A stretch of DNA of 64,000 nucleotides from Stegostoma tigrinum (lineage: Eukaryota), in the NCBI RefSeq assembly GCF_030684315.1, contig NC_081370.1:36660728-36724727 (forward strand). Reading direction: 5' to 3'. The translations under genes and the position numbers were made by a program. Below the pieces are notes generated by a model, which ran no database searches, was not told where the DNA came from, and saw nothing but the letters and a program-made list of their open reading frames with translations. This document shows positions 1 to 64,000 of the stretch, in pieces; position 1 is the first letter of the stretch, and every line of letters begins with the position of its first letter.

Positions 1-317
1 AGGACTTGATATGCTCAAGCCCTGGAGTTGGAAATGAACAACTGACACTGTGGTTCAGAGGCAAGTGTGCTGCTAAAGCCAGCTGATGGAGAATTATATT
101 GTCTAGCATTGGCTGCATATGCTTTGATGTCTGCTCAGGAGATCTCATTGCAACTAGTTCCTGCAGGATTCTGTAGGATCCACCATGGGTAAGTTACTCA
201 GGCTGTTTAACTTTGTACTCACCTGTTTAATGTGCTCCCATCGTTTAAACTACAAATTCATTGGATATGTACTCAGCTTAAATCAGGGGGCACTCTAATT
301 CAGTTATGGCTCTATCA

Positions 318-830
318 TCTCATTGAAGGCAGTTCAGAGAAGGTTATCCGGGATGATCCCTGGTATGGAGGGATTGTCTTGTGAGCAAAGGTTAAACAGC
401 TTGGGACTGTACTCACTGAAGTCTAGAAGAATGAGAGGTGATTTCATTGAGACATAGGATTCCTCGGGAGTTTGACCGGGTAGATGCTGAGAGGATGTTT
501 TCCTTCATGGGAGCGTCTAGCACCAGACAGCATAGGCTTTGAATAAAGGGGTGCCAATTTAAGACTGAGATAAGGAGGAATTTCTTCTCACAGACCAAAG
601 GACGTCTTTGGAGCTCTTGCCACTAAGACCTGTGGGGCAGATCCTTGTGTATATTTGAGGCTGACATGGATAGATTCTTGATCAGTAGGGGAATTGAGGG
701 TAATGGGGAAAAGTCAGGAAAGTGGATGTGAGGAATGTCAGATCAGTCATGGACCTAATGAACAGCTGAGCAGACTTGAGGGGCCGAATGGCCTATTCCT
801 GTTCCTATTTCTTATGATCTTATGGTCTTA
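318..830 (+). mobile_element. CR1 LINE 3' end (decayed)
   Basis: Typical CR1 ORF2 C-terminus (gaagaatgagaggtgatttcattga; aggaggaatttcttctc) and 3' UTR ending gggccgaatggcct...cttatgatcttatg. Confidence 0.8.
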
Positions 831-894
831 GTACTTGTAGAGGGGGTACCACAGGATTTCCAGAGATGTCAAAAGTAGGCAGTTTACAAGGAAA

Positions 895-1500
895 ACATAC
901 ATTTCTAACTCACTTTCACAATTTTAGCAAGTCTCCAAGCATTTCACAGCTAATTAAGTGCTTTTGAAGCATAGAAACCAGAAGAACTGTGGATGCTGGG
1001 AATCAGAAATAAAAACAGAGATTGCTGGAAAAGCTCAGCGGGTCTGGCAGCGCCTGTGGAGAGAAATCAAAGTTAACGCTTCGGGTCCAGTGACCCATCC
1101 ACACGACTTTTGAAGCATAGCCACTGTTGCAATGTAGAAAATGTTGCAGCCTATGTGTGCACAGCAAACTCTCACAAATAGTAGTGAGATGATGGTCAAA
1201 TCACATTTGTTTAATGATAATGGTTGAGGGATAAATATTGGCCCAGGTCACTGAGATAAACCAGGCACCCCTTGTCTGCCACATTGCTCTTCTTCCATGG
1301 TATCTTTTATATCCAATTAACAGGTCAGATGGAACCTCATTTTAACATCTCATCCGAAGATGATACGTCTGACAGAGCAGCATGCCCTCAATCCCTGCCC
1401 CTCCAACAATGCAGCACTTCCTCATTAAGGTTCCTCCGACGTACAGCTTTCCTTCATACTGACCCTCTGATAGTGCAATACGTGCTCAGCAATGACCCCC
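895..1500 (-). mobile_element. DeuSINE (SacSINE1-like), interrupted by a PLE fragment; degenerate 33-bp repeats at ~1370-1500
   Basis: Reverse complement of Deu domain (ggttgagggataaatattggc...ccatggtatctttta...tttaacatctcatccgaaga). Confidence 0.7.
975..1106 (-). mobile_element. 5'-truncated Penelope-like pLTR fragment with 14-bp TSD
   Basis: TSD cttttgaagcatag at 961-974 and 1107-1120. The insert is the PLE 3' end, truncated within a hammerhead-like motif (rc gggtcactggacccgaagcgttaac). Confidence 0.8.
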
Positions 1501-3039
1501 TACGCCAGACCATGTGAGGATGGCAGAGTTTATCTCTCTAAAGTGAGCTAGTGAACATTGCAACAAACAACATTTCATTAGCTTTTTAATTCTGGGTTTA
1601 TCAATATAATTCAAATTCCACCATCTGTCATGGAGCATTAACTTGGGTCTCTTGATTATAAGACTATGGCACAATCATTGTAATAACAGCTCCCCTTAAT
1701 TCACTTCTCTGTAATGTCTAGGAGTACTTTCTTATAAAGTGCTTGACAAACACAGATTTTCATTTTGAAATGATATAGTCCAAGTTGATTTATATTTGGA
1801 CACTAATTATGATATTCTGTGTGTTACTATGCTACTTTGTTGCCATTTCATTTTTGCTGGGACCACTTTAAAGATAAAATGAGGCCATATTAGGAAATAA
1901 TTTGGGAATCCGTGACTTAGAAGGACAAGGGCAGCAAAAGCATAGAAGCAGCATCTCTTGGCACCATCTCCTCCAAGCCACAAACCATCCTGATTTGGAA
2001 TAATACTGTCGTTCATTCACTCCCTGAGTCAAAATCCTGGAACTCCCCTCCTAACAGTACCATGGGTGTCCCTAGGCCCCAAAGACTGGAAGAGTCGAGG
2101 AGGGAACCATCATATGCAATTAGGGATGGGCAATAAATGCTGACCTTGCAAGCAATGCTGACATCAGAGATTTTTTAAAAATAGTGCACAGCAGTCTTCA
2201 GATTGCCTGCCTAACAATCAAACATTAATGACCTCATCAGTATCTGGTTGTCATGGAGAGCTGTAATGTACAGCTCATTCCTGAGAGCAGAAAAATGTCC
2301 TTAGTATTGTCATCAATTTCTTCACAAAAATTCTGAATTTCATTTGGTATGATTGATTAGCAGCCCTGCTTCAGGTACACCACAGGGTCAGCATTTTAAA
2401 GAAAATGTCCAATATACTCTTTCATTTGAAAAGTCTGATTCGATTCACCAAAAGCTCTTCAATATTTTTTGATGAACCTGGATTTTAAAGGCGGATTATG
2501 GTTTTAACATAGTCATGTCTCACTTGATTCGTCAGCTCTGAGCGATATTTAAAACGCAAGAAATCAGAAGCAAAAACAAACTCAACTTTAATCTTCAGTG
2601 TAAACATTAGTTTCTGCCTCAACCTCAATAATAGTACAAATGAATTGCACTTCATCACAACTGTATAAAAAAGATTCAACTACCCTTGCTTCTGAATCTT
2701 TTATCATTTAATCTTGTATCTCTGATTCCTCATCCTAAAGCAAAACAGCACCCAGTACATCAACCAGCACTTCATTGAGTTTTACAGGATATACCAAGAG
2801 AAAACATTTGAAAAAGAATTCAACAATAAAACTGTCAGGGTGATCACTCATTTGGATTGCTGCAAGTGTTTCCCAGGCTTGTATTGGGGCTGTGCTCATC
2901 TGAATCAAAGCACGAATTTCTTTCTTATTAGATAGATGTTAGCACATCTACTCAAAACAGTTAAAACATTACCATTTAGAAAAGAGAATGGTTTATTAAA
3001 ATATACCTAACAGGTAGCCTAATCTTTCCTCTAAGCACA

Positions 3040-3530
3040 GCAACAAAGCTCTTAGTACAGTAAATGTCCCAAGGTGAATCACAGGAGCAATTATCATTAT
3101 GACACTGGGCCATGAAAGGATTTTCAAGGACAAGGTAAATTTTAAGGAGCACGTTGAGATGAGCAAGACACAGACAGATGAAAAAGTTTAAGGAGTAACT
3201 TCCAGAATTGAGGAGCCAGATAGTATAGGCACCACCACCAACAGTGAAATGATTAACATCAAGGATGCAAGAGTTCAAAACTGGAGGAGCACAGAGACCT
3301 CAGAGGGAAACAGAGGAAACAGAGACAGGGAAGGGTAAGGCCTTGGAAGAACTTTTAAAGAAGAATGGGGAAATTTTGCATTGAGACGTATCTTAACCAG
3401 ATACAAATGTTGGGCAGTGAGCACCAAGATGATGGGTGAATGACCTTTGGTTTGAAATAGGAAATTGGTATGGCTTAGCTGAAGGTTGTAAAGTGTGGAA
3501 GATAGGAGATCAGCCAGGAAGGAATTGAGA
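3040..3530 (-). mobile_element. L2 LINE 3' remnant
   Basis: Resembles the reverse complement of the L2 3' end. Similar remnants at ~4150-4320(+), 29360-29630, 30790-30980 and 40385-40680. Confidence 0.55.
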
Positions 3531-4629
3531 TAATAGACTTTGAACAGTGAGACTTGCAGCGGATAGAACATAACACTTAACATGATACTTCAACAAACTT
3601 ATGATTCAGAAAACACTTTCAAACAGTGGACATTAAGATTGACCATCCAGAGTTCTACAAGTTCATGATTAAAACAGTAACCAAATCTTTCAGTGAAGAG
3701 AAGAGAGTATTTTTTGACATGTCAGTTAGAAATCTCTCTACATTGAGCTGGAGAGTCCCCTGATGCAAAGTGAAATAAAGTAGATTGCAGAGAAAGCAGA
3801 TTCTGAACAGCTGAACACTAGACATTTGACGTTCAATATTACAACAGCCATCAAAAACCTTTCTGCTAAAGCAGCACATAGTCTCAATAGATGTATGTTG
3901 TATTCCATACAAATGTGTTTGCATCAGATCTCTTTACTTAATGATAAAATGAAACCTCACTGAAATGTCTAATACACCATGCCATCTCTGTGTTTCTTCT
4001 GTTGGCATCTATTTCTTCATGGGATGAAGCCCTGTTTGGCTTTGAATTTGTTATTTGTTTCTCCATTATGTCAATATCCAAATACAACAACAGTTTTGGA
4101 TATCTGTAGCAAAAAAAGGATTCAAATTATTCACTTAAAATGTAAATGTGTAACTCTTTCTTTTCAATTAAGACATTCCTTAAAACCTAGTTCTTTGATC
4201 AAGCTTTTAGTCACTTGTCCTAGTGCCTCTTACATGGCTTGGTATCAAATTCTGTTTGATAATATTTCTGTAAAGCACCTTGGGACGTTTTATTATGCTA
4301 AATATGCCATATAAATGTAATTATTTTGTTTAGGCTGATTAATTTATGTTAAGTAACAGAATAAAGTCAACGGGTGAGTCTGGAAACTCCAGCGACTGAA
4401 GATTAATTACTAGGTCACTGTTGTGTAGAAAAACCCCCAAGATAGGTCATAGAGAAGGCAAGCAACATTGTATGTGTTTTTAAATTTCCTTTGAAGGCAT
4501 CTGTGTTACTAGTTTTAAAAATATCAGAGATGGGGAAAAAGCATAGCTGTGCTACAGTTATGAAATATTCATTTGGGTGTTGAAGATTCTTGGCTAGTAG
4601 AGGGGAGACCGTTTGGATAAATGATATTC

Positions 4630-6330
4630 AGGATTTGCACCGTCAGGAAGGAGAGATCAGACTGGAGTAAGATACTACCTGAGCGAATATATAGTTCAAG
4701 GACTTTGGGGGCAACATGGGAGTAGGAGTGGTGATGTTTTCTTTCCTTTCTCTATTTTAAAAGTTTAGAATTCAGTAATCTAGTTGAAAGGTTAATGAAG
4801 TAGCTGACTTGGCTGACTGAGGGGCAGTTATCTGCCTGCAATCTGAAGACTAGATAAGGATGCAGGAAGTGCCGATTTCTATTAAAGTTTAATAGTGTGA
4901 GTCATCTCAGGCTCACCTCAGCTTTATTTAAGAGCGGGCTTGTTGAAAATGCACAATCAGTAAGCTTTGCACACCTAGGAAGGAGAGATCAGATCCAAGT
5001 TACACAGCCCGAGTGAGTATATATTTTGGGGACTTTGGAGGAAGCATGAGAATTCGTTGCAAAGGAAGAGAGATGCATTTTGTTTGCTTTTCTGGCTCAG
5101 AGTTTGTAAGTTTTTGTTAAGGCTAATTGAAGCCCAGGGTCAAAGATCCCAGCACAAAAGAAAGAGTGACATCACAGGAAAAATGCAAGTTCATTGGTTG
5201 GCAATGGCTGCTTATTTATCTATTATAGGTTACTTTGAGATTGAAGGGAAATAGGACAAATATGTACAGATTACACACCAACACACCACTAAAAAATTAA
5301 ATTAAAAATTGAGAACTAAGTAAACAAAAATAGAGATGCAGGGCCAGGCAGTGTGCTGTGCCTGCATGATAGGTGTGGTCCACAGAACACAACCTGGGTT
5401 TCTGGATTAATAATCTACCAATAATGCCACTAGGACATTGGCTCCCCTTTAAAATAACTTACAGTGACCATATTTGTAACAAGTGTTGGTTGCTTGAGGA
5501 ACTTCGGCTCAGAGTTGATGAGTTGGAGCCTGAGTTTTGAATGCTGTGACACGTGGTGTGGGGGGTGTTATCTGGATGCTGTGTTTCAGGAGATAGTCAC
5601 ACCTTTTTGATTAACCACCTCAAATTCAGTCAATGGTGATGGATGGGAGAGCATGACTAATAACAAAGCAGGTAGAGGGATCCAGAATGTAGTACTAAAG
5701 GAGCCTCAGCCCTTGAGCTTCTCTAACAGGCTTGAGATTCTTGCTGTCTGTGTGGATGAGCATGGAGGTTGTAGGGAGGATGAACAAACTAACCATAGCG
5801 TCATGGTACAGTGAGCTATTCAAGAATGAGGGAGATAAGAGAAATGTAGTTGTAATTGGGGATATAGTGTATTCAGGAGAGTAGATGCTGTCCTCTGTTG
5901 CCAGGATCGAGACTCCTGAAGATTATGCTGCCTGTCTGGTGCATGGGTTCAGGATGTCTCATCTGGGCTGTACAGGAACTTGAGGTGGGAGGGGAAAGAT
6001 CCAGTTGTCGTAGTCCACGTAGTGCCAACACTGTAAATAGAAAGAGGAAAGGGAATATGTGCAGCTAGGGGCTGAATTAAAAAGCAGAATCAAAAAGTTA
6101 ATAATCTCTGGATTACTACCTGAGCCTAGGATAATTGGCATTGGGTCAAAGATTGGTGTGGGAGAAATGGTTCAAAATCATGGGATATTGGTGTCAGTAC
6201 TGGGGAAGAAGAGAGCTATTCCGATGGGACAAGCTCCAACTGAATCATGCTGGGATCACAGTCCTGGAGAATCGCATAGCTAGGGCTGTGGGTAGGGCTT
6301 TAAACAAAATAGTAGTGGAGTTGGTTTCAG
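4630..6330 (+). mobile_element. CR1 LINE 5' UTR and decayed ORF1 (Zn-finger/coiled-coil plus SGNH esterase)
   Basis: Remnants C..C, ICNKCWLLEELRLRVDELE, VVVIGD, CLSGA and VVVHV are typical of CR1 ORF1. Stops and frameshifts present. SINE head fragment inserted at ~5380-5450. Confidence 0.7.
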
Positions 6331-7429
6331 TTGCATGGAAGATTATGGAAAATGATCAAAGATGGGGGAAGGTTCAGCAGAGATTGACTCCCTACCCCAC
6401 AGCCTATGCCACCATCAACTAGACACAAGTCAGGAATGTTTAGGAATACTTCACACTTCCCTGGACGGGTTTGGCTCCAACAACACTTGAGTAGCTTGAC
6501 ACCTTCGGGGACAGAGCAGCAACCCCTCCCTCCCCCATCCCAGCCCACGCTCAGTCGTCACCTCATCCCCCACCTTCAACATTCACTCTCTCCACCCCCG
6601 ATGCACAGCAGCAGCAGTGTGTACCATCCACAAAACACACTGCAGCGACTCGCCAAGGCTCCTCCAACTGACAACACCTTCTAAACATGCCACCTCAATC
6701 TCTCCTGGAAGGATGAGGGGCAGGGTCTAGACCCACTGGAGGGTGCATGCTTCTCACTCCTTGCATTAAGCTCTGAACTAATCGGTTAGACATTTGTGTT
6801 TTATTTAGGGAGTACATATGAATAATGTCAGCAATCCTCGCTCTCCTGCTCAAACCAGTTTGTGGTGTTCCGGGTGGTCATCACTCTTTACTGTTCAGTC
6901 TCTACGCTAGCTTCCTGTAATTTGTTCTATTTTAAGAAAAAAGAAAATACTGATTAATAAAAAGATTTTGTACACTTCAGTCACCTCTTATTAGGACTTA
7001 CAATTGCCACTCATAACCCTTGTATCCATCCATTCTCAATCTGAGGGATCATATTCCAATACTATGGAAATACTATATTGGGGCCTGGTGGCACATGAAA
7101 TTTCCTAAAACTAAGTTCTGATAATCACTAAATACTCATCTGGGCTTCCCCCACACTAAGGAAGTCTGAGCAGACAGAGGCTGAGGAGCAATTTTTGGTA
7201 TGGCAAGAGTGAAGTATGAGAAGAGATTAGCTCAATCAGGATGGACTAGGTTGCAGACTAAGTGCAGATAAATGGGATTGGTGGTTGACATAGACATGAT
7301 GGGGTGACAGGCTTGTTTCTATGCTACACAGCTCTATATATCTGAGAACAAGTAATAGGGAAGGGAGTATGGAAAGGATCAGGAACCTAACTTCAGGAAC
7401 AGCAGATAAGGAGTCAACTATGAGACGGA

Positions 7430-8640
7430 GGAATGCTCAGGACAAGATTGAGGGTACTTTACTTAAATACACACAGTAAATGAAACTAGGTAAATGAGTT
7501 TGTAATGCAGACTAAAATTGGCGAGTACAATGTTGTGGTTATTGCATAGATGTGGCTGCAAGGGGATCACGGCTGGGGACTAAACATCCAAGGATATATA
7601 TTCTAACGAAAGGGCAGGCAAATTGGCAGAGAAGGCAGGGTTGTCTTGCGAGCACAGAAAGTAATTTAATTGATAGCATAATGTGATATAGGGTCAGAAA
7701 GGGTAGAATCGGTGTGGGTAGAGTTGAGGAACCGCAAAGGGAAAAAGACCCTGATGGGAGCTGTGTACAGGCCTCCTAGCAGTAGTCAGAATGTGAGAAA
7801 GAAAATAAATCAGGAGATGGGAAAGGCATGTAAGAAAGGCACTACTACAATCATCATAGGAGACTTTAATGTGCAGGTGGACTGGGAAAATCAGTTTAGT
7901 ACTGGATCTCAAGGAAAGGGAATTCAAAGAACATCTACAAGATGGTCTTTGGAGTAGCTTGTGGTACACTCCACTGGGGAACAGGCTGTTCTGGATTTGG
8001 TGATGTGTTATGAGGCAGACTTGATTCGGGAACTTGGGGTGAAGGAACCTCTCGGGGGCAGTGACCATAATATGATAGAATTCAACATTCAGTCTGAGAA
8101 GGAGAAGCTAGAAGCAAATGTATTATAATTGAGTAAAGATAACTATAAAGATTTGAGGGAGGAGCTGGCCAGAGCTGATTAGAAGGGGAGCCTTGCAGGG
8201 AAGATGCTGGAGCAGCAATATCAGGAGTATCTGAGGGTAATGGGGGAAGCACTGCAAAATTTCACCCAAGGAAGAATAAACATACTAAGAGGCAGACGAG
8301 GCAATGGAAAAAGCATACAACGTGGTTTGGGAAGCCTTTAAAAACTAGCAGAGATCAACTAAAAAAGCAACAACATGGAAAAAGATGAAATATGAGGGTA
8401 AGCCAGCTTGTAATAACAAAGAAGTTTGCAAGAGTATTTTTAAATATATTAAAGGTAAGAGAAAGGCAAAAGTGGATACGGGATGATGGAGAATCAGGCT
8501 GGAGAAGCAGTAATGTGGAATAAGGAAATGGTGGAGGAACTGAACAGATACCTTACATCAGTTTTCATGGTGGAAGACAGGGGAAGAGTTAGGGCAGAGG
8601 TGAGTCTGGTGGCCATCACAAAGGACATGTTGCTGGGTTT
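7430..8640 (+). mobile_element. CR1 ORF2 APE-endonuclease region (decayed)
   Basis: VWVELRNRKGKKTLMGAVYRPP...IIIGDFN and LGGSDHN motifs. Confidence 0.85.
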
Positions 8641-9949
8641 GAGAGTTGTAGTGATCTGAAAAGGTTAAACAGGATGGGGCTCTTTTCTCCAGAGTTTTGT
8701 GGGTGAATGTTTCTCAGATACATTAAGGGAAAGTAAGAGAAGTACACGCATGATCTATTAACAAGTTGTGAATATTAATTGTTGTGAATGTTGTACTTCT
8801 TTTTGATATGAAGCAAACAATGTCATAACCAATAATTGGGCAGTGTGCCAGGAGATTGGGGTCCTTTGAATGACTACAGTGAGATGGTTACATTCCTCAT
8901 GTGTAACCAGAATGTGAACTACACTGCAGAAATGAATGGAGAATCCATCTAGTGTGGCTGTTCTTGACAGATGCATTTGAAGTGGGATTTGAACTTGACT
9001 TTTGTCAGAAAATTGCTACTGCCAAGGCATGTTGACATTGTCTCCAGGGAATAAAATGATGCAGCTGAGTAGCTATAACACAGACAGACTGATCTCCTTT
9101 ATGGCCTGGGTATTGACAGAGGTGCTTTATTCAGGTGGAGTTTTGGAGGAAGGGAGAGCAGATTCTGATTTTTTTATGATGGGAGCCTCACTCATATTTC
9201 CCTGAGTGGGGCAAAGGTCTGTAACCTACAACTCTAATATTTCAGCTGTGATAGCAGACTGTTTCCAGTTCAGTCACATGAGGAGTAACACTTAAAACTA
9301 TTGTATCAAAAGAAGAAAGAGTTGTATATTTCTTTAGTTGTGGGAGAAAAAGCTGCTCATTTTGCTGCAGTTATAGCTTCAAATGGATATTTTAATGAAA
9401 ATCAGTGCTCGAAATAAACTCATTTCAATGGTACAGTGGGACTATGATTATAGATAATATCTTAGATTTAAGGGCAAGTTTTATGATTGTATCCATTATT
9501 ATTTCTCATATACCTGATACGATTCATTACTCTGATTGTGCTACTAGAACTTAGGTTATAAAATCAATAACTCAAAAATTACCTCTCTTAGGACTTAAAG
9601 ATAAATGTTTTGGGAGCCACTTTGAGCAAAATTCCGAAGAATCATCAGACCTTGAATGTTTGCATTTATTGTTGCAAATTGAGAGATGCAGGGGTGGATG
9701 GGTGGGGGTGGAGATGCAAATAGGGCAGGTTGACCAGGCAGGCAGTAATGGATATGAGAGGTCAAGTGATGAAGCTTCTAGGGAACCATCCAATTGGAAT
9801 TGGCCATCCTTGCTCTGATCCATGGCTGTCCAAAAACCCGGAGCACGAATGGAGCCCTGGATAGGTAGCCATGTATTTATACAATGTCTTTCAAGACTTC
9901 AGAAGGCAGATGGAGCCTAGATTTGGCATCTCATCTGAACAGCAGCACC

Positions 9950-10400
9950 TGCAACTTCAGCACTCCAATATTACTAACCCCCTGACAATATACATCCCTT
10001 TCAATACATCCCTTTTAACAATGCAACACGCCCTCAGTACTGTCCCTCTGACAGTGTGACACTCCCTCAGTACTATCCCTCTGACAGTGTGACGCTCCCT
10101 CAGTACTGCCCCTCTGACAGTGTGACACTCCCTCAGTACTGTCCCTCTGACAGTGTGACGCTCCCTCAGTACTATCCCTCTGACAGTGTGACGCTCCCTC
10201 AGTACTGCCCCTCTGACAGTGTGACACTCCCTCAGTACTGTCCCTCTGACAGTGTGACGCTCCCTCAGTACTGCCCCTCTGACAATGCTGCACTCCATCT
10301 GTACTGTCCTTCAGACTGTGCGGCACTCCCTCCCTCTGCCCCTCTGATAGTTTGGTACTCCCTTAGTACTGTCCCTCTGACAGTGCAGTAGTTCCTCTAT
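9950..10400. repeat. 33-bp minisatellite derived from a DeuSINE segment
   Basis: Unit cagtactgtccctctgacagtgtgacactccct; 7 near-perfect units at 10035-10265 with degenerate flanking units. Confidence 0.95.
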
Positions 10401-11084
10401 ATGCACTGGGATTTAAGTATGTCAAGTTCATGCCAGCTCTCTACACTCCTGCCTTTTCCCATATCCCTACAGTTTGTTTCTGTTTAGATAATTTCCTTTT
10501 GAAATCACAATTGAATCAGGAAGTGCTTCTCAGACTGTAAACACTTGCTACGTAAGAATGTATTTCTTCACTTTGCCTTTGGATGTTTTGCCATTTTCCT
10601 TAAAATGCCATCCACTAGTTCTTGATCCTTCCACCTACAGCAACACTCTGGTTCCTCCGATATTTACTCTGGCAAGACACCTTACAATTTTGACACCACT
10701 ATCAAATCTCCTGTCTGCCTTCTCCTCTCCAAGGAGAAAAAACCCAGCTTCTTCAATATATCTGCATGACTGAAGTCTCCATCGCTGGGACTATTCTCAC
10801 AAATCATTTCTGCAGCCTCTCCAATGGTTTCTCATCCTTCATAAAGTGTGGTGCACAGTTGAGGATGAGTTAGTGTTGTACAAACATTCATCGTAATTTG
10901 TAATTTATGTCTCTCTCTAAAGCCTCCACTTTTGAGGAACGTAGGAGCACAAGTAGGCCATTTGGTCCATCAATACTGCTTCACCTTCAGTGGGATTACA
11001 GGTTGACCTGGTTGTGGTTCCAGCTCCAGCTTTTTCTATGAATCCAAAAGCCTTGACTCCCTTTTCTAGTGACCTATAGGCCTC

Positions 11085-11232
11085 CCACTCTCTCCCTATT
11101 TATTTCAGAACCTCCTGCCCCTCCCCTATTTCTGAAGACGGGTCTAGGCCCGAAACATCAGCTTTCCTGCTCCTCTGCTCCTCTAATGCTGCTTGGCCTG
11201 CTGTGCTCATCCACCCCTACACCTTGTTATCT
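11085..11232 (+). mobile_element. PLE pLTR fragment with hammerhead-like motif
   Basis: ctgaagacgggtctaggcccgaaacatc followed by the family 3' sequence, ending at the tail-less point ccttgttatctc. Confidence 0.8.
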
Positions 11233-12228
11233 CACCTGTATCAGCCTGCCTGGCTGAAAGCAAAGCAAATAATTACTGGTCAGATTTTTCCATTTGTTTG
11301 ACAGCTTTAAATCTAGTGTTTGCTTTTAGCATCCATCTAGCTCTCACAGAAAATTCTGTTCATTCATCAATAACAATAAGTAGCTGAATTGGAGTATTTT
11401 GGGCCAATCAGTGCTGGACTTTTGCTGAGGCACCAAAGGTTTTGTTAAACAGCTGGATAGCTGCTAAGACTGGCAATGAGTTTTTAAGGAAGTCCTGCCA
11501 AACTTAATGTTAACCTGACGTTAGTAAAGTTACTGCTGAGCTTTGCCTGGAATGAAGAGGGCAGGGACAGCTGCCTAATAATCAAATGGGCAGGAGCTCT
11601 TCAATTAGGCAGCACCATAAAATGTGACTTTGCTGTTGTATGTAAGGCGCCAAGGATGGCAGGGGACCAAGGTGTAAAGTAAATGATTTGTTGGTACAGG
11701 AGGGGCTTTCTAGGTATGGGGCTCGTGGGGAGAGGATGTCAGGAATTCAGAAGCAAGCACAGAGATGTGACGCTTAGTGGATTTTAAGACTGAGCTAGAT
11801 AGGTTCTCGATTACCAACGAGATCAAGGGTCATGGGGAGAAAGCTGAAGAATGGGTTGGGGAACTTATCAGCCATTTTTGAATGGTGGAGCAGACTCGAT
11901 GGGCTGAATGGCCTAATTTCTGCTCCTATGTCTTATGGTCTTACGGATATTCCTCAGTTCCTCGATCTGGCACCAAATGCCTTTGACGGAGGGGCCTGTA
12001 CTAGCCCCTTCCCAATTCAGCTGACAGGTTTTTCCAGTCAGGCATGTGTAACAGCAACAGGCCCACTTGCAGATATTCCCAGTGGTGTCAGAGTAAGGCC
12101 TATGTGTTGTCCTTATGTAGCCATTTAAGGACCTCAGTTGGCGATTGCCAGGAATGCCCTCACTACCTGATGTCAGTGCTGATGGACCGGGGAAGACTTT
12201 GGTTATAACATCATCCTCCTTAATTACT

Positions 12229-12458
12229 GGAACAAAAACAGAAGTTGCTGGAAAAGCTCAGCAGGTCTGGCAGCATCTGTGAAGAAAAAAATCAGTGTTA
12301 ATGTTTTGGGCCCAGCGACCCTTCCTCGGAACTAGACACTGTTTTGGATTCAAAGCGTCAACTCTGATTTTTTTTTCTTCCTAAATGCTGCCAGGCCTGC
12401 TGAGCTTTTCCAGCTACATCTGTTTTTGTTCCTGATTTACAGCATCCGCAGTTCTTTC
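12229..12458. mobile_element. PLE-derived mini fold-back element
   Basis: Inverted arms ggaacaaaaacaga...gttaatg and gtcaactctg...tgtttttgttcc, with a ~27-nt tail on the right. Degenerate hammerhead in the left arm (rc of ~12296-12333). TSD degenerate. Confidence 0.75.
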
Positions 12459-12710
12459 CGTCCTCCCTGACTGCATGGCTATCCTACCACCAAACCCACC
12501 ACTGCCAGGAGTACAAGGTTGTACCATGTCTTCATAATCAGAGCTGAACTTAAACTAATTCCAACACTTGCTCACTGAAACACAGCAAAGATCAGAAATT
12601 GGACACCAGTGTCCCATTAAATTTTAGTGTTTGCTGCCCAAACTTCAAATTTTAAATGCACTTAAAAAGGGAAGCAGGAAATATTGGCAGATCAGCTTTG
12701 TGATAATTAC

Positions 12711-12825
12711 CCTGACACTGAGTTCCACGTTCTCCCCTCCATAGATCTCCATGCCTTCATCCAGTAAGCCAATCTCCTCAAAGTATAGTCTGTCTACCAC
12801 AAAACATCCAATCAGTGCAGGGCTT
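12711..12825 (-). CDS. GALNT18: GALNT18-like coding exon (probable exon 6), Gal/GalNAc-T motif
   Basis: gttttgtag|A AGC...GTC AGG|gtaatt; 115 nt. SPALIGCFVVDRLYFEEIGLLDEGMEIYGGENVELSVR; Tyr replaces Trp in the WGGEN motif, diagnostic of the Y subfamily. Confidence 0.95.
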
Positions 12826-13139
12826 CTACAAAACACACAAAGAAGGAAACAAAGCTGTGTTTAGATTCTCCTGCTGAAGATTTAAGATTATAAAATTTGT
12901 GCTGAGGTCTGACCAGCTCCTGGTCAAATGAACAAGAAAAAATTGAACATTTTTCATTTCATAAACATGTTGCAGATGTAGGTAAATCCAACATCAAATT
13001 CAGATTTGTAACATATTCAATATGCGCAGAGATGTTGTTCATAAGATTGTCATTTTGTCATCGACAATACAGCCAAAATAAGCAGGTGCCAAGTTGAAGC
13101 ATGTAATTTTCAAATCGCACAGTGTTCAGATCAGACACA

Positions 13140-13550
13140 ACTGACAATGAATCCAACACTTTGACTGGGAAATGATAAGTAACTTTCACATGTTATAATT
13201 GCCAGGTAATGACCACTTCCAACAAGGCAGAATCTAACCACCCCTCCGTGCTGTTCAGTGGAATTACCATCACTGAAGTGTCTGACATCAACATTCTGGG
13301 TGTTACCAATGACCAGCTCTATAAATGCTGTGGCTACAAGTGCAGGTCAGAGACAGGGAATTCTGCGGTAAGTAACTCACCTCCAGTCTTTCCAAAGATT
13401 GTCATCCATCTACAAGGCACAAGACATGAGGGTGATCGAATATTCTCCACTTTCCTGGATTCATGCAGTTCAAACAACATTCAAGAAGCTTGACATTATC
13501 CAGGACAATACAGACCATTTGAACAACATCCCATCCAGTACCCCAACACT
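13140..13550 (+). mobile_element. LINE RT fragment (CR1/L2-group, YKAQVRS..EY type)
   Basis: catctacaaggcacaag...gaatattctccacttt...aagcttgacattatccaggaca; same family as 25936-26520 and 35200-35400. Confidence 0.65.
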
Positions 13551-13947
13551 AAGCCCCTCCAAAACTAGTGCATAGTGGCAGTATACTCTGAGCTGGGTAT
13601 ATCAGTGAAGTATGTATCCTGAATAGGGGATATATGATATGTGGTGTAAACTTCAAATGAAGTATATCAACGAGGTGTGTACTCTCTGTAGGGTATACTA
13701 ATGATGGTGACTGTGTGTATGAGCGTTCGTGCATGTGTGGGGAGGGGTGGGGTTTGGGGCAGAGACAGAGAGAGACTGACTGGAGTAAGTTGTGGGTTGA
13801 CAGTTGTATACTCTGAATGTGGTATAAGAATAAGGGCGTATAGCCTTAATGCAGGCAACAGTAATTGTTATTAAGTCTTGCTGTTTTCTACTATAAAACT
13901 GTCAAAAGCGATCTAATGATCCTGTCAATTTTATGTTAGGGAAATGT

Positions 13948-14593
13948 AGTCAGAAGTCACACAACACCAGGTTGTCCAACAGGTTTATCTGGAATCACAC
14001 AAGCTTTCGGAACAGAGCCCTTTTGTCAGGTGCAGCGAGACAGCAGCACACACAGACACAGAGTTTATAGACAGAGAGATCAAGGGCAGAAAGATCAAAA
14101 GATCATACAACTAGTGTAAGTGCAGTGTCAAATGATAAGTCTCTGCAGGTGAACAAGTGTGTTAGACAATGCGTAAAGAGTTCAGAAAGTCAATGTCAGT
14201 GCTGTGCTGTCATGACAATCAGGCAGAGCCGTAGGAATATACAAAAGGTCACATCTCAGGTCAGACACTGAATTGTAGGCGTGAGGTCTTGTACAAAATC
14301 TGTCTCGGAGTTTTAACCTGGAATCAGGCTTGTTTTATTTTGAAAGCTGGAATTTATAAGATGCCACACTGCCTGGCTGTGACTACAACTTCAGTGTTTA
14401 TTTTGAACAAAATTGAATGTATCTGCAAATAAACAAACATCTTGGAAGAAATGATTAAGGCCATAGATTTATATGTGTGTGGGGAGGGAGCGTGGTGGTG
14501 GTCTTTAGGGGAGTGACAGAGGCAGACTATAAGCTGGTGTTGCGTGACTTCTGACTTTGTCCACCCCAGTCCAACACCAGCACCTCCACATCA
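13948..14593. mobile_element. Fold-back element of a second PLE family
   Basis: agtcagaagtcacacaacaccag (13948-13970) inverted against ctggtgttgcgtgacttctgact (14534-14556), then a 37-nt tail. Hammerhead-like motif on minus strand at 13998-14032 (cacCTGACAAaagggctctgttccGAAAgcttgtg). Related fragments at ~24940-25020 and ~42910-42992. Confidence 0.65.
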
Positions 14594-15252
14594 TGGGGAT
14601 ACATAATTAGATGTTGCTCTGAATTTAAACAAAACAAGTGAATTTACTTTCCCAGGCTAACCATTTATCTGGCAACACACAATTTTTCAGATGTCCTCAT
14701 TACATTAGGTTATGGCTCTGAAAGAATAAATTTTGAGAAACTACATTAAGCTTCACCCAATGATGTCAAAAGAACTTGGGTAAGGAAAAGCTGAACATTG
14801 CAGATCTTGTAAATGAAGACCTATATCTTTGGTCTCCTCATAGACATTGTTATTAAGACTATCTTACCAAAGGAATTTGTACCTGATTGCTATCATACAA
14901 TAAACTATACCTCGATTAAGACAAGATCCTCTTTTTGTTCATGCTCATTTGTAGTTTGTGGCTATCGCTGTAAATTAAGTAGATCCTTAGACCCATGCAA
15001 GGAATCAGAACGGCGGCAACAAACTAGTGTAACCATCTGATAGTGGTTATCAATTGCAACATATAAACCAGACCTGATTTGTGCCCTGTGGATAGTGGAC
15101 AGGACATGAGATGAGTTACTCATTTCAGAATTTTCAACTCCTTACCTGGTCTTGCGGCCACAGTTCCAGTGTGCCAGTTCCAGGCCCAAAGGAAATCTGT
15201 AAACATGTGAATAACAAAGGACACCAACCCAAACTCGTTTGAACTTAGTTAC

Positions 15253-15450
15253 CTGATCGGAGCAGTCACATTTCCCAGAGTCCACCATTCTTTGGGAGGA
15301 TTTAAGTAACGACACCATAATTCCCAGTCAAAACCTTGGGCCGATAGCGGATACTCTTCAATCTCAAAATTATCATACTTGATATTATCAAAGGAAGGAG
15401 ATATGATACGTGTTCTGTCTTCCTTTATTCTTGAGAGTATTGGCTCAGCC
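15253..15450 (-). CDS. GALNT18: GALNT18-like coding exon (probable exon 5)
   Basis: ttttcaag|G GCT...ATC AG|gtaact; 198 nt. AEPILSRIKEDRTRIISPSFDNIKYDNFEIEEYPLSAQGFDWELWCRYLNPPKEWWTLGNVTAPIR. Confidence 0.95.
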
Positions 15451-15539
15451 CTTGAAAAGTAAAGAGATTTTGAGTGGGATATTTTATCCGTAAAACACCG
15501 GTGACATTGGCAAGGCCAGCTTGTAACTACCCTTACAAG

Positions 15540-17480
15540 CATAGGAACATAGGAACAGGAGTGGGCCATTCAGCCCCTCAAGTGTGCTCCCCCATTCATT
15601 GTGGCTGATTTGTGGCCTAACCCCATTTCCAGCCTTGGGGCCCATTCCCTTCGATATTTTGGGTTAATAAAACTTCGTCTATCTCAGGCTTAAATTTAAC
15701 CATTGAATTAGCATTAATTGTTGTTTCACTTTCACTACTCTTTATATGTACAAGTGCTTTCTAACATCTCACCTGAATGGCCCAGCTCTAATTCTTAGAT
15801 GATGCCTCCTGGTAATAGAATATTCAACCAGTGGAAATGGGGTAGACAAAGAGACATAATCTTTCCCGATTAATATCCTGAAGATCTCAATTAGATCACC
15901 CCTTAACCTTCTAAATTCCAGAGAACAAATGTCTCCTCATATCTTGTCTTTGAAGCTCAGGTATCATTCTTAAAATCCTGCTTCGATATCCCTCCAGGGC
16001 CAAAACATCCTTCCAAATGTATGGTGTCCAGATCTGCACATAGCATTCAGTACAGGATAGTACAGCACACAGCACAGTGGGGTATAACTGCATCATAACA
16101 TTTACATTCTCATACTCAACCCCCTTAGATACGCCTTCTTGACTATTTTCTGCACTTTCTCATTGCACTTAAAGAGCTATGAATCTGAACTCCAAACTGC
16201 ATTGGACATCTAGTGTATTTAACTTAGTGCCTTCTTTAAAAAGTACACTGATCTATCCTTGGTTCAGTACAAAATAGACAACCTCACACTTGTTTATATT
16301 AAAATCTACCTTCCACAGTTTTGCCCATTCATCTAATCTATCAATATCCTGTTGTAATTTCATGCTGTCGTCAACCCTGTCTACAATGCTGCCTAATTTT
16401 GTATCATTAGCAAATCTGAATATCACATTTTTTATGCCATTATCTAAGTTGTTAATGAACATTGTAAATAATTGAGGCCCCAACACAGATTCATGTAGGA
16501 CACCACGAGTCATGTTATGCCAATTTGAGTACAAATCCGTAATTCTAACTCTGTTTCCCGCCACTCAACTGTGCATGTCAGTAACTTGCCCTCAGTTCCT
16601 TGGCCTTCCACCTAAGCTAACAGTGTCTTGTGTGGGACATTATCAAAAGCTTTCTGGAAGTCAATTGAAACAACATCCACTGACTTCCTCTGTCCACCAC
16701 CTTTGTCACCTCTGCACTCATCCTTCATGAATCCATGTTGACTCTCCCAGATTAACTTAATTTTTCTGAGGTGATCAGTTTTTCTATCCTCAGTTGTAGT
16801 CTCCAACAATTCCCGCATGGCACATGACAAGGTCTGTAATTTCCCGGTTTCCCTCTGTCACTCTTCTTAAAGAGCAGAGTGACATGAACAACTTTTGATT
16901 CCCAGAGGTACACTCCCTGAATGAAGGGAACAATGAAAGATTACAGTTAGGACATCAGCAATGTGCTCTCCTATCTACTTTAACACCCATGAATGGAAAC
17001 CATCAGGTCCTGAGATTTGTTACTCTCAGTTCCATTAATTTCTCCATTATTGATGATTTATTTAAGCAAATTTTATTTAGACACTGACCCTGATCATCTG
17101 TTAATTTCTTTGAGACTTTTGGCAAACTAGTCTCCTTTTCTGCTGTGAATATTGAGTAAAAATAATCATTTAGCGCATCTGTCATTTCCCCAAGGTCATT
17201 GATAATATCCCCACTCTCAGCCTTCAGTGGGCCAATACGACTCTTAATCATTGTTTTGCCTTTTCATAACTATAAAACCTCTTCTTATTGTCTTTTATGT
17301 CCCTTGCAGGTTTCCTTTCATAATCTTTTTCTGTGGGATCTGTACTGTTCTTTGCATTTTTGTCAGTCCTTTCTTTTAATTTTATGCTGTTCTTTGCCTC
17401 CTTAGATGTCGATGGCGTTTTTTGTGAGGCAGAGATTTTCTTTCTGATGGGTACAACTGCTTCTGAACAGCATTAAATAT
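15540..17480 (-). mobile_element. CR1 LINE ORF2 (RT) and 3' end, decayed
   Basis: ORF pieces SQHGF, IDFQKAFDNVPH, SVLGPQLFTMFINNL and FANDTKLG; 3' tail rc ataggaacataggaacaggag. Confidence 0.9.
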
Positions 17481-17494
17481 TTCTAAAATTTTAG

Positions 17495-18095
17495 CAAAGA
17501 TTCATAGCTCGGGTTGAGGCTGAGGTTGTTGACTTGCTCACCAGGCTGGCTTGTTTTTGTTCAGATGTTTCGTCATCATGCGAGGTAACATTATCAGTGA
17601 GGCCTCCAATGAAGCAATGTTATTCTAATCTGCTTGGAATTTATACTATCTATTCCGTTGAGGTTTTAGTGTCATTTCTGGTTTTGATCTGTATGGGTTT
17701 GTATATGGGGTCCAACTCTATATGTTTGTTGATTGTATTGCGGATTGAGAACCATGCCTCTAGGAATTCTCATGCGTGTCTATGGGAATTTGACTTGGGC
17801 TACTATGGTTACCTTGTCTCAGTTAAATTGATGGCCTTCGTTGTCTGAGTGTACTGATAATAAGAAGAGTTCATCATGCAAGCTGACGTTTGTGTATTCT
17901 GATGGCTAGTTTCCTTCCTGCCTGTTCGATGTAATGTTTGTAGCAGTTGTGTGGTATACTGTAAGCCATGTTGATTCCGCATGTTGTGGGGAATGGGGTC
18001 TTTAATCGTTATGTGTGTTTATCATAGTGTAGCTGTGGGCTTGTGTGCCACCATGATTCCTAGTGGTCTTAGGAGTCTCGTTGTCAGTTCTGAAG
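17495..18095 (-). mobile_element. Penelope-like element, Poseidon-type GIY-YIG region and 3' end with hammerhead-like motif
   Basis: Minus-strand frameshifted KDPIP...AYSIP..C.KHYIEQAGRKLAIRIH. Motif at rc 17562-17599 reads caCTGATAAtgttacctcgcatgatgacGAAAcatctg. Confidence 0.7.
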
Positions 18096-18344
18096 TGCAC
18101 AAATTTAGAAGGCCAGTTAAGAGTCAGTTGGCATTATGCATAGGGCAGATATGGTATGATCAGAGAGTTCCTTCCCTAAGAAAACCAGATAATTTCTTAT
18201 GATAACTGAGTCATTTCTTTGCCACCAATGACACTACCTTTCAGCTCCAGATTTTTATTTAACAAATTGGTAGTGTCTGGCTACCTTAGAGGGATTTGAA
18301 TTTATTTCTCTAGGTCTTCAGTCCAAGCCTCTGGATTATAGAGT

Positions 18345-19120
18345 CACAAGAGTCATAGAGTCATACAGCACGAAAACAGACCCTTTGGTCCAAACACTCC
18401 ATGCTGACCACAATCCCAAACTAAACTAGTCCCACCTGCTTGCTCCTGGCCCAAATCACTCCAAACCTTTCCCATTCATGTATCCATCCAAATGTCTTTT
18501 AAACATTTTAGTTGTACCCACATCCATCACTTCTTCAGGAAGTTCATTCCAAACTCGAATCACCCTCTGCGCAAAACATTTCCCTCATGTCTTTTTTAAA
18601 TCTCTCCTCTTTCATCTTTAAAATGTGTCCCCTAGTTTTGAAATTCTCCATCTTTGGGAAAAGATAACTACCATTAACTCGGTCTATACCTCTCATTATT
18701 TTATAAACTTTTATCAGGCCACCTCTGAACCTCCTATGCTCTAGTGGAAAAATGTCCCAGCCTATCCAGCGTTTCTTTATAACTCCAACCTTCTATTCAA
18801 GGCAACATCCTGGTAAATCTCTTCCAAACCCTCTCCAGTGTGATGATATCTTTCCTACAACTGGGCAACCAGAACTGGACACAGTATTCCGAACAGGCAT
18901 CACCAATATCCTATACAACCTCAACATAACATCCCAACTCTTGTACTCAAAGGACTGAGTAATGAAGGCAAGTGTGCCAAATGCCTATTTAACCACCCTG
19001 TCTATATGTATTGCAGACTGTAAAGAATTATGTACTTACACCCCTAGGTCCCTCTGTTCCTCAACACTACCCCAAGACCCAAACATTAATTGTGTAATCC
19101 CTACCCTTGTTCTTTTGTAC
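18345..19120 (-). mobile_element. CR1 (HER1-like) 3' part; host of nested insertions
   Basis: Tail rc (atagagtc)n and CR1 C-terminal sequence; continues at 21521. Confidence 0.85.
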
Positions 19121-21520
19121 CAGAGGTAGAATGGCACGCTGATCTCTACATCACTGAAGCCAGATGCAAAGTCTATGACACTTCCTCCTACCATCCTGTT
19201 GAGCATGACCCCAATGATCACCAAGGCATCATCTCCCAGACCATCAACAACCTCATATCTTTGGGAGATCTCCCATCCACAGGCTCCAATCTAATAGTTC
19301 TCCAACACGGCACCGCCTGTTTCTATCTTCTTCCCAAAATCCATAAACCCAACTGCATCAGTTGACCCATTGTCTGTGCCTGCTCCTGCCCCACAGAACT
19401 CATCTCCTCCCTCCCCAACTCCGTTCTTTCCCCTTTGATCTAAGAGTTCCCTGCCTACATTCAGGACATAGCCCGCATCTTCTTCCTTTTCCATAACCTT
19501 TTCCAAAACTTTCAATTCTCTGTTCCTGAACACCTCTTCTTCACATGGATGTTCAGTCCCTGTACACCTGTATCCCCCACGGAGATGGCCTAAAAGCCCT
19601 CCGCTTCTTCCTTTCTCATAGCCCCAACAATCCCCCTCCACTGACACTCTCATTCACTCAGGGGAACTGGTCCTCACCCTCAACAGTTTTTCCTTTGATT
19701 CCTCCCACTTCCTACCAACCAAAGGGGTGGCCAAGGGCACCACATGGGCCTGAGCTATGCCTGCCTGTTTGTGAGATTTGTGGAACAGTCCCTCTTCAAC
19801 AACTACACCAGGACCATCTCCCACCTCATTCTCCGCTACATTGATGACTGTATCGGTGCTGCCTCGTGCTCCCGCAAGGAACTCAAACTGTTCATCAACT
19901 TCAACACCTTCCACCTCACCCTCAAATTCACCTGGGCCATTTCTGGCACCTCCTTCCCCTTCCTGGACCTCTCTGTCTCCATCTCCGGTGACTGACTCAC
20001 CACTGACATCCATTTCAAACCCATTGACTCCACAGTTACATAGACTACATATCCCATATTCACAATTGTTTCACTTCCGCTGCATCTGCTCCCAGGGTGC
20101 GGCTTTCTAATCTAAGATCTCCTAGATATCCTCCTACTTTAGAGAGTATAGTTTCCCCTCCGCTGTCATTAAGGATGCCCTCAACCACATTTCCCCCATT
20201 TCCTGCACTTCTGCCATCAAACCCTCACCCTCCAACAACAATAAGGATAGAGTCCCCCTAGCTGTCACATACCACCCCACCAACCTCTGAATACAATGCA
20301 ACACCCTTTGACATTTCCACTACCTAGAATGAAACCCCACGACCAAAGAGATATTTCGCTCCCAACCCCTGTCTGCTTTTGGCAGGGACCATTCACTCTG
20401 TGACTCCCTTGTCAGCAACTGCTCTGCCCAGTGCCGTAAGAAACTACAGAACGTGGTGTGTACAGCCCAGACTATCACAGAAGCCAACCTTCCATCAACA
20501 GACTCTACTTACATGGCTTGCTGCCGCAGAAAGGCGTCAACATCATCAAGTACCCATTGCACACTAGTAATGACCTCCTACAACCTCTTCCGTCAGAGGG
20601 AAGATATAGGAGCCTGAACACATGCATGACCAGGGTCAGAGACAGCTTCTTTACAGCTGTTATCTGACTGTAAACTGGACTCTAGCCTTGAATAACGTAG
20701 CCTGCAATGTGACCTGTCTGTCTCTCAATCTTTCTGATCTGTACATCCATTGCTTGCTGTGATCTGCCTGTAAAGCTCAAAAGCAAAGCTTTTCACTGTA
20801 TTTCAGTACATGTGACAATAAAATCAAAAAATCAATCAGCCCCTCCACCATACCCAGTGCCTTTCCCTCCAGCCGCAGGAGATGCCACACCTGCCCTTAC
20901 ACCTCCCCTCTCACCTCCATCCAAAGCCCCAAAGAATCCTTTCAAATCAGGCAGTGATTTGCCTGCATTTCATCCAACCTGATATATTGCTCCCAATGTG
21001 GTCTCCTCTATATCAGGGAGACTGAACGCAGACTCAGGGACCGGTTTGCAGAGCATCTGCACTCTGCACGCACCAACCATCCCGATCTTCTGGTTGCCAT
21101 CCATTTTAACTCCCCCTCCCACTCCCCTGGTGACATGTCCATCCTTGGCCTTCTTCACTGTCAGAGAGTGAGGCCAAACATAAACTGGAGGAGCTACACC
21201 TGATATTCCACTTTGGGAGCTTACAGGCTGAATATTGACTTTGCCAGCTTCAAAATTTCTCCTCTTCCAACCTGTACATCTTCTGATTCACCTACCTGCT
21301 CCTCCTTTCCCACTGACCAACAATAATAAACTCCTACCTGCATCCACCAATCTCCATCTTATACCATCCCCCCAGCCCCAAACCCTCCCTCTATTTATTT
21401 CTGGGCTCCCCTCCCCGTCCCCAGTCCTGAGAAAGGATTTCGGCCCAAAATGCTGACTTCCCTGCTTTTCAGATGCTGTCTAACCCGCTGTGCTTTTCCA
21501 GTTCCACATTTATTGACTTG
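19121..21520 (+). mobile_element. Decayed Penelope-like element (Neptune-type): RT, Cys linker, GIY-YIG and pLTR
   Basis: YLLPKIHKP, MDVQSLYTCIPH, MGLSYACLFV, LRYIDDCIG, FLDLSVSI; GIY-YIG remnants at ~20960-21060; degenerate hammerhead at ~21423-21458. Confidence 0.88.
20416..20838 (+). mobile_element. Rex1/Babar-like LINE 3' end inserted into the PLE
   Basis: LLQPLPSEGRYRSLNTCMTRVRDSFFTAVI C-terminus; 3' end tgtgacaataaaatc...aatcaatca. Confidence 0.7.
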
Positions 21521-22268
21521 AACTGCGCCTGCCATTTTCCCACCCATTAACCCATTTGATCAAGATCCCTTTGTAATCTTAGAAGACTTTCTTTACTGTC
21601 TGCAATATCAACAATTTTGGAGTCAAGAGGGGACCTAGGAGCGATCCCAGAACTGCTCCCTGTGGAACAGGGACACAGGCCTCTCGTCCAAAAAGTAACC
21701 CTCTACCATCACTCTGTCTCCTGCCATTAAGTCAATTATCTATCCAATTGGCAAGTTCACCCTGAATCCCATGTGACATTACTTTACTAATTAGTCTACC
21801 ATGTGGAACCTTATCAAAGGCCTCACTAAAATCCAAATAAACAACGTCTGCTGCTGTATCATCATCAATGTTTTTGGTAACTTCCTCAAAAAACTCAATC
21901 AAGACAGTGAGACACGATTTTCCTCTCACAAAACCGTGCTGGCTATCCCTAATCAATTTTTGCCTCTCGAAATGTCCATAAATCCTATCTTCTATAATCA
22001 CCTCCAAAAATTTGCCTGCAACTGAAGTCAGACTCTATAGTTCCCTGGTTACTCCTTACAACTTTCCTTCAACAAAAGGTACAACATTAGCCACCCTCCA
22101 GTCATCAGGCACCTCACTCATAGCTATAGATGATGCAAATATTTATGCAAGGGGACTCGAAATTTCCTCCCTTACTTCCCACAACATTCCAGGATATGTT
22201 AGATCAGGTCCTGGAGATTTGTCCACCTATCTATTCTCTAAGACCTCCCGTACTTCCTCTTCTGTGAT
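21521..22268 (-). mobile_element. CR1 RT region, continuation of 18345-19120
   Basis: SQHGFVRGKSCLT...VYLDFSEAFDKVPHGRL. Confidence 0.9.
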
Positions 22269-22919
22269 CGTACAAGTGCGATGCTAGAAACCAGAAATAT
22301 AAACAGGAAATGCTGAAACACTCAGCAGGTCTGAAAGAGGAGAGAAGAACAGAGTTAACATTTCAGATCTGTGGTGTTTCATCTAAACTCATGTTTTTTT
22401 TCAACTAGTGTATTCAGCGAAAGTACCAATAACTCAGTTCCACATCTGGAATTATCTGTCAGTGTATAACCAGCAAGTTTGCCCAAATTTATGCCCATGA
22501 TATGACAGCTTGTGAGGTAAGGAATCTCAGTTTACGTGGATTGGCATCAGGTGAAATGATCTTGGAAGTTTTTGGATTGCTGTAAAATCCTAACTGGCTC
22601 ACAAGTGCCCTTCAAAGAAAGAAACCCCTGCTTGCTTTGGGCCTCCATGTGACTTCTGTCCTACACCACATGGGTGTCTCCTAAACCCCCTCAAGCCAAC
22701 AAGTAACGTGCATTGAAGACAACCTGGTCAGAATCACCAAAGGCAAGAGAAAAAAAAATGTAAAATGAAAGTTGAATTTCAGTTTAGATTTTAAAACATG
22801 CTTGTTTGTGGAACCTTGCTGTGCAAGAAATTAGGAATCTGGTTCTCTGAGTTACTGCAAAAGTACGCAATCAAAAGTTGCTAGATTCTGCAGCATACCA
22901 GGCAACCTGACACACTCAA

Positions 22920-23455
22920 GACAGAAAAGTACTGAGAGAGTGCTGTGTGCTTGAAAAGTCAATACAAAAAGCGCAGTGTACTGTACGAGGGGACATACTG
23001 TGGGAGGGCTATGCTGTAAAAGGGATAGCACTAAGTAAGTGCTAAACTATGGAGTGGCAGTGCCTTACTGAGACAAGGTAGCTCAGAGAGGAATGCTGCA
23101 ATGCAGGGTTGTAATATTGAAGGAGTGCAATGCTCGAAGGAAACTGCTGAGGGAGTACTCCACTGTTATAGATAACCAAGTCCCTTCTGTCCACTCAAGT
23201 TGATATGAAAGATCACACAGCACTGATCCTTTAAAAAGGAGTTCTTCCTGTGTCCTTGTCAATTTTAGTCCTTTGAACAACCACACTTTCACAAATGATT
23301 GTGTCATTACCAATGTTGGTAATTATGGAATCTTACTGTGTAAAAATTGATTGCTGTTATCCCTACATCTCAACACTACACTTTAAACTGTACTTCAGTG
23401 GGAGCAGACTTCTTGGGACATCTTGAGGTCATGAAATATATAATGCAAGTCGATC
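22920..23455 (+). mobile_element. DeuSINE with degenerate internal 33-bp repeats
   Basis: Repeated gtactgagrgagtgctg-like units at ~22930-23165, followed by Deu-like and 3' tail sequence. Confidence 0.6.
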
Positions 23456-25279
23456 ACTTTCTAAATTAATCCCGCAGTTAGGATCTCAAACAGAGCCAAG
23501 ATTGTAATGAAAATCGAACAGCTGATGAAGGGTTCACTGACTTGAAACTTGAACTCTGTTTCTGTCTCCAACAGATTGAACTTGAACTGCTGAGCATTTC
23601 CTGCATTTTCTATTTTTATTTCAGCATCCGCAGCATTTGTAGACAGGTTTGTTCCTGAGTCTAGCTTCATGACACAATGCCATCATTCTGTCCGACAAGA
23701 GGATAAGTCGTTCTTTGAAATGGGCTGGAAAAAAACATCCTAAAATTAAAGAAATTATGGATGGCAAGCACATAAATAGGGCATGAATATATGAAGAGAA
23801 CACCCCTTGGATTCATCCTAAATCCAATGGTAGGTTGCAATAGCTTTTCCTGTGAATAGTACAGTCCTCTCCCGTTTGCTCAGTTCATGTTAATTCATCA
23901 GGCTGCTCCATGACAGCAATAAATGAATATGTCAGCATCTCACAGTCTATTACTCTTTAGGCAAACTGATGTCACGTCACTGATATCTGAACAACTTTAG
24001 TTTCCCTACTCCATCAGCAACAAAAACAATTATTTTGAATTGATGCTATTTAAAGCTTCTATTTCACTTCAGATCATACAAATAGGATCAGTATTTGGCA
24101 GGATTTATTGAGTGTAGAATTTGAGAGTCCAGCCAGCAAAGCAGTGAACAGTCTGGAGCTAACAAATGCATGTGTTCCAGTAGCTGATGGGGCAGGACTG
24201 AGCCTGTTTTTCTGTTTCGCATGACAAAAATGTTTTAAGATGTGCAGCCTCAGTGTAAGCATGACAGAATAACATTGTTGCTGTGAACTCCTTTTGTTTA
24301 AGTGTAAGGTGATGGATTTAACGGATGTGGAACCAAGGAAGGTAGAAGGGGTTCAGACACATGTCATCTATGAAATGTATAACATCTAATTGGGCCTGAT
24401 AGGATAGATGCTGAGAGGATCATGGAATGCCCTACAGTGTGGAAATAGGCCCTTCGGCCCAACAAGTCCACGTGGATCCTGCCTTTTGGCAGCCCCTTCC
24501 AAACCTGCCAGCTCTCCAAACTAAAGGACAGGGCATCAGATTTATGGGGCTATAGCCAACTGAAAGTTTCCTCCAAGATGATCACTATCCTGATTTGGAA
24601 CTATAACACTGTCCCTTTGTGTCGCTGGATTGAAACCCCAGTGAGCCCTTCTTAAGATCAGCATGGATCATCCAATCAAATTGTCCATATAGCACTCAAG
24701 AAAGAGGTTCATCATCACAATGTCAAGTCTAGAAGTGAAATAAAAGAGGAGAAAGAAATATTGGATTAAAAGAGAGAACATAAAAGCCAGAAAGAAAAAA
24801 AACATAAGTTTTTTTAAAATATCTGACTATAGCAAATATCTGATGGAATGAGATGCTGCACTTAGTAAAAGTTCAATTTCTGTCTGAAAAGTTTTAATTG
24901 CTGCAAAAATAAACTATCACGATGAAAAGAGGCAGGACCCAATGAAGGAGCAGTGCTATGAAAGCTTGTGATTTCAAATAAACATGTTGGACTATAACCT
25001 GGTGTCGAGGAATTTCCAACTATAAAAAAAAGGGCTTAAACTGGATCAGACAAACTTACACCTTCTGTAGGAAGGTTCGTCTATGATATTCACTGAGGAC
25101 TGCACAATGTTCAGCATCATTCACAGCTCCTCAAGTACAGAAGTTGTCCATGTTCAAATGCAGTAAGACCTGAACAATGCCCAGGTTTGGGCTGACAAGT
25201 GACAAGGACAGAGGAGTTCAAAACTGGTGGGCATAATTTTAAGGTGAGAAGGGAAAGATTTAACAGGGACCTGAGAAGG

Positions 25280-25935
25280 GCACTACCTGTGAGATCCTAC
25301 ATGCATGCCCACTACACACTGCCCTCAAAGCAGCTATGGGGCGTAGAGACTATCACACATCTCCCTCTGGAATGTGCCTTTCCAAAGGAAATCTGGTGAA
25401 AGATCCAGTGGTTTTCGTTGAAATTTATCCTGAGCAGCTCCATGACAAAAGACTCTGCGCTCTACAATCTGTTCCCCAAGATGCGCATCGAGACAACCTC
25501 GACTGTACCTGGAAGACCATCAACTCAGTGAAAGACAGTCTTTGGTCTAAAAGGAAACTTGCGGTCTTCCAGTGCAAGGGGTTAACCTCAACTGGCACAT
25601 TCTAAGGCTTAGGATGATGAGCTGAGGGACACAAAAGCTTGGGGCAGCTGCCTCCAAAGTTCAGTGGGGAAAGGCCACCATCTAAGTTTTTTGGTCAAAG
25701 TATAATGGGTCCTGATCAGTTATCGGACTCTCTCGGTGCCTGAAATATATGTAAACAACATCTTGCATAAGTAAGGAATGCCTTGGTGTTTGTTGGAACA
25801 GTTGGGAAAGTCAAATTCCAATGTTTGTTTGTTTCTCCATATGCTAAAACTGTACAGAACCAAACTGCTTTAGTGACTGTGTATGTATATAAAGATTATT
25901 TATGAATAAACTATATATTTGAAATTTTAAAAAAT
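25280..25935 (+). mobile_element. Tx1/L1-clade LINE 3' end
   Basis: C-terminal Zn-knuckle-like ETITHLPLECAFPKEIW and WKTINSVKDSLWS; ends tgaataaa...aaaaa. Confidence 0.65.
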
Positions 25936-26520
25936 TGACCAGAAACTGAACTGGTCTATAAATGTAAACATTATGGCTACGAGAGCAGGTCAGAGGCTAG
26001 GAAGTCTTCAGTGAGTAACTCATCTCCTGGCTCCTCAAAGCCTGTCCACCATCTACAAGGCACAAGTCAGGAGTGTGATGGAATACTCCCCACTTGTCTG
26101 GATGAGTGCAGCCCCAACAACACTTCAAGCTCAATTTGATTGACATCACATCCACATTCACCCCATCCACGACTAACACTCTAGCAGCAATCAGTGCGAT
26201 CTACAAAATTTGTCAAAACTCCTTGGACAGCACCTTTCAAATGAACAACCTCTACTATATTGAAGGGCAGAAAATATATGGGAGAACCGCAAACCGCAAC
26301 TTTCCCATCCAAGCCATCCTTCATCCTGACTTGGAAATACATCGCTGTTCCTTCAATGTTGCCAGGTCAAAATCCTGGAATTCCCTCCCTAACAGCATTG
26401 TGCTTCCACCTACGCCAAATGAACTGCAGTGGTTCAAAAATGCAACCCACCACCACCTTCTAAAGGGTAACTAGGGATGGATAATAAATTCTAGCCCATT
26501 CAGTGACCGCCATTAATGAA
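25936..26520 (+). mobile_element. LINE 3' end (CR1/L2-group) sharing its tail with the tRNA-SINE at 53885
   Basis: YKAQVRSVMEYSPLVWMSA-type coding remnant, SKSWNSLPNSIV, tail agggtaactagggatggataataaat. Confidence 0.75.
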
Positions 26521-27804
26521 TATTTTAAAAATTGCACCGTGACAGGAACTTAATGCCATTCAATGTATTTTAACAGGCAACGAAAATGTAAGGTACCCTT
26601 TTCAGGATGCACTTTAGATGCAACCACAGACATTTTGCAGTTAACTTTGATTACTTGAAGTTAGTGTCTGGTTTTCACCTAAACAATGGTGAGTGCCTGA
26701 GCCTCACTGTTGCAGGCAGACAGGAAGATGAAGCACCGTTTAACCTGTACTGACAGTCAGGGAAGGTGCCTGAGCTGCAATCTAACTGAATATGCTCACC
26801 TTTTCTTCGCATATCTTATACACTTCGTTCCTGTAATACTTAATACCTCTGGTTAACAAATTATCAATCAAACGCTTTTTAAATTACTAAATGACCTCAC
26901 ATGAATTGATACTTGCACAAGAGAATTCCAAATACTTCCTATCCTTTGTTGACATTTTCCAATTTCATTCTTAAAAGATATGGCCTTATCTTTCAGATGA
27001 TCTGCCTCAGTCCTTGACTCCTAAAAACAATACAAATAGTTTCTCTTTACTTACCCGATCAATTATTTGGTTTCTACTAGTGATTTTTGGGCCATTGTAT
27101 ATTTTGCAGCAACTCAGATCTGCCATAAGGCACACCTCTACATCAGATTATGATTCATTAAACTATTAATCGACTCCACTAAGCTACTTGTCAAATTCAC
27201 TACTCTTATTATGACTTATTTCACTGCAGGGAAAATTTCAGCAATTAAACTTCAGCCTCTCTCAAGAACATGTTGAAAGTGGGTGACATAATTCTTTGTC
27301 AGATGTAATTGCATCAGGCAGTGAGACTGATTGGCATCATCCATTAATGGATTGAACTCACCGACAGCTTATCAGCTTCACAGCTTTATTTAATTTTCAG
27401 GTCTTTCATCAACTAGTCCTACACTTGAAAAAGAAGTCAACCCCTGAAAATCTTTTTGAATCAGGTAGACACCTGGGCTTGCTATCCTCTGGGAAGAATT
27501 TAGGCAAGTATCATTCCTATAAGATTGTGGGGTTGAGCAATCTGCTTCAAAGCTGCTGTGTTAACCTCAGGGAATGTGCCAATCATTCAAAGGGCTTTCA
27601 ACAGCAGTTTGTATATACAATAAAGATGAATAAGCAGCAAGGTTATGTTATCTATGATATCCATTGCACGTATAGAAAGTAAACTAAGGAATCACTTTCA
27701 GTAAAAAAACAAAGCAACAGAGAAAAAAAGTCTTGAACTTTTAGAGAGCCTCAACAGAGTAAAGCATTCCAAGGATTTTCATAAAAACAATGCATTTCAG
27801 TGTA

Positions 27805-28002
27805 CCACACTGTGTGGAGCTGGAGGAACACAGAAGTTCAGGCAGCAGAGAAGCAGGAACATTGGTGTTTCGGGTGAAGAAGGGTCCGGAACCCAAAGTG
27901 TCAACTTTCCTGTTCCTCTGATGCTGCCTGACCTGCTGTGTTCCTCCAGCTCCAAACTGTGTTGTCTCTGACTCCAGCATCGGCAGTTCTTACTATCTCC
28001 GA
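27805..28002. mobile_element. PLE-derived mini fold-back element with TSD
   Basis: Inverted arms meeting at a hammerhead remnant (tgaagaagggtccggaacccaaagtgtc); tail on the right. TSD catttcagtgta 27793-27804 / catttcactgta 28003-28014. Confidence 0.8.
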
Positions 28003-28481
28003 CATTTCACTGTAAGAAATATTGGGTCAAAGAGACCAAAAACTTCATGGTCAAAAAGGGAGTCTACTAAGGAATGACTTAAAGGAGGGGAGAGAAGTTT
28101 TGCTCTGCCTGCATTATTTATTCTTTAACTACTACGTTCTCAATCAGAAATTAAAATGTGTAATTAGAAATGGGAACAGCCAGTCTTAGACTGTATACTG
28201 TAAAGGATTAACTTCTAAACGTATACATGAAAGTTATTTTAATGATTAATGTGATAGATGATATGATAATGGCAAATAAAGAAAGAAGCAAAGGCCTAGA
28301 TTTTGCACTAAACTGACTGAAGCTATTTAGTGTGATGTAAATACAGCACTACTTTGAGAAATCCTCATATTTTAGTAACATCCCTTCACTACACACATTG
28401 TCTAAGTCTCCACAGAGCAATAGAAACTGGATAAAAACAGTCTGAGAATTCCATCAATTAACGGCATAGAATGATATTTAC

Positions 28482-28665
28482 CATTGAACATTGAATTCAA
28501 CATGTGCGTCAAAGAGAGCAACAACAGGAGCTGTCGCTGCTCTCCAGCCACTGACCCGTGATCGGATTAACCCTTCTTGCTTTGTGTGTCTGATCACCTT
28601 TACAAAGCCTGGCTGACGTGTGTTTGTTTCATCAATGTAAGCTTGCAATTTCTCTTTGAGTTCAT
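28482..28665 (-). CDS. GALNT18: GALNT18-like coding exon (probable exon 4), carries DxH motif, not in ORF track
   Basis: tttgcag|AT GAA...CAA TG|gtaaat; 184 nt. DELKEKLQAYIDETNTRQPGFVKVIRHTKQEGLIRSRVSGWRAATAPVVALFDAHVEFNVQW. Confidence 0.95.
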
Positions 28666-29798
28666 CTGCAAATTGAAGAAATATCAGTCATTATTAACAT
28701 CATACTCAAGCCTCCGAGCCAACTGGAACTGCAATTTGCATTTGTATAGTGCCTTCAGCATTATAAAGCATGTAAGCCTTCTCCAGAGATGGTTCAGTTG
28801 CAAATTGCCATTGAGCTATTTACAGTTGCACATCGGGATAAAAGTTACATGCTCTGGGTATTGGAAACCTGAAATAAAAATAGAAATACTTAGAAGTACT
28901 CAGCAGGGTTGACAGAATTTGCACATTCCTTTCACCATCACTCCCTTCATCCTGTTATCTCACTCCATCATGATATTCCCTAACTTCTTCACATCCTTTG
29001 CCTTTGTACTTGCTTAAATCCAAATAATTATTTAATACTTTTCAGTCCTGGTTAAGGTCATCACCTTGAAACATTAGCATTGTCGCTCTATCCAAAGGTT
29101 TTGCTGGATCTGCTGTGTATTCTTTTTTCTATTGGTTTATGGGATGTATAGACATTGCTGGCTGCACAAGCATTTATTGTGCATCCACAACTGAAGAAAG
29201 AGATTCCTGATTTTTATTCATTGAATTTAAATATCACTATCAGGGTTTTAAACTTTAGAATTTTAACTTGGGGTTCTGGTATACGAGTACAGCGACATTT
29301 CCACTACTCCTCTAACGTGTCCCTCATTTGTAATACTTCTCGTACTTATGTCAGAAAATGTTAGGACAGATGACCAAAACACCTGCCAAAGAGGTAGGTT
29401 GTCAACAGTATATTAGAAGGAAAGAAAGACATGGAGAGGCAAGGAGGTTTACGCAGGAATTCCAATGCTTAGACACTAATATTTGAAGGGGAGAGAATTG
29501 AGAATGTTTAAGAGACCAGAGTTTGAAGCATGCAGAAATTTCAGGGGTTTGTAGAGCTAGAGAGGTTGCAAAGATAGAGAGAGGCTGAAGTCATGGAAGG
29601 GTTTGTAAACAAGACTGAGAATCTTATTCTAATTGGTCTCCCATGCTTTGGTCTGCAATGCAATGACTCTGTGTTGGTCTGAAGTATGATTACGGATTTC
29701 AGGGGATACTGAATCAACAGTATCTTTTATATCCTGCTCAATTTTTAACTCCCAAGAATGGTGTCATCCAATTGCTTCTCACTTTTCCTGTTTGTGAC

Positions 29799-30405
29799 TG
29801 TGACACTGCTGTCCTATAGAAAGGTCATTTATCCTGTTTTTATTTAAGGGGGATTGTAAAGGCAGAGATGTCAAGGAGTCTAGGGAGCTAGGAAGCTAAA
29901 ACAGTTTAACAATGGAAGGGGAGCAGCCACTTATCCCAGTGAGGACTTTCTATATTTTTTTAAGCTGTAGCAGTCACAAAATGTTTTGGGTCCAGAAGAA
30001 TTGCAAGCTTCAGGAAAGGATTCCGAACTAACTTTATCTGAAATCTCTCTAGATGTTGTTCCCTACCGACTGTAAGAATCTGTGTTTGAATTTACCTTTT
30101 TGCCAAGTGGTGTGTTTATGGGATGTTGCTATATTGGAAGAGTTAATTAGTAAAGTTGCTGTATTGGGTTGGTTAAGTTTTCCAATAATTAAGTTACTCT
30201 AAATTCCTATTTCTTTTGTTTGTGTCTCAACTGTAGTGTTTAAATAAATTCTGTTTTACTTAAAGCCAAGTAGTTTGGCCAGTTCCATCACACCTGGAAC
30301 ACCCACTTCACATCTACCCTTAAAATAAGAAAAAGTTAGGGTCTAGGTTACCTTCTTAAAATATTTTGAGGTGGGGGGGGGGCGTGGTCTGGCTTGGTCC
30401 ATAAC
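29799..30405 (+). mobile_element. Probable solo LTR
   Basis: Starts TGTGAC, AATAAA at ~30243, ends ggtccataac. Terminal ~90 bp is homologous to the rc of 44097-44180. Possible TSD tgtgac/tgtaac. Confidence 0.55.
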
Positions 30406-31699
30406 TGTAACCAACAAGTAAATCACAACATTCAGTAGATGCAGAAATGAAGCTGAGAAATTATTATAGGTTTCTCAGTTTATTTATTCGTGTATCTCCC
30501 CCAAAAGACGATGGTAAAACAATTCAATCAGCAAAACTGTCTTCACCACACTGACTCTGTAAACAACGCCATGAACCTGTTTATTGTATGGGAGTGCGAG
30601 GATAGTTAGACAAGAGCTGAATACATCATTAATCAAATTTTTTCATTGTCTTCAGTGAATGATGACACCAGAAAACATTCTCCATGGAAGAGGCAGCACT
30701 AGTTCAATAGTGCAGCGTCAACAATTTCTTCAGTCAGCATTGCCTTTCTGTCACCCCTTACACCATTTCTGCTGGTCAGAATCCCCACAGGTAACAATGC
30801 AGTTATACAGCACCTTTAATGTAAACACTAAATGGACAAATTATCAAACAACATTTGACACGAAGCAACATGGGGAGTCATGGGGGCAGGTGGCCAAAGC
30901 TTAGTCAAAGAAGTAGGTTTTAAGAAGCATCTTAAGACAAAATGGAGACATTTAAGGAGAGAATTCACAGTTTATGACCTAGATGTGCATGTAACATACA
31001 CTTGGGTCCTAAAACCTTAAATAGTAGATACATTAAAAATACATGTCATGTTTACAATGTAACATTAAAAGAAAATGATGTAAGTGAAAAGGGATAAAGA
31101 AGGAAGGGATGGAAAATTAATGGGAGAGGGGGTTGTTGAAAGCGTAAGCATAAAATAAACAGTTCTGCACACTCAGTATTTTCAATGGTGTGGAATGATA
31201 AAATGATAGATGAATCCCACTTTCCCAACACACGGCATGATCCACTAAGAATCTACAAATAACAAAAAATGAGTGCTCAAACTGATCAAGTTCATCTCAT
31301 CTCTATGCTGTTCATATCAGGAAAGCTCATTGATTGTCCAAGAGACAGAGAGAGCTAACTGAAGGGGATCTGTCTGACCTGTCACTGACACTAAATGATT
31401 GTGTGTTAGAATGAGAGCAGTGGGCAAATCGCTTCCTTAAACAGCAATTTGTATTGATCCTGCACCTCAGTTAACTACTAAAACATTGACAACTTAAAAA
31501 CTCTAACCTCTTTTTGAGACAATGCTGGATCATACATTCCTTTCTGATGATATTTTCAACTTTAGGTTGACAGACAGGCTCTAAAGACCTAAACAAGCTA
31601 ATCTACCTCACTGGCCTTGGTGGAATTATTTTATCTGCTAATAAGCTAGCCCTTCACCATAAGTTTTTAATTTCCACAATGATACTGGATGTGGTAGTA

Positions 31700-32125
31700 G
31701 AACAAATGCCTTCTAGAAATTTAAGTACAGTACATCCACTAGTCCCTCTTTATCCAAGCACCTGTTAACTATTCAAGATGTCCAATAGATTGACAAACAT
31801 GATTTCCCTTTCACAAAACCATGTTGACTCTGCCTGATTACCTTAAGTTTATCTAAGTGCCAGTCTTCAATTTTTTTAATAATACCTTCTGCTAACATTT
31901 TCCAGCGGTAGATGTTAGGCTAACTGGCCTGTGGGTTCCTGCTATCTATCTCCATTGCTTTTTGAATAAAACAGTTGAATTTGCCTTCTTTGAATCTAAT
32001 GAGGCATTCCTTAAATCTAAGGAATTTTGAAGAATTAAAGCAGTGCACCAAGTACCTCGCTAGCCCCTTCTTTTAAGACCCTGTTATGAAGTTCATCAGG
32101 ATCCAGGTACTTTTCAGCTCATAGT
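31700..32125 (-). mobile_element. CR1 RT fragment
   Basis: rc of SQHGFVKGKSCL (catgatttccctttcacaaaaccatgttgact) and RPVSLTS (gatgttaggctaactggcct). Confidence 0.8.
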
Positions 32126-32180
32126 TCCGACAATTTACCACTTCCATCTTGGTAATCCACCACAAACCAATTCTCTACTA

Positions 32181-32812
32181 TCACCATGTCAGCCCTGATC
32201 ACTGCAAACCATGTATCAGGAAGCAAACACTTAGAAACCATAATCCCCAATTGTGGATTCCAAATGTTACAAGGGACTGTTGTTAATACAACTACCCTAG
32301 GGGTACAGAGATAGTAGGAACTGCAGATGCTGGAGAATCTGAGATAACAAGGTGTAGAGCTGGATGAACACAGCAGGCCGAGCAGCATCATAGAAGCAGG
32401 AAAGCTGACGTTTCGGGGCTAGACCCTTGTCCCATCAATTTAGGAGGGTAATAATGAATAAAAGCAATTTAACATGGGACAGTGAGGGGAAAGATTAGGA
32501 GGGAAATTAATGCCTTTCCACAGAGACTGGTTGAAGACACCATTGTATATTTTAGGGGAAAGTTGGATAAAATTTGTTGCAAAAAAATACAGGATTATGA
32601 GGAAGGGAGGAACATGATGGGGTTAATCTACTGGAAAACCAGCACAAAGCCTATTGGATGAATGGCCTCCTTCTTTCCTGATTCTGGGCCAAAATGAGAG
32701 CTGAGAAATTTCATCAATAAAATATTATGATAATGTATTTTTTGAGTTGTAATTCTGTTCAAAGAAATAATTCTTTAAAGGAATGTGGCTGTTGCAGGTG
32801 AGGCTAACATTT
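32181..32812. repeat. Left arm of a local inverted duplication
   Basis: 32181-32256 and 32433-32812 are the reverse complement of 34281-34356 and ~33886-34253. Confidence 0.85.
32306..32429 (-). mobile_element. PLE pLTR 3' fragment truncated in the hammerhead
   Basis: gagatagtaggaactgcagatgctggag...gctgacgtttcggggctagaccctt. Confidence 0.85.
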
Positions 32813-33885
32813 CTTACCATTGCCGGTGAACCACCTACTGGAGCCACAATATTCATATTCCACAGGTACACCCAGTGTGCAGGTGGGCAGGGAATTGTAG
32901 GAAACCTGACATATTACACCTCCTGCACACTATAACGTAACCCATCCCTGCCTCACCACCACCAGTAGCAAGCACACAATTCTGGCCCAAGCCATTCTGA
33001 ACAAAGAAAACTGGCCATTGTTATCTGCTCATGCCACCAGGGACCGCCCTTACCCTTACTTACTATTTAAACAGAAGTCATTTCTACTCCAGAAAGTATT
33101 CACAAGCAGGGGGGGGTAGGGGAGGGATTGAGAGTAGAATGAATGAGCCACACTTCTCTCTATCCTTCAGTATGTTTGGCCCCAGGGCTCTGCTCTCAAG
33201 GAACAATCTTTAATTCTATTGACTGGCAATCACACAGAGCACGTCACTCTGTGAACTGAAAGTGGTTCCACAATCTTCCACAGACAGACACAAAGCTGGA
33301 GGGGTGTAAGCTGCTCCATGTTTCGTGTGCTGTGTGCAAGACCCAACTAAAAATAACAGCTACAAAGCAGATTTCAGTCACCGCAAGACCCTTGTCATGT
33401 GTTTTTCTGCATCAGAATCACCTCTTGGTGGCTCAGATGTTGTCACACTGGAGTGATTTTAAAAACACCTTGCTCGCCTGTGCACTACAGAATGTGAAGA
33501 TTTTATATCATACACACCAGAATAGACACAGAGCTATTACTGGTAAATACTGAATCATCAGAACAGGAATAGAACATTCTCTCCAATGATTCACCATTTG
33601 TTAGTTGTGGCACTTAAAATAACTCCACAGAGGCTGATAGCCCATCACCAAGTCAACAGTTTTTTTGATTTAGAGCCCCAATCAGGGAACTCCCATTCTA
33701 TCAAGCACTTGATGCACTGCTTTAATTCTTCAAAATTCCTTAGATTTAAGGACCTCCTAACAGTCATTACAGCACAGTCTTTAATATATTCAGTTCACTT
33801 TCCCTCTTCTTCTGTGTATTCATGAAAGGATAAGTTGCTGCCTGAATTTTAAATACCTGATTGATCTTGTGCTGCGATTTAGAAT

Positions 33886-34356
33886 AAGTGTTATTCTCGC
33901 CTACAACAGCCACAATCCTTGAAAGAATTATTTCATTGAACAGAATTACAACCCAAAAAATACATTCTCGCTATACTTTATTAATGAGATTTTTCAGCTC
34001 CTGCTTTGTCCAGAATCAGGAAAGAAGGAGGCCATTCAGCCAATAAGCTTTGTGCTGGCCTTCCATGTTGTTGCTCCATTCATCATAATCCTTTATACTT
34101 TGAATCAAATTTTATCCAGCATTCCCCTAAAAAAAATGGTGTCTTAACCACTCTCTGTGGTAAGGCAATCTATCCCTCCCAGTCTCTCCCCTCACTGACC
34201 CAGTGACCATCTTAAATTGCTTTTTTTTTCATTGTTACCCTCTTAAATTGATGCAAAATAATAAATGGTAACTGTGCAGACCACAATTGGGGGGTATGGT
34301 TTCAAAGTGATTGCTTCCTGATACGTGGTTTGCAGTGATCAGGGCTGACATGGTGA
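33886..34356. repeat. Right arm of a local inverted duplication
   Basis: See left arm; the outer 76-bp block has 5 mismatches by manual alignment. Confidence 0.85.
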
Positions 34357-34609
34357 CTCAGTCCCTGGTGAGACCATTGTGCCAGCTAGAATAGGCATTC
34401 ACATCCAAAATATGATGCTTGACAATGACCATTAAAGTGTATCAGCCACAATAATCAAATAATCTCTCATATGGTCTGCTCTTTATCTCATTATTTGCAT
34501 ACCCACTGCAGAGTTCCCAGCATATGAGCCATTCTTGTAGCTCCAGTATTTAGACGGCTGGACCAAACCAGAAGCTGAACCAGAACAGCCATAAAAGTCA
34601 CAGGCTCAG

Positions 34610-35200
34610 AATTCATACAATCATAGAGACAGAGTCATACAGCATGGAAACAGACCCTTTAGTCCAACAAGTATGTGCCGACCATAATCCCAAACTAACC
34701 TGCCTGCGATTGGCCTATATCGCTCCAAAGTCACTTACTTATTTAAATGTCTTTTAAATGTTGTAACTGTTTGTGTATCCGTCACTTCATCTGGAAGTTC
34801 ATCCTACACATGAACTACAATTAAAAATATTGCCGCTCATGCCTTTTTTAAATCTTTCCCCTTTCACCTTAAAAATATGGCCCATAGTCTTAAAATTCCC
34901 CACCCTAGGGAAAAGAAACCTGCCATTCACCTTACTTATACCCTTCATGATTTTATAAACCTCTGTTAGGTCACCTCTCAACCTCCTATGCTCCAGTGAA
35001 AGAAGTCCCAGCCGATCCAGCCTCTCCTTATGGCTCAAACCCTCCATTCCTGGCAACATCTAGTAAATCTTTTATGAACTTTCTCCGGCTTAATAATATC
35101 CTTCCTATAGCATGGCGACCAGAACCGCACCCAGTGCTCTAGAAAAGGCATCACCAACATCCTGTGCAACCTCAACATGACGTCCCAACTCCTATACTCA
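34610..35200 (-). mobile_element. CR1 (HER1-like) 3' end
   Basis: MLPGMEGLSHKERLDRLGLLSLEHRRLRGDLTEVYKIMKG. Confidence 0.9.
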
Positions 35201-35680
35201 AGTGAGTAACATTCTGACTCACTAAAGCCTGCCCATCATGTACAAGGCATATCAGGAGCATGATGGAATACTCTCCGTTCACCGTACAGCTTTGCAAATA
35301 CTCAAGAAACTTGGCATTATCCAGGACAAAGCTTGATTGTCATTTCATCCTCCACATTTGGCATTCACTCTCCAACTCCAACACATTGTCCACCACTGGC
35401 CTTATAATGCAATACACACTTTGTTGTAACTGTGCGTAACACCACAGGAGGTCAAATAATATTTATAGAATAGAACAAAGGACAATAATCACCATTGTAA
35501 TTTACTCCAGAAGACTTTGAAATAAATAGAGTAGATTTACAGATGGATTTATTGAGATAAAGGAATAGTTAGAAGGAAAGATTGAGAATTCTACTAATGA
35601 TTAGCTGGGCCTAATTAACACATGATGTACAATAAAAAGCTGTGATACATTCCAACCACAAACAATTACCACCCACTTAC

Positions 35681-35847
35681 CATTGTTACTGTGGTCATCG
35701 ACTAGCACAATCTCCTTGAGAAGGTGAGCTGGGGTTTTAGATATCACTGAGTGCATAGACCGTAGAACAACAGAAGGAGCTTCATTAACAAAGATAAAGA
35801 CCACGCTGATTTGAGGGAGGTTCACTGGGTAGGTGAGGTTGTTGCAT
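35681..35847 (-). CDS. GALNT18: GALNT18-like coding exon (probable exon 3)
   Basis: tgttttag|A TGC...AAT G|gtaagt; 167 nt. [54 protein letters not shown] is the start of the GT-A fold. Confidence 0.95.
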
Positions 35848-37644
35848 CTAAAACAACACAATCAGAAATAAAAAATTAGTCTTGTGGAATATAATTTAAA
35901 AACTTCTCTCTTTTTCACACTAAATTCATGTTCCATCTTGAAACTACAAACTGTAATGGAGTGTGAAGGAACTTTATTTCATCTCAATACTGAAGATATG
36001 AGCTTGATTCAGAGTCACATGTGGAAGATTCTCACATTGCTTTGCTCCAAAGTTCAGAATTGGCAATTTCAATTGAATGTTGCCATTTTAAAGAGTTTGT
36101 GAGAAAGGAGAGAGTCTGTGCAAACATTTTTTTATAGGTGGTAGGACGAGTTGAAAAAGCTTGGTATTGTAAGTAGAGACAATGAGTATGCAAGGAAAAA
36201 AAATGTAAACCTTTATAAAAAGATTGGTTAGTCCAGATAAAATATTGCATATAATTCTGGCAACTGCACTTTAGGAAACAAGTCAAAGTATAGGACAAGG
36301 TGGAGACTAGAATACTGAAGGGATGAAGCACTCCATTTAAGGCAAAAAGCTGAAAAAGGTTAAGGGTAAATTTGTCCTTTAAGGAAGGAAAACCTCACCT
36401 ATAACCAGTCTGGGTATGTAGGTGACTCCAGTCACATATCAATGTTGACTATTCACTACTTTCTGAAATGCGTTTCAGCATCTCAGTTATACTAAGCCTC
36501 AGGTAGAAGACTCATCACGAACTTCTCAGGACAACTATTAATATTCTAAGATATCAACAATGCCCACATCCCAAAAACAAAGGTAAAATCAATTCACACA
36601 GCATCAAAATCATCAGGCCACTTTTGTCAGACCATTTTAATCCTTTCTCCATTTCATTGCTGCATTTTCATGCACTGGTGTGAAGAGCTTGCTTTTGTAT
36701 CTTGCTGTCTGTGTGACATGAGTTGTAATCTCTTCATTCTGGAGTTACTTATTATTTTGAACCAGTTTTCACGAAACATCCAGAACTTTTCTGGATCTTT
36801 CTAATTGTCCATGGGAAGACCAGATGCGATGATCTTGTGAAGCCTTCCCTGGCAGAAGGCAAGCAAGGTTTTCAGAGTTACTTTCTCGGGATAGCTACCT
36901 GACCTCCAGTGGCTTTACTCAGAATTAGGTCAAGGGCTGGGTTGTAGTTATTTCAGGATATACAGCACCCTCCCACTTCCCACCTCAGCACTACATAATT
37001 AAATAGACAGAGGGAATGTTGTGAAAGCTCAGAGGTGGACACAGTAAAACTTTCACAAGATGTTAACTCTCACAGAGGCAGCCTTTAAACCAAATAAGCA
37101 ATTAATTCTAGCTGTTCAACTGTGGACAATCTTTAGGTGCCAGAGCTTCAGGCTTCTATCCAGTCTTTACATACTCTGCAGGCAGATCATACCACACATC
37201 AGGTAGCAGAACAGAGTGCAAAATATAGTGTTCTTGCTGCAGAGAAGGTCCAGAGAGAGAGGTCAACTCTTGGGTTTTCTATGCCTGTTCACCCAGTATA
37301 ACAACATACAGAACTAATAAATGTTACAATAACAGTGGCACATGTGAAACCACGAACAGCAAAATCTTCGTAAAAATTCTTCAAAAATGTTAATATAATG
37401 GATCATTAATGAATCGATAACAGAGACATCAAACACTTCATATCTCTTAACTCTGTGCAAATGAACAGTAAAATATCGACAAAAGAAATGTCACAAGGAA
37501 TCACTTACTATAACTGCTTAAAGATGACAATCAAGCAAGCTCAACAGTTCTCTCCAGCAGCCAAAACAAACTCACACACAGGTAATAAAATGTGAGGCTG
37601 GATGAACACAGCAGGCCAAGCAGCATCTCAGGAGCACAAAAGCT

Positions 37645-37672
37645 GACGTTTCGGGCCTAGACCCTTCATCAG
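37645..37672 (-). ncRNA. Minimal hammerhead ribozyme core, sense to the GALNT18 pre-mRNA
   Basis: Exact reverse complement of 39099-39126. Confidence 0.7.
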
Positions 37673-38364
37673 AGAGGGGGATGGGGGGAGGGAACTGGAA
37701 TAAATAGGGAGAGAGGGGGAGGCGGACCGAAGATAGAGAGTAAAGAAGATAGGTGGAGAGGGTGTAGGTGGGGAGGTAGGGAGGGGATAGGTCAGTCCAG
37801 GGAAGACGGACAGGTCAAGGAGGTGGGATGAGGTTAGTAGGTAGCTGGGGGTGCGGCTTGGGGTGGGAGGAAGGGATGGGTGAGAGGAAGAACCGGTTAG
37901 GGAGGCAGAGACAGGTTGGACTGGTTTTGGGATGCAGTGGGTGGAGGGGAAGAGCTGGGCTGGTTGTGTGGTGCAGTGGGGGGAGGGGATGCACTGGGCT
38001 GGTTGAGGGATGCAGTAGGGGAAGGGGAGATTTTGAAACTGGTGAAGTCCACATTGATACCATATGGCTGCAGGGTTCCCAGGCGGAATATGAGTTGCTG
38101 TTCCTGCAACCTTCGGGTGGCATCATTGTGGCAGTGCAGGAGGCCCATGATGGACATGTCATCAAGAGAATGGGAGGGGGAGTGGAAATGGTTGGCGACT
38201 GGGAGGTGCAGTTGTTTGTTGCGAACTGAGCGGAGGTGTTCTGCAAAGCGGTCCCCAAGCCTCCGCTTGGTTTCCCCAATGTAGAGGAAGCCGCACCGGG
38301 TACAGTGGATGCAGTATACCACATTGGCAGATGTGCAGGTGAACCTCTGCTTAATGTGGAATGT

Positions 38365-38874
38365 TCCCACACCTCCTCCCTCACCCCCATCCCAGGCCCC
38401 AAGATGACATTCCACATTAAGCAGAGGTTCACCTGCACATCTGCCAATGTGGTATACTGCATCCACTGTACCCGGTGCGGCTTCCTCTACATTGGGGAAA
38501 CCAAGCGGAGGCTTGGGGACCGCTTTGCAGAACACCTCCGCTCAGTTCGCAACAAACAACTGCACCTCCCAGTCGCAAACCATTTCCACTCCCCCTCCCA
38601 TTCTCTTGATGACATGTCCATCATGGGCCTCCTGCACTGCCACAATGATGCCACCCGAAGGTTGCAGGAACAGCAACTCATATTCCGCCTGGGAACCCTG
38701 CAGCCATATGGTATCAATGTGGACTTCACCAGTTTCAAAATCTCCCCTTCCCCTACTGCATCCCTCAACCAGCCCAGTGCATCCCCTCCCCCCACTGCAC
38801 CACACAACCAGCCCAGCTCTTCCCCTCCACCCACTGCATCCCAAAACCAGTCCAACCTGTCTCTGCCTCCCTAA
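38365..38874 (+). pseudogene. 5'-truncated PLE GIY-YIG endonuclease domain (mirrored on minus strand in left arm)
   Basis: FTCTSANVVYCIHCTRCGFLYIGETKRRLGDRFAEHLRSV...RRLQEQQLIFRLGTLQPYGIN; no RT and no native start. Confidence 0.9.
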
Positions 38875-39098
38875 CCGGTTCTTCCTCTCACCCATCCCTT
38901 CCTCCCACCCCAAGCCGCACCCCCAGCTACCTACTAACCTCATCCCACCTCCTTGACCTGTCCGTCTTCCCTGGACTGACCTATCCCCTCCCTACCTCCC
39001 CACCTACACCCTCTCCACCTATCTTCTTTACTCTCCATCTTCGGTCCGCCTCCCCCTCTCTCCCTATTTATTCCAGTTCCCTCCCCCCATCCCCCTCT

Positions 39099-39126
39099 CT
39101 GATGAAGGGTCTAGGCCCGAAACGTC
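39099..39126 (+). ncRNA. Minimal type I hammerhead ribozyme core (PLE pLTR)
   Basis: CTGATGA-a-GGG tctagg CCC-GAAA-cGTC; helix III is the palindrome ACGU; helix I is weak (about 2 bp). Confidence 0.7.
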
Positions 39127-39418
39127 AGCTTTTGTGCTCCTGAGATGCTGCTTGGCCTGCTGTGTTCATCCAGCCTCACATTTTATTATCTTGGAATCTC
39201 CAGCATCTGCAGTTCCCATTATCTCTCACACACAGGTAATCCTTTTATGAGCCTGGGCTCTCAGCCAAGCTACACTGTGCATATCTGGCAGTGATTTGTG
39301 TGCCAGGATCAGTTGATTAAATTAAACATGTTTCTCTGGTTATTCATAATCCAGAGAATTCAGAATGTACTCAAGCAGCATACATTTGCAAAGTGCCAAA
39401 CAAAATGTCTACAGTTCA

Positions 39419-39625
39419 GAGATAGACGCTGGAGAATCTGAGATAACAAGATGTAGAACTGGATGAACACAGCAGTCCAAGCAGCGTCGGAGGAGCAGGA
39501 AAGCTGATGTTTCAGGCCTAGAATCTTCTTCAGAGAAAGTGTTTGAAGAAGGTTCTTGGCCTGAAACATCAGCTTTTCTGCAAATGCTGCTTGGCCACCT
39601 GTGTTCATCCAGCTCTACACCTTGT
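39419..39625. mobile_element. PLE-derived mini fold-back element with TSD
   Basis: Inverted arms each ending at a hammerhead remnant; tail on the left. TSD tgtctacagttca 39406-39418 / tgtctacaattca 39626-39638. Confidence 0.82.
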
Positions 39626-39853
39626 TGTCTACAATTCAATGTGTTTCTGCTATTGGTCCACAATTACGAAACAATACTGAGCGCTCCAAAAACTTCACAA
39701 CAATCATTTTAAACAACTACATTCATAGACAAGGATCCATTTTCTGAAAACAAAAATGAATTTGTTCAAGCCGAGTGTCTTTCTGAATTACCCAGAAGCC
39801 TGGGGAACTTAAAGTGCCTCATTGCTTTCTCCGTGGCAATGTCTTGGTGAATC

Positions 39854-39953
39854 AGTCCTGAAGAAGGGCAATACCTGAAATGTTGACTACTCCTTTCCTC
39901 CAGATGCTGCCCAGCTTGCTGTGTTCTTCCAGCCTCCTGTTTGTCTACCTTGG
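39854..39953 (+). mobile_element. PLE pLTR fragment beginning at a hammerhead with a clear helix I
   Basis: agtc-CTGAAGA-agggcaatacct-GAAA-tgtt-gact. TSD cttggtgaatcag 39843-39855 / cttggtcaatcag 39949-39961. Confidence 0.75.
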
Positions 39954-40809
39954 TCAATCAGAGTTAACTCACTAACCCATCAGAACCCATAGTACACATC
40001 GTTGTGGTTGTTTGAAAATTGACATTCTTCTGTCTGCCCTGAGAGTATAAAATGATGAGTTTCAGCAAAACATGCCTCTTTTCAGCAGTATTCAATCCTT
40101 GTTTTAGCAGATGCAGACTAATAGTTTGAATGATTAGTAGAAAGAACCTTGGCATTTTTTGCATGGAACGGATTAACATGCAGAATATGGTGCTTATCAT
40201 GGAAGGGCTGATTCCTTTCTTGTTAAATATGTTGCTTGCATTTCCAAACTATAGTCATTGGAATCCCATTAATCACTCCATCACATTCAGGGCATTCAAC
40301 CTGTCTGTTTAAATATACTCACCTTGCCCATTTATTTACCAGGCTGATGCCAAATGAGATGAACTTGCATCAGGAACGTTTCAACACAACAACAAACTTG
40401 CATTTCTATATTATCCTTAATGTAGAAAAGCGTCCAAGGTACTTTACAAGGTAACGGTCAAACTAAATTTGATTCCAATCTTATAAGCAGATATTTGGTC
40501 AGGTGACCAAAAGTTTGGTCAGAGGTTGGTTTTAAGGATGGGCTTAAAGGAGGAGAGTGGGGTAGAGAGTTTTAGACAAGAATTCCAGAGTTTAGAGTTC
40601 AGGCAGGTGAAGGCACCCATGTTAGAGCGGTTAAAGTCAGGGATGCACAAGAGGCCAGGATTAGAGGAGGCCTGAGATCTTGAAAAACCCTATACTATTA
40701 ATTGACGATAATTACATGCGCACTCTGTCGCTGTTTGGATAGAACCTGTGTAACAGGAACTGAGTGGCTCAATAATTTATGAGCTCATTAGTAGTTTCTC
40801 TTTCCTTTA

Positions 40810-41157
40810 TACATTCACAGGATGAGGGTATCGCTGGCCAGGCATTTACTGTCCATCCCTAATTACCCAGACGGCAGTTAAGAGTCAACCACATTGCTGT
40901 GGGTCTGGAGCCATGCATAGACCAGACCAGGTAAGGATGGCAGTTTCCTTCCCTAAAGGACATTAATGAACCAGATGGATATTTTCCTGACAATCAGCAA
41001 TGGATTCTCAGTCGTCATTAGATTCTTAGTTCCCAGATATTTATTGAATTCAAATTCCACCATCTGCCATGGCAGGATTTGAACCCAGGTCCCCAGAATG
41101 TTATCTGGGTCTCTGGGTTAACAGTCCAGTGATAATACCACTTGGCCATTGCCTCCT
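40810..41157 (-). mobile_element. tRNA-derived SINE (same family as 53885-54235)
   Basis: rc head ggaggcaatggccaagtggtatta...gggttcaaatcc; LINE-like tail. Confidence 0.8.
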
Positions 41158-41574
41158 CCACTAGTAAATAAAAAGAGAAGATGCAGAAAATACTCAGCAG
41201 GTCAGGCAGCATTTACGGAGAAAAAAGGTAGAATTAACATTTCAAGTTGATGACCTTTCATCAGAGTAGAACATCAGAAAGCTCCACTCCAAGCCAAACA
41301 CCATCCTGACTTGTAACTATATTGCCATTCCTTCAATGCCAAAATCCTAGAACTCCCTTCCTAAGAACACTATGGATGTACCTAACACACATGAATGGCA
41401 GCAGTTCAAGAAAGCAGCTTTCAAGGGAAATTAGGGATGAGCAAGAAATACTGATCTAGTCAGTAACACCCAGATCCAGTGAATGTATACTCAAAAATTA
41501 TTATTCGGAACCAGCATCCATATGGAAGAAAAAGACCAAGGCTGGTATTAGCTGGTGGCTTTGTGATATGTTCA

Positions 41575-41850
41575 CGGAATCCCTACAGTGTGGAAGCAAG
41601 CCATTTGGCCCACTGAGTCCACACTGCAAACAGCATCTCACTCAGACCCACCCTATCCTTGTAACCCTGCATTTTCCATTCAGCTAACCTGCACACCCTA
41701 GGCAATTTAGCATTCCCAATTTACCTAACTTACACATTTTTGGGCTATGGGAGGAAACTGAGGCACCAAGAGGACAGACAGTTGCCCAAAGTTGGAATTG
41801 AACCCTGGTACCTGGAACTGAGAGGCATCAGTGCTAACTACTGAGCCGCA
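41575..41850 (-). mobile_element. HE1-type V-SINE
   Basis: rc of gctcagtagttagcactgatgcctc...ttcaattcc; CR1-derived tail ccacactgtagggattc. Confidence 0.8.
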
Positions 41851-42454
41851 GTGGACAGTAGGTTAAGATAGTGGAGTTTCCCAGTTCCAGAATAAATAAA
41901 TAACTGTTTCTTTTTTAAACAGCAACCGATCCACTTTCCGATGACCATGTAGGGTTAAAATCAATGTCTTGATTGGGAGCAGGCAGCCTGAAGACTGGCT
42001 ACCAGTAATCCTTTGGCAATATCCCTCTAAATATGAGCTATCCAAGGAAATAAGCCCACATCTAGGAGAATTTGTTCTTTTATAGTTTGAATCAATATGT
42101 TCCCTTGATAAGTGCACTGATTAGCAGCAGAGCTGCAGTAATGACTATTGGCTTGTGTGTCACTGTTGGTTTTGTAGAGCTGTTAAGTGCTGGCTTTGGA
42201 AGAGGTACTGAGCTGTAATCCTATCCCTTCCTGGAACAGAGCTGTTTTGATTTTCGAGCACACAAATTGTTTCTTTCATTTAAAGAAATGCTTGGAGAAA
42301 AGAGCTAGTATCAAAGCATTTTGTTGTTTTAATTGAAAAGGGTTATGTTGCCAATTTCTTGTTTGCTTCAACCCAAAGCTCCTCTTTGGAAGGCATTTTT
42401 AAAATCAATTAACCTTCAGGATGAAAGAAATAGTTCCAGAAACACACAAATTAG

Positions 42455-42845
42455 ACAGACCTGCATTTCTATAGCGCCTTTCATGAGTTCAAGACATCAC
42501 CAAGTGCTTTGCAGCCAGTTTTAAGGTATAGTAACTGCCATAATGTAGCAAACTGAGCAGACAACCTGTACATAGCAAGGACACAGCATGAGAGAATAAC
42601 CATACGATCTGTTTTGAGTGATGTTGGTTGAGGGATAAATATGGACCATGATATCAGGAAGAGCTCTCCTCCCTATGTCAATTTTATGCCTGTGGGATAT
42701 TTTACACCCGTCCACCTTCAACAATTCACCTCCGTGATTGTCATCTGTCAACAGTACAGCATTCCGTCCGTACTGCAATAGAATAGACATGAACCCAAAT
42801 CCTTCTGATTCAGGCAGTGCTTTCCAGTGAAGCGCAACCGACATG
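42455..42845 (-). mobile_element. DeuSINE (SacSINE1-like)
   Basis: rc of L2-like tail (tgcatttctatagcgcctttca), Deu domain (gtgatgttggttgagggataaatat) and tRNA-like head. Confidence 0.75.
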
Positions 42846-44096
42846 GGATTTGTTTCAACTGGGAAAGTCCATGATGTGGAGGTGACTGTTGGAATGGGGT
42901 GGAGAAGGCCAGAAATTGTACAACACCAGGTTATAGCCCAACAGGTTTATTTGAAAACACAAGCTTTCGGAGCCTCGGTCATTCTTCGGGTGCTAGTGAG
43001 AATTGGGAAAGGCACTGGGCTTGATTTTACCACCCAGGGATGTGAGCCCACAGGAGATGTGCTGATGGTAGCCGGGTGGGGGTGGGTGGAGACACAGCAA
43101 AATGAGAATCTGTCTGATCTCAAAATAGGGAAATTGACACCAGAGAGTCAGACTCCAGCTCTGATTTAGCACTCTTCCACACTAATTTGCAATTCTGGCT
43201 GCACACTTCTTTTTATCTAGAAAGTAATATGTTATTAAAAGGTGCTTTCTGCTGGTCATGTAGGACTAAATCTGGTGTTGAAACTCCAGTCCATGCCTTT
43301 GTAACATTCAAACTCAAATTACTTCTGGCTGCCTTCCTAACTTGCCTCCCTCCAGAAATATAAGCTCATTTAAAACTCTGCTGCCCATATTCTAAGTCAC
43401 ACCAAGTTGTCTTCAATTCTGCACCAGCTGTGCATTGAGTCCTTCAATTTTAAAATTCTCATCCTGCTTTTGCGGAGTAGACTTGATGGGCTGAATGGCC
43501 TAATTTTGTTCCTATATCAAATGGTCTTGCATTCAAGCATGCAGAGGGAATCAAATTTACAAAGAAGTACAAAAATTCTTAGAACAACATTGATATTCAC
43601 CTATTTTCTGGCTCAGCTAACTCCACAATGTCACCTCACTTGGTCTGGGCCATCAGATCATGCTGTGGGCTCCTGCTTGACATAGAAGAGACAGCGACCC
43701 AAGATGAACTGGCACCAAAAGATCTCCAGCTGGACCAAAGACACAAGAAACATGGAATACTTTCTTTGCCATTAATGTCCCTGGAAGCAGGGGTTATGAA
43801 GTCTAAGTAAGTCTTGAGTTGGTTTTATTAGTTTTCAGGAAGTTTGGGAAAACCATGCCAAGTATATGATATTACATTGTAAACAATGTGTCAATATTGC
43901 TGTGATATCAGTCTAATAGAAATCCGAAACTTGTCTTTCCTAAGGAACCTAGCTATCAATTTGCACTTGCACCTTACTGCTATTATCCAACTCAAATTTA
44001 GTACCTCTTATTAGGACAAGAGGTGATACAGTTTCCAATTTTAGGATTCAATAGAACTCGTGATAACATGGAGCATGACAAACTATTCCAGGATGA

Positions 44097-44454
44097 TGTT
44101 ATGGACCAGACCAAACCCCCTCAAAATATATTAAGAAGATAGCCCAGATCCTAACAGTTTCATATTTTACAGGCAATTACCAGGCATTGCATTCTGGATG
44201 CCATTTGATTGGTCGAGCTATCAGATTTGAAGCAGAATACACTTTATTCATACACTATATTTAAAATACAAAACAAAAGAAAATGGAATAACTTAGCCCT
44301 ACTGGAAAACTGAACAGAATTATAGATTATCTAACTATGAAACAATAACTGTTTTAATACAGTAACATCCCATAAACAGTCCCTTGACAAATGCAAATCC
44401 AGCAAAATTCTCAGGCAATTCTCTGGTCCAGGAAGAAAACACCAAGAGAAAACT

Positions 44455-44531
<77 letters not shown>

Positions 44532-44815
44532 AAGAGAAAGAGTCAGGGAGAGATGTACTGCATCTTCCAAACCTGGCTTCAAGACCCCAATAACTGCTAC
44601 TACTGAAAAACCAAAACTAAAAATCCTGGTTCTGTGGGAGCTTGCCCCACCCTTCATGCTGCTTCTATTGTTCCTACTTTAAAAAAAAATTCCCAAGGCC
44701 TCACAAGCTGTTTGTTTTATAGGCTTACAATAGACAACTTTGTACCTCTATCTCAAACCTCTCTTCAAAACAAAACAGGGCAAAGTACACCTCTTAAAGC
44801 CAAAGGATCGTCACA
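44097..44815 (-). mobile_element. Probable solo LTR (TG...CA), related to 29799-30405
   Basis: TGTTATGG...GTCACA termini; shared terminal homology; no clear TSD. Confidence 0.55.
44457..44531. repeat. (GA)n microsatellite inside the LTR
   Basis: ~75 bp of GA with one interruption. Confidence 0.98.
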
Positions 44816-45666
44816 TTAGTAAGACCAGAGGACAGGGGTCAGTTTGAAATGAATAAAATCAATCTACTCTGTGAGAAAAATATTTCAGTGATTGACGAGT
44901 CATTCGAGAGAACAATTTCCAAGGGAGATTGGAACTGTTTATTCAATGACCTCCAAGACTGATTGGTATCATTCAGCAAATAACATGTAACAGTGTCATG
45001 AGCAATTTGAAACATGACAAATGTAACAAGCTGGGAAGGGCCAGCTGATTTTGGACCTATACTTTTCAAAGATCTCCATCACTGAGGGTTTGCCTTACCT
45101 CAGATCTAGCTGTTTTGTTGACTCACTGACAGGTACTGATTAGTGTAGGTAACTTGTAAAGGAATGAGATAGTGATCTATATGATGCTGTACCAGTGACA
45201 GCAGCAGTCATGTATTCAACTCTGAGAAGACAACAAAGGAACAGTCTATTGCCAGAGGCCGATTTACCACCTCGCTGTCAGGTACGTATCACAATGTAAA
45301 TAAAACAAAATCTGTGAGAGTCGGAATAGTCACTCTTAGGCAAGGAAACCTTCCCAATATATACCATACCATAAATTATCCATGGAGACATCCAAATAAG
45401 GTCCAAAAGTGGAACCAAACCAAGTCCATTATCATCTGACTACAGGGCTAGATGGACCTTGGACATTATTGGCAGCCAATTTTATTGTTCCAGTTGGGGA
45501 GAGCCTACTTCTTTCCTGTGGGAGTTCTGCCAACATCACACAGGAGTTAAGGCAGATGGTTTAAGTGGATCACCCCTCACAAGATCCCAGGAAATTCACG
45601 GTCACCTCTGTTCTGCTACATGCTGGAAAACCAAACAACTACACCATTGTTCTCCATACAACATAC

Positions 45667-45862
45667 CCATCAGGTCGAAGGTCAGGGATGGACCTGTCCA
45701 ATGGCAGCCGGTCGCTGAGGTAGCTATTGTAGCCATAGTATTGGAACTTCTTCAAAGCGACCCTCCGATTTTCAGGGGAAAGGTCGTGGCCCCAGTGAGT
45801 GAAGAGTAAGGAATCAGTAAAGGCATCAGCAGCTATGTTCTCCTCTAGCTTCTGTGGAACCT
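45667..45862 (-). CDS. GALNT18: GALNT18-like coding exon (probable exon 2), not in ORF track
   Basis: Minus strand: cctttctttccag|AG GTT CCA...GAT GG|gtatgt. Translates (E)VPQKLEENIAADAFTDSLLFTHWGHDLSPENRRVALKKFQYYGYNSYLSDRLPLDRSIPDLRPDG, matching the GALNT18 stem region (F..YGYN.YLSDRLPLDR..PDLRP). Confidence 0.93.
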
Positions 45863-47234
45863 CTGGAAAGAAAGGGGAAAAAATTTACATTGATATAACG
45901 CTTTTCATGTCCTTGGGCCCTTCCAAAGTGTTTGCAGCTTTGAAGTGTGGTCACTGATGCACAGTGGGCATGTCTGATGGGTAAAATGAGGTAGTACATC
46001 AGAAATTTTAATGGCAAAAAGATGCTTAAGCAGATAAACAAGTTATTTCACAACAATGTGAGCATTGTTTATTCTTAAGCTGTATTTCTGGGTAATGCCA
46101 CCAATAGGTGGAGCATTGCAGTCCCCGAGTGATGTGAGATGCTCGTCGACAAAGTGGCTAAATGACTTTGAGACTGAAAATCATTGGAAGCAGGGAACAA
46201 GTAACCAGTCAGCAGCAATTGCTCACATTAAATTTTAATCTAGCTATAAAATCCATGAAAGCATAGCAACAATTTATAATCAGTCTGCAAATTTCTTTGT
46301 AAATTGTTCTTCTGGTGACTGATAAGAAGTTTTGTCTCTGAGAAGTTGTAGTATGATGTTACCTGACCATTAATCAGCTTTCTTTTCACTGAAACTAGGG
46401 TCTCTCCTGCCAAAGAAATGTATAGACTATAAATACGATTTGTGTAATTGCTGCTGTGATTCCCTGGACCTGACAACTCATTTAAAATTTAATGTTGTAA
46501 TGGCGTGATATCACAGGTGCTATTGGAATACAATGTCCGTTTTTGTTGTCAGGAACATACACTCCATTATTCTCAGCACACCAGGGTTAAATAGCATTTC
46601 TGCAGTAAAACTTCACCAACCAGACAGGCAGCATGGAAATGTAAACACTAGGATTTAAGAGTTAGAGACTTTGGACCCAAATTCCCACAATGTGGCTCTG
46701 AAAGCTGCAGATCCAGCCCATATGGGAAGTATAAATATTTGTTGAATTGTCCTTTTGTAAATATCACATTTAAACCCTTTGCTGCATCACCTTCCCGAGG
46801 TTATATGAGTGTGGGGTCTGAGAGTTATTGAAGAAGCATCAAGCAAAAATGTTCCAGTCACATAGGGAGGACTTTGGTTCTACTCCTGGCCATCAATTTG
46901 ATTTGCTTGACTAAAACTTGCATTTCACTTGCACTTTTCACAGCCCTCCTTAAAACTCTCTGCATCTCTACCTTGCTCTCCTTCTTTAGGATGACCTTTA
47001 GAAACTACTTCTTGATCACATTTGATACCTGAAGTTCCTGTGAAGTGCCTTTGGTTGTCTAAAATGTTGAGGACAATGTATTGAGGAATATCATTTCTTA
47101 CCATTCTGAGTAAAGCACTATCTCATCAAAATCAGTTGATCAAAGGGTGGTGGAAGGAAAGGTTTCAGCGTGGAACTGGGAGTTGAACATGAGGAATGGG
47201 GGGTGATTGGAGCGAGTCAGGAGCAGAAGAGCAG

Positions 47235-47555
47235 CGCTTGTTAGCAATGCTGCCTCACAGCACCAGAGACTCCGGTTTGATTCCACCCTCGGGTGACTGT
47301 CTGAGTGGAGTTTGCACGTTCCCTCTGTGTCTGCACGGGTTTCCTCCCACAGTCCAGAGATGCGCAGGATTGGTAGATTAGCCATGCTAAATTGCCCGTA
47401 GTGACCAGGGATGTGTAACTTAGGTGGATTAGTCACGGGAAATGCAGGGTGACAGGGAATAAAGTTGGGGGGGAATGGGTCTGAATGAGATGCGCTTCGG
47501 AAGGTCAGATGCAGACTCAAAGGGCCAAATGGCCTGCTTCTGCAGTGTAGGGATT
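47235..47555 (+). mobile_element. HE1-type V-SINE
   Basis: ttagcaatgctgcctcacagcacc...ggagtttgcacgttcc...ggccaaatggcctg...gtagggatt. Confidence 0.85.
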
Positions 47556-48436
47556 GTCTGAGGATTTTGAGGTTGCAGTGAGTCGGGGGATGATTGAGAT
47601 GAGTTGGGGGACTGAGACAGCAAGAGATTGAGAATGGGACTGTTGATGTAACTAAAGAAAAGGTGTCTTCTTTCCCTACTATAGCAATTGCACAATCCTA
47701 ATCCATCAGTTTCCCAAATAAAACATGGCTTCTGAAAAAGCAAAACAAGACCTGAAAGGAAAAGCTTTAAATTTCGGCCTGGCCTTTCTGAAATTCCAGC
47801 TAAGATACTCAACTGCACCAGAGTGGGAATCTCACGTTGCAGCAGGAATTCAAGCTTTTGTGAACAGAGTCAGGAGACTGAAACTTTCTGACCCAAAGCC
47901 TCCCTCAGTCAAGATGTCTGTTACCGAGACATTTGCAAAGCTTAAAAACTAACAGCTCCTCAGATGTTGGATCAGTTAACAACAGGATATTTCTGACACA
48001 AAGGAAGTCTGGGTCAAGGTAATCCACAGCTGAAGGCAGTCTACTTTAATTAATTGTATCTCTGTTCAATGGGTTCATTGTGTGATCAACCTGATGCAAA
48101 GTGAATGAATTTAACATGAGTCGTATTCCCAACACCACAGTCAAAGCAAATCCTTCCCAAAATGACAAGGTAAATACCTGACAAGGTCATTATTTTAAAT
48201 GCTGGGGAATGTAACATTCCTGTGCATGCATCTTGCAAAGAGGCTGCAGACATGTAGAAAACAAAATCAAACATAACCTTAGCTGAAGGAAAGTAAGGAA
48301 TGAAATCATAAACTACCTCTCTGACTGTTCTGCATCCTACATCCACTCGAGAGAATTCACAGAAACTTTCTGTAAAGGTCAGTAAAGAGTAATGGCAAAG
48401 GTTAAACAGAAATTTAAAGAAAGGCTAGTTGAGGCT

Positions 48437-48738
48437 TAGTGGCTCAGTGGTTAGCACTATTATCTCACAGCACCAGGGATCTGGGTTTGATTCCAGCCTC
48501 AGGTGATTGTCTGTGTGGAGTTTGCACATTTTCCTCAAATCTGTGTGGGTGTGCTCTGGTTTCCTCCCACTGTGCAAGATGGGCAGTCTCGGTGGATTGG
48601 CTGTGCTAAATTGCCCATTGTGTTCAGGTATGTGTAGAATAGTCGAGTTATGACAGATGGGTCTGGGTGGGATGCTCTGAGGGTCAGTGCGGACTTGTTG
48701 GGCCAAAGGGCCTGTTTCCACACTGTAGGGAATCTATG
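48437..48738 (+). mobile_element. HE1-type V-SINE
   Basis: A box gtggctcagtgg, B box ggtttgattcc, V domain gtgtggagtttgcacatt, tail gggcctgtttccacactgtaggga. Confidence 0.88.
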
Positions 48739-49439
48739 AAGAGTGCTGACAGCTTCATGGTCACATTTACTAGGGCAGATTTTTAAACAATGAAATCTAA
48801 ATTGTTAAAAGCCGACAAAGGATTTGAACTGTCAGTGTTCTGGTTACTAACACTGGAGTTTGAATGAACGCGCTGGTGAATGAATCACTTTAGCACTGCA
48901 CCAGAAATCAACCTCCACTTCCATCTTTGTTCATGCATTGAGAACACTTTGTTTTTATTAGGTGAGTCCTCAAGAAATAGGACTTCAGTTACTTCAAATT
49001 ATCCATAGCCTCAAATGATCTGTCACTTCAAAAAACATTGAATTGATCTAGCACCTTTCACAACTTCAGAAAGTTCCAAAACACATCACACAAATCAAAA
49101 GCCTCTTGAAGCCTAGTGCAAGAAATATCAGTCAGTTTACACATAGCATGTTCTTGCAAATAACAAACTGGTAATGATCAGATTATAAATATTTTAATTC
49201 TGTTGACGGTGACATAAATATTGCCCAGGCCACAGGAGGAAATGCCCTACACTACTTAAAGTTCATTAGAGAAGGCAGACAGAGCCTGGATTTTAGATTA
49301 CAAGGTGTAGAGTTGGATGAACACAGCAGGCCAAGCAACATCAGAGCAGCAGGAAGGCTGACATTTTGGGCCTAACTTAGGTTTAAGTTCCTTCCAAAAG
49401 ACAAAACCACTCCAACTGTTTACTTCCTGAATACAGCCT

Positions 49440-49830
49440 CTCCAACAGTGTCGCACCCCCTCAGTGTGGGCCGCTGACGGTGCAGTGCTCCCTCAGCATA
49501 GCCCATCTAACAGTGCAGCACACCCTCAATATTGCCCCTCTGACAGTACAGCAGTCCCTCAATACTGACCCTCTCACAGTGCAGCGTTCCCTCAGTACTG
49601 ACCCTCTGACAGTACAGTGTTCCCCCAGTACTGACCCTCTGACAGTACAGCGTTCCGTCAATACTGACTCTTTGACAGTGCAGTGCTTTCTCGGTACTGA
49701 CCCTCTCACAGTGCAGCGCTCCCTCAGTACTGACTCTCTGACAGTACAGCAGTCCCTCAGTACTGACTCTCTGACAGTACAGCGGTCCCTCAGTACTGAC
49801 TCTTCAACAATGTTATGCTCCCTCAATTCC
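49440..49830. repeat. 33-bp minisatellite inside a minus-strand DeuSINE (~49040-49880)
   Basis: About 11 units of cagtactgaccctctgacagtrcagcrytccct. The host SINE also carries a PLE fragment at ~49297-49375. Confidence 0.9.
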
Positions 49831-50269
49831 TTCTCTCCGGCAGAGCAGCTCCCTGGTACTGCATTGGAAGTGTCAACTAGATTGTAACATAAATATTCAT
49901 GACAAAAAAATATTGCCCTCAAGTTAAACTGCAAGTTTCTCCTTACGTGTGTAGGAGGATGTAAGCTCAGGAGCTGGATTTCTGCAATGAACATGCATAT
50001 GTTTGTATCAACAACTCTGCAAATGCGATCATGGATATCAACACTCAATTTTGGATCTAATTGTAAGCTGTACCAAAATATAAGACAACATCTGTTTTCC
50101 TCTAAAGCCTGCACATAGATGGAACGAACATGTTTCTGTTGCCAGCTGTTCATAGAAATGAGACATCACAAATGACAGCTGTTATAGGGATTGTAGTGTA
50201 ATGGGAATGTTATTGGGTGTTGCTATGAACAAGTGAGGAGGGATGAATCAGCTTGCTTCTTTTTAAACT

Positions 50270-53200
50270 GCTTAGTCAGCCGCAACAAAGATATTTAACT
50301 TTTTTTTAGCAGGCAGCTCTGTTACATTTCAGAGAGTGTTGTTCCTGGATCAGTAGTTGATCCATTGGTGGTCAGAGTTGTTCTATTTCTGTTGTTTGGT
50401 TGCTGGGGATCTCTGGGTCTGATGGTCGCTGGCTGTTCTGTGCAAGTGGTGTGTTCAGCTCTTCATGGTCAGTTGCCTGCAGTTGAGGAGCCGCTCCTGC
50501 AGTCGGACTTAGTTGTCTTGCAATTCTAACAATGTAGCAATATGTTCACTCCCACTGAGTACTACCGAAGTGACAATTGCCCCTCTCAGGTGCCAAGTTA
50601 CCACATGGGCTGGCCTTTGTTGAGGTGGTTGAATGCTTGTACCCTGACTGGGTCTCTTGTCCTCAACTCTGACAATGGGTTCGTCAAAATGAAAATGCAA
50701 TGTCAAAGTGAAAATGAAATTTGGGTTGCTGCTATTTCACCTGAGTTTTTCCATTCACACAAGTCACTACTTCCAGCTTTAGTAGCATTTTTACTATTGG
50801 AAGAATAGTATGCCTTCAGTATGTGTGTTTCCTCATTCAAGAATTGCCTTGTATACATCTGTGTAGGATTTATCAGGTTTCCTTATGATCCCTTTCGTAA
50901 TTTTTACTGCCACCTCAGCCTTTCCATTTGACCAGGGATTGTGTGGGAATGATGTGTCATGTTCAATTTCCCAGTTTTTCATGAAGTGACTGGAACCTTC
51001 TCCTCCTAAACTGAGGGCCTTTGTTGCTCATGACAATGTCAGGTATGCCATAAGATTGAACTATGCTTTCAAGCATTTGACAATCCTAGCAGTCGTCCTT
51101 GAAGTCAATTGGTCCACTTGCCAGCAGAATAGTAGTCAACTGTGACAAGTTCATCAATTCCTGAGAGAGTGAAGGGATCTTCTGTTATCAGTGTCCCTCA
51201 AGCTTACTTAGCTTGATACTCATTGTAAGCACTGCGCTGGCTGATGTGATCCTTGATTCTGTTGCTCATGTTCGGCCAGTAGAATATATCTTTTATTGCC
51301 TTCCTGTTCATTGCTGGCCTGCATGGATGAGCTTCGGCATCTCTCCTCTCAGCTCCTCCTTCAGGACAATGACTCTATTTCTTCTATACAACATGCCACC
51401 TTGTGCTGCCAAATCATCTCGATATGCCTAGTGTGCTGTTATAGAAACTGGTGTGTACTTGATTTTGTCTGGCCACTATTTTATCACTACTTCTTGTAAC
51501 ACTTGGTGATCTGTATTTTCTTGGGCAGCATGTTTAATATGGGCAATGTGCTCGTCTGTTAAATTGTCTGCTGGGTTGGGTTGATGACTTCCACAGTGTG
51601 ATGAGCTGTAGCTTCACCTTGAGTCTGGAAGGTTTTACAATCTGTTGTAGCATTCTCCACTTTTCTCAGTGGGAGGGCTGCTTTTGACGGCAGTCTGCAA
51701 TATGCATCTGCTTTCTTCACTTGTATGTTACATCCAAATTGTATCTCTGTAACTGGAATCACATTTTTTGCAGATGCTTTCGAACAGATGGTAATGGCTT
51801 GAGGAAAATACTCTGAAGTGCCTTGTGGATGGACTTGATTATCACTTTGTGTCTTCGAAGCAGCTATTGTTGAAAATGTTCACAATTTAGGACAGTGGCC
51901 AGGCACTCTTTCTCAATCTGGATATAACATCTTTCTGATTGTGTTAGCGCCCTGGATGTAAATATAACTACTGGACCTTGCTGCTTGAGGTTCAAGTCCT
52001 GCAGTCACTGCAGGGTGACTTCATCATTTCCTTTATTGTATTTCAGCATTGGCACTGCTATCACTAGTTACTTGATTCTAATGAATGCTGCTTCTTGTAT
52101 TATGTCCCAATATCCCTGCACTTACTTGGCTGTCACTTAGTGTAATGGTTCACATTCCAATGATAAGCTGGACAAGAATTTTGCAAAATAATTAATGAAT
52201 CTAACAAATCATTGTACTATTTTTTACAACTGTTTACAGTTGTATCACTGATACAGCCCTCACCTTTCTGGGGCAAAGATATTTTGCTGTCAGCACATGG
52301 CATACATACTCGACTTCAGGCATCTTGAATTATAATCTTTTCCTTGTCCAACTTCAGATCCAGCTGACAAGTTCAGTTGAGCAGTCACAATACATTTTGA
52401 TCATGATCAACAATGGGTCCTTCTATTGTGACTCCACACCTATAAATTAGCAGATCATCCATTAGAGATTCCACACTGGGAAGATCATGTCTGCATTCTT
52501 CTGGAGCTGTGGATATGCCAGATGGCATGTGCAACAAGTCGTATCTCCTGCAGAATATCCAGAACACAGATGCTGCTTCCACCTAGCTTCATTTGTAAGA
52601 AATCAACCTTCACATCAGAGTGGTGAAGTTATTTGCCTTTGCAAATTGTGGCAAAATTCCTTCACTAGTTAGTGTTGATGGTGAGATCTCTTCGGGGATT
52701 TAGTTAGTTTTTTTTGGATGACTGCATGCTCTCAGCTTTCCACTGATATGATGCTGCTCATCCATTCTGTAGAATCTGTCACTTCCTTGATCATTCCTTT
52801 CCTTTTCTAGCTCTTCCATCTTATCTTTCAATCTGGCCTTGAGGGCAGCTGGAACTTTTCTCAGCAGATGCTAAATTGGTCTTGAATTCTCATCTACTTC
52901 AAGATGACATTCTCCTGGAGGTATGCAAAGCCTGTGAACACAAATGGTATAGGCCCGAAATGTCAGCTTTCCTGCTCCTGGGGTGCTGCTTGGCCTGCTG
53001 GGTTCATCCAGCTCCACACCTTGTTATGTCTTTGTGCTGATCTAGGATGTGTTCTAGGACCAGTGGTTTAATGTGCTGGAACACATTGCTAATCTTTGAC
53101 GCATTAAGAGACACCAATTCAAGCTTTAGAGTCACTCCAACTCAGGTGAATGACATTTAGTAGCCACATGGGACCCCAGATCCTCATTGGCGTTATTACA

Positions 53201-54541
53201 ATTGGCTTAAAGAGTAATCTATCCTCTTAGCATGCATATGGTGCCGTCATATATGTTTAACCTCACTTTCAAGGATTTCATTTTGAGATTGTCACTTTGC
53301 TCAGATCTATCAAGGTCATAGTGTTGCATGACTGTGTCTTTATGACATTTTATGTTCACCTGATGTTTACTCTGCAGTCCTTGTTCCAACAGTCACAAGA
53401 CTCTGGCAGTCTGGACATTCCTCCTTCTATTGCATGATATTTTCTGAGACATTTACAACCTTCCCTTTGTTTGCGACTGTTCCGCTTTGTGTTGCTGGAG
53501 CATCTGTCAGCACAATGCTAGATGTGGTCTTCTGCCATGAATATGGTCAGTTAATTCACCGCTTCCATACTTTTGCAGACATCAATTGGTCTCCTGCCTG
53601 TAAGTTTGTCTTCTTGCAGTGGGTGTGTTTTTACTTTTGGATCTCTTATTTCATATGTAGTCCAGTCTTTAATTAGTGCATTCTTTAATTATATAAATTC
53701 ATGGGTTTCTGCAAGCAATGCTGATCAACAGACTCTTTTTCATATTGTTCCCTAGTAATGAATAAACACTGTTCATAAGTAACAGTGTCAAAGTGTGTCC
53801 TCAAAGCTTTTATAATTTCTGCTGTTTATTTGTTCTGCTCTTCAGAGTGATTTTGGATTGAATTTTTGAGGAATTTTAGATTTAGGGAGGCAACGGCCTA
53901 TTGGTAGTATCAATGAACTGTTATATCTAGAGACCCAGGTAACGTTCTTCGGACCTGAGCTCAAATCCTGCCTCGGCAGATGGTGGAATTTGAATTCAAT
54001 AATAATTTGGAATTGAGAGTCTAATGATGATCATGATATCATTGTCAATTCTTGGGGAAATACCCATCTGGTTCACTCATGTCCTTTAGGGAACAAAACT
54101 GCTGTACTTACCTGGTCTGGATTACATTTGGCTGCACACCCACAGCACTATGGTTTATTCTCAACTTCCCCCTGGATGGGCAATTAGGGATGGGTAATAA
54201 ATGCCCACATCCCATTAATGAATAAAAACAAAAATATATTTTGAAACAGTGTCCTCCCAGTGATAAAAGTGTAATGACTTGTACTTGTTCAGGTTTTCTC
54301 AACAAATCCATGGCTATTGTATAATTCTGCTGTTACTCATGGAAGGTCTCTCAGTTCATTTTCAAACCCTCACCCAGTCATTTGATCAGGAGATAAGGGG
54401 GAAAATCTGTAACCATTTTCTTGACAGTAATGTTTTCACTTTGATCTTCATTTTATTCTCCTTTCAGAGGCAGATCACAACTCTGTGACTGTGCTTTTTA
54501 TTTCAGCTCTGGATATTCACCTCAGTACCTCTTCTGACGCA
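50270..54541 (-). mobile_element. Decayed Gypsy/Ty3 LTR retrotransposon internal region
   Basis: Minus-strand remnants: RT (MDDLLIY), RNase H (ALTQSE..YIQIEKECLA), integrase (NGKAEVAVKITKRII). PBS-like rc cttctgacgca at ~54531-54541. LTRs not confidently located. Nested PLE fragment ~52950-53027 and SINE 53885-54235. Confidence 0.75.
53885..54235 (+). mobile_element. tRNA-derived SINE with LINE-derived tail
   Basis: Head ggaggcaacggcctattggt...tcaaatcc; body tggttcactcatgtcctttaggg; tail ggcaattagggatgggtaataaatgc...tgaataaa. Confidence 0.8.
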
Positions 54542-56347
54542 TTGTTTTAAGTGTCAAACATATCAATATGTCCAACACAAGGATTTTATTGAGTTTATGG
54601 TTAAGATGACCTCATAAAGGGTGTGTGTCTCATGTTAGACATCACATGTCTACAGCAAGCTAGAGCAGACATTTGTGCATGATTGCATTTCAACCCAAAC
54701 ATAGTTAGTCCTCCTCTGCCCTTCACACCACACCCCCAAACCCTACTTTTTTCCTAAAACTGTTTTTTTAAGCTTCAAGGATCTATCCAATTCCTGTTTG
54801 AAAATTCTTACTGAATCTGCTTCCATGTCCTTTGCAGACAATGTATTCTTGATTAAAGTGTATTATTGTTCAAAGCAAATGTTTCACAAATCCCCATTTT
54901 TTTTCTTTAATTTGTGATTAATTTAAAGCCGCTCTCCTCTGGTCACTGACCCTCCTGCCAATGGGCTCACTGATTGGAATGGATTAACATCTCCAATCGG
55001 GGAACTCATGTTCTTCAGGGCCAGCTGACCCCGTCACAGTCATTACAAGTTGTAAATTCCTGAGACAAAATGCTTCTTTATTTTTGTCAGACATGACTCA
55101 GTGGAGACACTCTCATCGTGGGTTGAAGACTTAGTCCAGAAACTCAGTGCAGAACTGAGGGAGTGCCAACTGTAACAACATTAAATGGAGACCCTGTCTA
55201 GAATAGTACCATTGCTATAGTCACTGTTGTCTGTGCTCTGTCTCTGTTTTTCACACATAGGATCTAACAAGTATTTCAGTTTGACCTGCCACCTCTAAAA
55301 ACTTGTGCACTGACTCCTCCAGCTCTCTCTGTTGCTGAATCCATTTCTAAATTGCATAATCTAGTTTACATTGCATCTCTTTATTTTTTCTACTAAAATG
55401 AGTCACATCACAATCCTCTGCATGAAATCTCATCCACTCTGTGTCTAGCAGTTCATCTGTTTATGTTGCCTGAAGATAGTTTACTACATTTCTGAGTTTA
55501 ATGTCATCTGCACTCTTTGAAATTATACCTTGTCTATCCAAGTTTGAGTCATTAATATATAATGAAAAGAACAGTAGTTAAACTTCTGATCTTTGAGATC
55601 CCTCCCTCTAGTCTGAAAAATATCCTTTCAGCGCTATTCTCTGCTTCCCAAGTCCTAGTCAATTTTATGACAGTGCTGCCACAATCCCTTTAATCCCATG
55701 GGCTTTAACTCCACTAACAAAATTATTATGTGGTACTCCAGCACTTGCAAGTCCATATACATAATATCAATTATATTACATTCATCTATCCTCTGTTGTA
55801 CTTTCAAGGATTCAAGTTAGTCAGGAACGGTTTGTGATTCACTAACCCAAGCTGGTTCTCTTTTATGAACGTATGCTTAACCAAGCAGCTACTGATGTCC
55901 TCCTTTTTCTTTGATTTGGGTGGAATATTTATAATTTCCAAACTCTAATTAAAGTGGGGGGGGGCGGGGGGGGGGGGAGTGGAAAAGTGTCTTTAAGCAA
56001 AGTATGGTTAGACAGTGGATGTTCTGTCACAAATTATTGCTGAAGAAGAATTCATCAATTCTTTCAAAAGGGAATTCAAGTTTTCAATTAGTCGAGGATT
56101 ACAGGAGCTGAGTAGTGATTTAGGATCAAATCAGGTGGGGTATTAAACAATAGAAAATGAGATAGAGAATGCAATTAGTTTCGCTGTAACAATAAATAGT
56201 ATGGGAAGTGAGCAGGAGAGTGGGATTAGATTAGTTGGGATAATAAAAGAAGGAAAGTAAATTGAAGAAGGGGATTAGGGTCTGTGGGATATTAAAAGGA
56301 ATACTTTTTCTTGGTTAGTTCTGTTCAGGAACATTCCATAATTCATT

Positions 56348-56561
56348 CAGAGATAATGGGAACTGCAGATGCTGGAGAATCCGAGATAACAAGGTATGGA
56401 GCTGGATGAACACAGCAGGCCAAGCAGCATCTTAGGAGCACAAAAGCTGACGTTTTGGGCCTAGACCCTCTGATGAAGGGTCTAGGCCTGAAACGTCAGC
56501 TTTTGTGCTCCTAAGATGCTGCTTGGCCTGCTGTGTTCATCCAGCTCCACACTTTGTTATC
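56348..56561. mobile_element. PLE-derived mini fold-back element; hairpin loop is exactly CTGATGA
   Basis: 85-bp arms 56385-56469 and 56477-56561, 37-nt tail on the left. Perfect TSD ttccataattcatt at 56334-56347 and 56562-56575. Hammerhead core 56470-56497. Confidence 0.92.
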
Positions 56562-57719
56562 TTCCATAATTCATTTTCTTATTACCACAGTGCTGTTATT
56601 TTTGCAAAACATTTTAAAAAGAATGGTGGGAATTTAGGAATAAAGTTTTGCAAGAGTGGAATTACTGGAATTACTGGAATACAGATATAAAGAGCTGTAG
56701 TTTGATAAGGTCTAGTGGCAAAGCTTTCATTAAAACAACCAAATAACACGCTGTTCTTGTTAAATAATCTCTTTTATAGTTTTGGCATCTGGTCAAATCT
56801 GCCACAGGAGATACAAATGCTTCATTCAGACAGGTTGATCTCATTTGAGCTCTCACCTGCACTCAAAACTTGCTCACATGTCAAGGAGGAAATGAGGAAT
56901 TCAGACAAAGTGACTCAGTGTTCTGTGAGTTCAGTAGTGACAACACTATTATCCAAACTCCTCCAACAACTTCTTAAGCCAGTGTAACTTAGGAGAGAGA
57001 GTGCCTGTGTATTTAGATAGTGTCTGATTGCAAAGCATGGGTCATCTCAAAGCAACCTCACACAATCGCAATTCTCAAAGTGCAGAGAGCACAGGAAGAT
57101 CCCACAAAATCTATTGAAAACAGAAGTGATTGAGAAACAAACAATCCATTCTCATGTGGAAAGAGATGAATTAATGTTTCATTTGTGGCATTGTATTTAC
57201 TGTGAGGATGTGAAAAGCAGTATAAGTTAATTCCAACAGTTATCTCTAGTTTTGCTGATCATTGAGTAGCTCGCTTTATCGATTCAGCTAATCATTTTCA
57301 TGTAGGATTGGACTCACAAATATCACAAAATTGGGTGAGGATGGCAGTTGTCCTTTCAGGAAGGATACTGGTGTCCTAACTAGTTGCTGAGTTGTATCAA
57401 ACTGCTATAAAATGTCCAATAAAAGGCCGACAGTCAGCTTCTCAGAGCAGACAATGAAAGTGGTGAGTGTTTAACTCTCCTATATTTTGTATCAGAACTG
57501 AAGCTGAATTTTATACCCTCAGTGTTCATGCTTTACGCAATGGTCCATGACACTGAAGGGTTACTGCCTGCATTGTTACCAACTAGACAAAGGGAAAATA
57601 AAAATACGAACTGAACAAATCACCTATGGTCAACAGATGTGCTCTAATCAATGGGGAGTCAAGATTAAGACTGTCTGAATTCATATACCACGTCAGAAAA
57701 TGAGCCATACTGATTCACT

Positions 57720-58030
57720 CAGCTCCTCTGGCTGGGGAGTCTAGGATACAGGTAACAGTATCAAGGTAAAGTGTTGACCATTTAAGACTGAGATAAAGAG
57801 GAATTTCTTCACACAAAGAGTTGGGAATCTTTGGGATTCTCTCCCCAGAGAACAAAGTTGTTAATTATATCTAAAGCAGAGGTGGATCCATTTTTGGACT
57901 CAGGCAATTAAAGAATATGAAGATGGAGTGAGAAGTTGGAGTTGAAGTAGAAGAACAGCTAATATCTTACTGAACGATGGAGCAGGCTAAAGGAGCTGAA
58001 TTGCTATCTCCTGCTTCTAGTTCAAATGTT
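57720..58030 (+). mobile_element. CR1 3' end
   Basis: tttaagactgagataaagaggaatttcttc...ggagcaggctaaaggagctgaattg. Confidence 0.75.
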
Positions 58031-60488
58031 ATTTACATTCGGCCAGTCAAACATTCAAACTTCCTAGCTCAGAATTTAAGACTCCGGCCTCTTCAGTGTA
58101 AATCCCAATCATTTTGGGAAGTCTGATTCGTCCTGTATCATAAAGTCTGGTGCAGAAATGTCCCACACCCAATAATATAAACACAAAACATTTTGGAGAC
58201 AAAAGGCATGCTTGATTTCAAGATAAATGTGTAGTAAATTTTCCAGGCCTAAGATTTTACTGGCAGGCAATTCAAGACAAAGTCTAAACAATGCTCATTT
58301 GACTTTTGCATTTGCCACTTTGGCAGAGACAATTCACCATTCTAAAACAAAATTGAACATTTTGGCTGGACAAGGAGAAGTTTTTGATGAAAGTCCTGAA
58401 TAGTTTCAAATCCATTTCCACTTTCCCTTTCCACTTGGTTTTAAAACTGAACAACAGCTGCGTTTGGTGATGAGCAGTAGTTACAATCTTCACAGCACTT
58501 TTGAAAGAGTCATAGGACAAAATCTTCCCGGCCACAGAAAGAATTGGAAATTGACAGGCTAGTTGGGAGAATTGTGGCATACGGCCAGGGAGGAGCTTCT
58601 TGCTGTTAAGAGCAGTAGTCCTGCTTTCAAACCATGTGCTGACTGATGAACTGAGACTCTTGCTAATAAATGGCGAGGGACCTACTTGCATGCATTAGCA
58701 TATATTAATATCCTCAGTCTGACTTATCTCAGCTTATTGATATGCAGTTTCCATGGAACAAAATGATTGGCAACAATTTCCAATGTGAAAGTCAGAGGGG
58801 TACCTTGCTCCCCACTTGCCCCTCTGACCTTTGCCAATCACTAAGATCTCAGAACACGCTCCATGGACAGCAACCACATGCATCTCTGCCCACCAGCACC
58901 CGATCCAGGTCCCTATCAGCAAAGCAGTGTGCCAATTTGCCTCTTCCTGAGACGTCTAGGGCAATTGACAGGAGCCGTGCAGGGCAGCAACGCACTGGCA
59001 GCACTGGACTGCGTTCATGGCTGGGCTTTAAAGATGGCACTGGCTACAGGAAACCTGAGAAGTCCCGTCAGGAACTAATACTTACACCTGTGGCAAGTGG
59101 GAGAATATGATGAATAGGGCACAAAGGGGCATGGTGTAATGAGTTGAATCTGGTAAGGCAACATGTGAAAACTTGTAAGGCTGACAAAAAGAAAGCCTGC
59201 ATGAAACACTGCCAAAAATTAGACATGGACAATTTCTCATAAGATTAAGCTCATTGAATTTTACAGCAGAGGGGGAGGCTACTCTGCCCATTATTTCTTT
59301 TTTAGCTCTTGGAAAGAGTTATCCAATTAGTTCTGCTCCACCTACCCTTTCCCAATAGCCCTATTATCTTCCCACACAAGTATTTATCCAATTGCCATCT
59401 GAATTGACTTAGCTTCATGAGCCTTTTAGGCAGTGCATTCCTGATTTCTCCATTTCCAAAATACAATTAGTTTGCCAACTGAAGTGCAGTGACAGATTGA
59501 AGGTAATTACAAAGTAGTGTTCCAGTTTGAAAAGCAGAGCATGACGAATTGGCTTTGCTTCTGTTGTGGTCACCACAGTCACAGGACACATAGGGCCACA
59601 TTACAATCTCTGCTTTCAATCTGAAGGAACCTTCCAACTCAGAAATAATCAGGGCTTTTAATAAGAAAGGAAATCAACCTTTAGTTTTGGCACCAAATCT
59701 GCATCTCATTGGTTTTCAAGATGCAGGATAAGGAATCTACCTTGATTATCACAGCAAGCACACATACAGCCAACATTGAAACTTTACCTCAAAAGACCCA
59801 GTGAGCTGTCGGCCTTAAAGCTTCAGTTATCTATTCCACCCCATATTGCCTGATACATGCCTTGAAGTGTTTGCAGGATCAGCAAGAAGCCATTCGGCCC
59901 CTCAAATCAATCCTGTTATTCCATTATCTCATGGCTGATCTGAATCTTAAATCAATTTTTCTGCTTTGAACTCATAGCCCTTAATACATTTTTCTCACAA
60001 AAATCTAACAAAACAGAAATAGAGTGCACATTTCATCAAAGGCAAAATGTTAATTCTGTTTCTTTCTCCACTTGCTGTCCTGTTGACATTTCCAGCATTT
60101 CCTATTTTGATTTCAGATTTCCAGAGTATTTAATTTATTTATTTATCTCGGTTTTGAGATGTTAAACTGCCTTCCAGCCTCAGCAGATTTCATAGGGAGA
60201 AAAATCCAGATAATGACAGTTCTTTGTGTGTAGAAATACCTCACCTCCAAACAGCCCAGCTCTAATTTGGAAGACTTGTTCAAACTTCACCACCAGATAA
60301 AAGACTATTCAGAAGTTGAAATACCGACTCTGAGAATTAATTTAACCATTTTAAGTACTGTAATTAGTGCTTAAACTTGAAGGGTTTCAAGAAAATAAAC
60401 AAAAGACACTTAATACTGTGCTTTTCACAATTACTCACTATCACTATTAAAGTCTTCTTTACAGCCAATTAAGTAGTTTTGATGTATA

Positions 60489-62493
60489 AATGATAATGGG
60501 AACTGCAGATGCTGGAGAATCCAAGATAACAAAGTGTGAAGCTGGATGAACACAGCAGGCCAAGCAGCATCTCAGGAGCACAAAAGCTGATGTTTCAGGC
60601 CTAGACCCTTCATCAGGGAGGGGGATGGGGAGAGGGTTCTGGAATAAATAAGAAGAGAGGGGGAGGCAGACCGAAGATGGAGAGAAAAGAAGTTAGATGG
60701 AGAGGAGAGTATAGGTGGGGAAGTAGGGAGGGGATAGGTCAGTCCAGGGAAGACGGACAGGTCAAGGAGGTGGGATGAGGTTAGTAGGTAGGAAATGGAG
60801 GTGCGGCTTGAGGTGGGAGGAAGGGATGGGTGAGAGGAAGAACAGATTAGGGAGGGGATGATCTGGGCTGGTTTTGTGATGCAGTGGGGGGAGGGAACGA
60901 ACTGGGCTGTTTTTGGGATGCGGTGGGGGAAGGGGAGATTTTGAAGCTTGTGAAGTCCACATTGATACCATTGGGCTGCAGGGTTCCCAAGCAGAATATG
61001 AGTTGCTGTTCCTGCAACCTTCGGGTGGCATCATTGTGGCACTGCAGGAGGCCCATGATGGACATGTCGTCTGAGGAATGGGAGGGGGAGTGGAAATGGT
61101 TTGCGACTGGGAGGTGCAGTTGTTTATTGCGAACTGAGTGGAGGTGTTCTGCAAAGCGGTCCGCAAGCCACGGCTTGGTTTCCCCAATGTAGAGGAAGCC
61201 ACACTGGGTACAATGGATACAGTATACCACATTGGCAGATGTGCAGGTGAACATCTGCTTAATATGGAAAGTCATCTTGGGGCCTGGGATGGGGGTGAGG
61301 GAGGAGGTGTGGGGGCATGTGTAGCACTTCCTGCGGTTGCAGGGGAAGGGGAAGGCCCACCGACTCCCACAGCTACCTAGAATACACCTCCTCCCACCCA
61401 CCCTCCTGCAAAAATTCCATCCCCTATTCCCAATTCCCCCGCCCCCACCACAACCTCCCCAAGAGGATCCCCCTCATTCTCATACACCACCCCAACAATC
61501 TCTGGATACAACGCATCATCCTCCGACACGTCCACCATCTACAATCCGACCCCACCACCCAAGACATTTTTCCATCCCCACCCTTCTCTGCCTTCCGGAG
61601 AGACCACTCTCTCCATGACTTCCTTGTTCGCTCCACACTCCCCTCTAACCCCACCACACCCGGCACCTTCCCCTGCAACTGCAGGAAGTGCTACACATGC
61701 CCCCACACCTTCTCCCTCACCCATATTCCAGGGCCCAAGATGACTTTCCATATTAAGCAGATGTTCACCTGCACATCTGCCAATGTGGTATACTGTATCC
61801 ATTGTACCCGGTGTGGCTTCCTCTACATTGGGGAAACCAAGCGGAGGCTTGGGGAACGCTTTGCAGAACACCTCCACTCGGTTCGCAATAAACAGCTGCA
61901 CCTCCCAGTCGCGAACTATTTTAACTCCCCCTACCATTCCTTAGACGACATGTCCATCATGGGCATCCTGCAGTGCCACAATGATGCCACCCGAAGGTTG
62001 CAGGAACAGCAACTCATATTCTGCTTGGGAACCCTGCAGCCCAATGGTATCAATGTGGACTTCACAAGCTTCAAAATCTCCCCTTCCCCCACTGCATCAC
62101 AAAACCAGCCCAGCTCGTCCCCTCCCCCCACTGCAACCCAAAACCAGCCCAGCCTTCTCTGCCTCCCTAACCTGTTCTTCCTCTCAGCCATCCTTTCCTC
62201 CCACCTCAAGCCGCACCTCCATTTCCTACCTACTAACCTCATTCTGCCTCCTTGACCTGTCCGTCTTCCCTGGACTGACCTATGCCCTCCCTACTTCCCC
62301 ACCTATACTCTCCTCTCCACCTATCTTGTTTTTTCTCCATCTTCGGTCCGCCTCCCCCTCTCTCCCTATTTATTCCAAAATCCTCTCCCCATCCCCCTCT
62401 CTGATGAAGGGTCTAGGCCCGAAACGTCAGCTTTTGTGCTCCTGAGCTGCTGGTTGGCCTGCTGTGTTCATCCAGCTCCACACTTTGTTATCT
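60489..62493. mobile_element. Palindromic Penelope-like (Neptune-type) insertion
   Basis: Inverted arms ~60523-61349 and 61666-62494; spacer is extra 5' PLE sequence; ~34-nt tail on the left. TSD tagttttgatgtata at 60474-60488 and 62494-62508. Hammerhead core 62401-62428. Confidence 0.93.
61356..62255 (+). pseudogene. PLE ORF C-terminal fragment: RT thumb, Cys-rich linker, GIY-YIG
   Basis: PTDSHSYLEYTSSHPPSCKNSIPYSQF...FPCNCRKCYTCP...NVVYCIHCTRCGFLYIGETKRRLGERFAEH. The Cys-rich linker between RT and EN is characteristic of the Neptune clade. Confidence 0.88.
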
Positions 62494-62680
62494 TAGTTTT
62501 GATGTATAGTTGCTCAGCAGGATCCCATTAAAACACATTGTGACAATGACCAGATAATGTGATTTTGTGATGTTCGTGGAAAATTAGTATTGGACAAGGT
62601 AGCAAGCAGAAATTCCCAACCATCTTAAAATTATTGCCAATCCAACAGGCAGGAAGGGCCTTAGTTTAACAGCTCGTCAT

Positions 62681-63065
62681 CAATTGATGATTGATTGATT
62701 GATTTATTGTCACGTGTACCAAAATACAGCGAAAAGCATCGTTTACAAGAGGTACGGGCAGATCAGAGTAAGCAAAGGATGTACAGATCAAAAAGGCAGA
62801 CAGAGTCACACAAGTAACACTGCATAGGGCGTGTGCTAGATGAGATCAATTTTAACCTAGCCCTAACCCTAACCCTATCGCAGGTTGTCAGTTATTGTCA
62901 ATCTGAGGAACTTGACGCTCTCCACCCTCTCAACCTCAGTTCCATTGACGTAGATGGAGTCGAGACCTCCTCCCTTCTTTCTGAAGTCAATGATCAGTTC
63001 TCTAGTTCTGCCGACATTGAGAGAGAGATTGTTTTCATTGCACCATGTCACCAAACCCTCTAACT
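62681..63065 (-). mobile_element. Rex1/Babar-like LINE, internally deleted
   Basis: rc tail (gatt)n tttattgtcacgtg; RT remnant NNLSLNVGRTRELIIDFRK...YVNGTEVERVESVKF. Confidence 0.75.
62853..62877. repeat. Short interstitial telomere-like repeat (CCCTAA)n
   Basis: taacctagccctaaccctaacccta. Confidence 0.65.
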
Positions 63066-63774
63066 CACTTCAGTATGGAACTGTATTCAAGATGAAAATT
63101 CTGACAGTACAGCACTGAAGGGATAGTATTGATATTTGAGCTTAAGATCTAGACTGGAACACAAACCCGTGACTCTCATGGAAAGTGAGAATGTTCCCAA
63201 CTGAGCCAAAACCTAGATGACATATGCAGCCCTTGTCATTTCAACCTCTTCGCCTTGGTACCATTCTGGTTCATTTGTGCTGCACTCTCTACCAGCTCAA
63301 ATGTCTCGTTCAATGCCTTCTTCAGTATAGTGGTTGTTAATCACAACTCAATCTCTATTATCTGTCAGCTGCATCAACATTTTTCCATAAATTCCTGCCC
63401 ATTTTTCCCTTTACATTCACTCCATTGCATATTGTTCAAGGCTGCCTGTTCCCAATGTTATTATCACACCTTAACAGCCAGTTGCTAGGGTAATATAAAT
63501 CAATACCCAATTGCCCCTCAGCATCCAACTTCAAGTGGAATGAGATACCTGTCCTTGGTGAGCTGGTTATGATGGTAATGTGGTTGATGTACACACTTAT
63601 AACAGGCACTTGATTAAGAGCTTTGAAGTGAGCAAAATTGCAGCCCATAGATTAAAAGAACTATAGTAGTGTAATTATAAAATTGGCTAAGAACCAGACA
63701 ATAGAGAGTGGTGGAATACTGATGTGAATTTTTAAAAATGGAACGGAAGTTAGAGTGGGACTCCCAGGAGTCCA

Positions 63775-63995
63775 TGTTGATGCCACTGCTAGATTATACT
63801 CTCTTCCACCCTTTTCCATCGGGCAGAAGATACAACAGTTTAAAAACACTTACCAATAGATTTAAGAGCTGCTTCTTCCCTGCTGTTATCAGACTTATAA
63901 ACTGGCCTCTCATACATTAGAGTTGATCTTTCTCTGCACCTTTTTTGTAGCTGTATATTTTGCATTCTGTTCTAGTACCCTGATGTACTTGTTCA
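63775..63995 (+). mobile_element. Rex1/Babar-like LINE 3' end
   Basis: LFHPFPSGRRYNSLKTLTNRFKSCFFPAVIRLIN. Confidence 0.75.
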
Positions 63996-64000
63996 AGGTA

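Follow-up and report, generated by a model that had tools for sequence, protein, structure and literature searches.

Seven two-armed insertions in the introns of GALNT18

The window, i.e. the complete 64-kb stretch of DNA analyzed here, lies entirely within GALNT18: exons 2–6 are located on the minus strand at 45663–45875, 35679–35846, 28478–28669, 15249–15452 and 12708–12830, and exons 1 and 7 fall outside. Self-BLAST and local alignment confirmed inverted, head-to-head arms at each of the seven sites described in the earlier note. As that note had also seen, every pair combines one arm that carries a terminal tail with one that stops short of it, the tail at 39419 being partly decayed.

Intron 6 harbors a family B pair (12229–12458) with the untailed arm on the left (to ∼12333) and the tailed arm on the right. 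It is flanked by a decayed 16-bp candidate target site duplication (TSD; 12212–12227/12459–12474), in which 11 of 16 positions match, all five mismatches are transitions and the score is equalled by none of 400 random flank pairs. The family C insertion in intron 5 (13948–14593) consists of a long untailed left arm, element-derived to at least 14481, and a right side of just a 26-bp inverted core plus a 37-nt tail; its candidate TSD is weak and decayed, with 0.5% of random pairs reaching its score. A family D pair with the tail on the right occupies 27805–28002 in intron 4, between 12-bp TSDs with one mismatch (27793–27804/28003–28014).

Two insertions are located in intron 2. The young family A insertion at 37583 spans 37571–39240 including its perfect 16-bp TSD (37571–37586/39225–39240). 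Its untailed arm (to 38364) and tailed arm (38366–39224) are 99.6% identical to each other, and a GIY-YIG endonuclease coding remnant lies at 38362–38748 on the plus strand, with a mirror copy at 38023–38376 on the minus strand. At the orthologous site, a related shark has one target copy and neither arm, i.e. a clean empty site. The neighboring, older A-type insertion (39419–39625; tail left) is flanked by a 13-bp TSD with one mismatch (39406–39418/39626–39638), and the related shark also has both its ends. Intron 1 contains a short family A pair (56348–56561; tailed arm left, untailed right) with a perfect 14-bp TSD (56334–56347/56562–56575), the untailed arm of which begins immediately upstream of the hammerhead core. 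The second insertion in this intron is a long family A pair (60489–62493) with a perfect 15-bp TSD (60474–60488/62494–62508). Here, the tailed arm (60489–61349) is followed by a longer untailed arm (61350–62493) containing a linker and endonuclease (EN) coding remnant at 61353–62084.

Clear TSDs thus exist at five of the seven insertions (27805, 37583, 39419, 56348 and 60489), in line with the 12–16 bp reported before, and the decayed candidates at 12229 and, weakly, at 13948 can be added to them. The “size-graded series” that the insertions had been taken to form dissolves into a mere spread of 5′ truncation. The 1.28 Mb analyzed outside the window contain 113 two-armed pairs, from which 5.65 are expected in 64 kb, compared with the seven seen (P = 0.34). 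The window is therefore not special for pair density, and the one per 9 kb noted earlier is ordinary in this genome.

Identity of the element families

The encoded protein confirms family A as an EN+ Penelope-like element (PLE) with reverse transcriptase (RT) and GIY-YIG domains. A single ORF, P0001 (from locus L143), matches RVT_1 (E = 5e-6) and then, C-terminally, GIY-YIG (E = 0.002), both scores falling slightly short of the Pfam cut-offs. It has 780 homologues, many of which carry both annotations, and arms of the window show 74–96% identity to it. P0001 contains two cysteines between GIY and YIG (VVYCIHCTRCGFLYIG); a CCHH finger with two cysteines at this position defines EN+ PLEs (PMC8557442). 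The RT–EN linker, as judged from its sequence, is of the Neptune type: before EN, it carries the CX2-5CxxC finger CNCRKCYTC, a feature of Neptune that is also found in Nematis (PMC8557442). Membership in the Penelope/Poseidon clade requires that this finger be absent and was rejected. At locus L142, a 62-nt inverted untailed arm and a 334-nt upstream pLTR copy accompany a 3.6-kb unit, in agreement with a partial-tandem pLTR plus an inverted copy; the one-sided tail of family A measures 33 nt.

The assignment of the insertions to several PLE subfamilies holds for family A and is extended by termini linked to RT–EN sequences in two further families. B-type termini lie 355–570 nt downstream of RT/EN matches at 46–52% identity, and a D-type terminus at 21444 of the window follows RT–EN at 19126–21263. 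For family C, which has few and short copies, no RT–EN match was found within 2 kb of any sampled terminus, and its architecture and decayed hammerhead are consistent with the PLE plan. A MITE or another DNA transposon would need symmetric terminal inverted repeats and a uniform length; the tail is one-sided and arms range from 39 to >2,600 nt. A protein match of 98% at a distance of 1 Mb was discarded as a candidate segmental duplicate with empty sites, as its flanks failed to align.

Hammerhead, predicted start and tail

The insertions carry a minimal type I hammerhead motif (CTGATGA, a 4-bp stem II and GAAACGTC), for which a strict descriptor gives four matches in the window compared with a mean of 0.03 across 30 shuffles. 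Both arms of 37583 and one arm each at 56348 and 60489 retain an intact core; at 12229, 13948, 27805 and 39419 it has decayed. The motif previously placed roughly 100 nt from the full end is thus present, but its core starts 115–130 nt from the tailed end and has decayed in four insertions. Rfam did not detect the minimal hammerheads of the window at E ≤ 5; it gave sub-threshold miRNA matches.

In the tailed arm of 37583, the plus-strand segment 39095–39128 contains a predicted transcript start, the C of CTCTCTGA at 39095, which matches the TCT motif, followed by the hammerhead core (39099–39126, plus strand) with a predicted cut before AGC at 39127. The TCT match sits within a pyrimidine-rich stretch and would by itself be weak evidence. 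The 33-nt tail (39192–39224, plus strand) separates two putative priming sites, each of which ends in TATCT. Six folded termini showed no unusual RNA stability (z between –1.4 and +1.4).

One tail per pair genome-wide

Random blocks totalling 1.144 Mb contain 55 pairs, of which 47 follow the one-tail rule, two are tailed on both arms, four on neither and two are unclear; tails were called by an ungapped criterion, since a loosely gapped version called too many. A genome-wide pattern search for short pairs of one family recovered 24,492 pairs, with the tail on the left in 11,820 and on the right in 11,664 (together 23,484). Only 338 are double-tailed, whereas ∼5,600 would be expected if each arm chose its end independently. 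None of 21 family B pairs is double-tailed, and all three family C pairs are one-tailed.

A TSD is present in 40 of the 55 pairs (mode 14–15 bp), compared with 1 of 300 mismatched-flank controls. Tail and TSD lengths are fixed rather than random, and neither this result nor the empty site at 37583 contradicts the reading of the earlier note. The TSDs are 64% AT against a background of 58%, and targeting of microsatellites was not seen. The lengths of paired arms correlate (rho = 0.69), and in the 47 one-tailed pairs the untailed arm is longer in 23, the tailed arm in 14, and both are equal in 10. The same blocks contain 109 unpaired arms. Of 102 tallied by eye, 26 have a TSD: a small inverted arm was concealed in five, nine are clean singles and 12 are ambiguous. 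The idea that each single arm conceals a tiny second one was rejected on this tally. Single arms with their own TSD terminate at either priming site.

Of 66 TSD-verified insertions, 45 consist of two short arms that lack a full ORF, and hairpins occur about once per 11 kb. These counts support the view that the inverted product is routine throughout the genome. An inverted pLTR with a 30–40 nt tail on one side has already been published for PLEs; new are the genome-wide numbers.

Arms stop at two preferred positions

The 5′ ends of arms pile up at two positions. One is the predicted start, 4 nt upstream of the hammerhead core (9,645 compared with 561 at a control position), and the other is the predicted ribozyme cut, with 3,676 ends. 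A GGCC palindrome used as a further control gave 1,320. Among the matches listed for the start site, 83 of 100 arms are immediately preceded by a G. TG occurs in 13 cases and TT or TA in three (P = 3e-5), for which the partner arm offers no explanation. The position 4 nt upstream of the core is likely to represent the start of a capped transcript.

At the cut, both arms end together in 44 of 100 listed matches; for the palindrome control, this is the case in 6 of 100. A partner arm is present in 15 of 20 further cut-site loci; it measures ≤98 nt in 12 of these 15, compared with only 16 of 94 arms in general. Partners longer than the RNA end allows were observed in 3 of 15 pairs at the cut site and in one of eight scored at the start site, indicating that a second pLTR copy or another RNA contributes to some events at least. 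A 4-nt palindrome and a U-run lie at the cut site and could favor stops or joins even without self-cleavage. Priming is also not confined to the 3′ region of the RNA, as proposed earlier: many short arms look like run-offs that started on the 5′ pLTR copy.

Both nicked strands probably prime on the RNA

One tailed arm per pair and fixed arm stops suggest that both cut strands copy the same RNA from two sites. We consider it probable that the insertions are 5′-truncated, one-tailed and two-armed copies of EN+ PLEs, for which both nicked target strands primed on the same sense RNA. A predicted RT–endonuclease dimer would nick both strands ∼14–15 nt apart, which would give rise to the observed TSD, and each free end would prime on this RNA. 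One nick may use the distal TATCT site, yielding the tailed arm, and the other the proximal TATCT site 33 nt further 5′, yielding the untailed arm; the one-tail rule agrees with such an assignment. Synthesis would continue until drop-off or until an RNA 5′ end, where the pile-ups lie; this end would probably be either a capped start, 4 nt upstream of the core, or the cut made by the ribozyme. Finally, the cDNA 3′ ends would be joined and the gaps filled. The 52 junctions are blunt (18), contain an insert (19) or show microhomology (15), consistent with such joining directly, with a few added bases or by microhomology. Extension of one nick alone could leave a single tailed or untailed arm.

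Alternatively, the two strands might prime on two RNA molecules, so that each subunit uses an RNA of its own. The asymmetry of the tails would then be set by the protein or by the order of nicking, and paired minimal hammerheads would cut both RNAs together. We regard this as rather unlikely, but it accounts for the one-tail rule equally well and makes strand displacement unnecessary, whereas a single RNA would require the trailing RT to displace the cDNA synthesized ahead of it. Minimal PLE hammerheads have been proposed to act as dimers (PMC4209133), in which case both arms of a pair would end at the cut, and the over-long partner arms also fit. In two of 19 long pairs, the arms disagree at ≥25% of diagnostic columns, the arms of one further TSD-flanked pair (C38 29550) look like different subfamilies, and in all one to three long pairs appear discordant. 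Against two RNAs stand the correlated arm lengths and the 12 of 15 cut-site partners whose length does not exceed that of the cut RNA. Furthermore, in the seven youngest pairs (arm distance ≤0.013), the arms are nearest to each other among all sampled copies. Arms disagree at ≤10% of diagnostic columns in 14 of the 19 long pairs, compared with 7.6% of random pairs; such subfamily concordance would also result from successive activity of the subfamilies. Discordance between arms of double- and one-tailed pairs (8/97 and 19/382 columns) gave no separation as a test of one versus two RNAs.

In a published model, a strand, either cDNA or, as proposed for rotifer PLEs, antisense RNA, folds back at a palindrome and copies itself (PMC3846280); the endonuclease would later trim one tail. 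Near-identical arms, correlated lengths and some perfectly palindromic junctions fit this scheme, which we nevertheless judge improbable. Folding back of a tailed first cDNA cannot lengthen the untailed arm, and this arm being so often the longer one rules out simple cDNA fold-back, so that the cDNA version is largely refuted. This polarity of arm lengths favors the twin-priming-like integration suggested earlier. The mixed junctions, the single arms ending at either site, and the position of the pile-ups on the sense strand, where one marks a start with an extra G and the other a ribozyme cut, also argue against fold-back. Separate arrival of the arms, by homing of a second copy into the first or by later inverted duplication or conversion, could draw on the ability of PLE endonucleases to cut their own pLTR (PMC11167929), on nested and complex loci and on the excess of unpaired arms, but is very improbable given the single TSD enclosing most pairs, the empty site at 37583 and the rarity of double tails.

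Returning to priming of both strands on one sense RNA, the ∼200,000 integration events in this genome may, as a tentative reading, form a fossil record of the PLE mechanism in vivo, with an asymmetric dimer and two TATCT sites on one sense RNA. In the same tentative reading, the promoter would fire 4 nt before the core, the hammerhead would cut in the germ line and cut RNAs would serve as templates.

Comparison with known systems

The shark elements resemble EN+ PLEs of the Neptune/Nematis type (PMC8557442; PMC3846280; PMC2377424) in their ORF with RT and C-terminal GIY-YIG, CX2-5CxxC linker, partial-tandem pLTR (seen in L142), inverted 5′-truncated copy, TSD, 30–40 nt tail at one end and hammerhead in the pLTR. 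They differ in that TSD-verified insertions are mostly short-armed and lack the full ORF at such density, in the apparent lack of microsatellite targeting, and in their TSD of 14–15 bp, compared with 8–10 bp in rotifers.

For Poseidon of Anolis carolinensis, both strands are cut in vitro and extended from two internal sites bracketing the tail, nicking was demonstrated and the protein is a predicted dimer (PMC11167929). The start sites show no strand preference, no RNA-seq reads end at the cut and cleavage is not needed in vitro (PMC11167929). The shark element shares the two tail-bracketing RT start sites and the minimal hammerhead upstream, but its start sites are coupled one-to-one and its arms pile up at the cut. 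It also belongs to a different clade, as Poseidon lacks the linker finger of family A; the Poseidon ORF starts in the hammerhead, whereas the first ATG of L142 lies ∼35 nt after the tail. As in L1 twin priming, a second target end primes a second cDNA, the TSD is discrete (12–18 bp in L1) and complete 5′ ends carry an extra G (PMC11702581). In L1, however, the arms cover neighboring stretches of RNA without overlap, starting from an arbitrary internal site, while both shark arms cover one and the same stretch from two fixed sites and hence form a hairpin.

The origin of the inverted pLTR and tail, the RNA strand copied and cutting in vivo are left open in PMC8557442, PMC3846280 and PMC11167929. 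The present result bears on this unsolved step of PLE transposition: counts over tens of thousands of copies constrain the mechanism to one tail per pair, either arm being longer and two exact stops, which yields direct predictions for the bench.

Short copies resemble MITEs in being inverted repeats with a TSD, and non-LTR retrozymes in carrying a type I hammerhead. They differ from both in their asymmetric arms of variable length, which derive from the PLE 3′ end and do not form tandem arrays. Such copies could be mis-annotated as MITEs or miRNA hairpins, and at about one per 11 kb they represent a large potential, putative source of intronic double-stranded RNA.

The seven insertions of the window and their identity

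Using self-BLAST and local alignment, we found head-to-head arms at 7/7 window sites, with a single tailed arm at every one, which bears out the claim of the earlier note. As it had also stated for five cases, a clear target site duplication (TSD) of 12–16 bp is present at 5/7 sites; the 16-bp TSD of the insertion at 12229 is decayed, and that at 13948 is weak. The proposed hammerhead motif was recovered by a strict descriptor four times in the window versus 0.03 times in shuffled sequence, but the cores of older copies are decayed. The window is part of contig C20 of the 3.2-Gb genome and contains exons 2–6 of GALNT18 on the minus strand (a host exon is 98% identical to GALNT18 of Rhincodon typus). 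Because exons 1 and 7 lie beyond the window, all seven insertions are intronic.

Their assignment to several subfamilies of Penelope-like elements (PLEs) holds for families A, B, and D: the arms of the family A insertions at 37583 and 60489 match the element protein at 74–96%, and families B and D could be tied to related RT-EN sequence. For family C (13948), no such link was found among the sampled C termini. Among named proteins, the best matches of the element ORF belong to Stegostoma tigrinum (93%) and Chiloscyllium punctatum (72–74%); with the Rhincodon typus exon match, they identify the host as a carpet shark. The canonical order is seen at L142, a family A locus elsewhere in the genome, where a 62-nt inverted untailed arm is followed by a 334-nt upstream copy and a 3.6-kb unit with the tail at its end, the tail here being the sequence that continues into the next unit.

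The insertions are real and of known class and architecture, and families A–D may already be catalogued in Repbase or Dfam. Inverted pLTRs, a one-sided tail, TSDs, and hammerheads are described for PLEs in PMC8557442, PMC3846280, PMC4209133, PMC2377424, and PMC8969392, and a preprint links retrozymes to pLTRs (bioRxiv 2026.07.22.740005). In vitro, both strands were extended from a pair of sites that flank the tail (PMC11167929); from the closing model of that study the inverted form does not follow. Among the papers listed by our literature searches, we found none with a genome-wide one-tail rule, cap-G run-off, or cut-site pile-up for PLEs. The insertions are unusually abundant and informative on PLE mechanism.

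Further PLE sequence occurs in the window. An older copy at 18300–21510 (RT-EN at 19126–21263, 47–50% identical to the family A protein) carries an untailed D-type terminus at about 21444–21506 and has a 98% protein match elsewhere on its contig, at a distance of 1.05 Mb, whose flanks differ from its own. Additional termini at 32306–32428, 49295–49374, 52943–53030, 11080–11232, 982–1100, 41167–41226, and 42869–42971 mostly appear single-armed; opposite-strand matches make the last an apparent small eighth pair of family C.

Abundance of two-armed insertions

A family A 38-mer has 131,038 exact matches genome-wide. Blocks on 11 contigs, picked blind to content and totaling 1.28 Mb outside the window, contain 113 head-to-head pairs, or one per 11 kb, which is an upper bound because the other three orientations yield 13–34 versus 120. 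The seven pairs of the window are therefore ordinary (5.65 expected). In 1.144 Mb, a TSD was verified for 66 family A insertions, of which 45 are two-armed, 9 are clean single arms, and 12 are ambiguous (tallied by eye, with 76 further unpaired arms without TSD left out of the classes). The inverted product is thus routine, as previously suggested, and the noted density of about one per 9 kb is ordinary for this genome. At G000:C1:187869899-187870703, a piece of the PLE core forms the unit of a satellite-like 46-bp tandem array.

One tail per pair

Tails and TSDs proved non-random in length. Exactly one tail is present in 47/55 family A pairs (1.144 Mb). Of 24,492 short pairs found genome-wide within a 30-nt length window, 11,820 carry the left tail, 11,664 the right tail, and 338 both, where about 5,600 double tails would be expected if the arms chose independently; these ratios are approximate, since the tail-count patterns differ slightly in fixed letters. 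None of 21 family B pairs is double-tailed (12 clearly one-tailed, 7 with one unclear arm, 2 with neither), and 3/3 family C pairs are one-tailed. Both end sites terminate, to within a few bases, in TATCT, and clean single arms end at either of them. TSDs accompany 40/55 pairs with a peak at 14–15 bp (control, 1/300).

Origin of the two arms

The one-tail rule and the arm lengths favor the twin-priming-like integration put forward in the earlier note, and we regard twin priming, from one RNA or two, as very likely. Among 47 pairs the untailed arm exceeds the tailed one in 23, as at 60489 in the window, and falls short of it in 14, with equal lengths in 10; 52 junctions comprise 18 blunt joints, 19 with inserts, and 15 with microhomology. 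Probably one sense RNA is copied twice, giving a tailed and an untailed arm; this accounts most simply for the single tail, for the correlated arm lengths, and for the stops that the arms share. Arms agree in subfamily letters in 14/19 long pairs versus 7.6% of random pairs, and short pairs are discordant in 19/382 columns versus 43% at random, with concordance in double-tailed pairs no lower than in one-tailed ones; sequential subfamily activity or conversion would equally produce such agreement. Two RNAs, cut and used together, could explain two strongly discordant long pairs, for which clear donors are absent, and one pair resembling two subfamilies, and we consider this origin possible but less likely.

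Comparison with a related shark, organism B, points to a site that was empty before the insertion at 37583. Letters 27–424 of a 638-nt contig (run X8) map to window positions 37174–37569 and letters 425–625 to 39225–39425, and a 295-nt contig (run X12) shows the same two-part mapping; the pieces were assigned to one contig because length, depth, and strand agree and their positions adjoin. As these contigs span 37569/39225, the orthologous site carries a single copy of the target and lacks both arms, which excludes an ancestral single arm; strictly, two separate later insertions would also fit. The neighboring element at 39419 is present in B.

Arm 5′ ends at the predicted start and ribozyme cut

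Arm starts were defined genome-wide as element sequence directly following two letters foreign to the element. Of these, 9,645 fall at CTCTCTGATGA, which lies 4 nt upstream of the hammerhead core, versus 561 at a control position; 75,133 arms read through. Among the 100 matches listed, 83 have a G immediately upstream (AG 56, GG 14, TG 13). AG and GG are derivable from the partner arm and TG is not, so that the excess of TG over TT plus TA in these matches (13 versus 3, P=3e-5) argues for an extra G beyond the partner arm. At the single-arm locus L247 this G is not part of the TSD; at three other single-arm loci it could come from the TSD or from a very small arm. An extra G marks the copied cap in full-length L1 (PMC11702581), and the C of CTCTCTGATGA corresponds to +1 of the YCTYTYY TCT motif (PMC4581360). 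Short family B copies start 3–6 nt before the core, at an initiator-like TCAGT (18 copies, by eye).

A second pile-up lies at the predicted hammerhead cut, placed according to the standard type I layout: 3,676 arms start at this predicted position (after GUC) versus 1,320 at a GGCC palindrome control, which is common to more subfamilies than the cut site, and palindrome and U-run effects are a caveat here. Both arms end at the cut with overlap AGCT in 44 of the 100 matches listed versus 6 of the 100 listed at the control, and the one-tail rule holds at 5/6 symmetric loci. The first 20 non-symmetric loci comprise 15 with an inverted partner, 2 single arms, and 3 joined to other element sequence; partners are no longer than the cut RNA in 12/15 versus a baseline of 16/94 (L224 was scored by eye). 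A further caveat is that a published study did not find ends at the hammerhead cut in lizard RNA-seq (PMC11167929). At L236, L238, and L239, arms starting at the predicted cut are preceded by tail or ORF-start sequence in the same orientation, which suggests that the template was circular or that a jump took place from the end of a cut RNA.

Both pile-ups, the cut being predicted from sequence, make sense only if the sense strand served as template, and thus speak against the antisense self-priming model in the Discussion of PMC3846280. Fold-back of cDNA from a tail-started first strand is largely excluded, since it can give only a shorter untailed arm; the mixed junctions and the clean single arms ending at either site also speak against it. 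Junctions of L180, L226, and listed short pairs carry small palindromic additions (for example, AGAG ahead of CTCTCTG), which possibly reflect brief fold-back of the run-off cDNA end before joining.

Other repeats of the window

Nested inverted segments of non-PLE sequence occupy 32008–34356 (32181–32256 with 34281–34356, 93%; 32433–32815 with 33883–34253, 79%; 32008–32053 with 33707–33752, 98%), with a PLE arm inside their left part and almost no further copy in 1.3 Mb sampled. LINE fragments (RT and AP-endonuclease) lie at 16253–16564, 21732–22034, and 7682–7957. Related 33-bp minisatellite arrays at 9960–10400 and 49420–49860, about 73% alike, yield repetitive ORFs.
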